Shown here: in pieces, positions 1 through 64,000 of the stretch
Position numbering within the stretch: the first letter of the stretch is position 1
How the letters are laid out: each line of letters begins with the position of its first letter
Source of the DNA: Patescibacteria group bacterium
Lineage (GTDB): Bacteria; Patescibacteriota; Patescibacteriia; JAXHNJ01
Reading direction: 5' to 3'
Assembly (NCBI GenBank): GCA_034520665.1
Contig: JAXHNJ010000001.1
Span: 194,579 to 258,578, forward strand
Length of the DNA stretch: 64,000 nucleotides
Translations under genes and position numbers: made by a program
The notes under the pieces: model-generated
Told to the model about the DNA's origin: nothing
What the model saw: the letters and a program-made list of their open reading frames with translations, nothing else
Databases searched by the model: none

Positions 1-1
1 A

Positions 2-241
2 ACTAAAAAAGAATCAGAAAAAATATTTAAAGCTGTTAAAAAAGTTTTAAAAAAATCCCTTAAATATGGCGGTACTTCAGCTGACGCTTATATTAATGCC
101 GAGGGAAAAGAAGGGGATTTTGAAAAAATGTTGTATGTTTATGGACGACGGGGCGAAAAATGTAAAAAATGCCAGGCTGAGATAAAAAGTATTAAACAGG
201 CCGGGCGCGGCACTTATTTTTGTTCTAATTGCCAGAAATAA
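2..241 (+). CDS. Fpg/Nei-family DNA glycosylase, C-terminal fragment (zinc finger); 5' end outside window
   Basis: Open frame from window edge ends ...CKKCQAEIKSIKQAGRGTYFCSNCQK*. The CxxC...CxxC zinc finger with RGT/RST-FC motif is typical of the MutM/Nei C-terminus. Confidence 0.55.
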   Translation, partial: TKKESEKIFKAVKKVLKKSLKYGGTSADAYINAEGKEGDFEKMLYVYGRRGEKCKKCQAEIKSIKQAGRGTYFCSNCQK

Positions 242-242
242 A

Positions 243-285
243 AAAAACCGGCTAAGCTATTTAAGCAGGTTTTTTTATTTTAATT
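243..285. terminator. putative intrinsic terminator between convergent genes
   Basis: Imperfect GC-containing dyad (ccggctaagc...aagcagg) followed by a T-run tttttttatttt. Confidence 0.3.
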
Positions 286-288
286 ATT

Positions 289-747
289 TTAAGGAATAAT
301 TAAGTAAAACATATAAGCTAAGACAATTCCAAGAATAAAGCCGACAATAACTTCAGCTAAAGTATGGCCAATATGCTTTTCTAGTCTTTTTGGAAATAAC
401 TGCCTTTCTTTTTTGGGATATTTTGCTATAATTCTTAGCAAGGCAATTGATTGGAAACTGATAATCTGCCGCATACCTAAAGCATCTCTAATAATGATTA
501 ATGAAAAAATTACGGTTACGGCGAAAATTGGACTGAAAATTCCTTCAGCTATACCGATAATTGTACAGAGAGAGGTAACAAAAGCGGTGTGGACTGAAGG
601 CATGCCCCCATAATCAAAGGTAATGTCAAGATTGAAATTAGCTTTCAAACCTCGGATTAATATTTTAATGGCAAAAGTAATAATGCCGACAATCAGAGGG
701 ATAATTAATAATTTAGGATAAACCATAAATGGATTATATTTACTCAA
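289..747 (-). CDS. divergent PAP2-family (DUF212/YuiD-like) membrane protein
   Basis: 152 aa with about 4 TM segments and a YGGMPSVHTAF motif characteristic of the acid-phosphatase/vanadium-haloperoxidase-related DUF212 family. True start may be the internal Met at 726, because 729-747 overlaps the uppP start. Confidence 0.55.
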   Translation of the reverse strand: MSKYNPFMVYPKLLIIPLIVGIITFAIKILIRGLKANFNLDITFDYGGMPSVHTAFVTSLCTIIGIAEGIFSPIFAVTVIFSLIIIRDALGMRQIISFQSIALLRIIAKYPKKERQLFPKRLEKHIGHTLAEVIVGFILGIVLAYMFYLIIP

Positions 748-1544
748 TTATTTACGGATTGGTGCAGGGTTTGACCGAATTTATACCGGTTTCTTCTTCC
801 GGACACCTGGTTATTATGCATCAGATATTTGATTTTGATTTTGTTAGTTCTCTTAGTTTTGATGTCATGCTTCACGCCGGCACTTTAGTAGCCCTGCTCA
901 TTTATTTCTATAAAGATATTATAAAATATATCGGCGCTTTTTTCAATAGTCTGTTAAAATGGCAGGTTAAAGAGAAACCAAATCAGCTTATTGCCTGGAT
1001 GATATTAATTGGCACCTTACCAGCTTTAGTCTTTGGTTTTTTTCTGGAAGAGATTGTAGAAAATTCCTTGCGCTCGCCGCTTTTGGTAGGATTGATGCTT
1101 ATCTTAGTCGGTTATTTGTTTATTTTATTTGAAAAAAGAACAAAAAAAATAAAATTATTATCTGAAAGCTCCTTTAAATCGGCCCTAATTATCGGATTTT
1201 TTCAAGTTTTGGCTCTTATTCCCGGCACTTCTCGCAGCGGCATTGCTATACTAGGCGGTCTTTCCCAAAAATTAAAAAGAGATCAAGCGGCTCGGTTTGC
1301 TTTTCTTTTAGCTATCCCAGTTACTTTAGGGGCCGTGGTTAAAAGAAGCGGCCGCTTATTATCATCTGATTTATTAACTCATGAATGGGTATTAATGATA
1401 TTAGCTTTTCTAGTGGCGGTTATAGCCGGATATTTGGTTATTCGTTTTTTATTAAAATTTTTAAAAACTCATTCTTTAAAAGTATTTGCTTATTACCGCT
1501 TTGTTTTGGGAATAATTATTTTAATATATTTTTTGATTAATTAA
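729..1544 (+). CDS. uppP: undecaprenyl-diphosphatase (UppP/BacA)
   Basis: 271 aa polytopic membrane protein with GLTEFIPVSSSGHL and PGTSRSG motifs diagnostic of BacA/UppP. Confidence 0.85.
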   Translation: MDYIYSIIYGLVQGLTEFIPVSSSGHLVIMHQIFDFDFVSSLSFDVMLHAGTLVALLIYFYKDIIKYIGAFFNSLLKWQVKEKPNQLIAWMILIGTLPALVFGFFLEEIVENSLRSPLLVGLMLILVGYLFILFEKRTKKIKLLSESSFKSALIIGFFQVLALIPGTSRSGIAILGGLSQKLKRDQAARFAFLLAIPVTLGAVVKRSGRLLSSDLLTHEWVLMILAFLVAVIAGYLVIRFLLKFLKTHSLKVFAYYRFVLGIIILIYFLIN

Positions 1545-1745
1545 AAAATTACCTAAATAATTATTTATTAAGAGAAAGGTTTGGATTTAGAGAGCCAGGC
1601 TTTTTATGATAGTGCTTGGCTTTTTGATTTGGTCTTTGTTCTAATTAAGAATCCCAACGCAGGCACGGAGAGTGGCGTTGGGTCTATGGGAGGCAGGGAA
1701 AAAAAGAGAAGAGAAGAATTTTTCTCATCGCTTAGGCAAAAGATT

Positions 1746-1778
1746 TATCTCTCTGGCGCCGGATTTATCCGGCGATTT
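1746..1778. repeat. module B: 33-bp element with palindromic core cgccggatttatccggcg; inverted copy at 10879..10910
   Basis: tatctctctggcgccggatttatccggcgattt is the exact reverse complement of 10879-10910 (aaatcgccggataaatccggcgccagagagat). Confidence 0.7.
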
Positions 1779-1908
1779 ATGTTTTGCTAATTGGTTATGG
1801 TTATAGCAGCTAGTAAGGTTTTGGTAGTGGGTTTGGAATAGAAAAACATTGACTCAGCCTAATAACCAAACTAGCGGCTCGGCCTAAAACCCTCTTTTTT
1901 GCTAATTG

Positions 1909-1963
1909 GTTTATACTGGCGGAGTAATCTTTTTAAAATGTCGCCACATGAATGTTGTGCCGG
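1909..1963. repeat. module A: ~55-bp element; inverted copy at 10927..10984 (~88% identical)
   Basis: gtttatactggcggagtaatctttttaaaatgtcgccacatgaatgttgtgccgg matches the reverse complement of cctggcgcaacatttatgtggcgaaattttaaaaaagatttatccgccagtataaaac. Confidence 0.65.
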
Positions 1964-2032
1964 GCTCTAAATTGTTTATAACTTTTCTGACACGGGATTT
2001 ATCTTGTGACGCAATTTTTAATAATTAAAAAT

Positions 2033-2070
2033 CTAGCGCAGGTCTTTTGTGCCTGCGCTAGGTTATCTTT
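2033..2070 (+). terminator. putative intrinsic terminator
   Basis: 10-bp perfect stem ctagcgcagg / cctgcgctag with a 9-nt loop, followed by a T-rich tail (gttatcttt). Confidence 0.45.
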
Positions 2071-2080
2071 ATAAATAACC

Positions 2081-2116
2081 AAAAATCCCTCTCAAGTGAT
2101 GAAAGGGATTTTTGTA
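2081..2116. terminator. bidirectional intrinsic terminator downstream of the 2135..3166 (-) gene
   Basis: aaaaATCCCTctcaagtgatgaAAGGGATttttt: 6-bp GC-containing stem flanked by an A-run and a T-run. Lies about 20 nt past the stop of the minus-strand gene. Confidence 0.6.
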
Positions 2117-2134
2117 TGGTATATCTATTTTAAC

Positions 2135-3166
2135 TTAGAATGTTGGTTCTTTAGGCTCTTCAAAGAATTTCTTAGGCCTAAACAGTGTGACCAGTATAGC
2201 CATAATGATTGCTACCCAGGGCCACCAGCCGTTAGTCTGACAGGAATATTCAAAATAAATCCAGAAAGCAGCTACAGTTAAGACTAAGGGGAAAAGCCAC
2301 CACCATTTATTTTTTGATTTTTTGACTAGGAAGTAATAACCAATTAAAACGCCAATATAAATAATGAGAATAATCAGCCACCAGGACCAGGCCAGGGGAG
2401 TACATTCATCGGAAGGGCTTTCTTCCTCTTCCTGGGCTTGAGCTTCTTCACTAACTCCGGCTACTTCACCTTCAGGCTCAGTTTCTTGTTCCTCTGATTC
2501 TGAGACTTCTTCTGTTTGAGCGGCTTGATTAGTGTTATTATTTACATTTTCTTCGGCTACCGGTGGCAGCAGGGTTTCTTCTTTGACTTCAATTTTTACG
2601 CTTTCAGAAATATTACTACTAGTGGCCATAATTTGACCCAAGCCAGTGTCTTTAGGCACAAATACACCTTCCTGGTTTATTTCGCCCAAGTTTCCTTCAT
2701 GAGAGAAGGTAAGTTCAGGATTTTCAATAGTATTGCCCATGACATCAAAAACTTTGGCTTCAAATTTTTGGCTTTGATTAAGATTAATTACTTCCGGCAT
2801 AGAGTTGGGATTAACCACAATAGAGTTAACTTCTCCGGAAATTACCTCAATTTCGTCTTGCGCGGCAAAGTTACCGTATTTGGCTTCAATTAGCCAGGAA
2901 CCGGCCTTGCCAGCTTGATAAACATTATCTTCAATAGAACCGCGTGGATCTTCAGTAATAAAAATAGCAAATTCAGAAATATCCCAGGTATTTTTCTGCT
3001 TATCCTGAGCTTTTAAGGTTAGATTAATAGTTTCTCCAGCCTTTATTTCCGCCGGAATATTAACCAGTTTGACCTGATCAATCCCTCCGTGTTCTTCCTG
3101 GGCTTGACTGGTAAGCGGAATAATAGCCAGACAAGAAATTAAGATAGTGAATAGCAGTTTTTTCAT
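2135..3166 (-). CDS. secreted/membrane-anchored surface protein (signal peptide, acidic linker, C-terminal Trp-rich TM anchor)
   Basis: 343 aa. N-terminal signal peptide MKKLLFTILISCLAIIPLTSQA, beta-rich domain, E/Q-rich acidic low-complexity linker, then 2-3 C-terminal TM helices rich in W. Immediately downstream of, and co-directional with, the giant gene; probably co-transcribed. Confidence 0.6.
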   Translation of the reverse strand: MKKLLFTILISCLAIIPLTSQAQEEHGGIDQVKLVNIPAEIKAGETINLTLKAQDKQKNTWDISEFAIFITEDPRGSIEDNVYQAGKAGSWLIEAKYGNFAAQDEIEVISGEVNSIVVNPNSMPEVINLNQSQKFEAKVFDVMGNTIENPELTFSHEGNLGEINQEGVFVPKDTGLGQIMATSSNISESVKIEVKEETLLPPVAEENVNNNTNQAAQTEEVSESEEQETEPEGEVAGVSEEAQAQEEEESPSDECTPLAWSWWLIILIIYIGVLIGYYFLVKKSKNKWWWLFPLVLTVAAFWIYFEYSCQTNGWWPWVAIIMAILVTLFRPKKFFEEPKEPTF

Positions 3167-3186
3167 AAGTATTTTTATTTTAATGG

Positions 3187-6100
3187 TTATTTTATACTGA
3201 TATCCTGTCTTTTTCTAAGCCGGTAAATTTGCATACCGCCAGCAGCCGTAAATAAGGTTAATAAGATATAGATGAAATTATAGAGATTCATACCCGCTTC
3301 AGCTAAGCCCAGCACCACGCCTTTCCTGACTTCTAGGGGAGCCGTGTCTGAAATATCTTTATGATTAACAGCAGTAACCACGGCTAAGTTGTCATAAGTG
3401 TTAGCCTGAACGTCAGCTCCTACCTTGACTTCATAATTAATCACTATTTCACTACCCGGAGCCATGTTGCCTAAGGTCCAAATTCTGACCGCGCTGTCAT
3501 CATAAGTAAAAGTAAAGCCTGCTGGTAATGTGTCAGTTAAAACTACGTCATAAGCTGTGGCTTCGCCAGTGTTAGTGACAGTAACTGTGTAATTAACCAG
3601 AGAATTAGGATTAACAAATTCCTGGTCAACTTCTTTTTCAATATTCAGAACCGGTTTGGCTTCTTCGCTTAAAACAGCTGGTATTCTAACCTCAAGAGTA
3701 ACGGAATCGTCAATTTTTTCATGGTTGTCAGCCCAGGTTTCAGCCAGGTTATCATAGAAGCCAGCTTCAACCTTGCCAACTGCTACTTGATAGTTCAAAT
3801 TAAAGTTCTCGCCCGGTGTTAAATCGCCAAGTTCCCAAGTGTGTGTGGCCAGGCCAGTGCTGACAAAAGTAAAGCCGTCCGGAAGAGTGTCTTCAAGTAT
3901 AACGTTATAAGCGGTTTCATTACCAGTATTTGAGATATTAACTGTGTAAGTAGCCACATTGCCCGGATTGGCAAAAGTTAAGTCAACTGATTTTTCTATA
4001 CCAAGGATTGGGCCAGACACAATAGTGGTCTCTTCATCAGCTGTGGTTTCATCAGTTTCATCAGAGTCGAGCACGGCTGTGTTATTAATCACAGTATTAT
4101 TGACTAAGCCTTCATTAGCAGTAACCGTAATGTCAAGCGTGCCCGTATCACCTGGGTTTTTAGTATCCAAGTTCCAACTGACTGTATGATTAGCTTGGTC
4201 ATAAGTATAAGTCTCAGAAGCGGAGACAAAGCTGACTTCGCTAGGCAGGTTATCTACTAAAGTTAAATTATTAACGGAATCATTACCGCCAACAGACCAA
4301 GTTAGGGTATAGGTAAAGTCTTTACCCGGAGCCACTGGGTCTTTACTGTCAATTTTATCTAGACCAATTTCGTAGATCAATTTTTGGTTACCAAAGTTAT
4401 TATTTCTACTAACTATACCAGAGGCAATAGTAATAGCAGCCGGAGCCATAGTTTGTCTCCAACCTTCTTGCGTGGTTTCAGTTAAATTATATTGACCGGC
4501 TTCCAGGTCAGTAAATTCATAATAGCCGTTTTCATTTGTAGTAGTACAAGTATTTTCATCCAAACAAATTTCCCAGCCCTGGAGAGCCTCTTCACCTTCA
4601 TCCCACTCAGAATTATTATTAACATCTTCAAATTTATAACCAGAAATTAGTCCCAATTTAAAGTTACCGAAGATAACTTCATGGGGTTGGCCGGATTTAA
4701 CCTCAACCTCATATTCAGTGCCGGTTATGGCCATAAAATCACTGTTTAGAATTTCTTTAACTGTATAAGTGCCTGGTTCAAGATTAGTCCAAGTATAGGA
4801 GCCATCGGCGCCAGTTACTTGATTATCACCAACTTGAACTTCACCTTGCCAGAGCTGAACAGTCCAGCCGGGTTTAGGAGTTCGATCATTATCTGTTTTC
4901 CATGATCCATCGGCATCAATATATTTGTAAGCAGTTATGCTGGCGTTTTCAAAGTTACCAAAGTCAAAATCACCATCTTTTACATCTACTCCAGAAACAG
5001 CTTCAAAGTTATAACTACCTGTCAAAGGGTAGGTTTGGGTCCAGCCTTCTTTAGTTTCTTCGGTTATATTATAACTACCTGGACCAATATCGATATAAGT
5101 AACACAACCGTTTTCATTGGTCGTTTTTTCTTGTTCATTAAGATAAACATTCCAGCCTTGATTGTAGACTGAATCATTTTCTATATTACCGTCACCGTTT
5201 TTATCAATATATTTACAGACGGTGACATCTATGTTTTGGAAATTACCAAAGTCATTACCAGTACTTTTATCATTGATGCCTAAAGTAATAACACTCGGAG
5301 CTAAAGTCTGAGTCCAGCCGGGTTTAAGGGTCTCTTCTAAGATATAACTGCCGGCGGATAGGTTATCAAATTCATAATAGCCATTAGCGTTAGTAGTGGT
5401 AGTGTCTAAAACCGGATTTTCTGTAGGCATATTCTCAGGAGTATTTTGATAGACCTTTTCAAAACATTTAGTGTCATAATTATCTAAATTACCATCACCA
5501 TTTAAATCAACTTTCTGGCTAGCAAAGGCGCCAAAGTCTGAAAGACCAATTTTATTATCCTTACTATAGTCATCGCCTGCTAAATTATAATCATCAAAGT
5601 TTTCTGAACAAGCAGAATATAATTTAATTTCCCAATCATCTAAAGCCGGTTCATCATTATCCCAAACATGGTTACCATTAATATCTTCGAATTTATAGCC
5701 GGTGATTTTACTGGCGTTGGCTGTGTTGGTAATGGTGCAGGTAACATCATCATCTTTTTCCAGGGTAATTTCATTGCCTTCTAAAGTTTTATTATTACAA
5801 ATCCATTTAGAGGCGGTATAACCTTCAATTTCACTTGATTCAGAAAGGGTATAAGTGCCGGTTAGAACCTCACCATGAGCCAAGCCATTTCCTTCAATTG
5901 TGGAAAGATCTTCACTGGTGGCTTTAAGTTTCCAGTCAATAGCTTGGGCCGTGCCGCCATTAGAATTATCTACTTGTTTAATTAAAGTTAAGTCGGCTGT
6001 GTTGCGGGCATTGCAAAGGGTGATTTCAATCCCGTCAGTGGTCACACCCAGTTTAGCTGGCAGTGTTCTGTACTCAGTAGTTTCACAGGTATAAATAGAG

Positions 6101-7893
6101 CCGTTTACATACCAGCCGGCAAAGTGATAATCATCAACATTATTTTCCGTGATATTGTAATTACCGGTAACAACAGATTCTTCGCTACCCATTAATTTAT
6201 CAAGAGTTTCACCTTCAAAACCCCATTGGAAGTTAAGGTTATTTGCTTTCGTGTTGTCGCCTTCAAATATTCCGTCGCCGTCAGCATCTACTTTTTTGTT
6301 TACTTTAATTTTACCGGTATCGCGGGTGTTGGTAAAAGTGCAGACGATGCCGTCGGTGGTTAAATCAATCTGTCTTGATTCAACTGCTCCATAAGATTGA
6401 TCATTGCAGGTTAAATCAGTGACATGATAATCATTTTTTTGTTTTTCAGAAATGGTATATAAACCAGTTTCTAAAGTTCGGCTGGAACCAGTAGTAATAT
6501 CTTGTTCACCATTTTGAATATTCCAGCTCCAATTTGTGGCTCCGATAATATCTTCGGGGTCATCAAGGTCGCCGTCGCCGTTTTCGTCAACATTTTTATA
6601 AACGATAAATTCTGCTGTGTTTCTGGTATTAGTGATTGTGCAAACCTTATTCTCACTGTTACCAACTGTTACATTTCCCTGAGCATCGCAATCACCAGAA
6701 ATTACTGATGTATAATTTGAAAGGTCGGTGTTAGTACCAGCATTTTCTGAGACAACATAATTTCCAACACTTACAGTTTGAGCACCAGTTGTTCCTCCAT
6801 TACCAACGTTTGTTCCTGTACCAGCTACTACACCGTCGATCATCAAGTTAAATAATCCTGTGTCATTACTAGGCACTAATACTTTGTTAACAGTAAGTGT
6901 TCCATTGCATGGTGTAGTAACAGTAGTTTCTACAATCTTAGAATCTAAACCGTTTGGCAGTTGGTCAGCATAAATTGTGCCGTAGTTGTAAATTGTTTCA
7001 TCTGAACATATTGGTAGCTCATCTACTGTAACTTTAAATTTTACCCAACCGGTTTCGCCCGGTGTTAGAGTACCGGCATTCCAGCTTAGAAGTGATCCGT
7101 CAAAGCCAGGATTATTAGCTCCGAATTTTTCACTTGAATATCCGAAATTAACATTTTCGCTTTGATCATGCCAATTAGCGTAAGTAGTTAAAGCAGGAAT
7201 ATAATCATCAACTCTTACTCCACCGCCGGTACAATTAGTTTTTCCAGCGTTATTAAAATTAAGAGTATAAAGCAAAGTATCACCTGGAAGAGCAGTTGGT
7301 TTATCAACTGTTTTTTTGATTTCTAATTGACAAAAATCACCCAAACAATCTGGTCCAGGCATTACTCTGTTATCATTTTTATTAGCATATTTTACATAGC
7401 CGTGAGCGCCGGTTTGGTCAGTTCCAAAGATTGTGTTAATTGTAAAACTAACTATTTGAGTTTCATTTGAACCCTCTTCGGTAAAGCTAAGTTCAGAAAT
7501 ATCCCATTGAATAACATTATTAACATTAATAGAACCGTCATAAATAGAACCGTCATACTTAATCCACTCACCGCCGTTAGGTGATGTGCTAATCAGATGG
7601 TTTTTTACATCTTCGCAAACTTTTAGTGAAACGTGACTAACTTGCTGGGCTTTATCAATTTCATCGATTCGATAAGTCCAAGTTTGGTTAGTATCGTCGT
7701 CGGCAACTCCTACAAAATTCCATTCATAATGTCCTTTAGGTTCATCTAATTGAATTGCCCTAGCCTGGCTTGGCTGTATCAGGGCTCCTACCATAGACAT
7801 ATTTAATAATAAGGCTAACATTAGAAAAATGTTAAGACTTTTGACAAGCTTGGTTTTGATAGATTTTTTTGGTAATAAATTGATTTTTACCAT
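3187..7893 (-). CDS. giant cell-surface repeat protein (Cna-B/SdrD-B-like and DUF11-like repeats, C-terminal membrane anchor)
   Basis: 1568 aa with N-terminal signal peptide. It has at least four repeats of the type GYKFEDxNGNxxWDxxExxLxGWEIxL/Y (SD-repeat B / Cna-B-like fold) and three DUF11-like repeats (NxxTYTVxIxNTGNxTAYxVxLxDTLPxGFTFV). The C-terminus is ...GLAEAGMNLYNFIYILLTLFTAAGG...RLRKRQ: a hydrophobic stretch plus a basic tail, resembling a sorting-signal-like anchor. Confidence 0.75.
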   Translation of the reverse strand: MVKINLLPKKSIKTKLVKSLNIFLMLALLLNMSMVGALIQPSQARAIQLDEPKGHYEWNFVGVADDDTNQTWTYRIDEIDKAQQVSHVSLKVCEDVKNHLISTSPNGGEWIKYDGSIYDGSINVNNVIQWDISELSFTEEGSNETQIVSFTINTIFGTDQTGAHGYVKYANKNDNRVMPGPDCLGDFCQLEIKKTVDKPTALPGDTLLYTLNFNNAGKTNCTGGGVRVDDYIPALTTYANWHDQSENVNFGYSSEKFGANNPGFDGSLLSWNAGTLTPGETGWVKFKVTVDELPICSDETIYNYGTIYADQLPNGLDSKIVETTVTTPCNGTLTVNKVLVPSNDTGLFNLMIDGVVAGTGTNVGNGGTTGAQTVSVGNYVVSENAGTNTDLSNYTSVISGDCDAQGNVTVGNSENKVCTITNTRNTAEFIVYKNVDENGDGDLDDPEDIIGATNWSWNIQNGEQDITTGSSRTLETGLYTISEKQKNDYHVTDLTCNDQSYGAVESRQIDLTTDGIVCTFTNTRDTGKIKVNKKVDADGDGIFEGDNTKANNLNFQWGFEGETLDKLMGSEESVVTGNYNITENNVDDYHFAGWYVNGSIYTCETTEYRTLPAKLGVTTDGIEITLCNARNTADLTLIKQVDNSNGGTAQAIDWKLKATSEDLSTIEGNGLAHGEVLTGTYTLSESSEIEGYTASKWICNNKTLEGNEITLEKDDDVTCTITNTANASKITGYKFEDINGNHVWDNDEPALDDWEIKLYSACSENFDDYNLAGDDYSKDNKIGLSDFGAFASQKVDLNGDGNLDNYDTKCFEKVYQNTPENMPTENPVLDTTTTNANGYYEFDNLSAGSYILEETLKPGWTQTLAPSVITLGINDKSTGNDFGNFQNIDVTVCKYIDKNGDGNIENDSVYNQGWNVYLNEQEKTTNENGCVTYIDIGPGSYNITEETKEGWTQTYPLTGSYNFEAVSGVDVKDGDFDFGNFENASITAYKYIDADGSWKTDNDRTPKPGWTVQLWQGEVQVGDNQVTGADGSYTWTNLEPGTYTVKEILNSDFMAITGTEYEVEVKSGQPHEVIFGNFKLGLISGYKFEDVNNNSEWDEGEEALQGWEICLDENTCTTTNENGYYEFTDLEAGQYNLTETTQEGWRQTMAPAAITIASGIVSRNNNFGNQKLIYEIGLDKIDSKDPVAPGKDFTYTLTWSVGGNDSVNNLTLVDNLPSEVSFVSASETYTYDQANHTVSWNLDTKNPGDTGTLDITVTANEGLVNNTVINNTAVLDSDETDETTADEETTIVSGPILGIEKSVDLTFANPGNVATYTVNISNTGNETAYNVILEDTLPDGFTFVSTGLATHTWELGDLTPGENFNLNYQVAVGKVEAGFYDNLAETWADNHEKIDDSVTLEVRIPAVLSEEAKPVLNIEKEVDQEFVNPNSLVNYTVTVTNTGEATAYDVVLTDTLPAGFTFTYDDSAVRIWTLGNMAPGSEIVINYEVKVGADVQANTYDNLAVVTAVNHKDISDTAPLEVRKGVVLGLAEAGMNLYNFIYILLTLFTAAGGMQIYRLRKRQDISIK

Positions 7894-7984
7894 TGTTTAT
7901 TCTCCTTTTAATTTAAGTTAATTTGGTTAATTTAGTATATTAAGTTGATTGTTGTTTTGATTAGGTTCCTCGCATTACTCGGGA

Positions 7985-8200
7985 TGACACTAAAGCGTCA
8001 ATTGTTAGATTAGCCAATTTTTCAGCGCCTCTTTTTAACTATTTGAGAGTATTTCGGCTTGAAAATTGTAGAGTAGATCCCGTCACTCGCTCTTCTACAA
8101 GCTCAGAGCTCGGACGGGATTGTTAGATTAGCCAAATTTTGTTCGCTCATTTTTTATTAATGAAATTTATTGAGCTCCAAAATTTTGCTAATCTAACAAA
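7985..8200. promoter_or_regulatory. upstream control region of the giant surface-protein gene with repeated gttagattagccaa motif (two direct copies, one inverted) and an 8-bp dyad
   Basis: attgttagattagccaa(t/a)tttt occurs at about 8003-8018 and 8122-8137. Its reverse complement ttgctaatctaaca occurs at about 8176-8190. A dyad gatcccgtc...gacgggat lies at about 8066-8110. Confidence 0.4.
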
Positions 8201-8460
8201 AAAACCAACAGAAAGCAAATAATTTTTAAAAATGCATAAAATAAGACCTTTTTCTCTCCTCTTTTTTGATCCTCTCTCCTTTTTTAGACCTTTTATTTAC
8301 TTTTTGTTGGTTTTAAACCTTTCCTCCTGATAGGTTTTATAAAAGAGCGTATGAAATTGTGTACCAAAGAGCGATTAATATATGTTTTCCCTCCTAATAT
8401 GTAGAAAAAAGAGCTATTTAAGTTTTTTTATCTTAGTTCATTTCTCATAATTTGTCAAGT

Positions 8461-8500
8461 AAAAAGGAGCCGTTCCATATTTCTTAATAAAACGGCCCCT
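8461..8500 (-). terminator. intrinsic terminator of the CAP-domain gene
   Basis: On the minus strand: GGGGCCGTT-ttattaagaaatatgg-AACGGCTCC followed by TTTTT. Confidence 0.6.
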
Positions 8501-8557
8501 TTGGATGGGAATTTGATTACTTTTATCTGAAATATATTAGACTTGTGGATAACTCTA

Positions 8558-10027
8558 TTACATATAGGGCACGATTAAAGTTAAAATAAAAAACAGAAAA
8601 GAAAGAAATGAATCAACTTTTTTCTTTTTAATAAGATGCTGCTCATGGTGCCAAATATGCCAGAGCTTAGGAGTCATGATAGCAATTTCGGCTAAAAATA
8701 GTATTATCAATAAAGAAAGGATTTTTGAGCTGTGTTTAACGTCTTTTACTCCTTTAACCTGACTGTTGATAGCCAAGCGGGTATTTTGATTATAATTATA
8801 AGCTAATTTTACATTTTGACTGTTGTAAGAGCGGTCTTCAAAAGTAAGCGCTTGATAATTTTTAAAATTATGAGGCAGAAATTGGTTTTGGTTCTGTTTT
8901 ATAAAAAGATTATTTTTAAAGTAGTGAAAACGAATGGTCTGGTTGTTTTTGATCAGAACCAGTCTTTCAGTGGCTGGAGAAGCAGCTACAAAAAGATTGT
9001 ATTGATTTAGATTAACTGGGTCCGGAAAAAAGAAGTAATTAGTTATGTGAAGATTTTTATTAGTAGTAAGTTTTGCTGGTTCAGGTGAATTCATCTTTTG
9101 CTGATCTTGTGGCTTGACTTCAGGGACAGAATTTTTGCTCTCTTTATTTTCAACTGGTGGCTGGTTATTTTCTAAAGCAATTACTTTTTTATCTTCTTCT
9201 TTTGTTTGAGTATCGCTTTGATTATTTTCCGGTTTTTTATTTTCTTCTTGTTTTTCAACTTGAACAGCTGGAGCCGGTTTGGGTTCCGGGGTTTCTTCTT
9301 GGTGAGTAATTGTTGATTCAGTCGTGCTGGCTGTGGCAACAACCGGAGGACTTGAAATAGCCTTATCCTGATGGCCAAACATCTGGACAATTAAAATGGT
9401 TGAGTGTCCCTGCAGTTTTCCATTAAGTACAGCCACGCCAATTTCATCATAATCAGAACTTAAAATATTTTCTCGGTGAGTGGGCGAAGCCATCCAGCCT
9501 TGCATGGCCCCGGAAGCGGAAGAAAAATCCATAGCCAAATTTTCACCGGCAAATTTATAGTCGTAACCGGATGAGTGAATAAAATCCCAGGGTTTTTTCC
9601 CGTCAGGTGCGAAATGGGCAAAGTAATCATCGGCTAGCATATCCTTGGCCTTGGCAACGGCCGCCTGGGTGAGATTGGAATTAAGTTTAAGCTGGGGTAA
9701 ATTATGATTAAGCCGTTCTTGGTTAGTCAGATTAATAATGGTCTGGCTGTCAATACCTTGACCAAAAGAAACAAAAGGAAGAAGTAAAAGAGTAGCCAGA
9801 AGCAGGCTGCTCAAACATTTGGCTAGATGAATTTTTTTAAAAAGATGGAAGGGATGTTTTAATTCTTTAAATCGGTTCCCGGGAGTCTTTAGACGAAAAT
9901 GGCCGCCTTTATTTTCAGCCATTAAAAAAGGTACTACTTCCACCTCCTTGTATTTGTTTTTCATTTTTGTTTTTATTTTGGCAAAAAAGGTGATAATAAA
10001 AAAAAGCGTTTTTTGACAAAAACACAA
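8558..10027 (-). CDS. secreted CAP/SCP (YkwD-like) domain protein with P/T/E/K-rich linker and C-terminal TM segment
   Basis: YkwD/CAP signature block NQERLNHNLPQL...YFAHFAPDG...GENLAMDFSSASGAMQGWMASPTHRENIL...GVAV. The longest ORF overlaps its own promoter-like sequence (TTGTCA...tattat); the likely start is Met22 (9964) or Met36. Confidence 0.7.
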   Translation of the reverse strand: MCFCQKTLFFIITFFAKIKTKMKNKYKEVEVVPFLMAENKGGHFRLKTPGNRFKELKHPFHLFKKIHLAKCLSSLLLATLLLLPFVSFGQGIDSQTIINLTNQERLNHNLPQLKLNSNLTQAAVAKAKDMLADDYFAHFAPDGKKPWDFIHSSGYDYKFAGENLAMDFSSASGAMQGWMASPTHRENILSSDYDEIGVAVLNGKLQGHSTILIVQMFGHQDKAISSPPVVATASTTESTITHQEETPEPKPAPAVQVEKQEENKKPENNQSDTQTKEEDKKVIALENNQPPVENKESKNSVPEVKPQDQQKMNSPEPAKLTTNKNLHITNYFFFPDPVNLNQYNLFVAASPATERLVLIKNNQTIRFHYFKNNLFIKQNQNQFLPHNFKNYQALTFEDRSYNSQNVKLAYNYNQNTRLAINSQVKGVKDVKHSSKILSLLIILFLAEIAIMTPKLWHIWHHEQHLIKKKKVDSFLSFLFFILTLIVPYM

Positions 10028-10499
10028 TTTTTATAGACCCTTATAGGAAAACAAATTTTTCTAGCCAAGACACTAAATTTTGATTATACTTTTTTGTTTA
10101 TGACCTCCCGTATGCTGTACTCATGATAATGGGGGGTAGTATTTTCTATATTTTTGTTTTTGTTTTTAGTATCTTTACTATGCAGTAAGTATAGCATAGA
10201 TTTGGAGAAAAGTCAATCCCAAATCCATTATAGTCTCACACCATTTACTCTCTTAATAAAAATTTAATGGCAAGAAGGCTAGACGGAGATAAATCTTTTG
10301 CCTACTTCAAAGTTTAGAATAATTCGGGTAGAGGCGAGCTCTTTTTATTATAAATACTAAAATAATTTTCAAAAAGCTAAATTCTCTAAAATTATTAATC
10401 TGTCTTCATTAAAGAATCATTTAAATAATAATTTTTAAAACTAGAATATTTATAATCTTCCGGACTTTTAAAGCTTTTTTAAAAGACGCTATTATTTTA

Positions 10500-10720
10500 T
10501 CGCGAGAAGAACTGGTCTCCAGACCTGTTCTGGCAATATATTTACTAAGCTCAAGGTCGAGTGACTCGAGAAGGTTGGATCTCCTGATCCAACCGAATAA
10601 GGTGGCGCGGATCAGGAGATCCGCGCTTCTCGGGTAATTTTAAGGGCTTCCTTGACAGTTTGTTTTATACTAGGTAGAGGCAGGTCATGGCTCGCCTCTA
10701 GGCCTGGTTCATTAATATTA
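10500..10720. other. highly structured intergenic element (nested and mutually exclusive hairpins); candidate ncRNA or regulatory/recombination site
   Basis: gaactggtct/agacctgttc dyad. An outer stem cgagaag/cttctcg encloses two 9-bp hairpins, ggttggatc-tcct-gatccaacc and gcgcggatc-agga-gatccgcgc. Their loops and stems can alternatively pair with each other: ggatctcctgatcc is the reverse complement of ggatcaggagatcc. A further dyad is tagaggc/gcctcta. Confidence 0.35.
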
Positions 10721-10878
10721 AAAATAAATTTAAACAAAAGCATAATATTTGAATATTTAATATATAGCGGGAATAGGGATTCCTATCTACGCAGCTTTAT
10801 TTAAACGCAGAGATAAGTCCTTGCTTTTGCGAAAACAAACCTCTTCATCCGCGTAGCTGGAGATTTATCTCCAGATTC

Positions 10879-10910
10879 AAATCGCCGGATAAATCCGGCG
10901 CCAGAGAGAT
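10879..10910. repeat. module B' (inverted copy of 1746..1778)
   Basis: See module B. Confidence 0.7.
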
Positions 10911-10926
10911 TAGAATAATATTATTT

Positions 10927-10984
10927 CCTGGCGCAACATTTATGTGGCGAAATTTTAAAAAAGATTTATCCGCCAGTATAAAAC
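10927..10984. repeat. module A' (inverted copy of 1909..1963)
   Basis: See module A. Confidence 0.65.
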
Positions 10985-11077
10985 TTAACCCCATAAATCT
11001 CTTGATTCATTATACAGACTTTCGCTTGCTTCAAAAGGTAAAATAAGGTAAATTATAAATATAGATAAACAAAACTT

Positions 11078-11701
11078 ATGAAACATTTAGTCGAAAAATT
11101 AAAAAGAGAGGGGATACTGAAAACCCCGCGAATTATTAAAGCTTTTACAGAGATCAATCGGGCTGATTTTATGCTGGAAGAATTTAAGGATGATTATGAA
11201 GAGGATATTCCCATGTCAATAAATTACGGTCAGACTATTTCTCAACCCCTAACCGTGGCTTTTATGCTAGAGTTACTGCAGCCCCAAGAAGGGGATAGGA
11301 TTATGGATGTTGGTTCGGGTTCAGCCTGGAGCAGTGCCTTATTGGCTTATATAGTCGGTGAAGAGGGTAAGGTTTATGCAGTAGAAAGAATTCCCCAGCT
11401 AAAAACTTTTGGCGAGAATAATTTGAAAAAATACGGCTTTTCTAATATTGAATTATTTTGCGGGGACGGCACTCGGGGTTTGGCTGAATTTGCTCCCTTT
11501 AATTGTATTCAGGTAGCCGCGGCCGCCCAGAAAAAAATTCCTGAATCTCTGAAAGAACAACTAGAGATTGGCGGTCGTTTAGTGATACCTGTGGGGCAGG
11601 GCAGTCAGGAGATGATTCTTTTGACTAAGAAAACCAAGAATAATTTTAAAGAAGAAAAATATCCTGGCTTTCAGTTTGTGCCTTTGATTGAAGAAGAATA
11701 A
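11078..11701 (+). CDS. pcm: protein-L-isoaspartate O-methyltransferase
   Basis: 207 aa. PCMT motifs: ISQP substrate region, VGSGSAWSSALLA (SAM-binding motif I), C-terminal LxIPVG. Confidence 0.8.
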   Translation: MKHLVEKLKREGILKTPRIIKAFTEINRADFMLEEFKDDYEEDIPMSINYGQTISQPLTVAFMLELLQPQEGDRIMDVGSGSAWSSALLAYIVGEEGKVYAVERIPQLKTFGENNLKKYGFSNIELFCGDGTRGLAEFAPFNCIQVAAAAQKKIPESLKEQLEIGGRLVIPVGQGSQEMILLTKKTKNNFKEEKYPGFQFVPLIEEE

Positions 11702-11775
11702 AAACCACGAATTTATCAATCACTAATCTCACTAATATTTATTCTCTTTTTAATAGAGTCTAAACAATTTAAATT

Positions 11776-12852
11776 ATGAAAGTAATTATATTGGCCGGCG
11801 GCGGCGGTACCAGGCTCTGGCCGGTCAGCCGTAAAAAAAGTCCCAAGCAGTCCCAGAAGATTTTGGGTCAAGAAACATTGCTGCAAAAAACCTTTAAGCG
11901 TCTGAAAAAAGGTTTGAATTTGAATAGTATTTATATTTCTACTGGTCAAGATTATTATCAGGAAGTAAAAAAACAAATTCCAGCTTTAAAAAAATCCCAG
12001 TATATATTAGAACCCCAGGCTAAAAACACGGCGGCTGCTATTGGTCTAGCCGCTTGTATTTTGCATAAAAAAAACCCGGAAGAAATAATGGTTATGGCTA
12101 ACGCTGATCATTATATTGATAAAGAAGCTGAATATATTAGAGTTTTAAAAACAGCCGAAAAAGCAGTTCAAAAATATCCAAACCAAACCGTATTAATCGG
12201 CCTTAAGCCGGAGTATCCGGAAACCGGCTATGGTTATATTAAATTTTCTTCTCTTAAAGATAAGATCGGAAAATATAAAATTTATCAAGGAGATAGATTT
12301 GTTGAAAAACCGGATCATAAAAAAGCCAAGCAATACATTAAAAAAGGCCATTACCTCTGGAATCCGGCTATGTTTTGCTGGCGGGTGGAGCATTTATTAA
12401 ATTTATTTAAAAAACATTTACCGGCCCATTACCAGTCTTTAATGAAAATTCAAAAAGCCCGGGGCACCAAAAAAGAAAAGTCTACATTAGAAAAAGAATT
12501 TAAAAAGATGAAAAATATTTCTATAGACTTTGGCTTGATGGAAAAAATAAAAAAGATGCTGGTTATTCCGGCTTCTTTTGGCTGGATTGATGTTGGCAGC
12601 TGGCGTAGTGTCAAGGAAATACTATCAAAAAACCCGGGCGAAAATGTTATCCGAGGTAATCATATCGGCGTGGACACCAAAGGTACCATGGTTTATAATT
12701 TATCCCAGCAACTCATTGCCACGGCCGGAGTCGAGGATATGATAATTATTAATACCAGTGATGCTATTTTAGTTTGTCCTCTGGACCAGGCGCAAAAGGT
12801 TAAAAAAATCGTGGCCAGGTTGAAAAAACAAAATAAGAATAAATATTTATAA
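11776..12852 (+). CDS. sugar-phosphate nucleotidyltransferase (mannose-1-phosphate guanylyltransferase-like)
   Basis: N-terminus MKVIILAGGGGTRLWPVSR is the G-x-G-T-R-L-W-P signature of ManC/GMP-type nucleotidyltransferases. About 358 aa without an isomerase domain. Confidence 0.7.
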   Translation: MKVIILAGGGGTRLWPVSRKKSPKQSQKILGQETLLQKTFKRLKKGLNLNSIYISTGQDYYQEVKKQIPALKKSQYILEPQAKNTAAAIGLAACILHKKNPEEIMVMANADHYIDKEAEYIRVLKTAEKAVQKYPNQTVLIGLKPEYPETGYGYIKFSSLKDKIGKYKIYQGDRFVEKPDHKKAKQYIKKGHYLWNPAMFCWRVEHLLNLFKKHLPAHYQSLMKIQKARGTKKEKSTLEKEFKKMKNISIDFGLMEKIKKMLVIPASFGWIDVGSWRSVKEILSKNPGENVIRGNHIGVDTKGTMVYNLSQQLIATAGVEDMIIINTSDAILVCPLDQAQKVKKIVARLKKQNKNKYL

Positions 12853-13884
12853 ATGTCACCTCGTAAAAAAATTTATTATATTTCTATCTCTCTAGTATTA
12901 GTTTTGGTGCTAGTGATTTTTTATTTTGTTAATTTAATTTCCACGCCAGCCTCAGATGAAAATTTAGAAAAAGAAATAATTATTAAAAAAGGCGAAGGTC
13001 TCTCAACCATTGCCGAGGTTTTAGAAGCCAAGCATTTAATTAATAATGTAACCGCTTTTAAAATATATGCTTTTATTGAAGGTGTGGCTTCCAAACTACA
13101 GGCCGGTACTTATAAACTTTCTACTAGTATGACGGTTAAAGATATAGTACAGGTCTTAAGTCAGGGAAAATTACTTTCCAACGAAAGAACTATTAAAATT
13201 TTAGAGGGATGGAATAACCAGGAAATTGCTGATTATCTGGCAGAAAATGAGATTGTGGCCAAAGATGATTTTTTAACAGCCGCCGGAGTAACTAATTCCC
13301 AGGAGATATTACCAGATGAAAGTTATGATTTTTTAAGTGATAAAGATGAATCAGTAGATTTAGAAGGTTATCTTTACCCGGATACTTACCGTATTTATAA
13401 AGATTCTGAGGCCAAAGATATTATTAAAAAAATGCTGGATAATTTTGGTGATAAATTAACCAGTGATTTAAGAGTAGAAGTAGAAAATCAGGACAAAACT
13501 ATTTTTGAGATTGTTACCCTAGCTTCAATATTAGAAAAAGAGTTGGAAAAATATGAGGATAAGCAGATGGCAGCCGATCTTTTTTACCGACGGATGGAGA
13601 TGGGTATGCCGCTTCAGTCAGACGCTACCGTTAATTATGCCACTGGCAAATCTGAAAGACAGCCAACCTATTCTGACTTAGAAGTTGACTCACGCTATAA
13701 TACATATAAATACCAGGGCTTGCCACCGGGTCCAATTTGTAATCCTTCCATTGAATCCATCAAAGCGGCCATATATCCTGTTGATAATGAGTATTACTAT
13801 TACTTGCACCCGGAAGACGGGGAAACAGTCTGGTCACGCACCGGTGAAGAACACGCCGAAAACAAGGCCCGGTATTTGGATTAA
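12853..13884 (+). CDS. mltG: endolytic murein transglycosylase MltG (YceG-like)
   Basis: N-terminal TM anchor, LysM-like region, and a C-terminal YceG block YNTYKYQGLPPGPICNPSIESIKAAIYP...YYYLHPEDGE. Confidence 0.8.
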   Translation: MSPRKKIYYISISLVLVLVLVIFYFVNLISTPASDENLEKEIIIKKGEGLSTIAEVLEAKHLINNVTAFKIYAFIEGVASKLQAGTYKLSTSMTVKDIVQVLSQGKLLSNERTIKILEGWNNQEIADYLAENEIVAKDDFLTAAGVTNSQEILPDESYDFLSDKDESVDLEGYLYPDTYRIYKDSEAKDIIKKMLDNFGDKLTSDLRVEVENQDKTIFEIVTLASILEKELEKYEDKQMAADLFYRRMEMGMPLQSDATVNYATGKSERQPTYSDLEVDSRYNTYKYQGLPPGPICNPSIESIKAAIYPVDNEYYYYLHPEDGETVWSRTGEEHAENKARYLD

Positions 13885-14043
13885 TATTAAATATAGCCTT
13901 GACATAAACTGATTTTTGGTTTATTTTATATTGATAGTGTAATTATTGTAGTTAATCAAAAAAAAGCAAGAAAGGAGGAAAATCTTAATTTTTGGTTAAT
14001 TAGTTAGATGGTTCTTTTTAAACTTACCTAAGGGGAGGTTTTT

Positions 14044-14727
14044 TTGATGAAAACTACTGCGATTATCATGTTTGTCCTTCTTTTCGCTTGTTCGGTTTCG
14101 GCCGATTGTCTCTATCCGCCCAATGACGGGATCTACACCACCACTGATGAGACCATACTCGGCGGCCGGGCTTCCGAAGCCTGGTGCTCGGGCAATCCTG
14201 GACAGGCCGGCAACACAATCAACGCCATGTCCTGGAACGGAACAACTCTGGCCGGGCAATGGAAAGTCTGGGGAATGATCAGTGAGGGAGCCGTAGAAAC
14301 GGCCCGTGATATTGATGAAAATGGCACCGGCTGGATAGATTACGTTACCGACTACAATGAAGGCCGGTTCTGGCTGGACGGCGAAACATTCGGCAGCGGT
14401 TTAATGGATTACCAGGGGGATATCAGTTACTTCAATGTTTCAACCCGGGTGAGCTATGTTGGTGGCGAAATGATCGGTGTCACTTCCAATATTCTCTTTA
14501 CCGGGATTTTTGACGACTGCGGCTGTGCTATCGAGTACGCCATTACCAACGCCATGCTGGTTTGGCAAACCGGCCAGCCCAATCAGCCGGCGGATTATCC
14601 GCCCTTCTTGTGCGCAGCCAATTCCGGCGAGTTTTTTGACATCTGCTGCATCCAGGCAAAGATTTACTGCGACCCGATCAGCACCGATGATTCAAGCTGG
14701 GGGGCGATCAAAGGCCTCTATAAGTAG
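14044..14727 (+). CDS. Cys-rich secreted protein or lipoprotein of unknown function, encoded in a high-GC island
   Basis: Strong RBS aaggggagg upstream. Signal peptide MMKTTAIIMFVLLFAC(SVSA). About 52% GC versus about 33% for the surrounding sequence. Multiple overlapping spurious ORFs on other frames are typical of GC-rich DNA. Confidence 0.6.
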   Translation: MMKTTAIIMFVLLFACSVSADCLYPPNDGIYTTTDETILGGRASEAWCSGNPGQAGNTINAMSWNGTTLAGQWKVWGMISEGAVETARDIDENGTGWIDYVTDYNEGRFWLDGETFGSGLMDYQGDISYFNVSTRVSYVGGEMIGVTSNILFTGIFDDCGCAIEYAITNAMLVWQTGQPNQPADYPPFLCAANSGEFFDICCIQAKIYCDPISTDDSSWGAIKGLYK

Positions 14728-14747
14728 CCATTTTTTTACGCAAAAGC

Positions 14748-14779
14748 AAACCCGCTCAATCTTTGAGCGGGTTTTTTCT
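14748..14779. terminator. bidirectional intrinsic terminator
   Basis: aaacccgctcaa-tct-ttgagcgggttttttc: a 12-bp near-perfect stem with T-run, lying between convergent genes. Confidence 0.8.
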
Positions 14780-14799
14780 ATTTGAGAAAAGCACTCTTT

Positions 14800-15474
14800 T
14801 TAAAACCGATCCGGATAATTAGAAAAAAGTCCGTCGACTCCCAAGTTTTTCATTCTCTCGATATCATCTTTATCATTTACTGTCCAGACAAATATTTTTA
14901 AGCCTCGCGCATGAGCGTCATCAACAAATTCCTGGTTAATAAATTCCAAGTTTGGATTAATCGAATAAGTTCCCATTTTCTCGGCCAAAGTAGCGTAGTC
15001 AGCCGGCATGCCGCAGAGAAGAGCGCCAATTTTAATTTTTGGCTGAAGTTTTTTAATTTTTTGCAGTTCAATATGATTAAATGAACTAATTATAAAATCT
15101 TCATCACTCCAGCCTTTATTTTTGTATTGATTGATTATTTGGGCAACTGATTGGGCTGTGTTTTCTTCTTTAAGTTCAATATTAACGGGTACTTTTTTAT
15201 CAATTAAATCAAGGACTTGTCTTAAGGTAGGAATTTTTTCACCGGCTACGGCCTCCAGCTTTTTTAATTCTTTTAAAGTTTTTTCCCAGACATAACCATG
15301 GCCATTTGTGGTTCGGTCAACTTTATCATCATGCATAACAACTAATTCTTCGCTGTGACATTGATAAACATCCAGCTCTATCATATCAACTTTTAGGTCA
15401 AGTGCTTTTTGAAAAGAGGCTAAAGTGTTTTCCGGAGCGTAACCGGCGGCGCCTCTGTGTCCAATTTTAAACAT
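14800..15474 (-). CDS. glycerophosphodiester phosphodiesterase (GDPD family)
   Basis: MFKIGHRGAAGYAPENTLASF...DMIELDVYQ...VVMHD: the HRG...E.D...H.D catalytic signature of GlpQ/UgpQ. Confidence 0.8.
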   Translation of the reverse strand: MFKIGHRGAAGYAPENTLASFQKALDLKVDMIELDVYQCHSEELVVMHDDKVDRTTNGHGYVWEKTLKELKKLEAVAGEKIPTLRQVLDLIDKKVPVNIELKEENTAQSVAQIINQYKNKGWSDEDFIISSFNHIELQKIKKLQPKIKIGALLCGMPADYATLAEKMGTYSINPNLEFINQEFVDDAHARGLKIFVWTVNDKDDIERMKNLGVDGLFSNYPDRF

Positions 15475-15512
15475 ATTTTTTTATTATTATTTATATGTTA
15501 TTATTATAACAT

Positions 15513-16199
15513 ATGAAAACAAAAAAAACTCATATTATTTCACTCGGTGGTTCAATAATTGTGCCGGATAAAATCAATATCACTTTTCTTAAAAAATTCA
15601 GGAAAATGATTTTATCTTTAGTCAAAAAAGGCCATCGATTTGTTATTGTTACGGGAGGAGGGAATACCGGAAGAGTTTATAATCAGGCGGCTAAAAAAAT
15701 TGCTAAAATTAAAGATATTGACCTTGATTGGCTGGGTATCGCGGCTACTAAAATGAACGCGGAATTTATTCGGGTTATTTTTTCGGACTCTGCTTTTAAA
15801 AAAGTTATTACTAATCCAACTAAAAAAGTAAAAACAAATAAGAAAATTATTATTGGCTCTGGCTGGCGCCCGGGCTGCTCTTCGGATAAAGACACGGTTT
15901 TATTGGCCAAGCAGTTTAAAGCCAAAACTGTGATCAATCTTTTTGATAAAGATTATGTTTATGATAAAGATCCGGATAAATATAAAACAGCCCGCCCCCT
16001 CAAAGAAATTTCCTGGTCTGATTATTTAAAGATTATCGGCACTCAGTGGTCACCGCGTCTTTCCACACCCTTTGACCCGGAAGCTTCTAAGTTGGCTAAA
16101 AAGCATAAAATAAAAGTAATTATTATCAAAGGGACTAATTTAAAAAATTTGAAAAATTATTTATCCGGTAAAAAATATAAAGGAACGATCATTAAATAA
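15513..16199 (+). CDS. amino-acid-kinase-family protein, probable archaeal-type UMP kinase (PyrH-like)
   Basis: 228 aa. ISLGGSII (glycine-rich N-terminus) and VIVTGGGNTGRVY motif of the aspartokinase/UMP-kinase fold. Length matches archaeal-type UMPK. Confidence 0.5.
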   Translation: MKTKKTHIISLGGSIIVPDKINITFLKKFRKMILSLVKKGHRFVIVTGGGNTGRVYNQAAKKIAKIKDIDLDWLGIAATKMNAEFIRVIFSDSAFKKVITNPTKKVKTNKKIIIGSGWRPGCSSDKDTVLLAKQFKAKTVINLFDKDYVYDKDPDKYKTARPLKEISWSDYLKIIGTQWSPRLSTPFDPEASKLAKKHKIKVIIIKGTNLKNLKNYLSGKKYKGTIIK

Positions 16200-16477
16200 T
16201 GATAAAATTTCTTCATATAATAAATATTGTTTTATTTCTGGTTAGTATAATTATTCCGCCGCTTGATATAGCTTGTCCGGCCAGAAAAGCAGTAAACATA
16301 ACTATGTTTTGTTTATTGGCGGTAGTTTTATTGGTAGATTTGTTTTTTATATTTTACTTTAATAAAAAAGAAAAAACCACTCATAAAAATTTAAGATATT
16401 TATTTATTTTTTACTTTTGTTTAATACTGGTTTTTGGCTCAATATTTTTTCTCTGGAGTCTTAGTTTAGTCTGTTAA
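16199..16477 (+). CDS. small membrane protein (3 TM), unknown function
   Basis: 92 aa, hydrophobic. Start overlaps the stop of the upstream gene. Confidence 0.35.
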   Translation: MIKFLHIINIVLFLVSIIIPPLDIACPARKAVNITMFCLLAVVLLVDLFFIFYFNKKEKTTHKNLRYLFIFYFCLILVFGSIFFLWSLSLVC

Positions 16478-16501
16478 ATTTAATTAACTAAATACAAATT
16501 T

Positions 16502-17308
16502 ATGGAAAACATTAAAACTCAGAGCGAGGCCTTAATTGACGACGGCCAAAGACGGAAGTTTAAAAATCTAAGAATTTTTAACTTAGTCATGTTCTTTTTT
16601 CACGCGGTTCAAGGGGTTTTAATGCTGATTTTATCTTCTGATTTTGCTTTACCAGTAACTTCCAGTTTTGTGGAAATGAATCAAGCCACTAGTAAACTGG
16701 CCCCTGTTTTAAAGACCGAATTTACTTTAGAAATTGGGCCACTGGTGGCTGGATTTTTGTTTTTGTCAGCTCTGGCTCATTTATTAGTATCCACGGTTTT
16801 TTATAAGTGGTATGTTAGAAATTTAAAGAAGGGGATAAATCCGGCCCGTTGGATTGAGTATTCTTTTTCAGCGTCTTTAATGATTGTGGTTATTTCTATG
16901 TTAGTTGGTATTTATGATGGTGTGGCTTTAATTTTAATTTTCTTTTTGAACGTTATGATGATTCTTTTTGGCTGGGTCATGGAAGTGCATAATCAAACCA
17001 CAAAAAAAACCAATTGGCTTTCTTATATCTTTGGCTGTCTAGCCGGCGCTATTCCCTGGATAGCTATAGCCATTTATTTATTCAGTGCCGGCGAAGGGGA
17101 TAACAAGGCGCCGACTTTTGTCTACTGGATTTTCTTTTCTATCTTTATTTTCTTTAATATTTTTGCCATTAATATGATTTTACAGTACAAAAAAACTGGT
17201 AAATGGAGAGATTATCTTTTTGGCGAGAAAGTTTATATTATTTTAAGCCTGGTGGCCAAGACACTTTTAGCCTGGCAGGTTTTTGCTGGTACTTTAAGGC
17301 CAGTGTAG
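16502..17308 (+). CDS. heliorhodopsin (7-TM retinal protein)
   Basis: 268 aa, 7 TM. Segments closely match the heliorhodopsin 48C12 sequence as I recall it: RWIEYSFSASLMIV, MILFGW, GCLAGAIPWIAIAIYLF, ILSLVAKTLLAWQVFAGTLRPV (Schiff-base Lys in SLVAK on TM7). Confidence 0.8.
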   Translation: MENIKTQSEALIDDGQRRKFKNLRIFNLVMFFFHAVQGVLMLILSSDFALPVTSSFVEMNQATSKLAPVLKTEFTLEIGPLVAGFLFLSALAHLLVSTVFYKWYVRNLKKGINPARWIEYSFSASLMIVVISMLVGIYDGVALILIFFLNVMMILFGWVMEVHNQTTKKTNWLSYIFGCLAGAIPWIAIAIYLFSAGEGDNKAPTFVYWIFFSIFIFFNIFAINMILQYKKTGKWRDYLFGEKVYIILSLVAKTLLAWQVFAGTLRPV

Positions 17309-17432
17309 GGAATGTAGAAGTCGTTGAAGGCGTTGAAGGTGTTCAAAGCGTCTTTAGGTTTTAATTTTGACTAGTCTCTAAGCGACTTTAACAAGCAAAA
17401 TCAATTTAACAATTTTATCCATTAAACATTCT

Positions 17433-17765
17433 ATGCGTATCTGGGATATTGACCCAAAATATTTATGCCGCCAGCATTTGCTGGGCGAGCACCGGGAGCT
17501 TCATGCTATTTGGACTATTTTGACTAAAAATAAAAAAGGCTATTCTCATCATCCGGAAACCTTAAGATGGCGAGGCAAACTCAAGGCGTTGTTTAATCGC
17601 CACGAAAAAATATTAAAAGAAATGAAAAAAAGAGGCTACCAGGAAGCCTCGCCCTTGAATAAAAAATTAGCTAAGGGTAAGACCCGGCAGGATGTTTTTA
17701 TAAATACTAAAAAGGAACAAAAAGAAATTTTAAAGAAAAAGAAATGCGGGTGTTTTAGTAATTAA
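17433..17765 (+). CDS. pyrimidine-dimer DNA glycosylase (T4 endonuclease V / DenV family)
   Basis: 110 aa. LCRQHLLGEHRELHAIW aligns with T4 DenV LADQHLMAEYRELPRVF. C-terminal ...KILKEMKKRGY aligns with DenV ...IAECLKRGF. Confidence 0.6.
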   Translation: MRIWDIDPKYLCRQHLLGEHRELHAIWTILTKNKKGYSHHPETLRWRGKLKALFNRHEKILKEMKKRGYQEASPLNKKLAKGKTRQDVFINTKKEQKEILKKKKCGCFSN

Positions 17766-17853
17766 TTTTTTTGACAGAGATAAAAATTTATGTTAATAAA
17801 TTATCATAGATAGTTTTATTTAATTTGTTCATTTTATTTAAGGAGGTAGCTTC

Positions 17854-18216
17854 ATGCATTGTTTAATTTGTGGAAAAGATTTTTCTGGTAAAACAGAGGA
17901 TATTACAATTATTTCTCATAGAAAAATAAAGTATGCCGTATGTAATAAATGTTACGGTACTTGTGTATCTTGTGGTAAGAAATTTGAACCGGGAAGGGCT
18001 GGCATAACTAGATTAGTCTGCCCTGAATGCCGGAAAGCTCTGAATAGAAAAAATAGAGAGGAAAAATTTAATACTCATTTTTTGGATATGCCGGGTAAAA
18101 GAGCAGATTGGGTCTCTGACGATACATTTAACGAAATAAATAGGAGAAATTTTAAAAGCCGTATTGCGGATTTATTGGGTTGTGAGGATCATAATGAAGA
18201 AAGTTTTTCTTTGTAA
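17854..18216 (+). CDS. zinc-ribbon protein with multiple CxxC pairs, unknown function
   Basis: Strong RBS aaggagg. CxxC at 3, 30, 36-39, 56-59. Confidence 0.45.
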   Translation: MHCLICGKDFSGKTEDITIISHRKIKYAVCNKCYGTCVSCGKKFEPGRAGITRLVCPECRKALNRKNREEKFNTHFLDMPGKRADWVSDDTFNEINRRNFKSRIADLLGCEDHNEESFSL

Positions 18217-18283
18217 AAGTATTAAAAAATTATGAGGGAATCTTAAAGGTTCCCTCCTTTTTATTATATCTTCTTGACATCTA

Positions 18284-18471
18284 AATTCAATCTGCTATAC
18301 TAAGGATAACCTAAAATATTTGCCACAGATCGTCGGTGTCGCTTCAGTTGAGCTAAGCTCGACAAGCGCGACTCAATATCCGGCCGAGGTAAACAAAAAA
18401 TGAGGGGAAATCCTTGTTTGTCGTGTAAAAATGGTCTGTGGTAACACAGATCTATTTTTAATCTTAAAAAT
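18284..18471 (+). promoter_or_regulatory. rplJ promoter (TTGACA-16-TATACT) and structured L10-leader-like 5'UTR
   Basis: -35 TTGACA 18284-18289, -10 TATACT 18306-18311. The roughly 155-nt UTR has complementary segments ccacagatc / gatctgtgg and lies immediately upstream of rplJ, as the autoregulatory L10 leader does in many bacteria. Confidence 0.4.
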
Positions 18472-18993
18472 ATGGCTAAAACTAAGGCAAAAAAAGAAAA
18501 AGATTTAAAAAAAATTAAGAAAAGTTTGTCAGAAATGAAAACCCTGGTTTTTATTGATTATACGGGGGTGGGAGTCAATGAGGTTAATAAATTAAGGGAA
18601 TCCTTGCGGGATAATCAAGTGGAATACTATATTGCTAAGCGTACTTTGCTAAAAAAAGCCTTTAAAGAATCAGATATTGATATTGATTGGGAAAAAGTGC
18701 CGGGCCCAGTAGCTTTAGCTTTTGGTCTGGAAGATGAAGTGATGCCGGCTAAGTTGATGTATGAGTTTAAAAAAGAACATGAAGAAATTGAATTTTTGGG
18801 CGGAGTTTTTGAAGATAATTTCATTGGCAAGGAAAAGGTTTTGGAACTGGCTAAATTACCGAGCCAGGAAGAGCTGATGTTTAAGACGGTTTATCTTATT
18901 AAATACCCGATTACCGGACTAGTCAATACTTTAAAGGGCTCTCTTAATAAATTAGTTTACGCCCTCAAGGCCGTCCAAGAAAGTAAAGTTTAA
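18472..18993 (+). CDS. rplJ: 50S ribosomal protein L10
   Basis: 173 aa. Typical L10 N-terminus (KKEKDLKKIKKSL..LVFIDYTGV..VNEVNKLR) and gene order rplJ-rplL. Confidence 0.85.
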   Translation: MAKTKAKKEKDLKKIKKSLSEMKTLVFIDYTGVGVNEVNKLRESLRDNQVEYYIAKRTLLKKAFKESDIDIDWEKVPGPVALAFGLEDEVMPAKLMYEFKKEHEEIEFLGGVFEDNFIGKEKVLELAKLPSQEELMFKTVYLIKYPITGLVNTLKGSLNKLVYALKAVQESKV

Positions 18994-19034
18994 TATAAAT
19001 AATAATTAATAAAATTAATAAAGGAAAAATAATT

Positions 19035-19514
19035 ATGGTAGAAGAAAAGAAATCTATTTCCGAAGAATCCAAAGAGGAAACTAAAGAAGAAAAAAAGACT
19101 GAAGAAAAAAAAGAAGCTAAAGATGTTGAGGTGCCGGCTAAGTTCAAAAAAATCGTGGAAGAAATTGAAAAAATGTCAGTGCTTGATCTTTCAGAGTTAG
19201 TCAAAATTCTGGAAGAAAAATTTGACGTTAGTGCGGCCGCTCCTGTGGCTGTGGCTGGCGGAGCCGCTGCTGGCGGAGAAGAAGGGGGAGCTGGCGAAGA
19301 AAAGTCAGAATTTGACGTAGAATTAGTAGAAGCCGGTTCAAACAAAATTAGTGTGATTAAAGTAGTCAGAGCAGTTACTGAAAAAGGTCTTAAAGAGGCC
19401 AAGGGTGTTGTTGATAAAGCACCGCAGGTAATTAAAGAAGCATTACCCAAGGAAGAGGCCGAGAAATTAAAGAAAGAGCTAGAAGAAGCCGGCGCTAAGG
19501 TTAATCTTAAATAA
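19035..19514 (+). CDS. rplL: 50S ribosomal protein L7/L12
   Basis: Ala/Gly/Glu-rich hinge ([23 protein letters not shown]) and a C-terminal domain ...[27 protein letters not shown]...[18 protein letters not shown]. Confidence 0.9.
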
Positions 19515-19532
19515 AAAAGATTTATACAAAAA

Positions 19533-19562
19533 AGCACTTCTAAACTAGAGGTGCTTTTTTTT
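19533..19562 (+). terminator. intrinsic terminator after rplL
   Basis: agcacttc-taaacta-gaggtgct followed by a T-run of 8. Confidence 0.6.
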
Positions 19563-19682
19563 AATTTTTAAATAATGATTTCTCGACTGCGTCGTGCTTA
19601 GTGCGACTTCGCTCGAAATGGATTATTTATTTTAACACCATTTCCACTGAGGAGGGAACGATGAGTGGAGAAATCTTTTAAT

Positions 19683-21962
19683 TTATAGATTTATAGTAAT
19701 TTCAAATAGTTTAGAGCTGGCCAGGAGGAAGGCTTTACTATTATCTTCGTCAACCGAAAAATCTTTTAAGTCATTAAATTGGTCAGAAAAATATTGGTTA
19801 ACTAGGTTACCTTGTTTATCAAACTGAACCAATCTTTTATTTTGATTATCTAAAATATAAATATAATTTGAGTCTTCACTGGTCCAGACTTTCTCAGCTG
19901 AAGATAAAGCTGGGTCAATAATATCTAACGAGAAATCTTGTTCATAGCCCTGAAAGAGTTCAAGCAATTGGCCGTTTGATTTTAGTAAATATATTGAGCC
20001 GTCAATAACCAGAGAAACCCCGTCTTGTATATTTAAATCCGGATCTCTGATCCAAGCCGTGCTCGGACCAAAGCCAACTGTGCCGCGTTGGTGGCGATAA
20101 ATTTGGTTTGACTGACTATCTAGATAATAAAAGCGTGAGCGGTAAACAGCTAAATCTTGTACATTCATATTTTCTTGCGGAAAATCAATAGTTAAAGGTG
20201 TCAGTACCCCGGTATTTTTATTAAGCTCAACCATACCTGGATTATTATCATAGAGTAGGACCGTGGAGGTAGTTTCCTGGACCATTTTTTGAAACTGACC
20301 AATATCCGTTAAGTTATTTTCAATGGTAATTACTTCGTTGCGGGTTAAATCAATTTCGTAAATATTATTATTAGCATTAATTAAATAGGCAAAGTCTCCA
20401 GCTTGAACCAGAGAGCTGACCGGAGAATAATTTTCTAATTCAGAAAAATCTTTTTTTAGTATAGGATTATCCACATTAACCACGTGAAGTGTTTTTTGGT
20501 ATTCTTTTTCAATTCCGGTTTCTAATTCAGAATAAGTGGCCTTTTCTTCCTTGGATTTATTAGGCAGCTGGGCCAACAAGTCACGAGCCTGACCAAGAAG
20601 TTCTTTAGCTCCTCGCTCATCTTCATAGCTTAAAGCAGCTCCAGCCTCAAAGGTTAAGTCTTGGATTTGCCTGATTATTTCGGCTTCTCTTTCGGCTGAT
20701 AATTTATTGTCATTCTGCCAGCCCAGGTAAACTATACTAGTGGCAAAAATAAAAAGTATTATCAAGGCAATGATCAGAGTTTTCTGAGCTTTTTTGGGAA
20801 GACGGCGAAAACGGAAAATGCCGCTGTGAATTTTACTCTCAGTTTTTTCTGGAATTTCTTTGAGTTTATTTTTAATAGTTTTAGGTTTTCTAAAAAGATT
20901 AAACAAAGCCCAGAAAAGACTGGCTAATCCCTGAGCTAGCCATTTTATACCTTTTGATAGGTAATTAAAAATATTTTTTAAATAATTTTTACCTGGCTTG
21001 GGTTTTTTTATCTTTTTTTCAGGAGAGTAGTATGAAGAATCCGGCAAAGATCTTTTAGGCCCTTTTTTTAGCACTTTTTTACGGTAAATACTACCTAAGA
21101 CGGAAAAACTTTTTTTTATTGATTTAAAGAATTTAGGAAAAACTGAGGGTGAAAGATACTCTGAAGTTTTTTCTTCTTGACTTCTCAAATCCTGCATAGA
21201 AGCCTGAGGTGGGGTATATGAAGAGGAAAGAGCTGTATCGGAAGGACGACGAGATATATCTTTCTGCTCGGGCAGTTTTTCCGGGGTTGGTACCAGCTTG
21301 GAGACAATAGCGCCAAAAGAAGTGGCCGCATTGGCTTCAAGAAGAATTTTTTCCAGTTCTTTTGTTGAGTCAGAAGGTAAAGTATTAGAAATCACTCTTT
21401 TTAATTTTTCCTGCGAGAAATAATCAAGAAGAGAGGTAGTGCAGAAAAGAAGCTGATCTCCGGGATTAACATTACCTTCAATGATATTGGAAAATATTTT
21501 TAAAGGATTTATTTTTGCCCGTGGTTGTGAAGTTTTGGTAATGATATCAATAATTTTATCGCGGTGAATTAAAAAAGCATGAATACGGCCGATATGAGCT
21601 AAATATATTCTGGTACCGTGAATAACAGCAATAATAATATTAAACTTATCCAACCAGTTAGTGATGCCTTCGGAAATAATATGGTGCAGAGCTTGATTAG
21701 TTTTCGACAAAGCATTTTCAAAAGCGGCCTCAACATTTGTCTCCTCAGAATAATAAAAATGATTCTTTAGTTCTTGCTGAATAATATTTATGATCTCCTG
21801 GTTTATTTTTTCTTCAGAATCAATTTCACATATAACAAAGAGGCGTCCCAGATTTTTTTCTTCCAAAGGAGTGGGGCGTGATAAGAAAATATGAGTAGTA
21901 CTCCGGGATTTATCCGGATCATAAATTAGTAATTGGTCAACTTCGGCTTTAGCTTTTGACAT
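19683..21962 (-). CDS. membrane-anchored PP2C-family (SpoIIE-like) Ser/Thr phosphatase with large C-terminal extracytoplasmic domain
   Basis: The N-terminal ~230 aa show a PP2C-like pattern (...IIIAVIHGTRIYLAHIGRIHAFLI...NPGDQLLFCT...). One TM helix (LIIALIILFIFATSIVYLGW) is followed by a ~370-aa C-terminal domain of unknown function. Confidence 0.45.
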   Translation of the reverse strand: MSKAKAEVDQLLIYDPDKSRSTTHIFLSRPTPLEEKNLGRLFVICEIDSEEKINQEIINIIQQELKNHFYYSEETNVEAAFENALSKTNQALHHIISEGITNWLDKFNIIIAVIHGTRIYLAHIGRIHAFLIHRDKIIDIITKTSQPRAKINPLKIFSNIIEGNVNPGDQLLFCTTSLLDYFSQEKLKRVISNTLPSDSTKELEKILLEANAATSFGAIVSKLVPTPEKLPEQKDISRRPSDTALSSSYTPPQASMQDLRSQEEKTSEYLSPSVFPKFFKSIKKSFSVLGSIYRKKVLKKGPKRSLPDSSYYSPEKKIKKPKPGKNYLKNIFNYLSKGIKWLAQGLASLFWALFNLFRKPKTIKNKLKEIPEKTESKIHSGIFRFRRLPKKAQKTLIIALIILFIFATSIVYLGWQNDNKLSAEREAEIIRQIQDLTFEAGAALSYEDERGAKELLGQARDLLAQLPNKSKEEKATYSELETGIEKEYQKTLHVVNVDNPILKKDFSELENYSPVSSLVQAGDFAYLINANNNIYEIDLTRNEVITIENNLTDIGQFQKMVQETTSTVLLYDNNPGMVELNKNTGVLTPLTIDFPQENMNVQDLAVYRSRFYYLDSQSNQIYRHQRGTVGFGPSTAWIRDPDLNIQDGVSLVIDGSIYLLKSNGQLLELFQGYEQDFSLDIIDPALSSAEKVWTSEDSNYIYILDNQNKRLVQFDKQGNLVNQYFSDQFNDLKDFSVDEDNSKAFLLASSKLFEITINL

Positions 21963-22040
21963 AATTTAGACTTATTATTTGCTGCTTTTTACTAAATATA
22001 TTATACTATATATATAAATAATTGATAAGGGGTCTAAAAT

Positions 22041-22604
22041 ATGCTTGAACAATTATTTAGTTCAAGAACCAGAGTCAAGTTGATAAAACTTTTTATGCTC
22101 AATGAAGAGGAGTCTTATTTTATTCGTGAAATTTCTCGCAAAATAAAAGAGCATATAAATTCAGTGCGGCGTGAGTTGAATAACTTAGAATCAGTAGATT
22201 TAATCAACTCTTCCGGTCAGGGACAGAAAAAATACTATCAGGTTAATTCTGAGCATGTCATTTTTCCGGAATTAAAGTCTATGGTTTTTAAGTCTCAGAT
22301 TTTTATGGAAAAAAGTTTTATCAAAAAAATACAAAAATCCGGACGGATAAAACTGCTTATCTTAACTGGTTTTTTTGCCGGGCAGGAAAATAACATTACT
22401 GATATTTTAATTGTCGGCAGTATTAACCGTAAAAAATTAAAAAGTCTGGTTAAAAAATTTCAAAAGAAAATTGACCACCCTCTTCATTACACTATTATGA
22501 CTAATAAAGAATTTGAATACAGAAATAATTTAACAGACAAATTTTTATTTAATATTTTAGAGGGTAAAAAGATAGTTTTAGTGGATAAGATTGATGCCAG
22601 CTAA
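22041..22604 (+). CDS. winged-helix DNA-binding protein, unknown function
   Basis: N-terminal region (RVKLIKLFMLNEEESYFIREISRKIKEHINSVRRELNNLESVDLI) looks like an ArsR/MarR-type wHTH. Confidence 0.35.
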   Translation: MLEQLFSSRTRVKLIKLFMLNEEESYFIREISRKIKEHINSVRRELNNLESVDLINSSGQGQKKYYQVNSEHVIFPELKSMVFKSQIFMEKSFIKKIQKSGRIKLLILTGFFAGQENNITDILIVGSINRKKLKSLVKKFQKKIDHPLHYTIMTNKEFEYRNNLTDKFLFNILEGKKIVLVDKIDAS

Positions 22605-23127
22605 AAATAAAAATAAATTATACTTAATAGCTCACAATATCCGCTCACTTCATAATGTCGGTTCTCTTTTTAGAACCGCCGATGGTGCCGGAGTGGATAA
22701 AATTATTTTATCCGGTTATACGGGCTCACCGCCGTGCCAAAAAATCAGCAAAGTAGCTTTAGGAGCTGAGGAAAATGTACCTTTTGAAAAAACAGAAGAT
22801 ATTAATTCTTATATTAAAGACTTAAAAAAGCAAGGCTTTAAAATCATAGCCTTAGAAACTAAATCTCAAGGTAAAAATATATATAAATTTAAGCCCAAAT
22901 TCCCTCTAGCCTTGCTTATTGGCCATGAAAAAAGGGGATTACCGGCCGAGATATTAGAGTTAGCTGACCAAATACTGGAAATACCAATGAGAGGTCAGAA
23001 AAAGTCATTAAACGTGGCCGTGGCGGCTGGAGTGGCTCTTTATCAGATATTGAGGGATTGTCACCCTTCGGGTGATCCGCCTTGTCTGCCACAGGCAGGC
23101 TCTGGCGGAAGATATCTAGATATTTAG
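22591..23127 (+). CDS. SpoU/TrmH-family RNA 2'-O-methyltransferase
   Basis: HNVGSLFRTADGAGV..., ...LLIGHEKRGLP... and ...SLNVAVAAGVALYQ motifs of SPOUT methyltransferases. Confidence 0.75.
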   Translation: MMPAKNKNKLYLIAHNIRSLHNVGSLFRTADGAGVDKIILSGYTGSPPCQKISKVALGAEENVPFEKTEDINSYIKDLKKQGFKIIALETKSQGKNIYKFKPKFPLALLIGHEKRGLPAEILELADQILEIPMRGQKKSLNVAVAAGVALYQILRDCHPSGDPPCLPQAGSGGRYLDI

Positions 23128-23153
23128 TGATTAAGATAAATTAATTTAATTAT

Positions 23154-23735
23154 ATGACAAAGTTTATTTTCCATGGTGGGGAAACAAAAGTAAAAAATGT
23201 TCATAACCAAAATTATTTTAACGAAATAGTCAAGGGCTTAAAATCACCGGTAAAAGGGCTGGAAATTCCTTTTGCCAGACAAAGAGATAAATGGCAAAGT
23301 GGAGTTTTACGTGATAAAAAAAAGTTCCAGAGAAATCTTAAAGATAATAAAAAAGTTGAATTAGATTTAGCTAGTGAAAAATCTTCAATTCTACGTCAGC
23401 AAATTAAAAAAGCCGAGGTGGTTTTTATTATTGGCGGCTTGGAGATGAAGTGTTTAAAAGAAAATCTGAAAAAAATAAAAGATTTTAAGCAATTAATTAA
23501 AGGAAAAGTAGTGGCTGGTTCATCAGCTGGAGCTTATGTTTTAAGTCAGTATTATTATACTCATGGCCGAGCCAGGGTAGAGGAAGGCCTGGGAATTTTG
23601 CCAGTAAAAACAATAGCTCACTATGAAAAAGAAAAAGATAAAGGTAATCTAAAAAAATTATCGGAAAAAAACGGCCAATTAAAAATTATCAAAATACCAG
23701 AAACACAATATGTGGTTATAAATAAAGTATTATGA
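23154..23735 (+). CDS. peptidase S51 (dipeptidase E / cyanophycinase-like) family protein
   Basis: VVFIIGG... and VVAGSSAGAYVLSQ match the S51 G-x-S-A-G-A nucleophile region. Confidence 0.5.
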   Translation: MTKFIFHGGETKVKNVHNQNYFNEIVKGLKSPVKGLEIPFARQRDKWQSGVLRDKKKFQRNLKDNKKVELDLASEKSSILRQQIKKAEVVFIIGGLEMKCLKENLKKIKDFKQLIKGKVVAGSSAGAYVLSQYYYTHGRARVEEGLGILPVKTIAHYEKEKDKGNLKKLSEKNGQLKIIKIPETQYVVINKVL

Positions 23736-24511
23736 GAAAAGAAGTTTTATTTAAGAATAATTTAAATCAAAAACTAGTCGGTGATTTATATCTGCCAAAG
23801 AATATTAATAAACCGCCGGTAATTATTGTAATGCACGGATATCAAGGAGGGAGAAAGGGGATAGCAAGGCTAGCCGCAGATTTTGCCTTAAAAAAAGGAT
23901 TTGCAGTTCTTGCCTTTGATCGCTCGGGTCATGGGGAAAGTCAGGGGGATTATAGTCAATACACTGTTTCCCAGGGAGCTAATGATTTGAAGTCATCGGT
24001 TAATTTTCTTTTGAATAATAATCAAGTTGATATTAATAGAATCGGTCTAATGGCTACATCCGGTTCTGCTTATGAGGCTATTATTTATAGTTCACAAAAT
24101 AACAATCATTTGAAATCTTTAGTATTATCAGTACCAGTAACTAATTATAAAAAAATTGGGGCGGGCCATCCGGAATTTTTACCGGAAAATTTAAATAAAT
24201 GGCAAGATAAAGGGGTAATTCGGGGAGAAGATAAAAATTTTCCCGGTCTAAAATATAAATTTGTCGAAGATTTTGAAAAATATAATCTTTTCAATTTAGC
24301 TAAGAAAATTAATATACCCACTCTGGTGCATTATGCAGAAAAAGATTCTATTATTTCGGAAGCAAAAAAAGATTCAAAAATATTATATAAAAATCTTTCA
24401 GCGCAAGAAAAAAATATTTTTGGTACACCGACTGACCATGGCTATCATAAAACGGATTTAAGAGAGGACATATTTGAAAGATTTTTTAGGTGGTTTAAAA
24501 AGTATTTATGA
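23732..24511 (+). CDS. alpha/beta hydrolase (dienelactone-hydrolase-like)
   Basis: VIIVMHGYQGG...FDRSGHGES... with nucleophile-elbow-like GLMATSGSA. Start overlaps the previous stop by 4 bp. Confidence 0.6.
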   Translation: MRKEVLFKNNLNQKLVGDLYLPKNINKPPVIIVMHGYQGGRKGIARLAADFALKKGFAVLAFDRSGHGESQGDYSQYTVSQGANDLKSSVNFLLNNNQVDINRIGLMATSGSAYEAIIYSSQNNNHLKSLVLSVPVTNYKKIGAGHPEFLPENLNKWQDKGVIRGEDKNFPGLKYKFVEDFEKYNLFNLAKKINIPTLVHYAEKDSIISEAKKDSKILYKNLSAQEKNIFGTPTDHGYHKTDLREDIFERFFRWFKKYL

Positions 24512-25725
24512 GAAAAGAATTTTTTATAAAAAAACCGCCTTCGTATGGACTACGGCGGTCAAGTAAAAAAAGTCAGAGAATTCCCTGTGTTTTGTATTCT
24601 AAAGATAATAAAATAGATCCTAAGATACCGACTGTGATTTATTGCCACGGCTTTACCGGACACAAAGAAGAGCACTGGTATCCCAGGTTTTTTTCTTTGT
24701 TTCCTAAAAAGGACTATCAATTAGTGGCTTTTGATATGTACGCTCATGGCCAGAGTCAGGAGAAGTTTATTGATTTTACTTTATCTAAAGCCTTGTCTGA
24801 CTATAAAAGGGTTTATAATTACGTGGCCAACCAAGGCGTCAAAAGAATAGCTATAGCCGGGCATTCTCTGGGCGGTGCAGCCAGTATTTTAGTGGCTAAT
24901 GATTGGGATATTCATTGTTTAATCTTGCTTTCGCCGGTGACTGACCGTTTTTATTTTGAAAGGAATTTATTAAACACTAAAAAGAAAAAAAAATTTCTTA
25001 ATAAAATGAGTTTTTTTAAGTATACTGATTCAGTCGGTTTGGTTTTTAAGGTCGGGGACAAATTTTTTAAGGATTTTTTAAAACATAGAATAAGAAGAAA
25101 AGCTGCTAGAATAAAAAAGCCAATTCTATTAATTCACGCGGAAAAAGATAATTCAGTGCCTTTAAAAGAGGGTAAAGAATTGAATAAAACCTTTGATTTT
25201 GATATTACAGATTTTAAAATAATTAAAGGAGCGGATCATGGTTTTAAAGCGGCTAAATACCACAATCAGGTGATAAAACACTTTTTTAGGTGGACAGACA
25301 GATATCTTAAAAAGAGAATTGATGAGGTAGTGACCGTATTTATTAAAAGAGAGGACGGACGAATTTTACTTTTAAAAAGAAGCCAGAAATTGGGCACTTA
25401 TCAGGGTTTATGGTTTGGGGTTGGTGGTTATGTGGATGACCAAGAATCGCCAAGAAAGGCTGTTTTCCGGGAAATTAAAGAAGAGCTTAACTTAAATAAA
25501 GATAAAATTAAAATAATAAAAAAAGCCGCACCTTATCGATTTGATGATAAAAAGTATGATAAGGACTGGCGTATTCATACCTTTCTTTGTCAGGCCAAAT
25601 CAGGTAAAATAAAAACAGATTGGGAAGCTGATGAATACAAATGGGTCCAGCCAAAAGATATTCTAAAATATAAAACAGTGTCAATTACTAAAAAAGGATT
25701 AAAACAAGTTGGATTAATTAAATGA
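24508..25725 (+). CDS. alpha/beta hydrolase - NUDIX hydrolase fusion protein
   Basis: N-terminal domain has HGFTGH...IAGHSLGGAAS (GxSxG). C-terminal domain has GGYVDDQESPRKAVFREIKEELNL (Nudix box GX5EX7REUXEEXGU). Confidence 0.65.
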   Translation: MRKEFFIKKPPSYGLRRSSKKSQRIPCVLYSKDNKIDPKIPTVIYCHGFTGHKEEHWYPRFFSLFPKKDYQLVAFDMYAHGQSQEKFIDFTLSKALSDYKRVYNYVANQGVKRIAIAGHSLGGAASILVANDWDIHCLILLSPVTDRFYFERNLLNTKKKKKFLNKMSFFKYTDSVGLVFKVGDKFFKDFLKHRIRRKAARIKKPILLIHAEKDNSVPLKEGKELNKTFDFDITDFKIIKGADHGFKAAKYHNQVIKHFFRWTDRYLKKRIDEVVTVFIKREDGRILLLKRSQKLGTYQGLWFGVGGYVDDQESPRKAVFREIKEELNLNKDKIKIIKKAAPYRFDDKKYDKDWRIHTFLCQAKSGKIKTDWEADEYKWVQPKDILKYKTVSITKKGLKQVGLIK

Positions 25726-26135
25726 ATTTAATTATCAACACAGCCAATAGGAATAAAATAATCGTGGCTATTGGTGATAATAAAAATATTATTAAAGAAA
25801 GTTTAGAAACTAGTTTTCATGAATCAGAAAAACTTATTCCATTAATTAAAAAAGTTTTAAAAAAAGCGAAAAAGCAATTAAAGAAGATTAAAAAAATAAT
25901 TGTAGTCACTGGACCAGGGCCTTTTACTTCTTTGCGTATTGGCATCGGAGTGGCTAATGCTCTGGCTTTGAGTTTAAATATTGCAGTAGTTGGATTTAAA
26001 AAAGATGAATTTAAGAGTATCAAGGATTTGATCAAAAAGTCGGAAAACAAAAAATTAAAGAAAAATAATTTTGTTAAACCTTTTTATGATAAAAAACCGA
26101 ATATTACTAAACCGAAAAAACCATGGTTGAAATAA
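25722..26135 (+). CDS. tsaB: tRNA threonylcarbamoyladenosine biosynthesis protein TsaB (short YeaZ-like form)
   Basis: VVTGPGPFTSLRIGIGVANALALSLNIAVVGF matches the YeaZ/TsaB N-terminal signature. Confidence 0.6.
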   Translation: MNLIINTANRNKIIVAIGDNKNIIKESLETSFHESEKLIPLIKKVLKKAKKQLKKIKKIIVVTGPGPFTSLRIGIGVANALALSLNIAVVGFKKDEFKSIKDLIKKSENKKLKKNNFVKPFYDKKPNITKPKKPWLK

Positions 26136-26740
26136 AACCCTTTATTTTAGGACCCTTGCAGAATAATTGTTTTGTAATAAATGATAAGAACAAAAAAGCA
26201 GCGATTATTGACCCAGGCTATCCCGAGGAAGAGTTAATATTTTATCTTAAAGATAATCAACTGGAGGTTAAATATATTTTGGTTACTCACGCTCATTTTG
26301 ATCATGTTTCATTTGTGCCGGAAATCAAAGAAACTACCGGAGCTAAAATTGCCATGGCTGCTAAAGAAATACCCTTGATTAAAGGCTCATATGAATGGGG
26401 CGGTTCAGGCATGGGTTATGAAGTGGATAATTTTAAGCCGGATGAATATTTAGAAGATGGTGATATTATAAAAGTGGGCTTAATGATTTTTAAAGTTATT
26501 TCAACACCAGGGCATTCGCCGGGTGGGGTTTCTTTTTATTTAACTAAAGAAAAGATTTTATTTTCCGGTGACACCTTGTTTGCTGGGACAGTTGGGAGGA
26601 CAGATCTGCCAGGCTCCAGTGAAAAAGTTCTCTGGCAGGGTATAAAAAAGAAAATTTTTACTCTACCGAAAGAGACCAGAATATTACCCGGACACGGACC
26701 CGAGACTAGTGTTGGGCAGGAAAAAGAATTACAGGGGTAA
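26123..26740 (+). CDS. MBL-fold metallo-hydrolase
   Basis: VTHAHFDH (HxHxDH) ... GHSPGG ... GDTLFAG. Confidence 0.75.
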   Translation: MVEIKPFILGPLQNNCFVINDKNKKAAIIDPGYPEEELIFYLKDNQLEVKYILVTHAHFDHVSFVPEIKETTGAKIAMAAKEIPLIKGSYEWGGSGMGYEVDNFKPDEYLEDGDIIKVGLMIFKVISTPGHSPGGVSFYLTKEKILFSGDTLFAGTVGRTDLPGSSEKVLWQGIKKKIFTLPKETRILPGHGPETSVGQEKELQG

Positions 26741-27144
26741 TTATTAGGTTCTTTCTGTGGCCAGAATATTTAAGAAACAAGAGACAAGAAACAAGTAACA
26801 AAAAAATTCCAATTATCAATTTTTCAAACTTTAATAATTAAAACCTATTTGATAATTGAAACTTGAAATTTTATTATTGTTCGTATTATTGTTTCTTGTT
26901 TTTTTGTATCTTGAATAAAATTCTCAGACCCCAAATGCTAAAAGGCTATTGTTAGTAATTTTTTTTGCTTAGGAATATAAGATCTTTTTTTTAAAAAAAA
27001 TGTAATGTTTGAAAGGGGTAACTGGGGTTTTATTAAAATAAGAAAATATAAAAATATAATATAGCCCAGGCTTTTTTGGTCTGCGCTTTTTAATTTTACT
27101 TTAAAACAGAAGTTTTCTAATAATAACTACTTGCTTACACCCCT

Positions 27145-27275
27145 CACCTTTATAAAAGTGGGGGATTGACATATATGTGGAAAAGTATTGTGGTTGACAA
27201 ATAAACTATTGTGGGGTAAAATGGAAATGAGAGGTGAAAAGTGGATAAATGTGGGGATAAGTAATCATTTCTGTG
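27145..27275 (+). promoter_or_regulatory. mraZ/dcw promoter region with direct GTGGR repeats (candidate MraZ operator)
   Basis: At least seven GTGG(R) repeats at about 10-nt phasing (gtgggggattgacatatatgtggaaaagtattgtggttgacaaataaactattgtggggtaaaatgg...gtggataaatgtggggataag...ctgtggataag). Embedded TTGACA-17-TAAAAT promoter. Confidence 0.45.
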
Positions 27276-27340
27276 GATAAGCCTTAGCGAACAACACTTT
27301 TCACTTAAATTATTAAAACTTTATTTTTTCCACAAATAAA

Positions 27341-27772
27341 ATGTTTATTGGCGAATATTATCATTCAACTGATCAAAAAGGCCGTCTGGCCATTCCCAAA
27401 AAATTCCGGAGTGATTTATCTAAGGGAGCAGTAGTGACCAGGGGATTGGACAAGTGTCTTTTTATATATACAAAAAAAGAGTGGCAAGCTTTAGCTGATA
27501 AGTTAGCTTCTTTACCTATATCTAAAGCTAACACTCGGGCCTTTGCTCGTTTAATGCTGGCCGGAGCTATGGAAGTGGGAGTGGATAAGCAGGGGCGAGT
27601 GCTTTTACCAGATTACTTAAGAAAATACGCCGGCATAAAAAAGCAGGTGGTAGTAGCCGGTCTCTATAATCGCATTGAAGTTTGGGATAAGTTAGCCTGG
27701 AATAAATATAAAACCAATACAGAAAAACAATCCAGCGATATCGCCGAGGCTTTAGAAGGATTAGGCGTTTAA
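27341..27772 (+). CDS. mraZ: transcriptional regulator MraZ
   Basis: MFIGEYYHSTDQKGRLAIPKKFR is the canonical MraZ N-terminus. First gene of the dcw cluster. Confidence 0.9.
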   Translation: MFIGEYYHSTDQKGRLAIPKKFRSDLSKGAVVTRGLDKCLFIYTKKEWQALADKLASLPISKANTRAFARLMLAGAMEVGVDKQGRVLLPDYLRKYAGIKKQVVVAGLYNRIEVWDKLAWNKYKTNTEKQSSDIAEALEGLGV

Positions 27773-27801
27773 AATACTTTTAAATTAAATTATTTCATTT
27801 T

Positions 27802-28764
27802 GTGCATATACCGGTTTTAAAAAACGAGGTTATAAGATACCTTGATTTAAAATCAGGTGATAATGTCATTGATTTAACAGTCGGTGGCGGGGGGCACGCG
27901 CGGCATATTTTGGCTAGAATAGCTCCGAAAGGAAAGCTGATTGGTTTGGACTGGGATAAAAAAGCCCTGAAAATAGCCAGGGAGAACCTGAAAAAATACA
28001 AAAAAAGAATTAACTTAATCCAGGCCAATTATAAACAAATAAAAAAAATAAAAAATGAACAGTTTAATCTACTTACAATTAATGCTATTTTACTCGACCT
28101 TGGTTTCTCATCAATTACACTCGAGGATAAATCTAGAGGATATTCTTTTCAAACTGATGGGCCACTAGATATGCGCTATAATCCGGCCGAAACCGAAAAA
28201 ACAGCCGCCGGAATATTAAACCATTACTCTCAAAGAAAATTATCTGAGGTGTTCAAAAAATTTGGTGAGGAAAAGTTAGCTGTTCCTATAGCCAGAGAAA
28301 TTGTAAAAAAAAGAAAAAAGAAAAAGTTTAAAACAACAAAAAATTTAGTACAGGCAATAATTAATACCTACAAAGATAAATATAATATAAATAAAAAAGA
28401 ACCTTTTATAAAAAGAAAAGATAAAATACATCCGGCTACTAAGGTTTTTCAAGCTCTGCGCCTTGAAGTTAATGACGAGTTGGATAATCTTAAAAAAGCT
28501 CTACCCCAAACTTTAGAAATTTTGGAAAAAGGAGGTAGACTGGGCGTAATTTCTTTTCATTCACTGGAAGACCGAATAGTTAAAAACTTTTTTAAAAAAG
28601 AGGCAAAAAAATGTATTTGCCCGCCGGAATTTCCGGTTTGTCGCTGTGGCCATGAAAAAAGCCTAAAGATTATAACTAAAAAGCCAGTTAGAGCTTCTGA
28701 AGAAGAAATCAAGAAAAACCCTAAAAGCCGCAGTGCTAAATTAAGGATAGCTGAAAAAATATAG
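27802..28764 (+). CDS. rsmH: 16S rRNA (cytosine1402-N4)-methyltransferase RsmH (MraW)
   Basis: HIPVLKNEVIRYL...DLTVGGGGHARHIL...LLDLGFSS...FHSLEDRIVK motifs. Confidence 0.9.
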   Translation: MHIPVLKNEVIRYLDLKSGDNVIDLTVGGGGHARHILARIAPKGKLIGLDWDKKALKIARENLKKYKKRINLIQANYKQIKKIKNEQFNLLTINAILLDLGFSSITLEDKSRGYSFQTDGPLDMRYNPAETEKTAAGILNHYSQRKLSEVFKKFGEEKLAVPIAREIVKKRKKKKFKTTKNLVQAIINTYKDKYNINKKEPFIKRKDKIHPATKVFQALRLEVNDELDNLKKALPQTLEILEKGGRLGVISFHSLEDRIVKNFFKKEAKKCICPPEFPVCRCGHEKSLKIITKKPVRASEEEIKKNPKSRSAKLRIAEKI

Positions 28765-28791
28765 AAAAAATAAATAAAGAGAAAAATAAAA

Positions 28792-29154
28792 ATGACAAAA
28801 TTTTCCCAGAAATTCCAAAGTCAGAGAAGATCTCGTCTGGCTAAACCGAGCTTTTTAAGTAAGCTAAAAATCAGCCGCCAAAAGCTGAGTGTGGCTTTAT
28901 TTTTATGTTTGATTATTACTGGCTTGGCCTATCTGGCAGTGATTAATAATGTTTCTATCCGAGGCTTTGAAATAAAAGAACTAGAAAAAAGAGTAGGGGA
29001 TTTAAAAGAAGAAAATAAAAATCTGGAAATGAAAACAGCTCAGCTGCAATCTATGGAGGTTATTGCCCAGGCTTCAAAAGGCTTAGACTTAGAGCTGGCA
29101 GAAAAAGTGGAGTATCTGGAAGTGAAAGCTCCCTTTGTGGTTTTGAAAGATTAA
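28792..29154 (+). CDS. FtsL-like cell-division protein (single TM plus coiled coil)
   Basis: 120 aa, one TM (VALFLCLIITGLAYLAVI) followed by a coiled-coil segment. Sits between rsmH and ftsI. Confidence 0.5.
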   Translation: MTKFSQKFQSQRRSRLAKPSFLSKLKISRQKLSVALFLCLIITGLAYLAVINNVSIRGFEIKELEKRVGDLKEENKNLEMKTAQLQSMEVIAQASKGLDLELAEKVEYLEVKAPFVVLKD

Positions 29155-29207
29155 CTTGTTTTTAAAGAATATTTCCGGTAAACTAAAATTTAATATTTTA
29201 ATTTTTT

Positions 29208-30974
29208 ATGGTCTATCGGAATAAGCGAAAAAAAATAAAAAGAGGCAAAAGAATAAAGTACGACCGTATAAATTTTTTAGCGGTGATTGTTTTTATTTTT
29301 GCCTTTTTTTTGATTTTACAACTTTTTAATATACAGGTTTTGCAGCATCCTTTTTATGATGCTTTAGCTAAAGGACAACATAGCCTTTATGAAAAACTTT
29401 TGCCGGAGAGAGGCAGTATTTTTGCTAAAAATTATTTAAAAGATGGAGAAATCTTTCCTTTAGCTACTAATAAAAAAGTAAACTTTATTTACGCCGTGCC
29501 TGAGAAAATCAAGAGCCCCCAAAAAGCAGCGGAAAAATTAGGCCAGTTACTTGATTTGGAGGAGGAGGTAATTTTAGAAAGGCTTTCTAAAAAAGAGGAT
29601 TTATTTGAACCGATTAAACATTTTGTCTCTGATGAAAAATGGGAAGAAGTAAAATCTCTGGAAATTGAGGGTATTGAGGCCCGGGAGGAAACCCAAAGAT
29701 ATTATCCGGAAAATGAGACTGCTTCTCATGTTTTAGGTTATGTTGGCCAGAGAGAGGATTCTGATCAGCCGGTGGGACAATATGGTATTGAAGGTTATTT
29801 TAATCAGGAACTGGCTGGCCAGCAGGGTTACTTAGACACCGAAAAAGACGCGGGTGGCCGCTGGATTACGGTTGGCGGTATGGATATAAAAGAAGCCGTG
29901 GATGGAGATGATCTGGTTTTAACTATTGATCAGACGGTTCAATACACAGCCTGCCAAAAATTAGAAAAATGGGTAAAAAAGCACAAAGCTGATTCCGGGA
30001 CTATGATTATTATGGAGCCTCAAACAGGCAAAATTTTGGCTATGTGCGGATATCCTGACTTTGACCCTAATAATTATAATCAAGTGGAGAATATTGAAGT
30101 TTATAAAAATCCGGCTATTTACAATACCTACGAACCCGGATCAGTTTTTAAAGCCTTTACCATGGCTAGTGCTTTGGATTTGGGCAAGGTGACTCCAGAA
30201 ACCACTTACACCGATACCGGCGAAGAAAAAATCGGGCCTTACACCATTAAAAATTCTGATTTAAAAGCTCATGGTGAGCAGACTATGACTCAAGTTTTGG
30301 AAGAATCTTTAAACACCGGAGCTATTTATGCTATGCGCCAGGTGGGAGAAAAGCTTTTTTATCAATACGTTAAAGATTTTGGTTTTGGTGAGAAAACGGG
30401 CCTAAAAATGGACACTGAACTGGGCGGCAGTATTAATAATTTAAAAAAATACAAGGAAATTTACGCGGCTACCGCTTCTTTTGGTCAGGGTATTACGGTT
30501 ACTCCCTTGCAAATAGTTAATGCTTTTTCGGCTATTGCCAATAAGGGCAAATTAATGAAGCCTTATATAGTTGATGAAATCAGAAAACCGGACGGTTCGA
30601 TAATTAAAAGTCAGCCTGAAGAGATAAGGCAGGTTATTGACCCGAAAACAGCCACTACTTTATCAGCTATGTTGGTTAACGTAGTGGAAAAAGGTCATGG
30701 TAAACGGGCTGGGGTGGATGGTTATTTTGTAGCTGGCAAAACAGGAACATCTCAGGTACCAAAAAAAAACGGGGTCGGTTATGAAGAACATCATACTATT
30801 GGCTCTTTTGCTGGTTTTGCTCCAGCTTCAGACCCAAAATTTGCTATGTTGGTTAAGGTAGACCGGCCGCGTACAGTAGAATGGGCTGCCAGTACAGCGG
30901 CTCCGCTTTTTGGCGAGATGTCAAAATTTTTACTTAATTATTTTTCTATTCCCCCGAGTCGGGATATTGAATAA
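29208..30974 (+). CDS. ftsI: peptidoglycan D,D-transpeptidase FtsI (class B penicillin-binding protein)
   Basis: N-terminal TM. Motifs SVFK (SxxK), SLN (SxN), KTGT. Conserved dcw position. Confidence 0.85.
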   Translation: MVYRNKRKKIKRGKRIKYDRINFLAVIVFIFAFFLILQLFNIQVLQHPFYDALAKGQHSLYEKLLPERGSIFAKNYLKDGEIFPLATNKKVNFIYAVPEKIKSPQKAAEKLGQLLDLEEEVILERLSKKEDLFEPIKHFVSDEKWEEVKSLEIEGIEAREETQRYYPENETASHVLGYVGQREDSDQPVGQYGIEGYFNQELAGQQGYLDTEKDAGGRWITVGGMDIKEAVDGDDLVLTIDQTVQYTACQKLEKWVKKHKADSGTMIIMEPQTGKILAMCGYPDFDPNNYNQVENIEVYKNPAIYNTYEPGSVFKAFTMASALDLGKVTPETTYTDTGEEKIGPYTIKNSDLKAHGEQTMTQVLEESLNTGAIYAMRQVGEKLFYQYVKDFGFGEKTGLKMDTELGGSINNLKKYKEIYAATASFGQGITVTPLQIVNAFSAIANKGKLMKPYIVDEIRKPDGSIIKSQPEEIRQVIDPKTATTLSAMLVNVVEKGHGKRAGVDGYFVAGKTGTSQVPKKNGVGYEEHHTIGSFAGFAPASDPKFAMLVKVDRPRTVEWAASTAAPLFGEMSKFLLNYFSIPPSRDIE

Positions 30975-30976
30975 AA

Positions 30977-32350
30977 ATGAAAAGATTACTAAAAAAAATA
31001 TTAGAAAAAAAACTGCGTTTTTTTTCAAAGCGTATTTTAAATAAATATGAGCCGGATGTTATTGGAGTTACTGGCTCAGTCGGTAAAACTTCAACTAAAG
31101 AGGCTATTTTTACCGTCTTATCGGGCAAGTTTTCCGTGCGACAGAGCCAGGGCAATTACAATAATGAAATAGGAGTACCTTTAACCATTATTGGTTATCA
31201 TTCTCCGGGCCGGTCAGTATTTGGCTGGCTGGCTGTATTTTTTAAAGCCTTTAAATTATTGCTTTGGCATCACCCTTATCCTAAAGTACTAGTTTTAGAA
31301 ATGGCGGCTGATAAACCGGGTGATATTGAATATTTAACCCAGTTTATACCGTTAAATGTAGGAATAGTTACGGCGGTGGCTCCGGTTCACACTGAGTTTT
31401 TTAAAACTTTAAAAAATATTGCCAAAGAAAAATCTTCCATTATTAAAAATTTACCGCCAGACGGTTTTGCTCTAATCAACGCTGATGACGAGTTGGTTTT
31501 ACCAATGAAAGAAAAAACTAAAGCTAGTGTTTCTACCTATGGTTTGTCAAAAGAAGCCGAGGTACAGGCTTCGGAAATAAACCTAAGCTATGGGCAGGAG
31601 CAGAAGATAGATGGTTTAAAAAGAAGCGAGATAAAGGGTTTAAGTTTTAAAATAAAATATAACGGCTCCACGGCTCCTTTCTTTTTACCCGGAGTAGTCG
31701 GCGAGCACCAAGTCTATACCGCTTTAGTAGCGGCCGCTGTTAGTTTAGCCTATGGTCTTAATCTGGTGACTATAGCTAACCGTTTAAAAGAATATCACTC
31801 TCCTCCCGGACGGATGAATTTATTGCCGGGCATTAAAGGCACTTTAATTATTGACGACAGTTATAATTCTTCGCCCAAGGCCTCTCTGGCTGCTTTAGAA
31901 GTTTTGGGTAAGATAAATTTGGGCCAGGATATGCCTCGGGCCGTTAAACCCAAAGCTATGAAAAAGTTGCCTCGTGGCAGTAAAAGGTTTTTAAAGTTTG
32001 CTGCCTTGGGAGATATGGCTGAACTGGGCGAATTTACTCAAGAGGGACACGCTATGGTTGGTCAAAAAGTAGTCGGGGTGGCTGATATTTTAATCACGGT
32101 GGGTCAAAAGGCTAAGATTATAGCCAAGGAAGCTTTAAAAAGAGGTATGCATGAGATGCAGATTTTTTCTTTTGACTATGCTGACCAAGCCGCGCGATTT
32201 CTTCAGGACAGAATTCATAAAGGCGATATTATTTTAATTAAAGGCTCGCAGGTTTCCCGTATGGAAAAAGTAGTCAAAGAAATTATGGCCCAGCCTATGA
32301 AAGCTGATGAGTTATTGGTTCGTCAGGGGGAAAGCTGGCAGGAGGAATAA
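30977..32350 (+). CDS. murF: UDP-N-acetylmuramoyl-tripeptide--D-alanyl-D-alanine ligase MurF
   Basis: GVTGSVGKTSTKE P-loop, Mur-ligase middle and C-terminal domains. Follows ftsI. Confidence 0.8.
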   Translation: MKRLLKKILEKKLRFFSKRILNKYEPDVIGVTGSVGKTSTKEAIFTVLSGKFSVRQSQGNYNNEIGVPLTIIGYHSPGRSVFGWLAVFFKAFKLLLWHHPYPKVLVLEMAADKPGDIEYLTQFIPLNVGIVTAVAPVHTEFFKTLKNIAKEKSSIIKNLPPDGFALINADDELVLPMKEKTKASVSTYGLSKEAEVQASEINLSYGQEQKIDGLKRSEIKGLSFKIKYNGSTAPFFLPGVVGEHQVYTALVAAAVSLAYGLNLVTIANRLKEYHSPPGRMNLLPGIKGTLIIDDSYNSSPKASLAALEVLGKINLGQDMPRAVKPKAMKKLPRGSKRFLKFAALGDMAELGEFTQEGHAMVGQKVVGVADILITVGQKAKIIAKEALKRGMHEMQIFSFDYADQAARFLQDRIHKGDIILIKGSQVSRMEKVVKEIMAQPMKADELLVRQGESWQEE

Positions 32351-32382
32351 AGTTCATATAAAATTTATTTAATTTATCAAAA

Positions 32383-32405
32383 GCGGGTAATCCCCGGTTT
32401 TTTAA
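32383..32405 (+). terminator. putative intrinsic terminator after murF
   Basis: gcgggtaatccccgg stem followed by tttttt. Confidence 0.45.
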
Positions 32406-32473
32406 GTTTGATTAATTAATCAAAAATAGCTATAATTAAGGCATAATTTTATACGGTTCAAAACTTTCACAAT

Positions 32474-32532
32474 TTCGTATAATAAACAAATTTGAGGTGA
32501 TTATACGAAATCAATTTGTATAATAATGAGTT
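32474..32532 (+). repeat. 59-bp palindromic element, copy 1 of 3 (also 50821..50879 and 60415..60473)
   Basis: ttcgtataat-aaacaaatttgaggtg-attatacgaa (10-bp inverted repeat around a 16-nt spacer) followed by atcaatt-tgtataataatgagtt (a third half-site). Confidence 0.7.
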
Positions 32533-32641
32533 AAGTCGAATTTTTTCTTCTGCTAAAAATTTAAATCTCTAATATATATTTCCCACGCAAAGAAGCGCGC
32601 TAACTACAAACTTAATTGAAGTTTTAGAAACCTTTATAAGA

Positions 32642-33238
32642 TTGAGTAAATTAAACTATTATATGAACAAAACATTATATATTTTAATTGGAGTAATCTT
32701 AATTGTAGCTTCTTTCTATATAGGCTATACAATTAAAAGTCCTACATCTGCATCACAAGAAATACAAAATCTTAAAAATCAAATAACAAATTTACAGCAA
32801 CAAAATAGCCAATTGCAATCTAATGTAAAAGAGCTGCAAAACCAACTTCAAAATGAAAATGGCTCCGAGAATTCTCAAGATTCAAATACTGGAGCAAAGG
32901 GAAACATTGAATATGGTAAGGGGGATTGTATGCCTTGTGTCTGTGCAGATGAAGATTGTACTGGATGCCCAGAAAGAACTTATTCTGATTTTAGTGGTGA
33001 TATTTATTTTATTCTAAAAAGTGATTTAGATACTTTGGGAGATGGTGATTTTGATAACTTAATTGAATCTAGTGCTAAAACTCTGGTTACTAATGGGAAT
33101 TATGAAATCAGTTTGGCTCCTGGAGAATATTTCGTTATGCCAAGAGATGTTTATCAGTATGATAAAAATTTCATAAATATTTCTTCAGGGAATATGGTGG
33201 AGAAAGACTTCAAATTCTTTAAATGTACTTCATATTAA
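32642..33238 (+). CDS. cassette ORF: N-terminally anchored coiled-coil/Cys-containing protein, unknown function
   Basis: 198 aa. TM near N-terminus, Q/N-rich coiled coil, CxCxxxxCxxC cluster. Confidence 0.45.
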   Translation: MSKLNYYMNKTLYILIGVILIVASFYIGYTIKSPTSASQEIQNLKNQITNLQQQNSQLQSNVKELQNQLQNENGSENSQDSNTGAKGNIEYGKGDCMPCVCADEDCTGCPERTYSDFSGDIYFILKSDLDTLGDGDFDNLIESSAKTLVTNGNYEISLAPGEYFVMPRDVYQYDKNFINISSGNMVEKDFKFFKCTSY

Positions 33239-33356
33239 ATTAGAGCGCGCTCCCCACCCCAAGATAAGAGATTTAAATTTTTTAAACGCAGAAGAAAAAA
33301 CTCCTTCGCTTTGCTCGGTGACGCCTTGCAGGCTCTCGACATAAATGCCTCACACG

Positions 33357-33442
33357 ACTTAACAGCGATTATCTGGAATTTTCCTGCGAAAAATCCCAAA
33401 ATTCTGCTACGCAGAACTTCAGATAATCGCGATATATTAGAC
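33357..33442 (+). repeat. attC-like site
   Basis: R''-like ACTTAAC, L'' GCGATTATCTG ... L' CAGATAATCGC, R'-like ATTAGAC. Confidence 0.5.
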
Positions 33443-33495
33443 GAAATGCGAGCGAGCTGATTGATTTATAAATAGAATATGCTTTAAAATAATTT

Positions 33496-34041
33496 ATGAT
33501 GAAAATTATTATGGATTCAAAAATTAAGATCTTAATGGGATTTTTGATTATTGGAATTATTCTAATTGGTGTATTGTGGATTTTGAGTAACCGACCATCG
33601 GAAAATGTCCCCAATGAAGAAACATACAAAAAAGGCGAAAGTATAACATTTAAGATAGATGATAATGTTCAAATTTGCACCGATGATTTGCCTTTCTCTA
33701 TAATTAAATTTAATGAAGAGTCGGTAAAATTAAAACATTCCTGTATAGGAGAAATAGGTTCGGGTTTTGATCAATATTGTGAGAATGGGAAAATGGTTTT
33801 AAAACCAGTTTATCAACTTTGTGATTTCCTAGAGAAATGGTGTCGGGGTTGTAACGATGCACTTACTTGTCGGAATAAATTTATTCATGAAACATTTGTG
33901 TGGGATCAAAAGGAATATGTTGAAACAACTGAAGAATGTGAAGGCAAAATCATTCATAGAGAATTAAAAAAGCAGGTTCCAGAGGGTAAGTATCAAATTA
34001 TTGTAGACGGAAAGATTATCAAAGAATTTACAATAAAATAA
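33496..34041 (+). CDS. cassette ORF: N-terminally anchored Cys-rich protein, unknown function
   Basis: 181 aa, one N-terminal TM, 10 Cys. Confidence 0.45.
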   Translation: MMKIIMDSKIKILMGFLIIGIILIGVLWILSNRPSENVPNEETYKKGESITFKIDDNVQICTDDLPFSIIKFNEESVKLKHSCIGEIGSGFDQYCENGKMVLKPVYQLCDFLEKWCRGCNDALTCRNKFIHETFVWDQKEYVETTEECEGKIIHRELKKQVPEGKYQIIVDGKIIKEFTIK

Positions 34042-34095
34042 AATTTATGACGGCTCGCTCGCACTTAAAACCCTTCGGATTTTGCCCTTCGGGTC

Positions 34096-34172
34096 GTCTA
34101 ACAAGGGCTATACGGCTACGGCTTTCAGCTTTCGCCCAAATTTCGACTTCGTCAAAACTTCGTATAGCCCAA
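34096..34172 (+). repeat. attC-like site
   Basis: GTCTAAC-aa-GGGCTATACG ... CGTATAGCCC-aatac-GTTATAT: R''/L''...L'/R' organisation with a perfect 10-bp L''/L' pair. Confidence 0.55.
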
Positions 34173-34249
34173 TACGTTATATGAAATTGCGGGGCTATAA
34201 CAAATTTTTGCAAAAGTTTTATTAACCTATACAAAATAACTACAATATT

Positions 34250-34705
34250 ATGAAGAAGAAAATCCTAATCACAACAATCACCATTTTATTAGTAGCTTCT
34301 ATTACAATTATATATTTCTTTTTTGCCAATCAAAATCAATTACCAATATCGAAAAATGTGTCTCGGAATGTTTTAGAGATATGCAAAGAAAAAAGTAAAA
34401 TAGAGTGTCATGGCAATTGCATGGATGGTTTTGCAGAAATTGGATATTTTGATTCGCGAAAATATAGTAAACAAGACTTTTTAGATACTCCCGAGGAACT
34501 CTACAAAACATATGGGGAAAAAAGAGAAATGATCCTTGCTTCTCATTACCAAAGCAGCTGTGATCCTTGTGGAAACAAATTTGAGCTTAATAAAAATGGT
34601 GTTTTTCAAGAGGTTTCTTGTGAAGAATTTTTTGAAACAATTGAAAATATTAATAAATCCTGCAATGGTTGTGTGAACACAATATATTTACAAATTAGTG
34701 GATAG
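34250..34705 (+). CDS. cassette ORF: N-terminally anchored Cys-rich protein, unknown function
   Basis: 151 aa, N-terminal TM, 11 Cys. Confidence 0.45.
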   Translation: MKKKILITTITILLVASITIIYFFFANQNQLPISKNVSRNVLEICKEKSKIECHGNCMDGFAEIGYFDSRKYSKQDFLDTPEELYKTYGEKREMILASHYQSSCDPCGNKFELNKNGVFQEVSCEEFFETIENINKSCNGCVNTIYLQISG

Positions 34706-34784
34706 TAAAAATCCTGGCCCGGCAACTCTCCCTCACATCTTCGCTGTTCGGTCGGCACGCTGCACTCTCGCTATCGCTCGGCTC

Positions 34785-34874
34785 ACTTAACACGGCTTAT
34801 GCGGAAACCTCGTTGCACTTCGGTTTCCCAAATGCTCACTACGTTCGCACTTCGCATAAGCCGATACGTTAGGC
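34785..34874 (+). repeat. attC-like site
   Basis: ACTTAAC-ac-GGCTTATGCG ... CGCATAAGCC-gatac-GTTAGGC: a perfect 10-bp L''/L' pair. R' is GTTAGGC. Confidence 0.55.
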
Positions 34875-34919
34875 GATGTTGTGCTGATTTTATCCAGTAT
34901 ATAACCTAAATAAAGAAAC

Positions 34920-35504
34920 ATGAATAAATTTATCCTAGTCATTATTATCATCATTATTGGAGTGGGTATTTGGTGGTGGCAACAATCTGCCAATACTGTC
35001 ATTACGAATACTGGCTGGCTGACATATGAGAATAGAGATTACAATTTTGAACTGCAATATCCAAATGACTGGACCCCTCAAGAGTCGTCTTATGACGATA
35101 TAAATACTGAAGAAAACAAATGGGAACCCAAATATTGGGAAGATTGGAAGGTGGTAAAAAAGATATCTTTCAACACTAGTGTTGAATTTTTTTATCTTGA
35201 TGTTTATATCATGGATCAGAGTATTGAAAGTGTGCTAGACAAGGTAGGAAAAAATCATAGCAATTCGCCCTTTCAGCCTTCCTTAGAGGAAATAAAAATT
35301 AACGCCAATCAAGCTTATGTTACATCTGTTTGCGATTTGGGTTGTTGTTCTAAAGATGTTTATATTGCCAAAGATGAAAATACTACTATACAAATTGCTA
35401 GGGGAGCTGTTTGTAGCGTAGGATCAGAAGAAAATATACAAAAAGCTGAAAACAATACAAATACTTTTGAGCAAATTCTGACTACTTTTAAATTTGCGAA
35501 ATAA
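34920..35504 (+). CDS. cassette ORF: N-terminally anchored protein, unknown function
   Basis: 194 aa, N-terminal TM, W-rich. Confidence 0.45.
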   Translation: MNKFILVIIIIIIGVGIWWWQQSANTVITNTGWLTYENRDYNFELQYPNDWTPQESSYDDINTEENKWEPKYWEDWKVVKKISFNTSVEFFYLDVYIMDQSIESVLDKVGKNHSNSPFQPSLEEIKINANQAYVTSVCDLGCCSKDVYIAKDENTTIQIARGAVCSVGSEENIQKAENNTNTFEQILTTFKFAK

Positions 35505-35520
35505 AAATCAGCACAATATC

Positions 35521-35583
35521 GCCTAACAGCGTATATATGTTATTCCACTTCGCTCCACGGCGCATGATACGCAAACGTTAGAT
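35521..35583 (+). repeat. attC-like site (short)
   Basis: GCCTAAC-AGCGTATATATG ... CATGATACGCaaac-GTTAGAT. The upstream 16 nt (aaatcagcacaatatc) are the reverse complement of 34875-34890, the 5' end of this cassette. Confidence 0.55.
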
Positions 35584-35652
35584 GAAATAATTAAATTCTT
35601 TTGGCTATCGCCAAAAATTATTGGAACAAATTTTTATTTTATTTTTTAAGAT

Positions 35653-36711
35653 ATGAACAAGAATCAAATTATAACATTATCAGGATATAGCATCATTCAT
35701 GGAATTATAGATTTGTGCTGTGCGATAGTTGTTTTTAGTACATTGCTATATCATGGTTATGACGCAAGTGATGTTTTTATTTTTGTTGTGGCTTACAATA
35801 TAATTGCTTTTGGATTACAAGCACCTTTTGGATTGTTAGTGGATAAGTATCAAGTTCCTAAAGAAAGCGCATTTATTGGTTGTACTTTGGTTTTGTCTTC
35901 TTTTTTCCTATTCAACATTCCAGCTTTAGTGATAATACTATCTGGACTAGGGAATGCTTTTTTTCATGTTGGCGGAGGAAGCATTAGTTTGAATTTCAAT
36001 CCACAAAAAGCAACCGCTCCTGGAATTTTTGTTGCGCCGGGTGCGTTAGGACTGACAATTGGAATTTTGATTGGCAAAAGTGGCTCATTTATTTTTTGGC
36101 CTTTTGCATTACTACTTATTTCTTCATGTCTATTTATTATTTTTAGTAAAATTCCAGAGATTAATTATCAAAAAATATCAACTAAACCTAAAATAAATTA
36201 TTTTGAATTGGTAATACTATTGCTCTTGCTATCCGTATCAATAAGAGCATTATATGGTCTGACCGCTGTTTTCGCCTGGAAAGCAAATATTGCCTTGCTG
36301 TTTTCTCTAACTATTGCAGTAGTCGCCGGAAAAGCTTTAGGTGGTTTTTTGGCTGATAAATTTGGTTGGATAAAAACTGCTATTTTTGCTCTAATAATTT
36401 CCGCTCCCTTGCTTTCTTTTTTTCAAGGATCACCAATACTTGCAATAATAGGTGCATTCTTATTTCAAATTACTATGCCGATAACTTTAACAGCATTATC
36501 AAATATGCTTCCAGGCAGATCAGCTACCGCTTTTGGTTTAACAGTTTTGGCCTTAATAATCGGTGCCATTCCCGTTTATTTGGGGGCTAAGTCATTTTTA
36601 AGTACTCAATGGATTGCATTAATAATAATCATAATTTCAGCAAGTTCGCTACTTATTAGTTTTAAATTTCTGTATAATTATTTTAAAGGTCAACTCAAAA
36701 TAAATTTATAA
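35653..36711 (+). CDS. cassette ORF: polytopic membrane protein (MFS-transporter-like, ~10-12 TM)
   Basis: 352 aa, almost entirely hydrophobic helices with short loops. Confidence 0.4.
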   Translation: MNKNQIITLSGYSIIHGIIDLCCAIVVFSTLLYHGYDASDVFIFVVAYNIIAFGLQAPFGLLVDKYQVPKESAFIGCTLVLSSFFLFNIPALVIILSGLGNAFFHVGGGSISLNFNPQKATAPGIFVAPGALGLTIGILIGKSGSFIFWPFALLLISSCLFIIFSKIPEINYQKISTKPKINYFELVILLLLLSVSIRALYGLTAVFAWKANIALLFSLTIAVVAGKALGGFLADKFGWIKTAIFALIISAPLLSFFQGSPILAIIGAFLFQITMPITLTALSNMLPGRSATAFGLTVLALIIGAIPVYLGAKSFLSTQWIALIIIIISASSLLISFKFLYNYFKGQLKINL

Positions 36712-36727
36712 TTTAATCATAATAACT

Positions 36728-37009
36728 ATGAAAAAATTAAAAACAGTTCTAACAACCTTTTTCGTCTTTAGTATTTTCTCATTAATGTCCACTCAAAAAG
36801 CCTTAGCAGACTTAGTGCCGATAAATTATGGAGATGATACACCTTACGGACCAAACGTTAATTCAAACCCAGAGCCAAACGTTAATTCAAGCCCAGAGCC
36901 AAAAACATTTATTGATTTAATTGAGCCGCAACACATTATTATTGGCGGAGCGGTATTGGCTGTAGTAATAATATCTTTTGTAGTACTTTTTAAAATGAGA
37001 AAAAAATGA
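36728..37009 (+). CDS. cassette ORF: small secreted protein with C-terminal TM anchor and basic tail
   Basis: Signal peptide, PEPNVNS repeats, C-terminal hydrophobic segment plus KMRKK. Confidence 0.4.
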   Translation: MKKLKTVLTTFFVFSIFSLMSTQKALADLVPINYGDDTPYGPNVNSNPEPNVNSSPEPKTFIDLIEPQHIIIGGAVLAVVIISFVVLFKMRKK

Positions 37010-37341
37010 GATTTGAATACTATTCTTTAGCTCTAATTTTCACTCTAGTAATTGAGTTATCTGTAGCTTATATTTTAGGATTTAGGAATAAAAAAAGCAT
37101 TGTCACGATTATTTCTGCCAATCTTATAACACACCCTTTGCTTTGTTACTTTTTATGGATAAATTCATTTATTTTCATTATTCCTGTTAACTATTTCTCA
37201 ATTGTTGTTTTAGAAATATTGGTTATATTATTAGAATCAGCATTACTATTCTTCGCATTGAAACAACAATATTTAGATATGCTAAAAGTATCATTTGTCA
37301 TAAACACAACCTCTTTCCTTGTTGGATTATTATTATTTTAA
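37006..37341 (+). CDS. cassette ORF: small membrane protein (3 TM)
   Basis: 111 aa, hydrophobic. Start overlaps the upstream stop. Confidence 0.4.
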   Translation: MRFEYYSLALIFTLVIELSVAYILGFRNKKSIVTIISANLITHPLLCYFLWINSFIFIIPVNYFSIVVLEILVILLESALLFFALKQQYLDMLKVSFVINTTSFLVGLLLF

Positions 37342-37422
37342 AATAATTTTTAAATAATAGAAAAATAAAAATAAATTTGCCCAATAATAACTCGCTTACG
37401 CTCGTTGAATTTAATTACATTA

Positions 37423-37516
37423 TATTAACAGCATGTATGAGGCTACGGCTTTTTACAAAAGTCACCACCCAAATTGCTCTCTGCGGTCGCAATTTCTCAA
37501 ATCCCTGACGTTAGGT
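37423..37516 (+). repeat. attC-like site
   Basis: TATTAAC ... GTTAGGT. The internal block ggctacggctttttacaaaagtcaccaccca is homologous to the element at 39942..40035. Confidence 0.45.
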
Positions 37517-37632
37517 GAAATAGCCAGAAATCTTTAATTATTTTTAGAATTTCTTTGGCAATTTAATAGGTTGAACATAGCTTGTGATATAATATTATAA
37601 ATCTTAAAATATAAATTTTTAATCAAAAAAAT

Positions 37633-38535
37633 ATGGAATCATTAGAAAAATTTAGTAAAATTGAAAAAGAAAAACCAGAATATACATCAAAAATAAAGTT
37701 GTCATTCTTTCGCCATGCGGAAAAAGAAAAGGATAAATCAAAATCTGATTTAAAAATTAGACTAACAGAAGAGGGTAGAAAAAATAGTAAAAAGAAAAGT
37801 GATACTCTAAATATCAGGCAATCAGTCGTCTTTGGTAGTCCCCGTGAAAGAGCACAGGAAACAGCTTCTTTTAGAATGTCTGGAAATCAGGAAGAAATAA
37901 CAGGGGAAGAAACTTTTGAAGAATTAAAAGATAAATTAAATAAGGGATTAAAAGTTGGATCAAAAATTAGCGTAGATAAAAGATTAGATTCTGATTTGGA
38001 CATGGAAAGTGATTTTGGTAAAATCTCTTTAGAAAATTTTAAAAAGGGTCAATATCTAAAATTTTTAGTTGAGGAAAGCGATAGTTTGGCTAAAGAAAAA
38101 GATGATACTAAAGGTTTTACTTATTTGAAAAGTGCTTCAAATGTAGCAAAAATAATTGAAAAATATTTAAGCATTTCTAAACGATGGGATAAACTGGTGC
38201 AGGACCCACAAAAAAACTATGATGATACCTTAGAAAGATATTTTGGCACCCACTTAAGTGTTGGCGAGTGTTTTTTGGCTAAAGCAATAGAAGAGACAGA
38301 AGGTGAAGAAAAAAGAGATGAGTTTGTCAAAGCTCTCAATAATCAGGGATTTGATTTTAATGAGGGTTTTGAAATAGAAATTTTAAACAGCGAAAACGAA
38401 CCATCCGTTCATATATCTTTCAAAAAAGAACTTAGCGACAAAGAAGAAGGCAAAGAAGAAGTAAAAAACGTTTTTGAGTTTGATCAAAATCTATCCATAG
38501 ATACTATAAAAAAAATAGCGGAAAGTAATCAATAA
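37633..38535 (+). CDS. cassette ORF: acidic protein, possible histidine-phosphatase-superfamily (RHAE motif)
   Basis: SFFRHAEKE...LTEEG resembles the RHG/RHAE catalytic motif of the PGAM-like family. A similar motif occurs in the 61168..62223 ORF. Confidence 0.3.
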   Translation: MESLEKFSKIEKEKPEYTSKIKLSFFRHAEKEKDKSKSDLKIRLTEEGRKNSKKKSDTLNIRQSVVFGSPRERAQETASFRMSGNQEEITGEETFEELKDKLNKGLKVGSKISVDKRLDSDLDMESDFGKISLENFKKGQYLKFLVEESDSLAKEKDDTKGFTYLKSASNVAKIIEKYLSISKRWDKLVQDPQKNYDDTLERYFGTHLSVGECFLAKAIEETEGEEKRDEFVKALNNQGFDFNEGFEIEILNSENEPSVHISFKKELSDKEEGKEEVKNVFEFDQNLSIDTIKKIAESNQ

Positions 38536-38578
38536 ATTGCCAAAAAAATAATAAAGAAAAGAAATTTCTGTCTACGTC

Positions 38579-38674
38579 ACATAACAGCGTGTATCTGGTT
38601 CGCCCCTCGGCTCGCAAATTTCCCAAATTTTCTCCGCTACGCTCCGAAAACTTCTCATAAGCCCGATGTTATAC
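38579..38674 (+). repeat. attC-like site
   Basis: ACATAAC-AGCGTGTATCTGG ... GTTATAC. The upstream gaaatttctgtctacgtcac is the reverse complement of the sequence following R' at 37517-37535. Confidence 0.5.
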
Positions 38675-38736
38675 GAAATAACTAAATTCTCTTCTGCTAT
38701 CGTCGAAAAATTATTGGAACAAATTTATTTTTATTT

Positions 38737-39885
38737 ATGAATAATATTGAAAAAAAAATTCCTCTTGAAAATAAGGCTGAAACTATGAGAATACCTGAAA
38801 TTAATATTAGAGAAGAAAAGGGCGCAACGCTTTTATCAATTTTATTACGAGGCTACAATCAAGATTTTGGTAGCCACGACCATGAATTATCTCAAAGAGT
38901 AGATGAATATTTTGAACAAAATCCTCTTGACGAAAAATCAATCAAATTATTAAAAGAAATTAAAGCTCTAGAAGACGACGGCGTTGATGGGGAAACATTA
39001 TTCAACATTGTTTTAACACACGACGATGAAGACAGGGTTGAATCTTTGCTTGAATTTATTTCTAAACATAAAGAGTGCGTAAAAAAACCTGAGAAACTAA
39101 GAAATAATCTTCTGAAAGCAATCAATGATCTAGAAAATAAATTACCAGAAGCATTAAAACAAGATTTTGACAAAGCCACATCTGAAGATATCAAAATACG
39201 AGAGCAAAACATAGAAGATTCCAAACAAAGAATAAAAAAATTGATTGATTTTTTTAGGCCACAAACTAATACAACAAAAACTAAAGAAGTAGTCTTGCTC
39301 CCTACCGATTTTTTAATGTCTGAAAAATCGGGAGTCGCTTTTAATTTTGGGGATAATCTTTATATTTCTTCACATGTCGATAATCCGCATAATTTAGAGC
39401 ATGAATTCTTGCATTGCATCATTAACCCGATCGTTGATAAACTAGATAAAAAATTATCAGATGAACAAAAACAAAAAATAAGCAATCTCGCGAGTGATAA
39501 ACTAAAAGTTGAGCAAGGCTATGGGAAAGAATATTACAGTTTACTTTGCGAAGAATTCATCAGAACTTACAATGATGTTTTTCAACACGGGAAGCAACCG
39601 ATAGTTTATAATGATTTTGTTCAAAAAATTGAAAGCTTAGATGAAGAACAATTTAATTCTTTACTTTCGAAAAAAGAGAGTCTAAAAAATCGTTGCGCCC
39701 AATTGCAGATAAACACATTTGAAGATTTTAAAAACAAAAGTCAAGAATATTTTGACGCTTTTGAAAAAAATGATTTACGAGAAATCATATTTAAATTCTA
39801 CCAGGATTTCACAAAAGAAAAAGAAAAAAATCCAAATTTAGATTTTGAGGAGTTTGTTTTAAAGGAATTTAATAATAGAATATAA
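38737..39885 (+). CDS. cassette ORF: hypothetical protein with HExxH motif (possible zinc metallopeptidase)
   Basis: 382 aa. Single HEFLH motif (LEHEFLHCIIN). No TM. Confidence 0.3.
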   Translation: MNNIEKKIPLENKAETMRIPEINIREEKGATLLSILLRGYNQDFGSHDHELSQRVDEYFEQNPLDEKSIKLLKEIKALEDDGVDGETLFNIVLTHDDEDRVESLLEFISKHKECVKKPEKLRNNLLKAINDLENKLPEALKQDFDKATSEDIKIREQNIEDSKQRIKKLIDFFRPQTNTTKTKEVVLLPTDFLMSEKSGVAFNFGDNLYISSHVDNPHNLEHEFLHCIINPIVDKLDKKLSDEQKQKISNLASDKLKVEQGYGKEYYSLLCEEFIRTYNDVFQHGKQPIVYNDFVQKIESLDEEQFNSLLSKKESLKNRCAQLQINTFEDFKNKSQEYFDAFEKNDLREIIFKFYQDFTKEKEKNPNLDFEEFVLKEFNNRI

Positions 39886-39941
39886 ATAAAAATAAATTTG
39901 CCCGAATAATGCTCGCTGTCGCTCGCGAATTTAGTTACATC

Positions 39942-40035
39942 AGCTAACACGGCATATCTGGTTACGGCTTTTACAAAAGTCTCCACCCATACCTCTCGAC
40001 AAGCTCGGGGCATCAGATATACGCAAACGTTAGGC
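39942..40035 (+). repeat. attC-like site
   Basis: AGCTAAC-acggc-ATATCTG ... CAGATAT-acgcaaac-GTTAGGC. Outer and inner boxes are mutually complementary. Confidence 0.55.
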
Positions 40036-40060
40036 AAAATTTTTCTTTAAGAAATATTTT

Positions 40061-40678
40061 ATGATAAATATAAAAGAATGTAACGAGCCATTAATTGATA
40101 TAAAAAAGTTGTGCCCAAATATCAAGATAGACCTGGGCGGGCGGCGAATAAGAAAAGAAAAAACGGCATATCTTCGAAAAACAGTGGCTGAAATGATTTT
40201 GCATGCCGAAAAGGAATTGCCCAGAGGTATGACGTTTATTATCGATGACGCATGGAGACCTCAGTATATCCAAGAGGAAATCACACAGTGGTTTATAAAA
40301 CGTTTCTCTAAAAAATATCCCAGCTGGCCTAAAAATAAAATTGTAAAAGAAGTCGAAAAATATGTTGCTCCTTCAAATGGAAAATATGCCTCTGGGCACA
40401 TGACAGGTGGTGCAGTAGATTTGAGGTTATTGAAAAATGGCAAAAAAGTTCCGATGAAAAGCTCAAAACTAATATATCAAGAAAATGCAAAATCATTTCA
40501 GCCTAAACTTCCACAATATATTCAAAAAAATAGAAATATAATGTTCACCGCTCTAAAAAAAGCTGGTTTGTCTAATTATCCGAAAGAATATTGGCATTGG
40601 TCGTATGGCGATATTTGGTGGGCAAAAAAAAACAAAAAGAAAATAGCTATCTATGGTGTGATAAAAAATATTTCTTAA
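40061..40678 (+). CDS. cassette ORF: peptidase M15 (VanX / D-Ala-D-Ala dipeptidase-like)
   Basis: SGHMTGGAVDL (SxHxxGxAxD) and EYWHWSYGD (ExxH/WHW) motifs of zinc D,D- or L,D-peptidases. Confidence 0.6.
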   Translation: MINIKECNEPLIDIKKLCPNIKIDLGGRRIRKEKTAYLRKTVAEMILHAEKELPRGMTFIIDDAWRPQYIQEEITQWFIKRFSKKYPSWPKNKIVKEVEKYVAPSNGKYASGHMTGGAVDLRLLKNGKKVPMKSSKLIYQENAKSFQPKLPQYIQKNRNIMFTALKKAGLSNYPKEYWHWSYGDIWWAKKNKKKIAIYGVIKNIS

Positions 40679-40793
40679 AGTAAAACTCAAGCCACGCTGC
40701 GCTCTCGCTCCACTCCGTTACGCTCGGGTCGGACAACAGCGTATATCTGCCTCCGCTACGCTCCAGAAACTTCTGATAAGCCCGATGTTAGGC
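40664..40793 (+). repeat. attC-like site (long form)
   Basis: Ends with GTTAGGC. Its first 27 nt (aaaaaatatttcttaaagtaaaactc) are the reverse complement of 40036-40060, the 5' end of this cassette. Internal AACAGCGTATATCTG box. Confidence 0.5.
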
Positions 40794-40818
40794 GAACCTT
40801 TGTTTGAATAAAATTTTT

Positions 40819-41550
40819 ATGTCAATATTTTTCAATAATAATAAAGAACAAAAAGAGTATATTAAGGAAAAACTTATTAAAGTATATCCCAAATTCAAAA
40901 CAGGAGGATATTTTTTTAGGCAATATTTAAAAAATTATATTAATAGCAATTCAATCATTTTAGATGCAGGTTGCGGAAGTGATGGAATAATATCAGAATT
41001 TCAGTTTATGCCGAAATTAATTATTGGCGTTGATATAAACAAAAGATTATTAGATAAAAATAAAATCGTAAATAAAAAAATAGTTTCTGATTTAGAACAC
41101 ATCCCGTTAGGCAATAATTCTGTAGATATTGTTATTTCTGAATTTGTCTTAGAGCATTTGCGTAATCCATCTACTGTTTTTAAAGAAATATCTAGAGTTC
41201 TGAAACCTAAAGGAATATTTATTTTTATTACCCCAAACATCATAAACCCTATCATGGCTTTAAGTAAAATCTTACCCCATTTTTTTCATACACTATTAAG
41301 AATTAAATTATTAAAAAAGGGAAAAGAAACGCATCCTACATATTACAGAGCAAATATTTACTTAAGGTTACTAAAATTAGGAGAAGAAACAGGATTTCAT
41401 AATTATGAAATTATAAGAGCTGGTAACCCTGAATATTTTGGATTCTGCAAGCCACTCGTGCCAATGTCAATATTTTTTGAAAAACTAATTGACAATAATT
41501 TTTTAAATATTTTTAAAATGTACCTTGTTGGTTGTTTTATAAAAAAGTAA
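40819..41550 (+). CDS. cassette ORF: class I SAM-dependent methyltransferase
   Basis: ILDAGCGSDG (motif I), VISEFVLEHL, LKPKGIFIF. The ORF track starts at a TTG (40804); the first ATG is 40819. Confidence 0.65.
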   Translation: MSIFFNNNKEQKEYIKEKLIKVYPKFKTGGYFFRQYLKNYINSNSIILDAGCGSDGIISEFQFMPKLIIGVDINKRLLDKNKIVNKKIVSDLEHIPLGNNSVDIVISEFVLEHLRNPSTVFKEISRVLKPKGIFIFITPNIINPIMALSKILPHFFHTLLRIKLLKKGKETHPTYYRANIYLRLLKLGEETGFHNYEIIRAGNPEYFGFCKPLVPMSIFFEKLIDNNFLNIFKMYLVGCFIKK

Positions 41551-41639
41551 AATTTTATTCAATCAAAACTCAAGGGAACGCTGCGTTTTCATTTTAGCCT
41601 TTATTTGATAAAATAATAAGGAAGCCAAAATTAACCCTC

Positions 41640-41733
41640 GCCTAACAAGGGATAAAAAAAATTGCTCGGCTCGCAATTTTTCTAAATTTTCTCCGCTACA
41701 CTCCAGAAATTTTTCATACACGCAAACATTATA
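41640..41733 (+). repeat. attC-like site
   Basis: GCCTAAC-a-AGGGATA ... cgcaaac-ATTATAT. Confidence 0.4.
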
Positions 41734-41999
41734 TGCCATTCAAAAAATCTTTTTCCTTTTTATAAGGAATTTTGACAGGCTTTTCAAAAAGGGGAATAAA
41801 TTTGTTTTTTCTTTATTAGAAAGGGGTATATGTTGTTTTCTCCCCGCCAGAGGCGGGCAGGCACCCCTAACCCCCGCCCGCCTCGCTACGCGAAGCGTTG
41901 CGGGCAGGCCTCTGCCCAAAATTCAAAACAGAAAAAATCAAATTTTAAGAAAGAAAGCCCATCTAATACTAAGAGGAGGTATATGTTTATATACATTTG

Positions 42000-42055
42000 T
42001 TGACAGAATGTATACAAACATATATACTTTGTATACATTGTAATAAAGATGTAAA
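42000..42055 (+). promoter_or_regulatory. fic promoter (TTGACA-17-TATACT) overlapped by 12-bp inverted repeat aatgtatacaaa / tttgtatacatt (candidate operator)
   Basis: -35 at 42000-42005, -10 at 42023-42028, IR arms at 42008-42019 and 42028-42039. Confidence 0.5.
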
Positions 42056-42061
42056 CAAACC

Positions 42062-43210
42062 ATGAAAAATGCTAAAATTGGCCAAAATATAGAACAAAAA
42101 AAGGGCTTTAAAGCTTTTACTCCCAATCCTTTTCCACCAAAGGAAGGTTTTAGTTTTGAGCCAAAAATCTTGAAAAAGAACAATGAAGCCACTAGATTAC
42201 TCGGCAAGCTTGATGGTATTACTAAATTATTGTCTGATTCGGATTTTTTTCTTCTGATGTATTTGCGAAAAGATGCAGCTTCTTCAAGTCAAATCGAGGG
42301 AACTATGGCAACAATGATTGATGCCATTGAGGCGGAAGTAAAAATAAATACAAATATACCTGAAGATGTTGATGATATTTTGCATTATATCAAAGCTCTT
42401 AATTATGGGTTGAAGCGGGTAACAACGGATAATTTTCCTATGGCGCTTAGATTTATCCGTGAATTGCATAAACAGTTGATGCACAAAGCTCGGGCAAATC
42501 ATTTTTCTGATCCCGGCGAATTTCGCAAAAGTCAAAATTGGATTGGTGGCACAAGGCCGGATAATGCCAGATTTGTTCCTCCGGCTGTTCATGATATGCA
42601 TAATGCACTTAGCGATTTAGAAAAATTTATACATTCAGATGACTCTGTTCCGACTATAATCAAAGCCGGATTAATTCACGCTCAATTCGAAACAATTCAC
42701 CCATTTTTAGATGGAAACGGAAGAACAGGAAGAATGTTAATCACTTTTTATTTGTGGAAAGAAGGTTATTTAGAAAAACCAATTTTGTTTTTATCGTCTT
42801 TTTTTAAAAAACACCAAAAACTGTATTACGAAAAACTATTCGGTTATCACCATGGCAAGGTAAACGATTGGATTGATTTTTTCCTGGATGGCGTTATTGA
42901 AATAGCCCATGAAGCTATTGATATAGTAGACAAAATTACTATTCTGAGACAAAAAGATTTGATGAAAATTCAGAAACTTGGAAAGCGCGCCTCCGAAAGT
43001 GCGACAATTGTCTTGTCTGAACTTTACGAACAACCAATTGTAAATGTTAAAGTTATCCAAAATTGGACGGGTTTTACCCGCGCCGGTGCGCAAACAGTTA
43101 TTGATAGATTTATTAAAATGGGAATTTTATCACCAAAAGACAAAGACAAAAAATATGGACAATCCTATATTTATAAAGATTACGTTGAACTTTTTAACAA
43201 CAGAAATTAA
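42062..43210 (+). CDS. Fic-family protein (AMPylation/filamentation domain)
   Basis: HPFLDGNGRTGRML matches the Fic core motif HPFx(D/E)GNGR. Confidence 0.85.
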   Translation: MKNAKIGQNIEQKKGFKAFTPNPFPPKEGFSFEPKILKKNNEATRLLGKLDGITKLLSDSDFFLLMYLRKDAASSSQIEGTMATMIDAIEAEVKINTNIPEDVDDILHYIKALNYGLKRVTTDNFPMALRFIRELHKQLMHKARANHFSDPGEFRKSQNWIGGTRPDNARFVPPAVHDMHNALSDLEKFIHSDDSVPTIIKAGLIHAQFETIHPFLDGNGRTGRMLITFYLWKEGYLEKPILFLSSFFKKHQKLYYEKLFGYHHGKVNDWIDFFLDGVIEIAHEAIDIVDKITILRQKDLMKIQKLGKRASESATIVLSELYEQPIVNVKVIQNWTGFTRAGAQTVIDRFIKMGILSPKDKDKKYGQSYIYKDYVELFNNRN

Positions 43211-43329
43211 AACAAAAAACAAATTTATGATTATTGAATAAAAAGCCTGTCAAAATGAAATTTAATTAAAAATGATAGGCTTTCAAAAGGAATAAATTTA
43301 TATATTATATTTAATTTAAAATCTATATT

Positions 43330-44481
43330 ATGAAAAAGAAAACAACAATTACAGTTTTAATAATTGTCATATTAGGATTTATTTTTTTCTTGTTTGGTAA
43401 AAAATTAGATCCCAGGGGCGTACCCCAAAATCTTAACCAGGAAGAAAAAAAAGATTGGCTTGCAGAAAAACTCTATGAGTCTATGTATACCAGAAAACCT
43501 ATTGATATTGGTTACGAGGAACCTTCACAAGAAGATATTCAAAGCAAAAAACAAAAAACCGATTTAACTAAAAAATATCCATCAAAAATAAATGCCTTGT
43601 TTGAGTTAGGAACAAATACAGCTACTTTGTTTTATTTTAGTGATGAATTAAAAGATTTAGGAGTTAATACATATTTTGTTCAAGCAGAAACTAGAATTGA
43701 AAATGGGGAATTAAAAATTTTTCAGCCTTGTTATTCTAAAAAATGTATCCTCTCTCAAGAGGAAGCCGAGCGTGTTGTTATAGACAGAATGTTGATGGCC
43801 AAGCAAGAAGGTTTTAGTGTGGGCTTTGTGCCTGACTTGCCTGATGCTTTTGAGGTTGGAAGAGAAAATTATAATATTGATGAATTAAATCCCCGATTCA
43901 AAGAGATGATTCTAAAATGGGCGGAAATTGCCGAAGAATATGGTGTTGAATATTTCGTTCCGATTAATGAGTATGAGACTCTCTTATATACTAATGGATA
44001 TACTATTGAGAAAGTTTACCAATATACAAATAATTTCTATGATGATTTAATTCCAAAAATTAGAAAAATTTATAATGGTAAAATAATTATTAAAAGCGGC
44101 GCTTTAGATAGTTGGAGTAATCAAAAAGGCATATCTAGAAAAAAGGCAGATTTATTTGGCTTGGGAAATTGGCATGCTGGTACAGCAGATGAAATCAAAG
44201 AAAGTACTCAAAAAATGGTAGAAGTGGCTGATGAAATTTCTGTAAGAGATAATCTTCCTTGGCTTGTTACTGAATATTATGTGGCAACGCAAGAAGATGT
44301 TGAAGAATCTTTTGGTCAAGAAGGAATTGTTCTTCCAATGAAAGAGGCTTATGAAGCGGGTCTATCTGAACTCAAAAAATCTGAAGAAAATATTGGTTTC
44401 ACTTTTACCGGCTATATTGGCAGGGGCAAAATAAGAGGTACTGAAGCCGTCTCGGTTTTGAAGAATTATTTTAATAAATAG
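43330..44481 (+). CDS. cassette ORF: N-terminally anchored extracytoplasmic protein, unknown function
   Basis: 383 aa, one N-terminal TM, no recognisable motif. Confidence 0.4.
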   Translation: MKKKTTITVLIIVILGFIFFLFGKKLDPRGVPQNLNQEEKKDWLAEKLYESMYTRKPIDIGYEEPSQEDIQSKKQKTDLTKKYPSKINALFELGTNTATLFYFSDELKDLGVNTYFVQAETRIENGELKIFQPCYSKKCILSQEEAERVVIDRMLMAKQEGFSVGFVPDLPDAFEVGRENYNIDELNPRFKEMILKWAEIAEEYGVEYFVPINEYETLLYTNGYTIEKVYQYTNNFYDDLIPKIRKIYNGKIIIKSGALDSWSNQKGISRKKADLFGLGNWHAGTADEIKESTQKMVEVADEISVRDNLPWLVTEYYVATQEDVEESFGQEGIVLPMKEAYEAGLSELKKSEENIGFTFTGYIGRGKIRGTEAVSVLKNYFNK

Positions 44482-44771
44482 TTAAAAGAAATAATTAAAA
44501 TCTTTTTCTTTTAAGCAAATATCTCTAATTAAATAAAAAGCCTGTCAAAATGAAATTGAATGAAAAATGATAGGCTTTCAAAAAGGATTAAATTTGATTT
44601 TTTCTTTATTAGAAAGGGGTATCCGCCTTTGCTAATCTCCTTCGTTAAAACTTTGGTGGTCAAGAAGCTACGGCGGACAAGTAAGGTGTTTTCTCCCCCG
44701 CTAACAGGCGGAACAGGCGCTTTACTCCGAAAACGAATTACTTATAAAATTTTAATTTTTAATAAAATATT

Positions 44772-45845
44772 ATGAAAAAACAACTAACAATTATTGGAAT
44801 CGGAATTGTCGTAATAATAATGGCATTTTTTACTTGGCATTATTTTTCTCAAACAAACAATATTCCAAATCAATCGCATGTTATTCAAGATACAAAAAGT
44901 AATATTTCTGGAAATTACCTCGGAAGTTATTATAAAGAAAATTATGTCTGGGGCGGAGCTATGAATTTAGCTTGGAACGATTTGAATGAAAATATATTGC
45001 ATGAAAAGTTACAATTGAATACTGATGATAAAGTTGCCTTGGAAATGGTATCAAAATTAAATGACGCTCCCTTTTCTAAAAGTGATTTAGATGAAGAAAG
45101 TTATTATGTAAAAAGTGGCTATGGACAAAGCACGGTTGATGAAATTAATCGTGAATCAAGAAAGAAATTTCCATCAAAAAGTTTTGGTGATTTAAAAATG
45201 AGCTTAGATCCAACGGATATTATTTCCTATGCCTACTTTTTGAAAGAAGTAGAATATAAAACAAAATTTGAAAAGGACGATCTTTCATTTAACGGACAAA
45301 AAGTAGCAGGGTTTATTGCAGATAACGAAGCCCAAAAAGAAAATATAAAAATTATTAAGTATGATGACGATGATAAGTTTATTATCAGATTACAATTAAA
45401 AGACAAAAACGATGAACTGATTTTAGCCAAAGGATATGATATGAAAAATCCACAAGCGATTGTCGATGAAATAAATCAAAATAATAAAGGTTATCTTGCA
45501 ACTATTGGAGGATCTGATCGTTTTAAAGCTCCAAAATTACACCTTGATTATCATAGAGATTATATTGAATTAATTGAAAAGTATTTAGCCAATAAAGAAT
45601 TTGAAGAATATTATATCGCTCAAATGTTTGAAAACATTAAATTTGATATGGATGAAAAAGGAGCAAAAGTTGAGAATGAGGGCGTGATAGCAATGCTACC
45701 TACATCAGCTGGACCAAGTAAAAAACCAAAAATTAAAAACTTTATTTTAGATAAACCATATTGGGTGGTAATGAAAAGAGCTGATTCTCAAAATCCATAC
45801 TTTATTTTGGGAGTAAATAATGTAGAGTTAATGGAAACAAAATAA
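44772..45845 (+). CDS. cassette ORF: N-terminally anchored extracytoplasmic protein, unknown function
   Basis: 357 aa, N-terminal TM. Confidence 0.4.
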   Translation: MKKQLTIIGIGIVVIIMAFFTWHYFSQTNNIPNQSHVIQDTKSNISGNYLGSYYKENYVWGGAMNLAWNDLNENILHEKLQLNTDDKVALEMVSKLNDAPFSKSDLDEESYYVKSGYGQSTVDEINRESRKKFPSKSFGDLKMSLDPTDIISYAYFLKEVEYKTKFEKDDLSFNGQKVAGFIADNEAQKENIKIIKYDDDDKFIIRLQLKDKNDELILAKGYDMKNPQAIVDEINQNNKGYLATIGGSDRFKAPKLHLDYHRDYIELIEKYLANKEFEEYYIAQMFENIKFDMDEKGAKVENEGVIAMLPTSAGPSKKPKIKNFILDKPYWVVMKRADSQNPYFILGVNNVELMETK

Positions 45846-46017
45846 GGAGTTTTGGATTTTAGGCATTCCTGCCTACAGGCAAAACAGACGTGGAGTTTAT
45901 CCACGCATTTGATGTGGAGTTTTAAAAAACTTCTCCAAAACCTGATATTATGGTAATATTATGGGGTGATTTTGTTTAGAAAAATTTATTAATATCAATT
46001 AATCTTTTTATTTTAAT

Positions 46018-46350
46018 ATGAAAACTAAACTGAAAATTGGAATAATCGCCTTATCAATTATAGTTATTGTTTCAGGTGGATGGGTTATTCTAAATAATAC
46101 ACAAGAAGAATATACAACAGTAAATTATAATAGTAATACACAAGAAGAATCTACCAGAGGAAAATATGATGACAACATATATTACTGTGTGAATGATGAT
46201 GATTGTAAGATGTGGTGGGGGCCTGACCATTGTGGTTGCGGTAACAAGTATTACGAATATCCTGAAGAAATAAGAAATAGGCGCCCCAGTTTAGTTTGTG
46301 AGGGAGATCCTAGTTATGAATGTAAATGCATAGAAAACAAATGCCAGTAA
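46018..46350 (+). CDS. cassette ORF: small Cys-rich N-terminally anchored protein
   Basis: 110 aa, TM, 10 Cys. Confidence 0.4.
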   Translation: MKTKLKIGIIALSIIVIVSGGWVILNNTQEEYTTVNYNSNTQEESTRGKYDDNIYYCVNDDDCKMWWGPDHCGCGNKYYEYPEEIRNRRPSLVCEGDPSYECKCIENKCQ

Positions 46351-46560
46351 GTATTATAACGCAAAATTGCTTGCCTCATACTGCCGCTTTTTTTTCATTC
46401 CACTCCACGGACGTCATATAATAAGAGAGATATACAGTTCGCCCCTCGACAAGCTCAGGGTCGTCGGGGCGTATAACACAGCGTATGCGGTTCGGGACTC
46501 GGCTCGCCCCTCACCCATATTTTGCTCTAAAATGCATAATATAATTTATCTAATTATTTA
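46351..46560 (+). repeat. degenerate attC-like region (two partial copies)
   Basis: TTATAAC box directly after the stop codon and a second GTATAAC-acagcgtatgcggttcgggactcggctcgcccctc block homologous to 53462-53500. No clean R'. Confidence 0.35.
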
Positions 46561-46596
46561 ATATTACGCGGACCTGGACAAAAATAATAAAACTAT

Positions 46597-46953
46597 ATGA
46601 AGCGTAAAATCAAAGGAGGAATTTTAGCCATAATTGGCTATGCACTTTCACCAATATCATGGTGGAATGATTTATTTGTAAATATTCCCCTGGCCTATGT
46701 TTTTGCTTTACCGTTTGGATATTTTTCAAAAGAACTATTTTTACCGGCCATGATATTGGGTTACTGGGTAACTAATGTAATTGGATTGATGATGTTGCAT
46801 CATGGAGTTAAAGATGTTTTTTCAAAAGAAAAAGAAAAATATACAAAAAAAGATCTGGTAAAAGATATCATTATTTCAATTTTGTACACGGGAATAGTTG
46901 TAGTATTTGTATTAATGGGCTGGCTAAAACACCCTACAGAATATTTTAACTAA
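46597..46953 (+). CDS. cassette ORF: small polytopic membrane protein
   Basis: 118 aa, 3-4 TM. Confidence 0.4.
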   Translation: MKRKIKGGILAIIGYALSPISWWNDLFVNIPLAYVFALPFGYFSKELFLPAMILGYWVTNVIGLMMLHHGVKDVFSKEKEKYTKKDLVKDIIISILYTGIVVVFVLMGWLKHPTEYFN

Positions 46954-47083
46954 GTTTAAGTTTTGCCTTATATTCTCGGTCGCTTGGCTTTAATTTACTA
47001 TATAAGCTCTTCATATAACAGCCATTAAGCCCCATCTCAAAAATATTTATTTAAAAAAAAGCCATTGGCTTTTTTTTTAATTC

Positions 47084-47115
47084 TTGACAAATCACCAAAA
47101 AAGTGATTAGTTATA
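47084..47115 (+). promoter_or_regulatory. promoter with palindromic operator (aatcac-N7-gtgatt) upstream of the histidine-kinase gene
   Basis: TTGACA 47084-47089, followed by aatcaccaaaaaagtgatt. Confidence 0.4.
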
Positions 47116-47158
47116 AGGAAAGTTCTTTAACAAAAAACCAAAAACGAAAGGAAGAAAA

Positions 47159-48814
47159 ATGAAACTGGAGACAAGACCGGCCATTGACGGAATTATGGAT
47201 TCGTTTATTGAGATTCTTCGGCTAGCAGCGCCTAAGGATTTAAAAATTGTGGCTATTACCTTGCGGGTTTTTGACTCTGAATACAATAATTTAGCGCTTT
47301 TTGGCAAAACTGGTTTAAAGCATCCACAAAAAAGAAGAAGGGTAGTGCCTCTGAAAGGAACAGTATCCGGTCATCTTTATCAAGTTGGCGGATGCGAGTG
47401 TGTCAGTGTCGAAGATAAAGACTGGTTTAACCATCATGACCGTCAGTTAGCCAAAGAAGAAGGCTATGGCTATATGTTAGCTATGGAGCTTTCCCATTTA
47501 GGGCGCAGTATTGGCACAGTCCAGGTTTACACGGTTAATAATCCGAGGTCATACCCAGAAGAAAAGATAGGCCAGTTAATGAATTTGGTGAAAGAGATAT
47601 CTTCCAAGTTTGTTATTAGCTATTTTGAAGATGAACTATTGATAAAAATCCAGGAAGAATTAACCGGGACCAATCCACGAGGCAGTTTTTATCACATCTG
47701 CGCTATTATGGCTGAGCTTTTTAACAGTCAGGGTGTGGTCATTTACTACCGTTCGGGAAAAAACGAGGTTAAGCTTATTGCTGGTTATGCCGGAAAAAAC
47801 ATTCCTGAACATGGCATTGGAGAAAGATTTAGAATTAGTACCGATGCTAATGATAATCTAGGGTACCTTAATGAGGTATTGAAAAGTAAGAAGACAATGG
47901 TTTTTCAGGGTACTGATGAAAGACTGAAAACAATAAATGAAATTATGTATTTTCAGCATACCCAGTCAATCTTAGTGGCTCCAATTATTGTAGAATCTTT
48001 TATTCAAGGTTTTATGGTGATCAACCAGAGCCTAAATCGACCGCCTTTTGATGAAAAAGAAATGAAACTGATCGATCGCATCGCTCTGAAAGTATCACAA
48101 TCGTTGAGTATGATCAGGCTGCAAAAAGAAAACGCGGCCTGTCAGGCGGCTAATGTTAGCTCGTCATTACTGGCTGAAATAAGGCATAATCTGCTTAACC
48201 CTTTAATTCCGATTTTCAATCAGACTAAGAGTCTACTTGATTCAGAAAGATTACCGGACGATTTAAGGCAATGCGCCGAGGGTATTTTACAGGAGGCCAA
48301 AAATTTGGATAAACGACTACGAGACTTGGAAGATCTATATTGTAATGACAACCGAGTGGCTATGAGTTGGATTAATTTAGTTTCCTTGCTAGAGAAAAAA
48401 GTAGAATCATGGAGAACCATATGTGAAGAAAGGGGCTTTCAATTATTTTTTGACAAAAGGGTAAAAAATATCCTTCGCAACGCTAATAGTCAATTACTGG
48501 AAATTGCTCTGGAGAATCTTTTTAATAATGCTATTGAAGCCACTTCTCAAAAAGGCAGCCGGATAGAGGTTACCATAAGAAGATCAAAAAGGTATAATCC
48601 GGTAATTACCATGACTAACCCGGGTGAAATTCCGGTTGATAAGATGCCGAAAATTTTTCAGCGTGGCTTTAGCACAAAAGATGAAGGCAGTGGCCAGGGT
48701 CTGACTATTGCTAAAAAATACGTAGCTATGCACGGCGGAGAAATTGCTTGTGAATCTAGCCATGGCAAAACCACTTTCCTAATAGTTCTTTTTGGTCATC
48801 AGCAAAAAAATTAA
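47159..48814 (+). CDS. cytoplasmic sensor histidine kinase with GAF-like domains (orphan; no adjacent response regulator)
   Basis: 551 aa, no TM. H-box ...AEIRHNLLNPL. HATPase_c G-boxes GEIPVDKMPKIFQRGFST and GSGQGLTIAKKYVAMHGGEI. Confidence 0.7.
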   Translation: MKLETRPAIDGIMDSFIEILRLAAPKDLKIVAITLRVFDSEYNNLALFGKTGLKHPQKRRRVVPLKGTVSGHLYQVGGCECVSVEDKDWFNHHDRQLAKEEGYGYMLAMELSHLGRSIGTVQVYTVNNPRSYPEEKIGQLMNLVKEISSKFVISYFEDELLIKIQEELTGTNPRGSFYHICAIMAELFNSQGVVIYYRSGKNEVKLIAGYAGKNIPEHGIGERFRISTDANDNLGYLNEVLKSKKTMVFQGTDERLKTINEIMYFQHTQSILVAPIIVESFIQGFMVINQSLNRPPFDEKEMKLIDRIALKVSQSLSMIRLQKENAACQAANVSSSLLAEIRHNLLNPLIPIFNQTKSLLDSERLPDDLRQCAEGILQEAKNLDKRLRDLEDLYCNDNRVAMSWINLVSLLEKKVESWRTICEERGFQLFFDKRVKNILRNANSQLLEIALENLFNNAIEATSQKGSRIEVTIRRSKRYNPVITMTNPGEIPVDKMPKIFQRGFSTKDEGSGQGLTIAKKYVAMHGGEIACESSHGKTTFLIVLFGHQQKN

Positions 48815-48837
48815 AAGGAGGAATAAGCTCTATTAAT

Positions 48838-48872
48838 GGCCGCCTTGTTATTTTAGACAAGGCGGTTTTTTT
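48838..48872 (+). terminator. intrinsic terminator
   Basis: ggccgccttgt-tattttag-acaaggcgg followed by ttttttt. Confidence 0.8.
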
Positions 48873-49139
48873 ATTTAATAATATTGTAGAAGTCGGTCGC
48901 AACTGACGGCTATACCTTGTGACTGAAATCTAAATAAGGCTGAAATTTGTCTTGACTAGTCCTTCTTTTCCTTCAATTTTGCGCCAAATTAAAAAGAGTA
49001 AATAGATTCTTCTTTATAGTCTAAGTTAGACGAGGAAACTGGCTTGCCAGCCGAAACTCCGAGCAAAGCGAGAGGGCTTGACATAAATAAAATTAAATAT
49101 AATAATATATAGAGCCGTCTAATAATTATAGCGCCGTCT

Positions 49140-50141
49140 ATGACTAAGAGAAAAAAAATACTGCTTATATTCTGCGGAGGCACTACTTTGTTTGGTAATA
49201 AGGTCTCTGTTCAATCGGTGCGTAAAAAAGCCGATGTTTCCGGCTGGATGAAAAATATTGATGAACTAAAGATGATGGCTGATATTGAACCGTTTTTTGT
49301 TTTTGGCGGTGAAGCAGCTGAGGTAGGAGAAAAACAATGGCAAAAAATTGCCCAGACGGTAATAAAAAATTATAAAAAATACGATGGTTTTGTTATTACC
49401 CACGGCCTTGAAACACTGCCCTATACGGCCGCTGCTTTATCTTTTATGCTGCAGAAACTGGGCAAGCCGGTTATTTTAACTGGCTCACCCATTCCTTCGG
49501 GGCAAGAATCTTCAGCTGAAGTTTTGGAATCTATATTCAAAAATTTTCAGGGCTTGGGTATAAAAGCCAATTTAATTAATGCCTGCCAGGTGGCTATCTC
49601 TGATCTAGCTGGTGTTTTAGTCGTTTTTGGCAGCCGTATCTTATCAGGCACTGCTGTGGAAGGCCTTTCTTCTTATACTAGAAAAGAAGAAAAAGAAAAT
49701 AAAGAAATTATGGGAAAAATTGACTTAGGTTTAACTATTTATAAAGAAGTTAAAAAAAGATCTTCACAAAAACCTTTGCTTAAACCAGAAATTGACCCAA
49801 AAGTTTCAGTATTTGATTTTCATCCCGGTATTGAGTCAGGGCTCTTAAAGGAAAATATTAAAAAAGAGGTCCACGGCCTTATAATTAAAACTCATTCAAC
49901 TAATTTTTTTCCGGATTCTATTTTTAAATATTTAAAAAAAGCCAAGCAAAAAAAGATGCCGGTAGTTATTTATTCTACTAGCGGCTTTAAGCCAGTTAAA
50001 AAATCCGCTTTTATTTTTGTCGATAATATGAATCTGATTACCACCGTGGTTAAGCTGATGTGGGCTCTGGGACAAACGACAAGTATGGGCCAGATAAAAA
50101 AAATTATGGCCAAAAACTATAACGGTGAGATAAATAAGTAA
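49140..50141 (+). CDS. asparaginase/glutaminase-family protein (variant motifs)
   Basis: KILLIFCGGTT (asparaginase N-terminal GGT motif) and VITHGLETL (cf. HGTDT). Substituted catalytic positions suggest divergent or inactive activity. Confidence 0.5.
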   Translation: MTKRKKILLIFCGGTTLFGNKVSVQSVRKKADVSGWMKNIDELKMMADIEPFFVFGGEAAEVGEKQWQKIAQTVIKNYKKYDGFVITHGLETLPYTAAALSFMLQKLGKPVILTGSPIPSGQESSAEVLESIFKNFQGLGIKANLINACQVAISDLAGVLVVFGSRILSGTAVEGLSSYTRKEEKENKEIMGKIDLGLTIYKEVKKRSSQKPLLKPEIDPKVSVFDFHPGIESGLLKENIKKEVHGLIIKTHSTNFFPDSIFKYLKKAKQKKMPVVIYSTSGFKPVKKSAFIFVDNMNLITTVVKLMWALGQTTSMGQIKKIMAKNYNGEINK

Positions 50142-50149
50142 TCAATGAT

Positions 50150-50743
50150 ATGAAAGTATATTTTTTCAGCCCCAAAACCAGTCAAAATAAATTATCCAAG
50201 AACCAGGACATAATTATTAAAACTTTGCGCCGAGCTGGGGTTGATTTATACACAAATCTAAAAGAGAGAAGCCTGCCTTCAGATCTGGCCGCAGTACAAA
50301 AATTGGGCGGCATGGTTTTAGATGAAATGCAAGCCTTAATTATCGGCGGCAGCCAGAAATCTCCGGATATTGGCTATTTATTGGCTATGTCCATATCTCA
50401 GAAAAAACCGGCTCTTTATCTTTATGAAAAAGGCTCAGGTTCGCAGGATGTTTTAAAATACTTATCCAAAAAAAATATTCCTAAAACATTGCAGATAAAA
50501 AATTACCAAAAAAAGAATTTGGAAAAAATAATTGTTGATTTCCTTAATTCCCTGAAAGGCAAGAAAGTCAAAGAAATGCCCCGTATTAAGTTTACTCTGC
50601 GTATTACTCCTTCAATTGAAAAATATCTGCATTACAAAACCCATAACACCAAAAAATCAAAAGCCGACTTTCTCCGCGAATATGTAGAAAAAATGATGGA
50701 GATAGATGACGATTTTCAGGATTTTTTGAGAAAAGGGGAGTAG
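50150..50743 (+). CDS. hypothetical protein; its last 15 codons are part of a duplicated 180-bp segment
   Basis: 197 aa. C-terminus ...EIDDDFQDFLRKGE* recurs as a remnant at 57672-57719 and 60303-60341. Confidence 0.45.
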   Translation: MKVYFFSPKTSQNKLSKNQDIIIKTLRRAGVDLYTNLKERSLPSDLAAVQKLGGMVLDEMQALIIGGSQKSPDIGYLLAMSISQKKPALYLYEKGSGSQDVLKYLSKKNIPKTLQIKNYQKKNLEKIIVDFLNSLKGKKVKEMPRIKFTLRITPSIEKYLHYKTHNTKKSKADFLREYVEKMMEIDDDFQDFLRKGE

Positions 50744-50890
50744 GGGAAGAGATTTTTTTATTGGTAAAAAAAATGGTAAACTATAAACAGTATCGGATTA
50801 ATATAATGGTTTAATAAAACTTCGTATAATAAACAAATTTGAGGTGATTATACGAAATCAATTCGTATAATAACGAGTTGTGCGAAATTG
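50708..50890 (+). repeat. ~180-bp segmental repeat, copy 1 (copy 2 at 60303..60485, ~93% identical; 45-bp partial at 57678..57722); contains the 59-bp palindromic element
   Basis: gacgattttcaggattttttgagaaaaggggagtagg...ttattggtaaaaaaaatggtaaactataaacag...ttcgtataataaacaaatttgaggtgattatacgaaatcaattcgtataataacgagttg is shared by both copies. Confidence 0.75.
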
Positions 50891-50911
50891 TTCTAATTTT
50901 TTCTCAAATAT

Positions 50912-51595
50912 ATGAATAATGTTTTTTTAGTTTTCGGGTACGGAGTTCCCAAGAACATTCTAAAAGACGAAAATTATAATTTTTATTTAAAAATGGTCTT
51001 TAATAAGACTTATAGTTTTGTGATAAAAAATAAGATTGATAAGCCGATAATCATTACTTGTGGTGGTGAAACAGATATGTTAAGGCCGTACAAACGCACT
51101 GAAGCCGATGAAATGATAAAATTCTTTAGTGTATTTATCAAAGAACGACCATTTTTAAAATCAATGACCAAAAATTGGCTTTTTATTCCAGAAAATAAAT
51201 CTCTTTCGACTTTGGAAAATTTATTAAACAGCAATAAGATAATCCAAAAAAGAAAAGTTAAAAAAGCCAATTTTTTCATCTTCTGCGAACAAACACGCGA
51301 GAATCGTATCAAGGTTCTGGCTAAAAAAATACTTGATAAAAATTATAATTTTCTAGTGGTACCTATAGATTTTGATGTGTCAGTAAACAGATACCTGTCA
51401 ATAGGGTATTTAGCAAAAAAAGAAAGTGCGGAGTTGAAACATTCGTTGTGGGCATTACAAAGTCCCGAAAACCTAAAAAAACATCATAAAGTTTTTGAGG
51501 AGAAATTTGAGTACTTCCGAAAAGTAGGACATAAGGCAAATGTTAACGCGGTGAAAGAGTGGTGGGATCAAAAACTTAAGGAATTAAAAAATTAG
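50912..51595 (+). CDS. DUF218 (YdcF/ElyC/SanA-like) domain protein
   Basis: IIITCGGETD...TEADEM...ENKSLSTLENL matches the DUF218 pattern (GG...SEA..M...E..S.nT.eN). Confidence 0.45.
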   Translation: MNNVFLVFGYGVPKNILKDENYNFYLKMVFNKTYSFVIKNKIDKPIIITCGGETDMLRPYKRTEADEMIKFFSVFIKERPFLKSMTKNWLFIPENKSLSTLENLLNSNKIIQKRKVKKANFFIFCEQTRENRIKVLAKKILDKNYNFLVVPIDFDVSVNRYLSIGYLAKKESAELKHSLWALQSPENLKKHHKVFEEKFEYFRKVGHKANVNAVKEWWDQKLKELKN

Positions 51596-51604
51596 AACAA
51601 CATC

Positions 51605-51803
51605 GCACAACACCAAATATCTGGCTTGAAAATTTTTCAGTTATTAGAAAAAACAAGGAGTGAAAAATTTCCGCGCCCAAATTTCGCACTTTTCCGTTTA
51701 GTGGTAATTTAGAGTATAATTAATTTAACAATATAATCAGAATATCAAAGTTTTTAGCACATAAACCAAAGCGCGAAACTTCAGATATTCGGATACGTTA
51801 TCT
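51605..51803 (+). repeat. attC-like site (long)
   Basis: GCACAAC-acc-AAATATCTGG ... CAGATATTCGG-atac-GTTATCT. Confidence 0.4.
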
Positions 51804-51877
51804 GTAATTAATTTGGAATTTGCTATTCGCTTCACAAAAGGGCAAAATTATTAAATCTGTTAAAATCCTTTATTATT

Positions 51878-52519
51878 ATGGACAAAGAATTAAAAAATCA
51901 GTTAATCAAAATCGCCAAAGAAAAAATTCCGGATATAGATGTTTCTCATGATTTTGAACATGCTTTGAGAGTTTTATCTAATGCTGAAAGAATAGCTAAA
52001 GAAGAAAGCGGCGATTTTGATATTATTGTTCCCGCCGCCTTATTTCATGATTTGATTGTTTATCCAAAAAATCATCCAGATAAACATAAGTCGCAAGAAG
52101 AAAGTGCTGAGGCGGCGGAAAAAATATTGAATACTTTTGGCAATTTTCCCAAAGACAAAATAGAAAAAGTAAAAATCTGCATCTTGGAATGTTCTTTCAG
52201 TAAAGGCATTGTTCCTGATTTGTTAGAATCAAAAATTTTGCAAGATGCCGATGGTTTAGAAGCAACCGGCGCAATCTCAATAATGAGAACTTATTCATCA
52301 ACAGGGCAAATGAAAAGACCTTTTTATAATTCTGATGATCCGTTTTGTGAAAATCGTGAACCTAACGCTTCAGAATTTGCCCTTGATTTATTTTATGAGA
52401 GATTGCTCAAAGTTGCTGAAAAAATGCACACAAAAACAGCAAAGAAAATTGCCAAAAGAAGAACTGATTTTTTAATGGATTTTCTAAAAGAATTTAAGTT
52501 AGAATTAGAGGGAAAATAA
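51878..52519 (+). CDS. HD-domain phosphohydrolase
   Basis: H...HD motif: FEHALRV...AALFHDL. Confidence 0.6.
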   Translation: MDKELKNQLIKIAKEKIPDIDVSHDFEHALRVLSNAERIAKEESGDFDIIVPAALFHDLIVYPKNHPDKHKSQEESAEAAEKILNTFGNFPKDKIEKVKICILECSFSKGIVPDLLESKILQDADGLEATGAISIMRTYSSTGQMKRPFYNSDDPFCENREPNASEFALDLFYERLLKVAEKMHTKTAKKIAKRRTDFLMDFLKEFKLELEGK

Positions 52520-52623
52520 TTTTTGCCCAACTGGATATTACGCAAATTCCAAATTAACTCTGCGGTGCTCACTTCGTTCCGCTCCTCGCCGCGCTGCGCT
52601 CTCCTCCTTTCAGTCGTCGGGAC

Positions 52624-52742
52624 AGATAACAAGGGATATACGGTTCCCTCCAGAGGCGGGCAGGCAGCCCTCGGCTCGGGCTTCATCCAAATTTTTCTTC
52701 CACTTCGTTACAGAAAAACTTCGTATATCCCTGACGTTATAC
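52624..52742 (+). repeat. attC-like site
   Basis: AGATAAC-aa-GGGATATACG ... CGTATATCCC-tgac-GTTATAC (perfect 10-bp L''/L'). Contains the ccagaggcgggcaggcagccct GC-rich block. Confidence 0.55.
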
Positions 52743-52803
52743 GCCATTGGGCTACGACTGTAAAAAACGCAATCTATTTAATATCTAAACAAATTATATA
52801 ATT

Positions 52804-53397
52804 ATGACTTTTTTAAACACACAAAAAATCTCGGAAGAATATAAAAAATCAAATTGTTTGTGGGGTTTGGAACCAAACAAGTACGTGACTCAAATCCATA
52901 AAATCATAAAATCTGGAAAAGTTTTAGATGTTGGTGTTGGTGAGGGCAGAAATGCGTTATTTCTCGCCAAACAGGGATTTGAGATAAGTGGAATTGATGT
53001 TTCGAAAGAAGCCATATGTAAATTTCTAAAATTTGCCAAAACCGAAAATTTGAATGTAAGTGGCATAGTGTCTGATATTGTTAATTTCGATTTCAAACAA
53101 AATTATGAGGTTATTATTTCTATTGCCACTTTGCATCTTATTTCAAAGAACAAGGTTGTAGATATAATCAAAAAAATAAAAGAACATACAAAACCTAATG
53201 GAATAAATCTGCTCACTGTATTTACTAAAAAAGATATTGGATTTAAAGAATATCCAAATCTTTATTTTTTTGATGAGGATGAATTGAAAGAATTATATAA
53301 AGATTGGCAAATTTTAGAATATAAAAATTATGTAAAGGAGGAAACCCATAGCAAACCCCACAAACATCATATTTGTGTTTTGATTGCTAAAAAGTAG
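52804..53397 (+). CDS. SAM-dependent methyltransferase (TehB-like)
   Basis: VLDVGVGEGRNALFLAKQGFEISGIDVS: motif I and post-I of small-molecule MTases. Confidence 0.6.
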   Translation: MTFLNTQKISEEYKKSNCLWGLEPNKYVTQIHKIIKSGKVLDVGVGEGRNALFLAKQGFEISGIDVSKEAICKFLKFAKTENLNVSGIVSDIVNFDFKQNYEVIISIATLHLISKNKVVDIIKKIKEHTKPNGINLLTVFTKKDIGFKEYPNLYFFDEDELKELYKDWQILEYKNYVKEETHSKPHKHHICVLIAKK

Positions 53398-53461
53398 CCG
53401 CCCTCCGCCCAACGCTAAAAGGGACGCTGCGCTTTCGCTTCACTGTGTTACGCTCACCCTC

Positions 53462-53560
53462 GCACAACACAGCGTATGCGGTTCGGGGCTCGGCTCGCCC
53501 CTCTCCCATATTTTTGCTTCCGTTGGTCGCAAAAACATCACATATACTGAAACGTTAGGC
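53462..53560 (+). repeat. attC-like site
   Basis: GCACAAC-ACAGCGTATGCGG ... aaac-GTTAGGC. Confidence 0.45.
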
Positions 53561-53606
53561 GTAATAATAAAAAGTTTCTCAATAACATTATTAACACTCT
53601 AAAACT

Positions 53607-53894
53607 ATGGAAAAAAAAGTAAAAATTAAAAAAATGAGGTATCTGTGGTGTCCTAATTGTAATCACTATATGAGACTTAAAATGAAAGAAAGAAACATCT
53701 TCGCATTACTTTTTGGAGGTTTACTTGGTAGTATATGGTCAGTCACGCATGTGCCAGAATCAGAGAAAATTTGTGGTAAATGTGGAAATAAAGAAAATCT
53801 AAAATTTGTGTATTTACGTACAGAAGTCGGTTTTAAAAGTGAGGAATTTGCCTATTATCTACCATCAGGCGAAAAAATAGTTTTTAATAAATAG
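53607..53894 (+). CDS. cassette ORF: small zinc-ribbon protein with one TM
   Basis: 95 aa. CPNC...CGKC pairs and a central hydrophobic segment. Confidence 0.4.
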   Translation: MEKKVKIKKMRYLWCPNCNHYMRLKMKERNIFALLFGGLLGSIWSVTHVPESEKICGKCGNKENLKFVYLRTEVGFKSEEFAYYLPSGEKIVFNK

Positions 53895-53915
53895 TTGGGG
53901 AATTTTTATTACATC

Positions 53916-54013
53916 GCCTAACTCGGCATATCTGGTTACCCTAGCCGTTCGCGAACAGCTGGATCCACCCATATCTCCCTTCGGGAGACATCAAATATAC
54001 GCAAACCTTATAG
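53916..54013 (+). repeat. attC-like site
   Basis: GCCTAAC-tcggc-ATATCTGG ... CAAATAT-acgcaaac-CTTATAG. Confidence 0.5.
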
Positions 54014-54085
54014 GAAATAGAATTTTTACTAAAAAAATTGGGAACTAACTACAAGATTTATTAAAATTACCTTTTTTATAATTTT

Positions 54086-55072
54086 ATGATCAACATTAAT
54101 GATAGAGTATATGGTAGAAATATAATTCAAGAGTCAGTTTTAATTGAACTTATTAATACCAGCCCCATTCAAAGATTAAAGGGGATAAATCAAGCAGGTG
54201 CTTCCCAATATGCAATAGAAGGCAAAACGGTAACGAGATATGAACATTCTTTGGGTGTAATGATATTATTAAAAAAATTAGGTGCATCGATTGAAGAACA
54301 AATCGCAGGATTACTTCACGATATTTCTCATACTGCTTTTTCGCATGTAATTGATTTTGTATTTAGAGATACCAATTATAATCATGAGTTTCATGAAAAA
54401 TTTCATGAACAAATAATACTTCAATCAGAAATACCCACTATTTTAAAAAAATTTAATTTCGACATAGATAGAATTTTAGATGAACATAATTTCTCCTTAT
54501 TAGAAAAATTCTTACCTGATCTCTGTGCAGATAGGATAGATTATACATTAAGAGGTATGGTGGCGAGTGAAGGTTTTAGTGATAAAATAAATAATTATAT
54601 TTCATGTTTCATGGTTCAAAACAATGAAATTATTATTCATGGAGAGCTAATCGCAAAAAGTTTTTCAGAGGATTATCTTAGAATGGATGAAGAAAAATGT
54701 TCTCATCCTCTTGAAGTTGCATTATTTCAAATTTTAGCTGATGCAATAAAAATTGCTTTGGATAAAAAAATACTTAATGAAAAAGGCTTATTTGAAGATG
54801 ATTTATCTGTGTATACAAAACTAAAAGAATCAGGCAACCAATTGATTTTAAATAAATTAGAAATGCTCAATCCCAAATTAAAGATTATTGATGACCCTAA
54901 TGACTTTCATTTTCATTCTAGAAATAAATTAAGATATATTAATCCTAAATTTCTTGATTCAAACGGCTCAATTCATCGTGTGGCAGAGAGGTTTAAAGAT
55001 TTTTCAGATAAACTTGTAAAACACGAAGAAAAGATTAAAAAAGGTATTTTTGTTAGGATTATTTCTTATTAA
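54086..55072 (+). CDS. HD-domain protein (HD-superfamily phosphohydrolase)
   Basis: YEHSLGV...LLHDISHTAFSH. Confidence 0.55.
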   Translation: MININDRVYGRNIIQESVLIELINTSPIQRLKGINQAGASQYAIEGKTVTRYEHSLGVMILLKKLGASIEEQIAGLLHDISHTAFSHVIDFVFRDTNYNHEFHEKFHEQIILQSEIPTILKKFNFDIDRILDEHNFSLLEKFLPDLCADRIDYTLRGMVASEGFSDKINNYISCFMVQNNEIIIHGELIAKSFSEDYLRMDEEKCSHPLEVALFQILADAIKIALDKKILNEKGLFEDDLSVYTKLKESGNQLILNKLEMLNPKLKIIDDPNDFHFHSRNKLRYINPKFLDSNGSIHRVAERFKDFSDKLVKHEEKIKKGIFVRIISY

Positions 55073-55175
55073 CGCTCCCAACCTTTAAAATTGACTCACT
55101 TTATTAGATATAAATAAACGTAAAAATTCTACTCAAGGGGACGCTGCGTTTTCGTTGCTAACGCTCCTCACTCTC

Positions 55176-55260
55176 GTATAACAAGGGATATGCGGTTCCC
55201 TCCAGAGGTGGGCAGGCAGCCCTCGTCTCGGGCTTCACCCAAATTTTTCTGATATAATTC
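55176..55260 (+). repeat. attC-like site, 3'-truncated or degenerate
   Basis: GTATAAC-aa-GGGATATGCG...ccagaggtgggcaggcagccctcgtctcgggcttcaccc is homologous to 52628-52690. No matching L' or R' downstream. Confidence 0.35.
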
Positions 55261-55313
55261 AAATGCCAACGAAACCATAACTTTATATTTAACCAAATTT
55301 TTAACTTATTAAT

Positions 55314-57587
55314 ATGTGCGGAATAGGAGCAATTTATGGAAAGAACATAAAAGAAAAAGAGTTTTCCATAAAGCGAAGTCTACAATTAATAGAACATCGA
55401 GGATATAGTTTATATGAAACTAAGATTTTAGATAATTGTGTTCTCGGCTGTAACAGATTAGAAATTGTGGATAGACCAAAAGCCATACAACCTCAGACAA
55501 ATGAAGATGAATCTGTTTTTGTTGTATTCAATGGAGAGATTTTCAATTATAAAGAATTAATGAAAGAACTTTCTGATAAAGGGCACAAATTCAAAACAAA
55601 TTCAGACACAGAAGTTTTAGTTCATCTTTGGGAAGAATATGGCGAGGAAATGGTTAAAAAATTAGATTCTGAAATGTTTGCCTTTTTTATTTATGATAAA
55701 AACAAAAATTCTTTTTTTGTAGCAAGAGACCCTTACGGAATAAAACCCTTGTATTATGCTCTTGATAATTTAGGAAATTATCATTTTGCCTCTGAAATTA
55801 AGCAACTATCTCAATTTAAAGAAATTGATGAGATTTCTTTTTTTCCACAAGGAAATTTTATGTTAAACGGCAAATTAAAACAATATCATAAAATTCCAAA
55901 GGTAACTGAAAAACTGAAAGCTCCTTTACAAGAAATAATTGAAAATGTAAGAATCTTATTTGATGAAGCAGTCAAAAAAAGAGTTGATACAGATTTGCCT
56001 GTTGGAGTCTTTTTTAGCGGAGGAATAGATAGTTCAGCTGTATTAGCGACAGCAGTAAAATATCATAAAGATGTTACTGCAATAATTGTTGGTCATCCTC
56101 ACGCCCCAGATGTTTTAATTGCAAAAAAATACTGCGAAGAAAACAAGATAAAATATATTTATTTTAATCCTCCAACGGAAAAAGAACTTTTTAAAATCAT
56201 TCCCGAAATTGTTTACATAACTGAAAGTTTTGAGCCTAATATGATTAGGCAGTCGGCAGTTTCTTACTATATTTCTAAAATCGCAAAAGAAAATGCATTC
56301 AAGGTTATTTTATGCGGAGAAGGTCCAGATGAAATTTTTGCCGGTTATCCTGAATTTAGAAACTGCAAAACTGAAAAAGAAATCTCAAATAAAATAAACG
56401 ACTTTATTCTAAATCTTCCAAGAACACAATTTCAGAGAGTAGATAGAACCTCAATGAATTTTACTCTTGAAGTTAGAGTCCCATTTTTTGATACAAAATT
56501 TGCAGATTATTCAATTAAAATTCCGAGTAAATACAAAATAAAATCTAAGAGAAAAGAAAAAATTACAAAATGGATTTTAAGGGAAGCAATGAAAGACAGA
56601 TTACCTGATTACATTGTAAATAGACCCAAAGTCGTTTTAAGCGAGGGAGCTGGATTTAAAGGAAATCAGTTAATCGGAGGGTTATTCTACGATATTGTTA
56701 AAAATAATATTACTGAAGAAGAATTTAAGAGGATAAAAAAAGATTATACCGATTGGAACATCACTAATAAAGAAGTTGCTCATTATTTCAAAATTTATGC
56801 AAAACATTTATTCACGAAGGCAATATTCAATAAAAAAAGACCCTTAGTAAACGCAATAGATTCTATAAAAAATGAAAAATCAGAATTTTTAACTGAAAAA
56901 ATTCTGGACACAATTCATTCAAAGGGATTTTTCAAAGATTCCCCTTACAAAGAAGATGAACTAAAAAAAGTTATTCTTGACTCTGTAAGAAACAGCAAAG
57001 AAATTAAGATAGTTGGGTATTGGGGAATTGAAAAAGAAAAACTAGATAAATCCGAAGAAACAGCTTTCAATTTTCTAAAGGATTTAGAAAAAAAAATTAA
57101 GAAATCTTACAAAAAAGTAAAAATAACCTTAATTTTGACTGATATCCATGGAGAATTAAATTCAATTGACAGCAAAATAATAAACAGCTATTTTTCAAAG
57201 GTTATTTCTCTATCCAAAAAATACAAATTTCAAACTATATTTCTAAGTGACCTCTGGAAAAGAAACAATTTGGATTTAACAAAAGTAAAAAGTGAATTAG
57301 AAAAAAAGCCAAAAATCTGGTGGCAAAAATTTTCAACAAAAAATCAATTATTAGAGTCTTCTAAAAAACACCATAAAGGAAAAGATATTGAAATCGGGGC
57401 AAAAATGTATGCTCTTGCTTCAAAGTATGATTCTGAGTTTGTAGAAAAAGAATTTAATGATTCTATATTTTTCACTTATAATTCTAAATCTTGGCAAAAT
57501 ACCTTGCCTGACATGCCTACAATTTATTTATATGGATTAGGAAAAAATAAGAGTATAAAACCTTGGCATTTGAAATATTCTTTTTAG
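55314..57587 (+). CDS. asparagine-synthetase-B-like amidotransferase with ~250-aa C-terminal extension
   Basis: N-terminal MCGIGAIYG (Ntn Cys of class-II GATase). FFSGGIDSSAVLA PP-loop. An extra C-terminal domain of unknown function. Confidence 0.65.
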   Translation: MCGIGAIYGKNIKEKEFSIKRSLQLIEHRGYSLYETKILDNCVLGCNRLEIVDRPKAIQPQTNEDESVFVVFNGEIFNYKELMKELSDKGHKFKTNSDTEVLVHLWEEYGEEMVKKLDSEMFAFFIYDKNKNSFFVARDPYGIKPLYYALDNLGNYHFASEIKQLSQFKEIDEISFFPQGNFMLNGKLKQYHKIPKVTEKLKAPLQEIIENVRILFDEAVKKRVDTDLPVGVFFSGGIDSSAVLATAVKYHKDVTAIIVGHPHAPDVLIAKKYCEENKIKYIYFNPPTEKELFKIIPEIVYITESFEPNMIRQSAVSYYISKIAKENAFKVILCGEGPDEIFAGYPEFRNCKTEKEISNKINDFILNLPRTQFQRVDRTSMNFTLEVRVPFFDTKFADYSIKIPSKYKIKSKRKEKITKWILREAMKDRLPDYIVNRPKVVLSEGAGFKGNQLIGGLFYDIVKNNITEEEFKRIKKDYTDWNITNKEVAHYFKIYAKHLFTKAIFNKKRPLVNAIDSIKNEKSEFLTEKILDTIHSKGFFKDSPYKEDELKKVILDSVRNSKEIKIVGYWGIEKEKLDKSEETAFNFLKDLEKKIKKSYKKVKITLILTDIHGELNSIDSKIINSYFSKVISLSKKYKFQTIFLSDLWKRNNLDLTKVKSELEKKPKIWWQKFSTKNQLLESSKKHHKGKDIEIGAKMYALASKYDSEFVEKEFNDSIFFTYNSKSWQNTLPDMPTIYLYGLGKNKSIKPWHLKYSF

Positions 57588-57785
57588 AAAAAAACAAAAA
57601 AAGTGCACGTCTTTCTAATATCTAGCTCTCCATATAAAAAAATAGCTAACAAGATATTAAAAGAATTAAAAGATGATGGAAATGGATGACGATTTTCAGG
57701 ATTTTTTGAGAAAAGGGGAGTGAGGTAATTTATTTTTTTATATCTTGACAGGTTATTTCAGTTATGATACAATTATGTCATATAT

Positions 57786-58421
57786 ATGAAATACAAGTCA
57801 AAAACTAATTTGCTTGAAGAGTTAAAATCTTTACCTTATTTTACTAAAGAACGTATTTATCAATTAGGTAAAAACGATAAGATTTATAATTTAAAAAATA
57901 GCACTTTAGATACCTATATAAGCCGATATTTAAAAAATAGAGAAATTATTGCCTTAAAAAGAGGTATGTATATATCTAATAATTTTTACCATAAAAATAG
58001 TGATGATCTTTCTTATATATACTTTTTAGCAAATATTATCAGAAAACCTTCATACATTAGTTCGTGGACGGCTCTAGAGTATTATGGTTTATCTACAGAA
58101 GTAATAAATAGTACTATTTCAGTAACAACAAAGGTAACTAGAAATTATGAAACTAAAATTGGAAATTTTACCTATAAATCTATAAAAAATGATTTATTTA
58201 CCAATTTTTCCTTAATAAATAAAAAATTTAATTTTTATATTGCCCCACCCTCAAAAGCACTTTTTGACATGCTATATTTTAAAACACGTCAATATAAAGA
58301 CGTAAAATATCATGATATAGATCTATTGATTAAAGAGTTACGTGTTGATATTAAGTCAATGGATAAAAAAGAGGTAAAAAAATTTAATTTAATGATAAAA
58401 GATTACTATGATTATGGATAA
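57786..58421 (+). CDS. AbiEi-like antitoxin / transcriptional regulator (type IV TA)
   Basis: N-terminal wHTH with ...YISRYLKNREIIALKRGMYIS (AbiEi-type LxxxGxLxRLxRGxY). Overlaps the downstream gene by 14 bp. Confidence 0.5.
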   Translation: MKYKSKTNLLEELKSLPYFTKERIYQLGKNDKIYNLKNSTLDTYISRYLKNREIIALKRGMYISNNFYHKNSDDLSYIYFLANIIRKPSYISSWTALEYYGLSTEVINSTISVTTKVTRNYETKIGNFTYKSIKNDLFTNFSLINKKFNFYIAPPSKALFDMLYFKTRQYKDVKYHDIDLLIKELRVDIKSMDKKEVKKFNLMIKDYYDYG

Positions 58422-59706
58422 TCAAATTATTTTATTAATTAAAAAAAAGCTACGAGAAATACCTGTTACTAGTGGACCGGTAGCTTTAATAAAAAGAAAT
58501 TCCGCTAAGGAGCAATTACAATATTATGTTTTAAACTTTATTTATAATAATTCTAAATATAATAAGTGGATTATGTATGGTGGATCAGCTCTTCGTATTT
58601 GTCACAAATTAAATAGAATGTCAGTAGACTTAGATTTTGAAGTTAATCATAAAATTACTAATAAATTTTTAGGTGATTTTGAAAGTAAGATAGTTTCTTA
58701 TTTTAAAAATGATTATAATGTTGATTCAGGAATACTTACTACTAGTATTAATAATAAAAGAGGTATTACATTAAAGTTTAAAATTGGAGATAAGATTGGA
58801 TTGAATTTTGCTTCAAAGATTGTAAAAGTTAAGATTGACTTGAATTATTTTAAAGTTCCTGAAACTGTCGTGGTAGAAAATCATCCTATTAATGAAGATC
58901 AATTTTCTTTTATTATCAGAACATACAACATGTCTGCCTTAATGTCCAGTAAAATAGCGGCTATTTTTTTACGTGGTAAACGTGGAGTGGGAAAAGAAAT
59001 TTATAAAGAAAAAGGCAGGGACATTTATGATTTATTGTGGTATATGTCAAAAAAAACTATTCCCGATTTGGATTATTTAAATGCCAAGAAAATTAATTTT
59101 AATAATCCAAAAGATCTTTTTGATAAGTTAACTGTTAAGATATTAAATAATAAAAAAACAGATAAAAATCTTAAACAAGATTTACCGCCTCTTTTTTTAG
59201 ATCAAGCATATATAAATAACTGGATTAATAATTGGCGAGATAGCTACTTATATTTATTAAAAGAATATAAATTTTCAAGTGTGAAAGATTTAAAAAAAAT
59301 AGAAGTAATTCAAGATTTTTCTACGGGTATATATTCATTTGTATATTTTTATAACAGTAAGGAAAGTACTCTAATAAGAATAATATTTAATATTAGTGAA
59401 TATTGGATTGATTTTAAAGAGGGAAATTTATCCATTGAAATTAGTAAAAATGTTAAAGACCATTTTGATTTTAAAACTAGAGTAATTACTAATCGCCCCT
59501 CATCTAAAAAGAAATTGATGCAATATGCTGAATTATTTCTTCGAAAAACTGAAAAATATTTCAAAAAGTCTAACAATATAATTATGAACAACACTATTTC
59601 TACTAAGGTTATTCGCATGACATCTGATAATTTAAAATTAGAAAAAGAAATTCTGTTAAATAAAGAGACTCTTATTAAATGTGAATTAGAAGACTTATTG
59701 CCGTAA
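58408..59706 (+). CDS. AbiEii/AbiGii-family nucleotidyltransferase toxin
   Basis: KWIMYGGSALRICHKLNRMSVDLDFEV matches the GG(T/S)AL...R.S.DlDf nucleotidyltransferase signature of AbiEii. Confidence 0.6.
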   Translation: MIMDNQIILLIKKKLREIPVTSGPVALIKRNSAKEQLQYYVLNFIYNNSKYNKWIMYGGSALRICHKLNRMSVDLDFEVNHKITNKFLGDFESKIVSYFKNDYNVDSGILTTSINNKRGITLKFKIGDKIGLNFASKIVKVKIDLNYFKVPETVVVENHPINEDQFSFIIRTYNMSALMSSKIAAIFLRGKRGVGKEIYKEKGRDIYDLLWYMSKKTIPDLDYLNAKKINFNNPKDLFDKLTVKILNNKKTDKNLKQDLPPLFLDQAYINNWINNWRDSYLYLLKEYKFSSVKDLKKIEVIQDFSTGIYSFVYFYNSKESTLIRIIFNISEYWIDFKEGNLSIEISKNVKDHFDFKTRVITNRPSSKKKLMQYAELFLRKTEKYFKKSNNIIMNNTISTKVIRMTSDNLKLEKEILLNKETLIKCELEDLLP

Positions 59707-59745
59707 AATCTTTAGAAATAGAAATTAATAATTTGTTAAAATAAC

Positions 59746-60300
59746 ATGAAAGCTTTAATCTTGCCTGGTAATAACAATACTTTAATCACCAACAATTGGT
59801 ATCTTTTTGTTAAAGAAAAATTAGAAAAACTGGGTCTAGAAATCACAGCCAAAAATATGCCGGATCCGAAATAGCCCACCGAAAAATTTGGTTGCTCTTT
59901 ATAAAAAAGAGACTTGAGGGAGACGAAAATTCCATTTTAATTGACCACTCCACTGGAGCGGTAGCCACTTTGCGTTATCTTGAAAAAAATAAATGCCGTT
60001 TGGTAATATTAGTATCTTGTTATTATACTGATCTTGATGATAAAATGAAAAAAAAGTGGTTATTTTGATGATCCTTGGTTATGGAAGAAAATAAAAAATA
60101 ATGCTGGGAAAATAGTTATTTTTACCTCAAGGGATGACCCTTATATTCCTATTGACCAACCGCGTTTAATTAAAGAAAAAGTTGAGGCCGAGTATCGTGA
60201 ATACAAAGATGAAAAACTTTTTGGTATGAATAGGAAAAAAGAATTTCCTGAAATTATAACGGTTGTTAAAAAAATGATAGAAAATCATAAAGAAAAATAA
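59746..60300 (+). pseudogene. frameshifted remnant of an alpha/beta serine hydrolase (YdeN/RBBP9-like)
   Basis: MKALILPGNNNTLITNNWYLFVKEKLEKLGLEITAKNMPDPK* is followed in other frames by ...LIDHSTGAVATLRYLEKNKCRLVILVS... and ...GKIVIFTSRDDPYIPIDQPRLIKEKVEAEYREYKDEKLF.... At least two frameshifts. No ORF of 60 aa or more survives. Confidence 0.55.
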
Positions 60301-60302
60301 AT

Positions 60303-60485
60303 GACTATTTTCAGGATTTTTTGAGAAAAGGGGAGTAGGAGAAGAGGTTTTTTTATTGGTAAAAAAAATGGTAAACTATAAACAGTTTCGGATTATATAA
60401 TGGTTTAATAAAAATTCGCATAATAAACAAATTTGAGGTGATTATACGAAATTAATTCGTATAATAACGAGTTGTCAGAAATTTT
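60303..60485 (+). repeat. ~180-bp segmental repeat, copy 2 (see 50708..50890)
   Basis: ~93% identical to 50708-50890, including the promoter-like ttattggtaaaaaaaatggtaaactataaa and the 59-bp palindromic element. Confidence 0.75.
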
Positions 60486-60504
60486 TAAAAAATTATAAAT
60501 TCTT

Positions 60505-60951
60505 ATGAAATATACAATAACAGTCGGTGTTTTTGGGATAATTACAAACGAACAAGATAAGGTTTTGCTTTGTCATCGCAATGACTATGATTTATGGAAT
60601 CTACCAGGTGGCGGACTTGAAAAAGGCGAAACTCCTTGGGAGTGTATTGTCCGTGAGTCTAAAGAAGAAACGGGTTTAGATGTGAAAGTTTCTCGTCTTA
60701 TGGGTATTTACAGCAAACCTCATAAAGATGAAGTAGTTTTTATGTTCGTTTGTAATGTTATCGATGGTAAACTAACACTGAATGAAGAAGCGAGAGATTT
60801 AAGATATTTTGCTCTTAACGAAATCCCAAAAAACACCGTTCCAAAACAGGTCGAGAGATTAAAACATTATTTCGAGGATAAAGAGAAAATATATTTAAAA
60901 GAGCAAAGAGGAAAATCAGCTATTGATATGGTTAAAGAGGGGAATTTATAA
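60505..60951 (+). CDS. NUDIX hydrolase
   Basis: GGGLEKGETPWECIVRESKEETGL is a canonical Nudix box. Confidence 0.8.
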   Translation: MKYTITVGVFGIITNEQDKVLLCHRNDYDLWNLPGGGLEKGETPWECIVRESKEETGLDVKVSRLMGIYSKPHKDEVVFMFVCNVIDGKLTLNEEARDLRYFALNEIPKNTVPKQVERLKHYFEDKEKIYLKEQRGKSAIDMVKEGNL

Positions 60952-60989
60952 TTTTTTTAAAACTGCTCCGCTATCGCTCCGTTCGGCTC

Positions 60990-61079
60990 GTCTAACAGAA
61001 GTATATGCGGTTCGCTCGTTGCCCTTCGCTCTCCCAAATTTTTGCTTCGCAAAAACTTCTCTTAATCCCGATGTTATAT
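60990..61079 (+). repeat. attC-like site
   Basis: GTCTAAC-agaa-GTATATGCGG ... cccgat-GTTATAT. Same family as 38579 and 40664. Confidence 0.5.
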
Positions 61080-61167
61080 GACATATTTTTCTAAAAATTT
61101 TTCTTTATTGATATAATTTAAGGTAGAAATTTTGATTTAATTTTATTTAAGAGGGAGATTCAATAAG

Positions 61168-62223
61168 GTGTTTTCATTTGCTCCGCTAACACTTAAAGCA
61201 AGTGAAAACGAGTCAATAAATTTTATGATGAACACACCAGAAAATTTTTCCAAACCACCACAACAAGAGCTGCTTCCTAATATAGAGGCTGAAAAAAAAC
61301 CTCATTATATTATTATGATAACCAGACATGCTGAACGCCTGCCATCTGGTGAATTAAGCCCCGAGGGTATTGCCCATGCAAAAGTTAAGGGCGAGAAGTT
61401 AAAAGATGTTGAAGTGCTAAAATCATACGCGAGCGACCATCCGAGCGCGAGGACATATGAAACAGCGGAAAATATCGGCAGTGAAGCGGATATTAAATCG
61501 CCATTGACTGGTGAACGCTATAAGACAAAAAAAGTTAAAGGTATCCAATATGATGTTCTTGACCCGGTAATTTTGAAAGATGCTAAACTGTCGATTGATG
61601 AAAATACTTTAAAAGAAATTGACAGAGATCACCCTGAATTGACACAATCAATAAATTTAGCGTTAGCAGAAGGCGCGCCAACTAAAATTAATTCACAAGG
61701 GGAAACAATGGTGGATATTGAAAAATTACCAAAAAATATTCAGCAACAAATCGCGCCAATCAGACAAAAAAACCAAAAACTTGCCTTTGAAAAAATACTT
61801 AATAATCCCGAAGCTGTACAAAGCATGATGGCCGGTTTATCGCATCAAATTTTTGAAAAAGAATTAATATTAGATAGATACGCAAGAGTCAGAAAGAAAA
61901 AAGAGCAACCACCCAAAAAAGATGTGGTTATAAATATTAACACCCATGGATTATTTATTGAGTCTCTACTGAAAAATACGGGGATATTCGTCAAACCAAA
62001 CGGCGAGGATGTTTCTGGTATTGACAATATGGACAGCGATGAACTTGGGGACTACATCCAGCCAGCTGAATCAATCTATTTGGATATCGGTACCGATCCG
62101 CATAATATTCCTGAACGTATACCTGTAATTTTTGAAAGCGAGCGAGACGTCAAGGGTAAGGTTTATATAGATAGCGCAAAATTAGAGCAGTATAGTAAAC
62201 ATTATAAAGCAGAAGTAAAATAA
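61168..62223 (+). CDS. cassette ORF: hypothetical protein, possible histidine-phosphatase-superfamily (GTG start)
   Basis: ITRHAERLPSGELSPEGIAHA resembles the RHxxR...LTxxG motif of PGAM-like phosphatases. RBS gagggag lies 11 nt upstream of the GTG. Confidence 0.3.
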   Translation: MFSFAPLTLKASENESINFMMNTPENFSKPPQQELLPNIEAEKKPHYIIMITRHAERLPSGELSPEGIAHAKVKGEKLKDVEVLKSYASDHPSARTYETAENIGSEADIKSPLTGERYKTKKVKGIQYDVLDPVILKDAKLSIDENTLKEIDRDHPELTQSINLALAEGAPTKINSQGETMVDIEKLPKNIQQQIAPIRQKNQKLAFEKILNNPEAVQSMMAGLSHQIFEKELILDRYARVRKKKEQPPKKDVVININTHGLFIESLLKNTGIFVKPNGEDVSGIDNMDSDELGDYIQPAESIYLDIGTDPHNIPERIPVIFESERDVKGKVYIDSAKLEQYSKHYKAEVK

Positions 62224-62227
62224 TATC

Positions 62228-63751
62228 ATGACTAAAATTTTAAAAAGCGATCAAATTATCAATGGCATGATAAATACCAAATGGTATTTTTTGACAAAGC
62301 GACCAGATATACCACCTTTGCCTGTTTGGTATAAAATGAAATATAGCGCTTTAAGAAAAGAGAATAAAAAAATTTACGGTACTGGCATCCCGTGGGCTTG
62401 CTTTTGGTATAACAATAATACTGAGTTGTATTTGCATGGGGATGAGTATAAAACCGCAATCCAAAATGCCACGAAAATATTATATTCGAAACAAAAATTA
62501 AACAAGCATTTATTAATGCTAAAACAATCCTGCCACGATGCTAAAAAGGCGGCGGCTATTTTTAACAGGTGCCACTGGGAAAGTTATGATAATGTTAAAA
62601 TTTACAATCTGTACAAAACAGTTGTTGATAAATATGTTTTATTGTATATTTACGGCTTTATAACTTGGTGTACGCTGGTATTGCAAAATGACGCATATAA
62701 AATTGTTACCGATCATAAAAAAGAATTAGAGAATATTACTCTTACTCCGGATCAAGCGCTTGGCATCCTAATTGTTCCCGATGATACTACTATATATCAA
62801 GAAAAGGAGGAAAAATTAGCTAAATTATCAAAAAAATATAGGCGCACGGTAGCCGGATATAAGAGTGAAAAATATTTATCAGATAATCACCATCAACTAA
62901 ACAAAGAAATAAAAAAATTTATCAAACAGTACTGCTGGGTTGGCTTTAATTATGTCGGTCCGGCGCTGGATTATAAAACTGTAGTAAAAGAGTTATTACA
63001 AGCACACGATAATACCAAACAAAAAACACCAACTAAAAAAGAAATTCACAAAATTTGTAAATTTAACGAAAGAGAAAAGCACATTTTTTACGCCCTTGAA
63101 ATGATTTCTTATACCAAAGATTTAAGAAATACGACTGATGATTATATCCATTATTGTTTCAGCATTTTTTACGATGAAATCTCAAAACGAACCGGACTAA
63201 CAAAAACAGACATTCAATTTTTATGGGATAATGAACTGGAAAAATTATTAAAGAGTGATAACAATATTAGTCGGCCATATATTCAAAAGAAAAGGAAATT
63301 TTGCGCGGCCTTTGCTTTACTAAAATCCTTAAAGATGAAAGAATATTATATCGGCCACGAAGCCAGCAAGAAAAGGGAATTCGTCTTTAAAAATAGTAAT
63401 CAAATATTAGAAAAAATATCGCAAAATATTATTAAAGGTACAATAGCGTCGACTGGTGTGGTGACCGGAAAAGTAAAAATTATTAATAATATTAAAGAGG
63501 TTAAGAAGGTTAAGAAAGGCGATATTTTAGTTACAGGTATGACCAGCCCTAAATATATGTCCGCGATTTACAATTCAAACGCAATTATCACTGATGACGG
63601 AGGATTGACTTGTCACGCGGCAATTATCGCAAGAGAACTTAAAAAACCATGCATTATTGGAACCAAAACCGCTACCCGAGTATTAAAGGACGGTGATTTA
63701 GTCGAAGTTGATGCTAATAATGGAATAGTTAAAATTATCCAACGAAAATAA
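62228..63751 (+). CDS. PEP-utilising-enzyme mobile (phosphohistidine) domain protein with unknown N-terminal domain
   Basis: C-terminal ...GMTSPKYMSAIYNSNAIITDDGGLTCHAAIIARELKKPCIIG matches the PEP-utilizers swivel domain (GGxT(S/C)HAAIIARExGxP). Confidence 0.55.
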   Translation: MTKILKSDQIINGMINTKWYFLTKRPDIPPLPVWYKMKYSALRKENKKIYGTGIPWACFWYNNNTELYLHGDEYKTAIQNATKILYSKQKLNKHLLMLKQSCHDAKKAAAIFNRCHWESYDNVKIYNLYKTVVDKYVLLYIYGFITWCTLVLQNDAYKIVTDHKKELENITLTPDQALGILIVPDDTTIYQEKEEKLAKLSKKYRRTVAGYKSEKYLSDNHHQLNKEIKKFIKQYCWVGFNYVGPALDYKTVVKELLQAHDNTKQKTPTKKEIHKICKFNEREKHIFYALEMISYTKDLRNTTDDYIHYCFSIFYDEISKRTGLTKTDIQFLWDNELEKLLKSDNNISRPYIQKKRKFCAAFALLKSLKMKEYYIGHEASKKREFVFKNSNQILEKISQNIIKGTIASTGVVTGKVKIINNIKEVKKVKKGDILVTGMTSPKYMSAIYNSNAIITDDGGLTCHAAIIARELKKPCIIGTKTATRVLKDGDLVEVDANNGIVKIIQRK

Positions 63752-63869
63752 TAAGGTGTCTTGGCTCAAAAAATTCATCCCTAATTCCTTTTTATTTTTC
63801 AAAACGAAAAAAATAAATTTTCTTTTGAAGATAAAAAATCTCTCTGCAAATGAATAATAAGGATAAAAA

Positions 63870-63935
63870 AATGACTTCTCCATTTCACTCCGTTTCGCTC
63901 CGCAAAACATCAGATATAGGCAAACCTTGTGCCAG
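63870..63935 (+). repeat. degenerate attC-like remnant
   Basis: catcagatataggcaaaccttgtgcc parallels catcagatatacgcaaacgttaggc at 40012-40035. Confidence 0.3.
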
Positions 63936-64000
63936 GCCTCATTTCTTGCCAAGAGGATTTTTTTCTTAAATTGAACATAATAAGATATTATATTAAAATG

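Follow-up and report, generated by a model that had tools for sequence, protein, structure and literature searches.

In sedentary chromosomal integrons, such as the Vibrio cholerae superintegron, and in the CALINs of IntegronFinder, co-oriented cassettes, mostly of one gene, are joined by imperfectly palindromic sites whose boxes read ...AAC and GTT... and whose sequences group into a few related families. The cassette boundary lies at G|TT, the R' half being part of the next cassette; an attI site stands at the array head, the bottom strand of each site folds better, and the cargo includes toxin-antitoxin and Fic genes. Using IntegronFinder and HattCI, Ghaly et al. (2022, Sci Adv; PMC9668308) described archaeal attC arrays, mostly without IntI, and an attI with the canonical insertion point, and proposed a cross-domain cassette pool; only those integrases that have the IntI-specific domain were admitted, of which there were six, and the CPR lay outside the survey. 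Xer/dif systems and IMEX (archaeal XerA) employ a short Xer-like tyrosine recombinase matched by NF040815, and recombine at a site whose arms are of the CGCATAA and TTA...AAAT types, both features shared with the present system. A folded single-stranded hairpin is the substrate in CTX phage integration, and it is through this folded strand that the phage accumulates at dif.

The integron traits listed above are all present in the window, i.e., the whole 64-kb stretch of DNA analysed here, and we conclude with good confidence that it carries three integron-type cassette arrays, in the chromosome of a member of the Patescibacteria. What was observed in the window itself comprises the anatomy of the arrays, covariation in the stems, a bottom-strand bias, G|TT boundaries, homology of a repeat, D2, to attI, and insertion relative to syntenic relatives.

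ORF calling gave 31 credible ORFs between 32642 and 63751, all of them on the + strand, and this one gene orientation holds throughout 32.5 to 64 kb, in agreement with an earlier note on this DNA that had counted at least 29 such ORFs from 32.6 kb to the end. The note had described one continuous array; there are three, because 47159-50743 is occupied by conserved core genes. Array A (32531-47040; like the others delimited from ORFs and Pfam) lies between murF and a histidine-kinase gene, and has nine cassettes with sites of the family (A1-A9), one of them a three-gene cassette (35653-37341), and a distal part where a Fic gene (42062-43210) and four further ORFs have other repeats at their flanks. 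The core-gene island (47159-50743, from Pfam and synteny) encodes a GAF histidine kinase, an asparaginase-like protein and a 197-aa protein; these genes were rejected as cassettes, being in the same order directly 3' of murF in related contigs (L012-L014). Array B (50878-57587) contains DUF218-like, HD, TehB-like methyltransferase, Zn-ribbon, HD and asparagine synthase cassettes. Array C (60472-64000, continuing past the window end) has a NUDIX cassette, then a histidine-phosphatase-like gene and a PEP-utilizer-domain gene.

There are 14 intact and three partial attC-like hairpin sites in the window, all intergenic and on the + strand, fewer than the 18-25 of the earlier count. A covariance model trained on 13 of them (R2) matched the + strand only and intergenic sequence only, between 33.3 and 61.1 kb; the first 32 kb contained no such site and nothing below an E value of 0.1. 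In array A, R2 matched A1 (33357-33442; 60.1 bits, also by folding), A2 (34096-34182; 72.5 bits, with a 10-bp L stem), A3 (34785-34874; 72.7 bits), the short-form A4 (35521-35582; R'' = GCCTAAC), A5 (37423-37516; also by folding, with poorly pairing L boxes), A6 (38579-38674; also by cassette-end complementarity), A7 (39942-40035), the short-form A8 (40731-40794) and A9 (41640-41734; also by folding, with R' degenerated to ATTATAT). In array B, the 199-nt B1 (51605-51803) was found by folding, R2 seeing its right part with an E value of 0.09, and R2 matched B2 (52624-52742), B3 (53462-53560) and B4 (53916-54013; also by folding, with the crossover G mutated, AAACCTTATAG). C1 (60990-61078), also matched by R2, occurs in the Logan contig L001 as well, and B2 is near-identical, apart from a 20-nt GC-rich insertion, to a site in a phage-like contig (L019); a phage-like contig carries one inserted cassette of the same type as the window arrays. 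R2 also recovered two truncated copies outside its training set: 46471-46547 (E = 2.5e-4; repeat D4), a left half 93% identical to that of B3, and 55176-55288 (E = 2.8e-5; repeat D8), whose left half is 95% identical to B2. The third partial site is a right-half remnant at 63870-63937 (repeat D3; CATCAGATATAGGCAAACCTTGTGCC) with a G to C change at the crossover. At 41.7-46.6 kb, Fic and its neighbours are accompanied by other repeat families that R2 does not match.

That the inner repeats vary and remain self-complementary was borne out: in the L stem of the window sites six of 11 pairs change on both sides, a score reached by none of 500 shuffles. Of the repeats quoted as examples, those at 33365/33420, 34794/34853 and 52633/52722 were exact, and the partner of 34105 is at 34161, not 34151. 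In 126 independent sites the L stem was 91% paired (slid controls, 25-46%), with compensatory change in 10 of 11 pairs and again none of 500 shuffles reaching the score; at six window sites folding shows L boxes of poor complementarity. The bottom strand gave the more stable fold in 13 of 14 window sites and in 120 of 126 other sites, with 42 wobble pairs as against 16 on the top strand. The geometry is non-canonical. Whereas canonical sites have a symmetric unpaired spacer and extrahelical bases, here a spacer of 1 nt on the R'' (5') side and one of 3-5 nt on the R' (3') side are constant over the 126 sites, in which there were no single-base bulges. Further departures from chromosomal integrons are the conserved motif CCCAAATTT that separates two inner sub-hairpins, R boxes lengthened to some 12 bp, and cassette-end complementarity of 20-100 nt; the window has three attI copies, a Patescibacterium host and no integrase within at least 32 kb. 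A surrogate canonical model built from 11 class 1 attC sites gave only E values above 1 on the window sites, i.e., its false-positive level.

The start of each cassette, at G|TT, is complementary to the ...AAC box of that cassette, the classic cassette signature (permutation test, 13/20000). The match to R'' is 7/7 or 8/8 for A1, A4, A9, B1, B2 and B4, and the complementarity often runs on: R'' of A4 and 17 further nucleotides are complementary to the start of its cassette (34868-34891), 53 nt up to the end of the R'' box of A6 (38533-38585) to the first 56 nt of its cassette (37510-37565), and the 26-nt start of the first cassette of array B (GTTGTGCG...) to 51586-51611. The layout is TT, leader, ORF(s), trailer, R'' (RYHTAAC), A, L'', the two inner hairpins, L', 3-5 nt and G.

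Each of the three arrays starts with the approximately 80-nt repeat D2, whose copies end ...TTCGTATAATAACGAG|TT and diverge exactly past GAG|TT. In copy 1 (32454-32530, +; the G of G|TT at 32530) TCGTATAAT-type repeats occur three times (direct, inverted, direct) and the end is ...TTTGTATAATAATGAG|TT; its junction, GTTAAGTC, can pair with GACTTAAC, the first cassette's R''. Copy 2 (50801-50877, +) ends ...TTCGTATAATAACGAG|TTGTGCG, and copy 3 (60395-60471, +) lies within a duplicated junction (60297-60471; 95% and 93% identity to 50702-50892) in which it is preceded by D1, a stretch comprising the 197-aa gene's 3' end and 60 further nucleotides. Repeat comparison also revealed a D1 remnant, the last 40 nt of that gene, at 57682-57720 (+). 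D2 is homologous to sites adjoining recombinase genes in five contigs (L060, L106, L122, L131 and L145), and in archaeal MAGs as well as in Uhr-, Moran-, Falkow-, Kerfeld-, Magasanik- and Wolfebacteria its homologues adjoin a divergent tyrosine recombinase, which is why we read it as an attI-like site heading each array.

Other genomes have sites of this family as well; they are widespread among public MAGs of CPR bacteria and archaea. A motif search yielded at least 120 loci (about three expected by chance, by our own calculation), 30 labelled as CPR, 53 as archaeal and 37 as other, although some labels may come from mis-binning of short contigs; R2 gave 212 matches in these loci. Hosts shared with Ghaly et al. 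are Woese-/Pacearchaeales, Methanosarcinales, ANME, Methanofastidiosales and Thermoplasmatota; the available part of their supplement contained no sequence with the motifs of this family (PMC9668308). At 11 loci there was an IntI1-like recombinase (E = 5e-44 to 3e-21), in all 11 adjoining the array, divergent from it and accompanied by a D2-like attI, with junctions (TTCGCATAATAACGAG|TTATCTG and similar) matching D2; two further homologues, selected only for their location on long contigs, also adjoin attI and attC. We found no paper describing CPR or archaeal arrays of this site family with a short integrase.

These arrays might be an ordinary CALIN, with canonical cassettes, a classical IntI (with the additional domain) elsewhere or lost, and the short recombinase incidental. 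The R''/R' boxes, the G|TT boundaries and the attI-like head are classical features, and attC arrays mostly lacking IntI were reported in the same archaeal orders (PMC9668308). However, we consider this unlikely: the additional domain, present in the archaeal integrases of that report, is absent from all 11 recombinases, which score under the TIGR02249 cut-off and all occupy the divergent integrase position with a D2-like attI; class 1-trained and window-trained models each miss the other's family; and the non-canonical spacers do not vary. The earlier note's reservation that the recombinase might not be an IntI was justified for the same reason, the lack of the IntI-specific domain. A Xer/dif origin, with a XerA-like dimer resolvase, D2 as dif or a derivative and IMEX-like cassettes at dif, appears very unlikely, although the best NCBIfam match of the recombinases is NF040815 recomb_XerA_Arch (216-239 bits; cut-off 220) and their family is very abundant, with 70-87% identity across CPR classes. 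The E. coli dif site, GGTGCGCATAATGTATATTATGTTAAAT, resembles CGCATATAA-ACGAG-TTAGGCGAAAT, which is a lead only. Against it, three D2 copies lie in direct orientation within 28 kb, an arrangement that would be unstable for active dif sites, and D2, with three repeats and a 16-nt gap, does not have the form of an 11-6-11 palindrome. Unlike Xer/dif, moreover, there are many independent cassettes with one hairpin apiece, a recombinase divergent from the array and a multi-repeat attI, and the recombinases obtain higher scores with the integron-integrase model than with those of XerC or XerD and share with IntI1 the C-terminal motif (I/V)KSPL(D).

Hairpins 3' of ORFs could also be REP/MITE-like elements or terminators acting in mRNA, with no site-specific recombination, and terminator-like matches do overlap a few of them. 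This is extremely improbable and largely refuted: copies are absent from the 32 kb of flanking genome and all have a single orientation; the antisense strand folds better, A.C exceeding G.U mismatches on the mRNA-sense strand; the ends are complementary across each ORF; the whole block is missing from syntenic relatives; a recombinase and attI adjoin related loci; and an Rfam search gave no match. The window arrays are a true integron-type system, as the earlier note had proposed, and the own-R'' complementarity, the G|TT crossover, the attI-like heads, the absence from syntenic relatives and the homologous arrays beside a divergent recombinase all uphold it, on firmer ground than the note had.

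The relatives of the window MurF are Patescibacteria. In L012-L014, murF, kinase, asparaginase and 197-aa genes are contiguous, with neither array nor D2, and the core genes have 49-74% identity; murF is followed directly by the kinase gene after a 111-nt spacer, the junction that array A occupies in the window. Because these genes are contiguous in related Patescibacteria, the arrays are lineage-specific insertions. Their cargo is shared with other arrays, i.e., Fic at 77% identity and an AbiEi-like/AbiEii toxin-antitoxin pair (57786-59706, +; from protein families) whose homologues in L039, 52-55% identical, lie between attC sites as a two-gene cassette. Partial decay is evident in the arrays, which have half sites, two crossover G-to-C mutations and one pseudogene (59746-60290), the last confirming an earlier observation. 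No recombinase gene or remnant was found in the 64-kb window (Pfam on 40 ORFs; tblastn, E > 0.5); the arrays are thus of unproven activity here and may be relics.

We propose that a tyrosine recombinase would excise and insert cassettes, cleaving the folded bottom strand of the site at G|TT. The enzyme would be encoded elsewhere in the genome, outside the 64 kb, and would belong to a short IntI-like/XerA-like family of about 270 aa without the IntI additional domain, known from genes divergent beside homologous loci, each with attI and array, in MAGs of other CPR bacteria and of archaea. Gene neighbourhood in these relatives suggests that the short recombinase acts on this site family, although this highly conserved and very abundant enzyme could be a housekeeping Xer merely lying beside the arrays. 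Under the integron-type reading, expression would be driven by a promoter close to attI or by leaders that the cassettes carry, and the attI-like D2 at the array head would be the entry point for new cassettes.

Nearly all genes from 22 kb on are encoded on the + strand of the window (G+C content about 33%), and all 31 of the 31 credible ORFs within 32642-63751 lie on it, which bears out the earlier note's count of at least 29 co-directional ORFs from about 32.6 kb. Most of these ORFs are separated by elements of 63-199 nt with a common layout. The outer left part consists of a box ending in TAAC or CAAC, a single A and an L'' arm of 10-12 nt; the core consists of two small inner hairpins with a conserved CCCAAATTT-like motif between them, followed by (A)ACTTC; the right side consists of the complementary L' arm, 3-5 unpaired nucleotides and GTTA.... 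Crude regular-expression scans for AAC...GTT hairpins, tried initially, were dropped because they missed most sites and gave equally many matches on either strand, and were replaced by covariance models. The model R2, built from 13 sites of the window, scored its training sites at 40-76 bits and also picked up two truncated copies outside the training set (46471-46547 and 55176-55288), whereas neither the minus strand nor the first 32 kb of the 64-kb window had a match below E 0.1. We counted 14 intact sites (A1-A9, B1-B4 and C1, in arrays A, B and C) and three partial ones, fewer than the 18-25 or so attC-like sites initially proposed. Between 41.7 and 46.6 kb, a segment carrying Fic and four other ORFs, the flanking repeats belong to other families, D7 and D19, which R2 did not match. 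All four inverted repeats quoted in the earlier note were found, although one coordinate was wrong by 10. Scans of the window with Rfam and for tRNAs gave no match, and sigma-70 and terminator scans yielded nothing informative.

Across the window and 126 independent sites from public metagenome-assembled genomes (MAGs), the box consensus was R-Y-H-T-A-A-C for R'' and G-T-T-A-D-V-Y for R', with the AAC and GTT that mark attC boxes conserved at 97% or more. The description of a left box ending in AAC and a GTTRRRY-like right box thus held in both sets, position 5 of R' being frequently T instead of a purine.

The window alignment showed changes on both sides in 6 of the 11 L-stem pairs, a degree of covariation reached by none of 500 shuffles, and sliding the partner arm lowered L-stem pairing from 81% to 22-46%. 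In the 126 public sites, whose alignment was fitted to the model and is biased in favor of the structure to that extent, the stem was 91% paired with compensatory changes in 10 of 11 pairs (0/500 shuffles; slid controls 25-46%). The proposal that structure is conserved while sequence varies was therefore upheld by both alignments. In predicted folds the bottom strand was more stable than the top at 13 of 14 window sites and at 120 of the 126 others (mean difference 2.7 kcal/mol), and mismatches that count as G.T wobbles numbered 42 on the bottom strand versus 16 on the top; therefore, the constrained strand is the antisense DNA, not the mRNA. The folds also gave a 5' spacer of 1 nt in 126/126 sites and a 3' spacer of 3-5 nt, and the 11-bp L stem of the model is free of single-base bulges. 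The central spacer unpaired on both sides and the extrahelical bases on the R''-L'' arm that characterize canonical attC sites are absent from these folds. A reversed functional orientation, with crossover at the left AAC box, was considered since, given the spacer asymmetry, the minus strand agrees better with the canonical model. It was rejected because conservation of D2, the repeat of about 80 nt that heads each array, stops at GAG|TT, and because there is no hairpin between D2 and the first ORF.

Past the G|TT that closes a site, the sequence is complementary to the ...AAC box of the site that comes next downstream, which belongs to the same cassette. The cassette start matched its own R'' at 7/7 or 8/8 positions for A1, A4, A9, B1, B2 and B4, and start/end complementarity in the window cassettes often reached 20-56 nt. 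When 12-nt boxes were compared, own pairs matched at 7.9/12 positions versus 6.6 for adjacent pairs, a result equalled in 13 of 20000 permutations. The same boundary, with a start complementary to the cassette's own inverse core site, was found in the public loci L019, L023, L060, L067 and L106. This pattern is the classical signature of cassettes that circularize and re-insert at G|TT. The complementarity of the untranslated 5' and 3' ends spans 20-100 nt, well past the 7-bp R boxes (e.g., 32536-32573 with 33264-33303, 37510-37565 with 38533-38585, and 38710-38738 with 39882-39910 in the window; about 4080-4213 with 1307-1440 in L019), and we know of no such feature in classical cassettes. 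Judged from sequence, a circular or single-stranded cassette would fold into a very long stem that leaves the ORF as a loop.

The three copies of D2 (32454-32530, 50801-50877 and 60395-60471), which we read as attI, each head a run of cassettes. Every copy has three TCGTATAAT-type repeats, the middle one inverted and the outer two direct, and terminates in ...AA(C/T)GAG|TT, past which the copies diverge and the cassette-specific complementarity sets in. D2 is homologous to sites lying 100-150 nt from the start of the recombinase gene in relatives, the copies in the window having no adjacent intI. A D2 20-mer had no match in GTDB genomes and a single unrelated chance match in JGI metagenomes (L002), and the three-repeat pattern had none in IMG/VR. 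The attI core CGCATA(T)AA-ACGAG-TTAGGCGAAAT (50860-50890 in the window; also in L106, L131, L122 and L145) resembles a dif site (E. coli dif, GGTGCGCATAATGTATATTATGTTAAAT), and the consensus of the cassette starts, GTTAKRYGAAAT, is similar to the XerD arm, TTATGTTAAAT. A conserved leader, (TTGACA/ATGATA)GGCTTTTCAAAAAGGGGAATAAATTTG(A/T)TTTTTTCTTTATTAGAAAGGGGTAT, precedes unrelated ORFs across genomes, with an inverted copy after the ORF (41770-41830, 43233-43320 and 44528-44622 in the window; about 4130-4190 in L019 and 7620-7690 in L145); cassettes may thereby carry a promoter or 5' element of their own.

Several sites depart from the common layout. Six (38579-38674, 40731-40794, 41640-41734, 60990-61078, 37423-37516 and 53916-54013) have an L'' arm and an L' arm from different sequence families, so that their pairing is poor; they have the appearance of hybrids with the joint at the conserved central CCCAAATTT motif, and could have originated by deletion or by homologous exchange between neighboring sites. 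An identical crossover G-to-C change (AAACCTT, not AAACGTT) occurs in two sites, at about 54004 and 63926, and would be expected to fix the neighboring cassettes in place. The half sites, hybrid L boxes, crossover mutations and a pseudogene indicate partial decay. A GC-rich motif, CC(C/G)(T/C)CCAGAGG(C/T)GGGCAGGCA(G/C)CCCT, has three copies in the window (52646-52671, 55198-55223 and 41843-41868); in B2 and its truncated twin it forms a 20-nt insertion within inner hairpin 1 that is absent from an otherwise near-identical site in L019.

The homologues of MurF were all from Patescibacteria, the nearest named ones from Kerfeld- and Buchananbacteria. In relatives with 77% and 69% MurF identity the genes run mraZ-mraW-ftsL-ftsI-murF, and immediately after murF come a GAF histidine kinase, an asparaginase-like gene and a 197-aa gene; both the array and D2 are absent from these syntenic relatives. 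Since they lack an array between murF and the kinase, array A (32.5-47.0 kb) represents 14.7 kb inserted into a spacer of 111 nt. The segment 47159-50743 is core genome, and arrays B and C are located after the 197-aa gene. The last 40 nt of this gene are duplicated at 57682 and again, together with D2, at 60297 (copies at 50702-50800, 57682-57720 and 60297-60395, one duplicate including 60 nt of downstream sequence and attI), which points to segmental duplication of the platform junction. The C terminus of the 197-aa protein appears ribbon-helix-helix-like by eye, with no match in Pfam. In all, the accessory block amounts to about 28 kb (array A, about 14.7 kb, and about 13 kb past the 197-aa gene) and adjoins the cell-division gene cluster. 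The core part of the contig also carries a heliorhodopsin gene (16502-17308, +; PF18761, E 3.4e-103).

The cargo comprises Fic, AbiEi/AbiEii, two HD hydrolases, two methyltransferases, an M15 peptidase, NUDIX, asparagine synthase, small Cys-rich membrane proteins and one frameshifted hydrolase. One multi-gene cassette (35653-37341) has a single attC site for three membrane-protein ORFs of 352, 93 and 111 aa that overlap or adjoin one another.

No tyrosine recombinase or remnant was detected in the window (no PF00589 among 40 ORFs), where tblastn with the 11 array-associated recombinases described below gave only E>0.5; the array continues past the window end. In its 64 kb the window has 14 intact sites and lacks an integrase gene beside the array; provided that the sites count as attC, it holds a CALIN and not a complete integron. 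Exact look-ups of window proteins matched only short Logan contigs of SRR26473340, broken at repeats, and two contigs of the same organism, L003 (SRR26473340_328203) and L001, stop about 150 nt past murF, at D2. Routine MAG assembly probably breaks up or drops arrays of this kind. Whole arrays are absent from relatives at 69-77% MurF identity, and one cassette of the family is inserted singly in a phage-like contig.

The latter, the 71-kb contig L019, contained the one true IMG/VR site found with a looser site motif. Its single cassette (UViG_3300001335_000566, 1214-4213, minus strand) carries an 845-aa N6-methylase/restriction-modification gene and is bounded by G|TTATACGC and its own GCGTATAAC-hairpin-G|TT; the contig also encodes a DnaB-like helicase and an SMC-like ATPase. 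Evidently, cassettes can land at secondary GTT sites in mobile genomes. A stricter motif, for which we calculated about three chance matches in 596 Gb, was found in GTDB at at least 120 loci. Among the matches listed, 30 were labeled as CPR, 53 as archaeal (including DPANN, Methanosarcinales, ANME and Thermoplasmatota) and 37 as other or unclassified; these are record labels and may be wrong for MAGs on short contigs, several loci being on contigs of 0.1-0.8 Mb. R2 gave 212 matches below E 1e-3 in the at least 120 loci listed, often as co-oriented arrays.

Using IntI1 as a phmmer query, we found a tyrosine recombinase in 11 of the listed loci (E 5e-44 to 3e-21), in every case adjoining the array and divergently oriented. 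Six are in CPR, i.e., two in Uhrbacteria and one each in Falkow-, Moran-, Magasanik- and Kerfeldbacteria. Between each recombinase and the first cassette lies a site that ends like D2 (L122, TTCGCATAATAACGAG|TTATCTG; L131, TTCGCATATAAACGAG|TTATCGG; L106, GTCGCATATAAACGAG|TTAGGCG). Two further homologues, selected solely for their long contigs, were likewise accompanied by attI and attC matches, and one of these is in the complete Wolfebacteria genome CP011209.1. The array-adjacent recombinases of the relatives are about 270 aa long, retain the catalytic residues and have an IntI-like C-terminal (I/V)KSPL(D) motif. In a MAFFT alignment they have a gap of about 42 aa opposite residues 208-250 of IntI1, which correspond to the IntI additional domain, and they matched TIGR02249 at 190-234 bits (cut-off 265) in two stretches, skipping profile positions 179-236. 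As the earlier note had allowed, the recombinase of this family could thus be non-IntI.

The operational definition of an integron calls for an integrase that has a specific extra domain and for attC hairpins that have extrahelical bases, and both features are held to be essential for recombining a folded single strand. The additional domain is reportedly required for the activity of IntI1 (Messier and Roy 2001), and in the VchIntIA structure it is said to contact the extrahelical bases of attC. Unlike those of classical integrons, the sites of this family lack bulges and have a constant spacer asymmetry (1 nt versus 3-5 nt), and the absence of bulges is consistent with recombinases that lack the bulge-contacting domain. 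A model from 11 class 1 attC sites, a narrow surrogate, found class 1 sites but reached only E 1.5-5 at three window sites, the same as its false positives, and R2 found none of the class 1 sites.

That the window is an ordinary CALIN served by a classical IntI is unlikely, the additional domain being present in 0 of the 11 adjacent recombinases. A system of the Xer/dif (IMEX) type, in which the recombinase would be a housekeeping Xer and the target the chromosomal dif, draws some support from the XerA-like score of the recombinases, at or near the NF040815 (XerA_Arch) cut-off (216-239 bits versus 220), from the great abundance of this family and from the likeness of attI to dif; we nevertheless regard it as very unlikely. 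Least credible are REP/MITE elements or terminator hairpins, a reading contradicted by orientation, strand bias, end complementarity and synteny; scattered copies in both orientations were not seen within the 64 kb of this genome.

As a mechanism we propose that cassettes are excised by recombination at G|TT between the folded bottom strands of two consecutive sites, and that a short IntI-like recombinase acting in trans inserts them at D2; the association of this recombinase with the sites is drawn from gene neighborhood in relatives. Once a cassette is circular, its complementary leader and trailer (20-100 nt) would lengthen the R stem of its site. A more far-reaching reading, with a probability somewhat below even, is that of a large unrecognized class of integrons in ultrasmall bacteria (CPR), DPANN, methanogen-related and other archaea, with a short Xer-like/IntI-like integrase lacking the additional domain, attC sites lacking extrahelical bases and a dif-like attI.

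Ghaly et al. (PMC9668308) described arrays in archaea of the same orders, in which IntI was hardly ever detectable; their supplement had no accession or sequence overlap with the loci found here. In the literature searched there was no description of integrons in CPR, nor of integron-type arrays whose integrase lacks the additional domain. If real, the class would account for the recombinase that most "integrase-less" archaeal arrays seem to be missing, and would be a living intermediate between Xer/dif and classical integrons. The system also makes a Xer/dif origin of integrons directly testable. An integron-type cassette system appears to work without the additional domain or extrahelical bases, and the standard integrase test would miss such a system. 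With it, integrons would reach into the candidate phyla radiation, and one common family of cassette sites would connect CPR, DPANN, other anaerobes and at least one phage-like element. For this genome, the cassette system accounts for the accessory block of about 28 kb beside the cell-division genes.

Follow-up and report, generated by a model that had tools for sequence, protein, structure and literature searches.

A 59-bp element of Patescibacteria as a probable attI-type attachment site of an integron-like cassette system

In Patescibacteria (CPR), a group for which no attI description was found in the literature searched, a 59-bp element very probably serves an integron-like cassette system as its attI-type attachment site. 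A scan of the window, the whole stretch of 64,000 nucleotides analysed here, finds exactly three occurrences of the 59-mer (0.00 expected from shuffles), all on the + strand, with two mismatches in the first copy, none in the second and two in the third; pairwise identities among the copies are 57/59, 55/59 and 57/59. A preliminary description of this DNA had reported three copies, and the scan bears it out, with starts at 32474, 50821 and 60415. In the gene and attC map, their placement at the array start, before the DUF218 cassette and before the NUDIX cassette is likewise as first described, and all three sit at cassette junctions. Short-read contigs of the source sample end within copies 1 and 3.

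32474..32532, + strand: putative attI copy 1; similarity to the backbone intergenic region stops at 32473; box 1 TTCGTATAAT at 32474-32483, box 2 ATTATACGAA at 32500-32509, box 3 TTTGTATAAT at 32515-32524; crossover G32530 / T32531
50821..50879, + strand: putative attI copy 2; synteny with relatives stops at about 50772; boxes at 50821-50830, 50847-50856 and 50862-50871; crossover G50877 / T50878
60415..60473, + strand: putative attI copy 3, heading the NUDIX cassette; boxes at 60415-60424 (TTCGCATAAT), 60441-60450 and 60456-60465; crossover G60471 / T60472

The element consists of TTCGYATAAT (box 1), 16 nt, box 2, 5 nt, a second TTCGYATAAT (box 3) and six bases, followed by a G|TT crossover. 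The boxes resemble recombinase arms and match the arm consensus of the R' sites in the array's own attCs (TTATACGAA, for example at 38669). As a sequence pattern, the direct TTCGYATAAT boxes are conserved and match the attC R-arm consensus; binding by a cognate integrase and recombination with attC are predicted. The preliminary description had stressed a palindrome with a third half-site. Across the element family, however, it is the two direct repeats and the AG|TT crossover that are kept, while the 10-bp inverted repeat is not conserved, shows no covariation and is lost in 5/5 integrase-anchored lineages. Six homologous elements were recovered by patterns requiring boxes 2 and 3, and their similarity is therefore partly by construction. 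A promoter-like ttattggta...taaactataaa proposed earlier fails a sigma-70 consensus scan. Copy 1, which begins 124 nt past the murF stop and ahead of the first attC (33353), is preceded by a 10/12 promoter-like site, TTGATT-17-TATAAT (32408-32436), although finding one such site does not exceed what shuffles yield. Copy 2 precedes a DUF218-like ORF.

The following attC sites, intact and truncated, were found in the window.

33353..33447, + strand: attC of the first cassette after copy 1 (covariance model R1, 64.6 bits; fold), with R'' at 33355-33363
34092-34187, 34781-34879, 35517-35588, 37419-37521, 38575-38679, 39938-40040, 40727-40798, 41636-41739, + strand: eight further attCs of sub-array 1 (34092..41739; fold, covariance model)
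46470..46523, + strand: truncated attC, left half only (repeat comparison)
47012..47031, + strand: truncated attC stub, R''-like CATATAACAGCC..., joined to intergenic copy B at the right junction of insertion 1
51601..51808, + strand: long attC (208 nt) of the DUF218 cassette, first after copy 2 (by eye and fold; missed by the model)
52620-52747, 53458-53565, 53912-54018, + strand: three attCs of sub-array 2 (52620..54018; covariance model)
55172..55250, + strand: truncated attC, left half, 95% identical to 52626-52698, opening the low-GC block (29.5 bits)
60986..61084, + strand: attC of the NUDIX cassette, first after copy 3 (covariance model, 66.1 bits)

Thirteen attCs of the window have in common R''/R' cores (RYYYAAC / GTTRRRY) and L''/L' stems. 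Of the cells in these 13 sites 74% are paired, compared with 24-41% when slid; compensatory change affects eight pairs, in 23 cells, a number that 2/500 shuffles attain. As in attC cassette arrays, the sites are imperfect palindromes with stems kept by structure rather than by sequence. A model built from the window's attCs also matches sites at other loci that carry the element (four in L060, and others in L044, L014, L057, L056 and L047), always on the strand of the element and downstream of it. Upstream of copy 1 in the window, the covariance model finds no attC.

All three copies and all homologs are conserved through AG and diverge past TT. Past the crossover, copy 1 has GTTAAGTCG, exactly complementary to the R'' (CGACTTAAC) that the first attC carries 822 nt downstream; copy 2 has GTTGTGCGA there, which is likewise exactly complementary to TCGCACAAC, the R'' of the DUF218 cassette attC at +723. 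The 9-mer complementary to the post-crossover GTTNNNNNN is also exact (9/9, as at these two copies) at the first downstream R'' in L047 (+477) and L056 (+293), the chance of an exact 9-mer within 3 kb being about 1%. It is present with one mismatch (8/9) in L014, L044, L060 and L069 and reaches only 7/9 in L057; copy 3 does not show it. By sequence comparison, everything to the right of the crossover G proves to be cassette-derived. The G|TT junction thus has the form found in an integron attI, site-specific on its left and cassette-derived on its right with a match to attC R'', except that copy 3 does not share this match. Since the right arm of copies 1 and 2 is cassette-specific and complementary to the R'' of the cassette's own attC, it carries the mark of a folded attC recombined with an attI and not that of a double-strand dif capture.

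At nine distinct loci, metagenomic or genomic, the order is a divergent gene for a 270-aa tyrosine recombinase, the element, and an attC cassette array. The recombinase start codon lies 20-75 nt from box 1 on the opposite strand in L014, L052, L045, L033, L056, L057, L060, L063 and L069. The first four of these were reached by DNA pattern; the others belong to five lineages reached from the protein alone (L056, L057-59, L060-61, L063-68 and L069-72), all of which have the element adjacent. The partner enzyme carries the tyrosine recombinase catalytic domain (PF00589 at 1e-44; PF13495), and its best PDB match is the integron integrase VchIntIA (2a3v, E 4.6e-45). However, the IntI-specific additional domain (around patch III), an insert thought necessary for attC recombination, is absent: residues 177-198 of the query span 181-245 of VchIntIA, so that about 43 residues are missing, and the score against TIGR02249 is 223, in two pieces and under the cut-off of 265. 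Homologs among the 120 matches listed are 257-293 aa long, mostly 270-273, and the family has more than 7,000 homologs in Patescibacteria. An identical integrase, P0070, has different genes on the attI side in different samples, the variants diverging 28 nt past the crossover and not at it. Within the 64-kb window tblastn (best E 1.2) and Pfam scans found no integrase homolog, and instead of an integrase gene copy 1 follows murF and copy 2 a native 197-aa gene; a second orphan element, in L044, follows rnc. With no recombinase gene in the window, any activity here must come in trans, from an unseen gene. The preliminary description had offered several readings of the element. Those of a recombinase site, attI-like modules and sub-array boundaries gain support from the G|TT junction and the adjoining recombinase gene; those of an operator and an RNA leader do not.

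The same pairing of site and enzyme could be read as a dif-like Xer site beside a chromosome-dimer resolvase, the neighbouring variable DNA being integrated elements that exploit Xer; we consider this unlikely. In XerS/difSL and XerH/difH the site is placed beside the recombinase gene, and the partner enzyme passes the cut-off of the XerA family (NF040815, 236 against 220), is annotated XerD in many genomes and belongs to the very widespread family described above. In addition, box 3, the 7-nt spacer and the R' arm, as read from the sequence, resemble the dif layout of 11 nt, 6-8 nt and 11 nt. However, a dif site is single in its replicon and lies at the replication terminus, the GC-skew switch, whereas the element has three copies within 28 kb. 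Across all three the cumulative GC skew climbs monotonically, which indicates no terminus, and the L056 locus lies about 6 kb from dnaA and that of L057 beside parAB. The right arm is moreover cassette-specific and the complement of the cassette's attC R'', and the downstream units close in structured attCs with covariation.

A second reading, very improbable, places the element in the first cassette's 5' UTR as a structured RNA (leader, attenuator or riboswitch) in which box 1 would pair with box 2 and box 2:box 3 would form an alternative hairpin. The copies in the window can be folded into the box 1:box 2 hairpin at -12 to -19 kcal/mol, the spacer contains GAGGTG, and promoter-like sequence lies upstream. 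However, a z score of -3.9 is reached only by copy 2 (-1.6 for copy 1, -1.3 for copy 3). The box 1:box 2 pairing has no compensatory changes and is no better than that of shuffles (467/500), and the box 2:box 3 pairing has a single one (140/500 shuffles). No Rfam family matches at the gathering score; ES003 comes closest, with 22 bits where 37 are required. Box 2 is degenerate in the 5/5 integrase-anchored lineages, the spacer is not conserved, and neither, on inspection of the sequence, is its short ORF among the copies. The leader or riboswitch proposed in the preliminary description is thus already largely refuted by the missing Rfam match, the negative covariation check and the loss of the inverted repeat.

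The surroundings of the copies were compared with three close Patescibacteria relatives, L073, L074 and L075, in which murF, a histidine kinase gene, an asparaginase gene and the 197-aa gene are contiguous, without the element or an array.

32355..32473, + strand: intergenic copy A, with a terminator-like hairpin and TTGATT-17-TATAAT; reads into copy 1
32474..47031, + strand: insertion 1 relative to the relatives, with copy 1, nine intact attC cassettes, Fic and other genes, and truncated attCs (synteny and attC map)
47032..47158, + strand: intergenic copy B, which is the native region between murF and the kinase gene and now lies at the right end of insertion 1 (score 78 against that of L074, 0/500 shuffles)
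47159..50743, + strand: native backbone with a GAF histidine kinase gene, an asparaginase-like gene and the 197-aa gene
50702..50892, + strand: 191-bp repeat copy A, running from the final 13-14 codons of the native 197-aa gene through a 77-nt spacer and copy 2 into 13 nt of cassette
50773..64000, + strand: insertion 2, to the window end, with copy 2, cassettes, a low-GC block (AsnB, AbiEi/AbiEii, a pseudogene), copy 3 and further cassettes
57670..57750, + strand: partial duplicate, with 17 C-terminal codons of the 197-aa gene and about 27 nt, without attI, fused to the AbiE promoter region
60297..60486, + strand: 191-bp repeat copy B, downstream of a frameshifted hydrolase pseudogene; a segmental copy of the junction between backbone and attI-2

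Because the four genes are contiguous in the relatives, the native backbone here has taken up two separate insertions, one headed by copy 1 and the other by copy 2. The single array first described is therefore not one array, since 47159-50743 is native chromosome. Intergenic copy A resembles the relatives' single murF-kinase intergenic region (score 57 against L073, 0/500 shuffles) and intergenic copy B (score 50, 3/500 shuffles). The two repeats are identical in 179/191 columns (93.7%) with one 1-nt indel, close to the 180 bp and 93% given earlier. Copy A of the repeat begins within the last 13-14 codons of ORF 50150-50743 (...DDDFQDFLRKGE, stop), the last 15 in the earlier description. A third fragment of this segment, also described before, is real: 57670-57720 corresponds to residues 181-197 of the ORF product (tblastn, 94%, E 1e-5), a 17-codon gene tail, and the DNA similarity extends to a T-run at about 57750. 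Judged from these alignments, the backbone/attI-2 junction was duplicated segmentally, without site specificity, to give copy 3 and the 57.7-kb fragment.

This setting also bears on whether the element is an operator for a transcription factor, with the product of the upstream 197-aa ORF as the candidate regulator. The element has three repeated 10-bp half-sites, the ORF stops 77 nt ahead of copy 2, a repeat of the ORF's tail accompanies copy 3, and by eye the C-terminus of its product is ribbon-helix-helix-like. However, the ORF has no Pfam or NCBIfam domain and no tblastn homolog at any other element-bearing locus, the element is absent after its orthologs in L073, L074 and L075, and the genes ahead of copy 1 (murF) and the L044 copy (rnc) are unrelated. 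The operator suggested by the preliminary description is therefore very doubtful, although autoregulation by the recombinase at this site may occur and would fit an attI. That the element is a generic dispersed repeat (MITE or REP-like), present in the array by chance, is hardly credible: it is short, AT-rich, partly palindromic and found in several copies, but these number only three, share one orientation and all mark cassette junctions; neither terminal inverted repeats nor target duplications accompany it, each canonical locus has a single copy, and the many unrelated loci by which the earlier description would have recognised a MITE were not seen with a strict two-arm pattern over 185,579 species genomes, which gave one true homolog and 28 unrelated chance matches.

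As a putative attI, the element is comparable to attI1 and attIA of class 1 and Vibrio chromosomal integrons in standing at the head of an attC cassette array, in its 5'-G|TT-3' crossover, in the divergent recombinase gene that adjoins it in relatives, and in the promoter-like sequence upstream. Ahead of the crossover it likewise carries several boxes resembling recombinase arms, a core pair and further repeats upstream of it, comparable to L, R, DR1 and DR2 of attI1. However, attI1 has no sequence similarity to the 59-bp element, whose accessory box lies 41 bp upstream and which has an extra inverted box in some lineages. The window also differs in having three sites and no integrase within 32 kb upstream, and the cognate enzyme in having no IntI-specific domain. 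The copy 2 box ACTTCGTATAAT equals the loxP arm plus two spacer bases (ATAACTTCGTATA-AT). Both sites have tyrosine-recombinase arms, but they differ in how these are spaced and arranged, and a Cre-like gene is lacking; the 12-mer resemblance is probably chance or convergent. The single-recombinase Xer systems (archaeal XerA/dif, XerS/difSL and XerH/difH) share a site adjoining its gene and a dif-like core layout, and XerA the size and domain content of the partner enzyme (NF040815 above cut-off; PDB 4a8e, E 1e-42). In contrast to theirs, the element is multi-copy, away from a skew switch and cassette-derived in its right arm, and its partners are folded attCs.

Duplicated or partial attIs occur in the arrays of mobile integrons, where attI1-aadB-attI1 and delta-attI cassette architectures are reported to be recombination-proficient and readily excised (PMC12901181). 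Those arrays also have more than one attI in direct orientation in one cassette region. However, they belong to clinical integrons of classes 1 and 2, which have intI and single-gene units, whereas the repeats in the window are 18.3 and 9.6 kb apart, with native housekeeping-type genes in one interval and one attI copy from non-site-specific duplication. Archaeal integrons and CALINs (PMC9668308; IntegronFinder, PMC4889954) are likewise metagenome-derived structured attC arrays, often without a detectable integrase. Their putative attIs were identified by intI adjacency and the canonical insertion point, and archaeal IntIs are reported to keep the IntI-specific additional domain (PMC9668308), in contrast to the partner enzyme of the 59-bp element.

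By analogy with the class 1 and Vibrio paradigm, the recombinase would bind the boxes, with box 3 and the TTRRRYGAA arm as the core site and box 1 as an accessory site about four helical turns upstream. It would exchange one strand with a folded attC and so insert circular cassettes at G|TT, where an upstream promoter could read them. Direct-repeat copies would give the array several entry points; recombination between the repeats is plausible, and the 18.3-kb and 9.6-kb blocks between copies could be deleted or excised. Because the partner family has no IntI-specific insert, the system would represent a new variant of integron.

The 59-bp element is present three times in the window, always on the plus strand, and shuffled sequence yields no copies. 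As the preliminary description proposed, its second and third copies lie in a duplicated segment, which we extend from about 180 to 191 bp. The left edge of this segment falls inside the final 13-14 codons of ORF 50150-50743, and the extra fragment reported near 57.7 kb is a piece of the tail of the same ORF.

32474-32532, plus strand, element copy 1, two mismatches to the 59-mer
50821-50879, plus strand, element copy 2, no mismatches to the 59-mer
60415-60473, plus strand, element copy 3, two mismatches to the 59-mer
50702-50892 and 60297-60486, the 191-bp repeat containing copies 2 and 3, 179 of 191 columns identical
57670-57720, tail fragment of ORF 50150-50743, 17 codons, 94% identical

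The sequence before copies 2 and 3 that had been called promoter-like fails a sigma-70 consensus scan; a 10/12 sigma-70-like site (32408-32436) precedes copy 1. In copy 2, AACTTCGTATAAT (50817-50832) is identical to the loxP arm plus two spacer bases.

From 33.3 kb on, plus-strand ORFs alternate with imperfect palindromes bearing RYYYAAC and GTTRRRY cores, 13 of which fold as R''/R' plus L''/L' hairpins. Under a hand-drawn structure, 74% of the cells in the 13-site alignment are paired, versus 24-41% with the partners slid, and eight pairs show compensatory change (23 cells, reached by 2 of 500 shuffles). RNAalifold predicted no structure from the attC alignment. These palindromes are attC sites, the structured sites of gene cassettes, and the region is therefore an integron-type cassette array. 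A covariance model of the attCs found no site in the window upstream of copy 1 and placed every site on the plus strand. The cassette genes are mostly of unknown function, with DUF218-like, NUDIX, HD, methyltransferase, M15 peptidase, and Fic genes among them. Three attCs are cut to their left halves (46470-46523, 47012-47031, and 55172-55250), the first and last ending at an identical relative position (CCCAWATTTTKCT), and at each of them either non-cassette DNA begins or there is a junction with backbone.

Other repeats were observed among the cassettes. A second conserved intergenic repeat (AAAAAGCCTGTCAAAATGAAATT...GATAGGCTTTCAAAAGG...TTTCTTTATTAGAAAGGGGTAT; 41756-41829, 43233-43320, and 44528-44622) also occurs just after the element in three loci from elsewhere (L063, L066, and L068), and its 3' part recurs near the element in unrelated genomes (TTTTCTTTTTAAGAAGGGGGTATAAGGTGTTTTCTCC). 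This repeat may represent a common leader for translation initiation, the start of a small ORF, or another type of site. A GC-rich palindrome, CCCKCCAGAGGYGGGCAGGCASCCCT, lies within attC loops or cassette spacers at 41843-41868, 52646-52671, and 55198-55223, where the surroundings are 33% GC, and a long AT-rich palindrome (TATATGTTTATATACATTTGTTGACAGAATGTATACAAACATATATACTTTGTATACA, 41985-42050) is found just upstream of the Fic-domain gene 42062-43210.

Three lines of evidence, the junction, the partner gene, and the boxes, identify the element as an attI, the docking site for gene cassettes. The copies are alike through ...AACGAG and diverge past the next TT. The bases after this crossover (GTTAAGTCGAA, GTTGTGCGAAAT, and GTTGTCAGAAAT) resemble the R' ends of the array's attCs. 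Because a cassette inserted at G|TT supplies these bases, they should complement the R'' of its own attC. The complement is exact (9/9) for copy 1 (CGACTTAAC at +822), for copy 2 (TCGCACAAC at +723), and in two homologous loci (L047 and L056), has one mismatch in four more (L014, L044, L060, and L069), and fails for copy 3. In addition, inverting the box sequence TTCGTATAA gives TTATACGAA, which is the consensus of the arm that follows the G in the array's attC R' sites. An inverted-arm core is therefore made up of box 3, a 7-nt spacer, and the TTRRRYGAA of the cassette, and box 1 is a direct-orientation repeat of box 3 located 41 bp upstream. When the family is aligned in register, box 1, box 3, and AG|TT are kept. 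The attI can now be defined as TTCGYATAAT, 31 nt, TTCGYATAAT, four variable bases, and AG|TT. The palindrome first described is present in the window copies; however, box 2, which forms half of this inverted repeat, is degenerate in all lineages anchored by an integrase, the spacer is variable, and the arms do not covary.

Scanning a single genome from each species with a two-arm pattern yielded 29 loci; L014 alone combines all parts of the architecture, and its 16-nt spacer is unrelated. There a 270-aa tyrosine recombinase is encoded divergently, with its start codon 20 nt from the beginning of the element, and a cassette with its attC lies beyond the element.

3463-4275 of locus L014, minus strand, tyrosine recombinase with homologs in L052, L045, L033, and L056-L072

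Scanning metagenomes contributed L044 and L047, together with three loci (L052, L045, and L033) whose divergent recombinases share 49-65% identity with that of L014. In L044 an orphan element also lies directly after rnc. Most of the 29 genome and 24 metagenome matches are unrelated palindromes. Among the by-catch of the genome scan (L008, L013, L021, L012; L002, L005, L006, L020, L024, L026, and L028) are a longer palindrome of the same 10-mers in Caedibacter, Cysteiniphilum, and a spirochaete, and a hairpin (TTCGTATAAT-N12-18-ATTATACGAA) situated between a GGAGAAA Shine-Dalgarno-like motif and the start codon in uncultured gut Clostridia. A search of viral contigs with the element gave one chance match and then none.

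Since these loci had been chosen by DNA pattern, we also searched independently from the recombinase protein. At a threshold of E<=1e-40 it has more than 7,148 homologs; nearly all are roughly 270 aa long and carry the label Patescibacteria or Parcubacteria. In each of the five lineages for which we retrieved the surrounding DNA (L056, L057-59, L060-61, L063-68, and L069-72), the element lies between the recombinase start codon and the first divergent gene, and the attC model matches the downstream side of the protein-found loci on the same strand as the element. Genes on the attI side vary even where the recombinase is identical, as for P0070, one of the partner enzymes, in different samples. 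L063-L068 share the same integrase and attI followed by varying restriction-modification-type genes across samples (an N6/N4 methylase and helicase, an EcoRI-type methylase, or others). The first 28 nt past the crossover are common to all of these variants, and some 65 nt of additional sequence are present there in L066 and L068. The preliminary reading of the element as an attI-like module was thus right, given the G|TT junction, the partner recombinase gene, and the attC-like boxes.

The partner recombinase carries a phage-integrase catalytic domain, and among solved structures it is closest to 2a3v, the integron integrase of Vibrio (E 4.6e-45), with archaeal XerA behind. Where it aligns to VchIntIA, 21 of its residues stand against 64, and the IntI-specific insert of about 43 residues is therefore missing. 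It scores 223 as an integron integrase, below the cut-off of 265, and 236 as XerA, above the cut-off of 220; members of the family, more than 7,000 in Patescibacteria, are mostly annotated as XerD. The IntI-specific domain is cited as defining for integron integrases (PMC9668308). On that accepted definition the enzyme is not an IntI, yet it stands in the IntI position of a complete intI-attI-attC layout. The 64-kb window contains no tyrosine recombinase, and we found no integrase remnant upstream of any of the three copies. In three further loci (L031, L036, and L048) with a 45%-identical recombinase, a ATTATACGAA-N6-TTCGTATAAT palindrome lies about 60 nt past the 3' end of the gene and not before its start, possibly reflecting a sister family whose site is arranged differently.

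The backbone around the array is conserved. Upstream of copy 1 is the cell-division cluster mraZ-rsmH-ftsL-ftsI-murF (27341-32350), and the closest MurF homologs, 69-77% identical, are from Patescibacteria. In relatives murF is directly followed by a GAF histidine kinase, an asparaginase, and a 197-aa gene, and both element and attC are absent. By tblastx, 20031-32350 and 47091-50772 map onto these relatives, and this synteny with genomes lacking the array indicates native backbone and two insertions. The region 47159-50743 is native, about 14.6 kb (32474-47031) between murF and the kinase gene make up insertion 1, and insertion 2 starts about 30 nt past the stop of the 197-aa gene and extends to the window end. 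An attI heads each insertion. The earlier reading of sub-array boundaries is supported, and the region is not one array. Both copy 3 and the 57.7-kb fragment carry codons of the backbone gene, so they arose by segmental duplication of the copy-2 junction and were not produced by the integrase. A heliorhodopsin gene (16502-17308; Pfam 3e-103) and a 1568-aa surface protein (3187-7893, minus strand) with DUF11, SpaA, and SdrD repeats are located in the window's housekeeping part.

The murF-kinase intergenic region, consisting of a terminator and a promoter, flanks insertion 1 on both sides.

32355-32473, intergenic copy A, resembles the relatives' single region (score 57, 0/500 shuffles)
47032-47158, intergenic copy B, resembles the relatives' single region (score 78, 0/500 shuffles)
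55251-60296, low-GC block (25-29% GC) inside insertion 2, which includes a 757-aa asparagine-synthase-like gene
57786-59706, AbiEi-like/AbiEii toxin-antitoxin pair in the low-GC block
about 59747-60300, frameshifted hydrolase-like pseudogene in the low-GC block

The similarity of copy A ends flush with box 1, and on the right, insertion 1 ends in a truncated attC that is joined to copy B. Copy A is nearer to the region of the relative L073, and copy B to that of L074; compared with each other they score 50 (3/500 shuffles). The orphan attI could have originated by tandem duplication followed by microhomology deletion, or by Campbell-type integration, in which a circle integrates by homologous recombination. 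The duplicated intergenic region is consistent with either route. However, neither explains why copies A and B are only about 65% identical while the attIs are identical at 57 of 59 positions.

Alternative readings of the element fare less well. Box 3, 7 nt, and the R' arm recall dif, GCGCATAA-TGTATA-TTATG. However, a dif site is unlikely, as there are three copies, a GC-skew switch is absent, some canonical loci are near dnaA or parAB, and the right arm is cassette-specific. A structured RNA leader, suggested earlier from the inverted repeat, is not supported because box 2 is degenerate, the spacer is variable, and neither helix covaries: the box 1:box 2 helix has no compensatory changes and pairs no better than shuffles (467/500), and box 2:box 3 has one (140/500). 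Single-sequence folds are unremarkable in two of the three copies. Nor is the element an annotated riboswitch, with no Rfam match at gathering or E-value thresholds. We reject an operator of the upstream 197-aa ORF because this ORF has no recognisable domain and no homolog at other element-bearing loci, and the element does not follow its orthologs elsewhere; no record of the ORF itself exists elsewhere. A candidate leader peptide in the spacer (GTG-ATT-ATA...) was rejected, being truncated by a stop in copy 3 and in a different frame in L014. Homology of the 77 nt upstream of copy 2 to integrase-proximal regions of canonical loci is not claimed, since L052 alone was marginal among nine comparisons (33 vs 23.2±3.9; 6/300).

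As an attI, the element has an architecture, crossover position, and cassette complementarity that are demonstrated, as are its association with a recombinase gene and attCs and the synteny of its backbone. If class 1 and Vibrio integrons are a guide, the boxes would be bound by the recombinase, which would insert folded-attC cassettes at G|TT via single-strand exchange, and upstream transcription would express the proximal cassettes. On the same model the enzyme must act in trans in this genome, and the three direct attIs would be three entry points. They could also allow loss of the intervening 18.3-kb and 9.6-kb blocks, through the recombinase or through homologous recombination in the 191-bp repeat.

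The system is an integron of variant form on two counts. It has multiple integrase-less attIs, inserted in a conserved backbone, and a cognate recombinase family without the defining IntI domain. Arrays with more than one attI, complete or partial, are known from clinical integrons (PMC12901181). No description of a Patescibacteria attI, or of such a system, was found in the literature searched, a coverage incomplete enough that an earlier description is possible. The repeated attI breaks short-read assembly exactly at the junctions. Two contigs of run SRR26473340, apparently from the source sample, L001 and L062, end inside copy 3 and copy 1, respectively, and exact-protein look-ups of window genes returned only short contigs of this run ending inside the element.

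We consider it possible, with somewhat less than an even chance, that Patescibacteria (CPR) carry a large, apparently undescribed class of integron with a definable attI and a 270-aa, XerA-sized integrase lacking the IntI-specific domain, and that in some genomes, this one among them, the attIs are uncoupled from the integrase and multiplied, giving a single chromosome several promoter-proximal cassette entry points that are served in trans. Integron integrases are defined by the IntI-specific domain, which is regarded as indispensable to them and is a requirement of detection software. Standard tools, and any rule that calls for the insert, would class these arrays as CALINs without an integrase. 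If our proposal is true, a family of short recombinases exceeding 7,000 members, next to a conserved attI and structured attC cassettes, would change this view: cassette capture would not strictly depend on the IntI-specific domain, or another solution would exist, and many 'CALINs' of candidate phyla would be complete integrons. A defined attI opens the proposal to recombination assays and provides a sequence signature by which such platforms could be located in metagenomes. Integrase-less attIs inserted behind housekeeping genes would offer streamlined genomes a means of maintaining several expressed sites at which accessory genes enter, and they also create repeats that break short-read assemblies exactly at such hotspots.

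Follow-up and report, generated by a model that had tools for sequence, protein, structure and literature searches.

The 64,000-nucleotide stretch of DNA analysed here (the window) contains three integron-like arrays, as their attC-like and attI-like anatomy shows, in which many cassettes are enclosed by long complementary arms. These arms are specific to the individual cassette, recur in other genomes and are better conserved than the open reading frame (ORF) between them. We consider, with a probability of about 0.6, that the arrays represent integron-like gene capture of the CPR/DPANN type, in which the base of the attC hairpin is extended by a stem peculiar to each cassette and split at G↓TT of the R' box (the arrow denotes the crossover). 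An earlier note on this DNA had described such complementarity; the observation is confirmed, and it is larger than first noted.

The cassette on which the earlier note centred is composed of the following features.

34868-34891, + strand: 5' arm, consisting of the R' box GTTAGGC and 17 nt of leader
34920-35504, + strand: cassette ORF, 194 aa, with a hydrophobic segment at the N-terminus
35504-35527, + strand: 3' arm, consisting of 17 nt of trailer and the R'' box GCCTAAC; it starts on the third base of the stop codon
35521-35583, + strand: attC with R'' GCCTAAC, L'' GCGTATATATG, loop, L' CATGATACGC and R' GTTAGAT, scoring 36.4 bits with the covariance model

The 5' arm (GTTAGGCGATGTTGTGCTGATTTT) and the 3' arm (AAAATCAGCACAATATCGCCTAAC) pair at 23 of 24 positions, in exact alignment with the R' and R'' boxes. 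The complementarity with one mismatch claimed for this cassette was thus borne out and is anchored in the boxes. The ORF is annotated at NCBI as a hypothetical protein (U5L76_01205, Patescibacteria group bacterium); it matched no Pfam family, and a homologue search returned nothing beyond the protein itself.

This cassette belongs to array 1, which is laid out as follows.

32466-32531, + strand: attI-like copy 1 at the start of array 1, ..TTCGTATAATAAACAAATTTGAGGTGATTATACGAAATCAATTTGTATAATAATGAG↓TT, fitting the attI consensus that adjoins recombinase genes at other loci
32530-41734, + strand: array 1, nine cassettes, from the covariance model and box anatomy
32530, 33436, 34176, 34868, 35577, 37510, 38668, 40029, 40787 and 41728, + strand: G of the R' boxes
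33357-33442, 34096-34182, 34785-34874, 35521-35583 and 37423-37516, + strand: first five attCs
38579-38674, 39942-40035, 40731-40793 and 41640-41734, + strand: last four attCs
32530-32607, + strand: leader arm of cassette 32530-33363, pairing with 33239-33303 and 33353-33363
33239-33363, + strand: trailer arm, GC-rich insertion (33304-33352) and R'' of the same cassette
35577-35646, + strand: leader arm of cassette 35577-37429, pairing with 37361-37429
37361-37429, + strand: trailer arm of the same cassette, partner of 35577-35646
37510-37565, + strand: leader arm of cassette 37510-38585, pairing with 38533-38585
38533-38585, + strand: trailer arm of the same cassette, beginning inside the stop codon
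38668-38738, + strand: leader arm of cassette 38668-39948, extending into the ATG
39882-39948, + strand: trailer arm of the same cassette, beginning within the last codons of the ORF
40029-40060, + strand: leader of the M15-peptidase cassette, with arm 40040-40060 and a non-cognate R' box, GTTAGGC
40665-40737, + strand: trailer of the M15-peptidase cassette, with arm 40665-40685 overlapping the last codons and R'' GGACAAC
46471-46547, + strand: degenerate attC remnant with an intact left half, close to the distal end of the 14.7-kb insertion containing array 1

The longest arms, of about 65-70 nt, are 32530-32607 / 33239-33363 and 38668-38738 / 39882-39948, both absent from the earlier note. 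As to the pairs that it did list, the flanks of the cassette with ORF 37633-38535 pair as claimed (37510-37565 / 38533-38585). The pair given as 35577-35600 / 37404-37429 stands at 35577-35599 / 37406-37429, where it is imperfect with one indel, and the same cassette has a second arm (35617-35646 / 37361-37388) with 26 of 30 positions paired. For the cassette of ORF 40061-40678, which encodes the M15 peptidase, pairing was found at 20 of 21 positions between 40040-40060 and 40665-40685, with the arm not abutting R'': a 45-nt GC-rich block (40686-40730) separates the two. The arm of cassette 34176-34791 is slight or absent.

The earlier note did not include two other arrays, which begin at 50877 and 60471.

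50813-50878, + strand: attI-like copy 2 at the start of array 2
50877-55288, + strand: array 2, with the G of the R' boxes at 50877, 51797, 52736, 53554 and 54007
51605-51803, 52624-52742, 53462-53560, 53916-54013 and 55176-55288 (degenerate), + strand: attCs of array 2
60407-60472, + strand: attI-like copy 3 at the start of array 3
60471-61079, + strand: first cassette of array 3, with a NUDIX ORF (60505-60951), arms 60482-60502 and 60942-60962, and attC 60990-61079

The attC at 52624-52742 is new, having been found by the covariance model, and divides one presumed cassette into two. After this split the upstream unit displays an R box that is cognate at 7/7 positions and an arm paired at 16/16, while the arm of the downstream cassette (52736-53468) is slight or absent.

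The arms range in length from 12 to 70 nt, and their ends frequently touch the start and stop codons. An all-vs-all matrix shows that their sequences are mostly unrelated from cassette to cassette. To compare cognate with non-cognate pairs, each leader was aligned with each trailer by the Smith-Waterman method, leaving out the first 12 nt, for 15 cassettes from the three arrays. The cognate scores summed to 482 compared to 304 ± 19 (maximum 412) after permutation, and none of 20,000 permutations reached 482. A cassette's own trailer was the best partner in 9 of the 15. When in-silico circles were folded, a check proposed in the earlier note, the circle junction was more stable than the array junction in 8 of 13 cassettes, by 10-26 kcal/mol.

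Between homologous cassettes 133 of 141 arm pairs (about 95%) are unchanged, whereas the cassette DNA is 75-84% identical. That the arms were kept to this extent while the enclosed ORFs fell to 75-84% argues for a present constraint on them. Compensatory changes number only 1-2, since the arms barely vary among homologous cassettes. The types of mismatch, 12 vs 15 in the wider set, do not indicate which strand folds; a bottom-strand bias seen among the window mismatches (19 vs 7) was an artefact of the conserved GAAAT/GATGT motif and disappeared in the wider set.

The window contains 14-16 attC sites with the RYYYAAC...GTTRRRY boxes that define integron attCs. Their inner (L) helix covaries: both partners differ in 8 of 11 pairs, and none of 500 shuffles matched the score; this was scored on a manually supplied structure, as RNAalifold gave no consensus on the attC alignment. 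The covariance model recovered every known attC of the window in addition to the new one. The spacer between R and L is asymmetric (1-2 nt on one side vs 4-5 nt on the other), and many L helices are perfectly paired, having no obvious extrahelical bases, with a few bulged (as in 35521-35583). Outside the R box there are two further conserved pairs (GA/TC) and then a conserved 2-nt mismatch, which is the leader AA of the conserved GAAAT following R'. Some cassettes carry a GC-rich block of about 45-70 nt on the trailer side, outside R'', and the loop motif CCCAAATTT is conserved. Strict pairing of RYYYAAC with GTTRRRY inside a single attC yielded just one spurious composite; in an array the tail of R' is part of the following cassette, which makes such a filter wrong there. 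Searches of the window for Rfam families and tRNAs detected nothing.

Each array is preceded by a copy of a 60-nt attI-like block that ends in GAG↓TT, and none of the three copies is adjoined by a recombinase gene. The block fits TTCG.ATA..AACGAG↓TTRNNYGAAAT, which was found between recombinase genes and arrays at 9-10 other loci. An exact search with a 28-mer from the block gave no match in genome and metagenome contig collections, from both of which the source genome is absent. Both attI and L'-R' can be read as two imperfect inverted arms of about 11 nt, which would make them dif-like; TTRRRYGAAAT resembles the XerD arm of E. coli dif. The occurrence of the attI target three times within 30 kb makes it unlikely to be the chromosomal dif.

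Pfam searches revealed no tyrosine recombinase among the ORFs of the 64-kb window. In other CPR and DPANN genomes, matching types of attC and attI adjoin divergently oriented tyrosine recombinases. The enzymes at 14 related loci are 277-299 aa long and best match NF040815 (XerA/integron integrase); they fall below the cut-off of TIGR02249, which they match in two separate stretches. They are gapped opposite IntI1 residues ~190-222 and 236-246, and thus do not possess the additional IntI-specific domain (I2 helix region) that characterises integrons sensu stricto. One published account considers this insertion necessary for recombination of single-stranded attC (PMC7790495). As the linked recombinases do not have it, a hairpin mechanism is assumed here by analogy.

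Integron-like gene capture of the kind present in the window is frequent among the genomes of Patescibacteria (CPR) and DPANN. Among 83 inter-attC units at 45 loci, arms were detected in about 45% (z>3 vs non-cognate trailers); about half of the units at other loci are armless, for some of which missed attCs are the explanation. Arms of about 58 nt are present at locus L015, which lies on an independent metagenome contig and includes an ORF-less cassette of 143 nt. Cassettes also appear to have moved, as those encoding the M15 peptidase and a methyltransferase reappear in other arrays (L015 and L080) beside different neighbours. In relatives (MurF 77% and 69% identical) the genes for MurF, a GAF kinase, an asparaginase and a 197-aa protein are contiguous and the arrays are missing; both of the larger arrays of the window are missing from the equivalent sites. 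An exact-protein look-up aimed at the flanks of the window yielded just short Logan contigs, interrupted at the repeats. Two pairs of cassettes have unrelated ORFs inside a homologous leader, trailer and attC, which upholds the earlier proposal that near-identical leaders reflect related attC families. An M15 homologue with 80% identity is an ordinary chromosomal gene with no attC, and the cassette copy has a few additional C-terminal codons, which are located in the arm.

The position of the crossover was examined in a profile of 66 cassettes. The pairing partner changes from the array to the cassette itself just to the right of the invariant GTT, and at R' positions 5-7 the cassette's own R'' is matched in 62-73% of cases, compared to 30-44% for the array partner. 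This profile fits a G↓TT crossover and is in line with first bases, TTRRRY, that derive from the cassette's own attC. In the window the R' box is cognate at 7/7 positions in 7 of 15 cassettes and at 3-4/7 in four (35577, 38668, 40029 and 60471), so that about four or five cassettes combine good arms with a non-cognate R' box. When the M15 cassette is compared with its copy in another metagenome, arms, GC block and R'' are retained, TTRRRY and the attC interior are not, and homology breaks immediately after R''. Good arms beside a non-cognate R' box, together with the lost attC interior of the M15 cassette, indicate that the exchange is not always a clean G↓TT event. The earlier note had held the complementarity to be exactly what a circle with insertion at G↓TT predicts. 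Its geometry remains the best explanation, the arms being readable as two halves of one stem that are contiguous with the attC in the circle; the word "exactly" does not hold, since the standard model predicts the 6 nt TTRRRY alone and the four class 1 cassettes compared extend by 1-5 nt.

In the interpretation we favour, the folded attC would run past the 7-bp R box, through the GA/TC pairs and the 2-nt mismatch, into a cassette-specific stem of about 12-70 bp, from whose trailer side the GC-rich block of some cassettes would bulge. Strand exchange at G↓TT of R' would insert the cassette, and by such an insertion the halves of the stem become, in the chromosome, the 5' leader and 3' trailer of one cassette; they would be contiguous with the attC solely in the circularised cassette. 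We infer that cassettes excise as circles and that the long stem acts at the DNA level. One possibility is that, once a cassette has been excised as a single strand, the stem offers an Xer-like recombinase a stable duplex-like site. Another is that leader and trailer pair over the ORF while the array is single-stranded, thereby aligning the flanking attC hairpins such that exactly one cassette is excised.

The same arms could instead work in RNA, the leader-trailer stem forming in a polycistronic transcript from which RNase III releases the mRNA or whose ends are protected, with the symmetry in DNA being secondary. The arms enclose the ORF tightly and frequently touch its start and stop codons, all cassettes are on the same strand, downstream of a shared block, arm conservation exceeds ORF conservation, and the sense strand is compatible with the mismatch test (12 vs 15). 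However, the arms form an uninterrupted, in-register extension of a recombination site's R box and begin exactly at the inferred crossover, several of them (40040-40060 and 38710-38738) would hide the entire 5' untranslated region and the start codon, the sense strand has no surplus of G:U-type mismatches, and promoter scans at the attI blocks were no better than shuffles. We therefore regard an RNA function as unlikely. A terminator-hairpin reading was ruled out on anatomy. It is likewise rather unlikely, if a little less so, that the arms are a now functionless relic of cassette birth, left when an ORF was put into a gene-less palindromic frame or a flank was copied inverted. The homologous frames around unrelated ORFs, the ORF-less cassette of L015, and the chromosomal M15 homologue together with the extra codons in the arm of its cassette copy would all suit such an origin, but arms kept at about 95% when ORFs are at 75-84% speak against loss of function. 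The relic reading is compatible with the split-stem interpretation, and the two are not mutually exclusive.

Two further explanations involve other modes of recombination. The sites might be duplex Xer/dif modules, in which inverted dif-like pairs (R''-L'' and L'-R') are recombined double-stranded and a hairpin is unnecessary. The linked recombinases are indeed of Xer length and devoid of the integron-specific insertion, L'-spacer-R'GAAAT and attI are imperfect palindromes with two arms of about 11 nt, and the M15 breakpoint right after R'' would suit an exchange at R''-L''. Yet L''/L' and the outer arms vary in sequence and stay complementary, which is the signature of a folded structure; moreover, the spacers are unequal (1-2 vs 4-5 nt), and a duplex core site leaves the long cassette-specific arms with no role. 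This explanation thus appears improbable. Least credible, and very improbable, are transposon-like units, in the manner of a MITE with cargo, in which the ORF is a passenger between terminal inverted repeats served by a transposase in trans. Inverted repeats of 20-70 nt do surround the ORFs, but target-site duplications are absent, the units occur only head-to-tail on one strand with a conserved hairpin between them, and the enzyme linked elsewhere is a tyrosine recombinase in the divergent orientation of integrons. Furthermore, as the arms are unrelated between most cassettes, recognition by a single transposase would be impossible.

Among known systems, integrons are similar in that short ORFs stand head-to-tail on one strand, each followed by RYYYAAC...GTTRRRY with a covarying L helix, that an attI-like site heads the array, next to a divergent tyrosine recombinase gene at the related loci, that the first bases of a cassette match its own R'', and that arrays are missing in close relatives. 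By the published definition, attC reaches no further than the 7-bp R box (PMC5371416). The stem described here, in contrast, reaches 12-70 nt past the R box, compared to 1-5 nt in four class 1 cassettes. Other differences from integrons are GAAAT after R', the 2-nt mismatch, the optional but conserved GC-rich block outside R'' and the conserved loop CCCAAATTT; the many perfectly paired inner helices; linked recombinases with no integron-integrase insertion; and, in the window, three attI copies with no adjoining recombinase. IMEX such as CTX-phi integrate a folded single-stranded hairpin into dif by means of the host XerCD. They resemble the present system in using an Xer-type enzyme without the integron insertion and, on the reading favoured here, in having a hairpin of a single-stranded circle that mimics a duplex site and in building arrays by serial insertion; the units described here, however, are single ORFs devoid of phage functions, with dozens of different hairpins of one architecture. 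The pdif modules of Acinetobacter plasmids also have genes between inverted Xer-type sites. These are 28-bp duplex sites common to neighbouring modules, for which duplex Xer recombination has been proposed, and they are not known to exhibit hairpin covariation or cassette-specific arms. In pre-rRNA, processing stems that are RNase III substrates likewise pair 5' and 3' flanks over a long range around a functional unit of 0.6-2 kb; they are RNA-level devices, whereas the pairing here is aligned with a DNA recombination site. More tentatively, and with the odds against it, the CPR/DPANN system might be an ancestor or a parallel version of the integron, with an Xer-like recombinase devoid of the I2 insertion, a dif-like attI, functional ORF-enclosing arms that offset the missing domain by presenting a long substrate resembling a duplex, and genes placed in ready-made palindromic frames.

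In the current view, integron sites end at the 7-bp R box, and this is where annotation tools stop. A stem reaching into the cassette would mean that part of the site forms only in the excised circle or across the ORF, and its split would make excision and insertion inherently asymmetric at the DNA level. Since arrays such as these would register as attC clusters without an integrase, they may be commoner in candidate phyla than estimates suggest. If the elements are active, the need for an integron-specific domain in single-stranded attC recombination becomes testable in a natural system. The homologous frames around unrelated ORFs and the chromosomal homologue of one cassette gene, finally, provide material on the unsolved question of how cassettes originate.

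ORF 34920-35504 is enclosed between 34868-34891 (GTTAGGCGATGTTGTGCTGATTTT) and 35504-35527 (AAAATCAGCACAATATCGCCTAAC), which are reverse complements with one mismatch in 24 nt, as had been claimed in an earlier note on this DNA, and the remaining cassettes that the note had cited were likewise found to have complementary ends. The 5' arm begins exactly at a GTTRRRY box and the 3' arm ends exactly at an RYYYAAC box. The complementarity is not confined to these few cases; it reaches far wider than the note had seen, as further long arms pair the 5' flank (leader) with the 3' flank (trailer) of the cassette ORF:

32530-32607 and 33239-33363, arm pair
35577-35646 and 37361-37429, arm pair
37510-37565 and 38533-38585, arm pair
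38668-38738 and 39882-39948, arm pair

Start and stop codons are commonly touched or overlapped by the arms, and in cassettes 34176-34791 and 52736-53468 the arm is short or absent.

Every leader from 15 cassettes was compared with the reverse complement of every trailer, with the initial 12 nt, R box plus conserved GAAAT, excluded. The summed score of the cognate pairs (leader and trailer of the same cassette) was 482, against 304 ± 19 (maximum 412) for permuted assignments, and was reached by none of 20,000 permutations; the own trailer was the best partner for nine of the 15 leaders. The note had also suggested building circular cassettes in silico, and their junctions proved 10-26 kcal/mol more stable than the array junctions in 8 of 13 cassettes. 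It is thus well supported that a stem prolonging the attC hairpin in the circular cassette is formed half by the leader and half by the trailer; insertion at G|TT would split this basal stem into its leader and trailer halves.

The window (G+C about 33%) is part of a MAG listed at NCBI as Patescibacteria group bacterium, and the short ORFs of the array lie all on one strand, downstream of MraZ/MraW/FtsI/MurF. Between them stand the attC sites, 63-199 nt long and built in this order:

R'' (xxxTAAC), 1-2-nt spacer, L'' (G.ATAT..GG), loop with conserved CCCAAATTT
after the loop, L' (C.CATA..C), 4-5-nt spacer, R' (GTTRRRY)

The L helix covaries, with 8 of 11 pairs altered on both sides, a score reached by none of 500 shuffles. 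A covariance model trained on 17 sites recovered all 17 and one additional attC (52624-52742), which is overlapped by the mechanically called ORF 52523-52801 (92 aa, TTG start), probably not a gene. Because an attI-like 60-nt block (TTCGTATAATAAACAAATTTGAGGTGATTATACGAAATCAATTCGTATAATAACGAG|TT) occurs three times, each directly before a first cassette, the window comprises three arrays:

32466-32531, attI-like copy 1
50813-50878, attI-like copy 2
60407-60472, attI-like copy 3

Copies 2 and 3 also have about 110 nt upstream in common, including the last 40 nt of a 197-aa gene (50150-50743), the 3' end of which is duplicated once more at 57650-57720. In close relatives (MurF 77% and 69% identical), MurF, a GAF kinase, an asparaginase and the 197-aa gene are contiguous, and therefore 14.7 kb (32.4-47.05 kb) and the array from 50.74 kb are insertions. 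Arrays 2 and 3 have between them an AbiEii-type toxin gene with an upstream partner (57786-59706); the next 600 nt or so (59707-60300) resemble the remains of a frameshifted gene. A recurrent non-coding element (AAAAAGCCTGTCAAAATGAAATT..ATGATAGGCTTTCAAAAGGAATAAATTT), for which there was no Rfam match, precedes a Fic gene and two unknown genes (41770-41940, 43233-43320, 44528-44740), in two cases with a GC-rich stretch after it (GGGGTAT..TTTTCTCCCC..). The window also carries a heliorhodopsin gene (16502-17308; Pfam PF18761, E 3e-103), and its Rfam and tRNA scans gave no matches.

Across 66 cassettes, R' positions 5-7 pair with the R'' of their own cassette in 62-73%, and with the R'' of the attC in which the R' sits in 30-44%. 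Positions 8-9 (GA) show conservation in leader and trailer alike. Positions 10-11 are complementary in just 14% and 5%; the leader AA (within GAAAT) is conserved there and its complement never occurs in the trailer, and an internal mismatch beyond the R box is thereby conserved. Enrichment for the cognate partner resumes at positions 13-24. This profile agrees with a crossover immediately to the right of the invariant GTT.

Around half of the cassettes carry a GC-rich block of 45-70 nt (typically ..CTCAAG..ACGCTGCGCTYTCGCT..) between the trailer arm and R'', and because it intervenes there, ungapped leader/trailer comparison fails in such cassettes. The block is conserved, lies directly outside R'' on the trailer side and does not pair with the leader. 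Copies (..ACGCTGCGCTCTCCTCC..TCGTCGGGGC) were found at:

34728-34784, 40686-40730, 52560-52623, 53398-53461 and 55118-55175, window
L114, L022 and L106, other loci with the same site type

Block and attC together are 92% identical across three different CPR lineages. L015, an independent metagenome contig, has a 143-nt ORF-less cassette between two attCs (4831-4973), consisting of GC-rich repeats that resemble the trailer blocks.

Between homologous cassettes of 75-84% DNA identity, all but eight of the 141 paired arm positions (133) are the same, which makes the arms more conserved than the ORFs; no more than one or two compensatory changes turned up. In two pairs of cassettes (35577 with 38668; 37510 with L015 3022), unrelated proteins are surrounded by homologous leader, trailer and attC, and the frame of arm and attC is therefore modular. 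The gene in the M15 peptidase cassette has a homologue of 80% identity that sits in a chromosome as an ordinary gene, with no attC, and an 83%-identical copy in the L015 array, where the site type is the same and arms reach about 58 nt. The two M15 cassettes (window 40029-40793, L015 4036-4837; DNA identity 84%) have leader arm, ORF, trailer arm, GC block and R'' in common; the likeness ends sharply after R'', and TTRRRY and the attC interior differ. L'' and L' are mutually mismatched in attCs 38579-38674, 40731-40793 and 60990-61079, which look as if they were mosaics.

A degenerate site pattern matched at least 120 loci in a species-representative genome collection, and the majority of the matches listed belong to CPR classes (Kerfeld-, Magasanik-, Uhr-, Falkow-, Saccharibacteria and others) or DPANN archaea. 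Profile search of these loci annotated 194 near-complete sites. The cognate arm score exceeded that of non-cognate pairs by more than 3 SD in 45% of 83 inter-attC units from 45 loci (about 1% expected by chance), some of the failing units containing an undetected site mid-unit. DPANN contigs with the same attC type are L132 (Candidatus Altarchaeum), L034, L073, L127 and L139, and L132 also has a short recombinase of the same type on its archaea-assigned contig; these occurrences suggest cross-domain sharing or binning errors.

No tyrosine recombinase gene was present among the ORFs of the 64-kb window. Among the loci retrieved, 17 have an IntI1 homologue within 8 kb, full-length in 14, and in 15 of the 17 it diverges from the array, as in integrons. 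The gene-to-array interval of such loci carries TTCG.ATA..AACGAG|TTRNNYGAAAT, the window's three-copy site. These recombinases (277-299 aa; L087, L091, L098, L029, L107, L118, L138, L132 and others) have NCBIfam NF040815 (XerA/integron integrase) as their best-scoring model. Their scores stay under the integron-integrase model cut-off, the match comes in two separate stretches, and a gap faces the IntI-specific insertion of IntI1; the related loci therefore lack the protein feature that defines integrons. Such enzymes would probably escape integron-finding software. The IntI-specific domain is present in archaeal integron integrases reported previously, and archaeal arrays have mostly been reported as integrase-less clusters (PMC9668308).

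According to one study, attC sites include the whole 7-bp R box, and in arrays the last four R' bases need no complementarity (PMC5371416). In a small control of four class 1 cassettes (aac(6')-29a, blaVIM-2, aac(6')-Ib, arr-3), leader/trailer complementarity extends only 1-5 nt beyond the R box, in contrast to the far longer arms in the window. The arms are real, statistically robust and recurrent in many genomes; full-text literature searches returned no description of attC stems past the R box or of integrons in Patescibacteria. A transposon reading of the cassettes was rejected.

The arms possibly act at the RNA level, or they may merely be left over from cassette formation. Recombination of duplex DNA by a Xer-type mechanism is less probable, since complementarity is maintained although the sequences vary. 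We favour a DNA-level role, which could take two forms. Once the single strand has been excised, the arms may provide it with a long duplex-like site, which may be important for a recombinase that lacks the hairpin-specific domain. Alternatively, where array DNA is single-stranded, the arms would pair across the ORF and bring the two flanking hairpins together in a three-way junction, favouring the removal of exactly one cassette.
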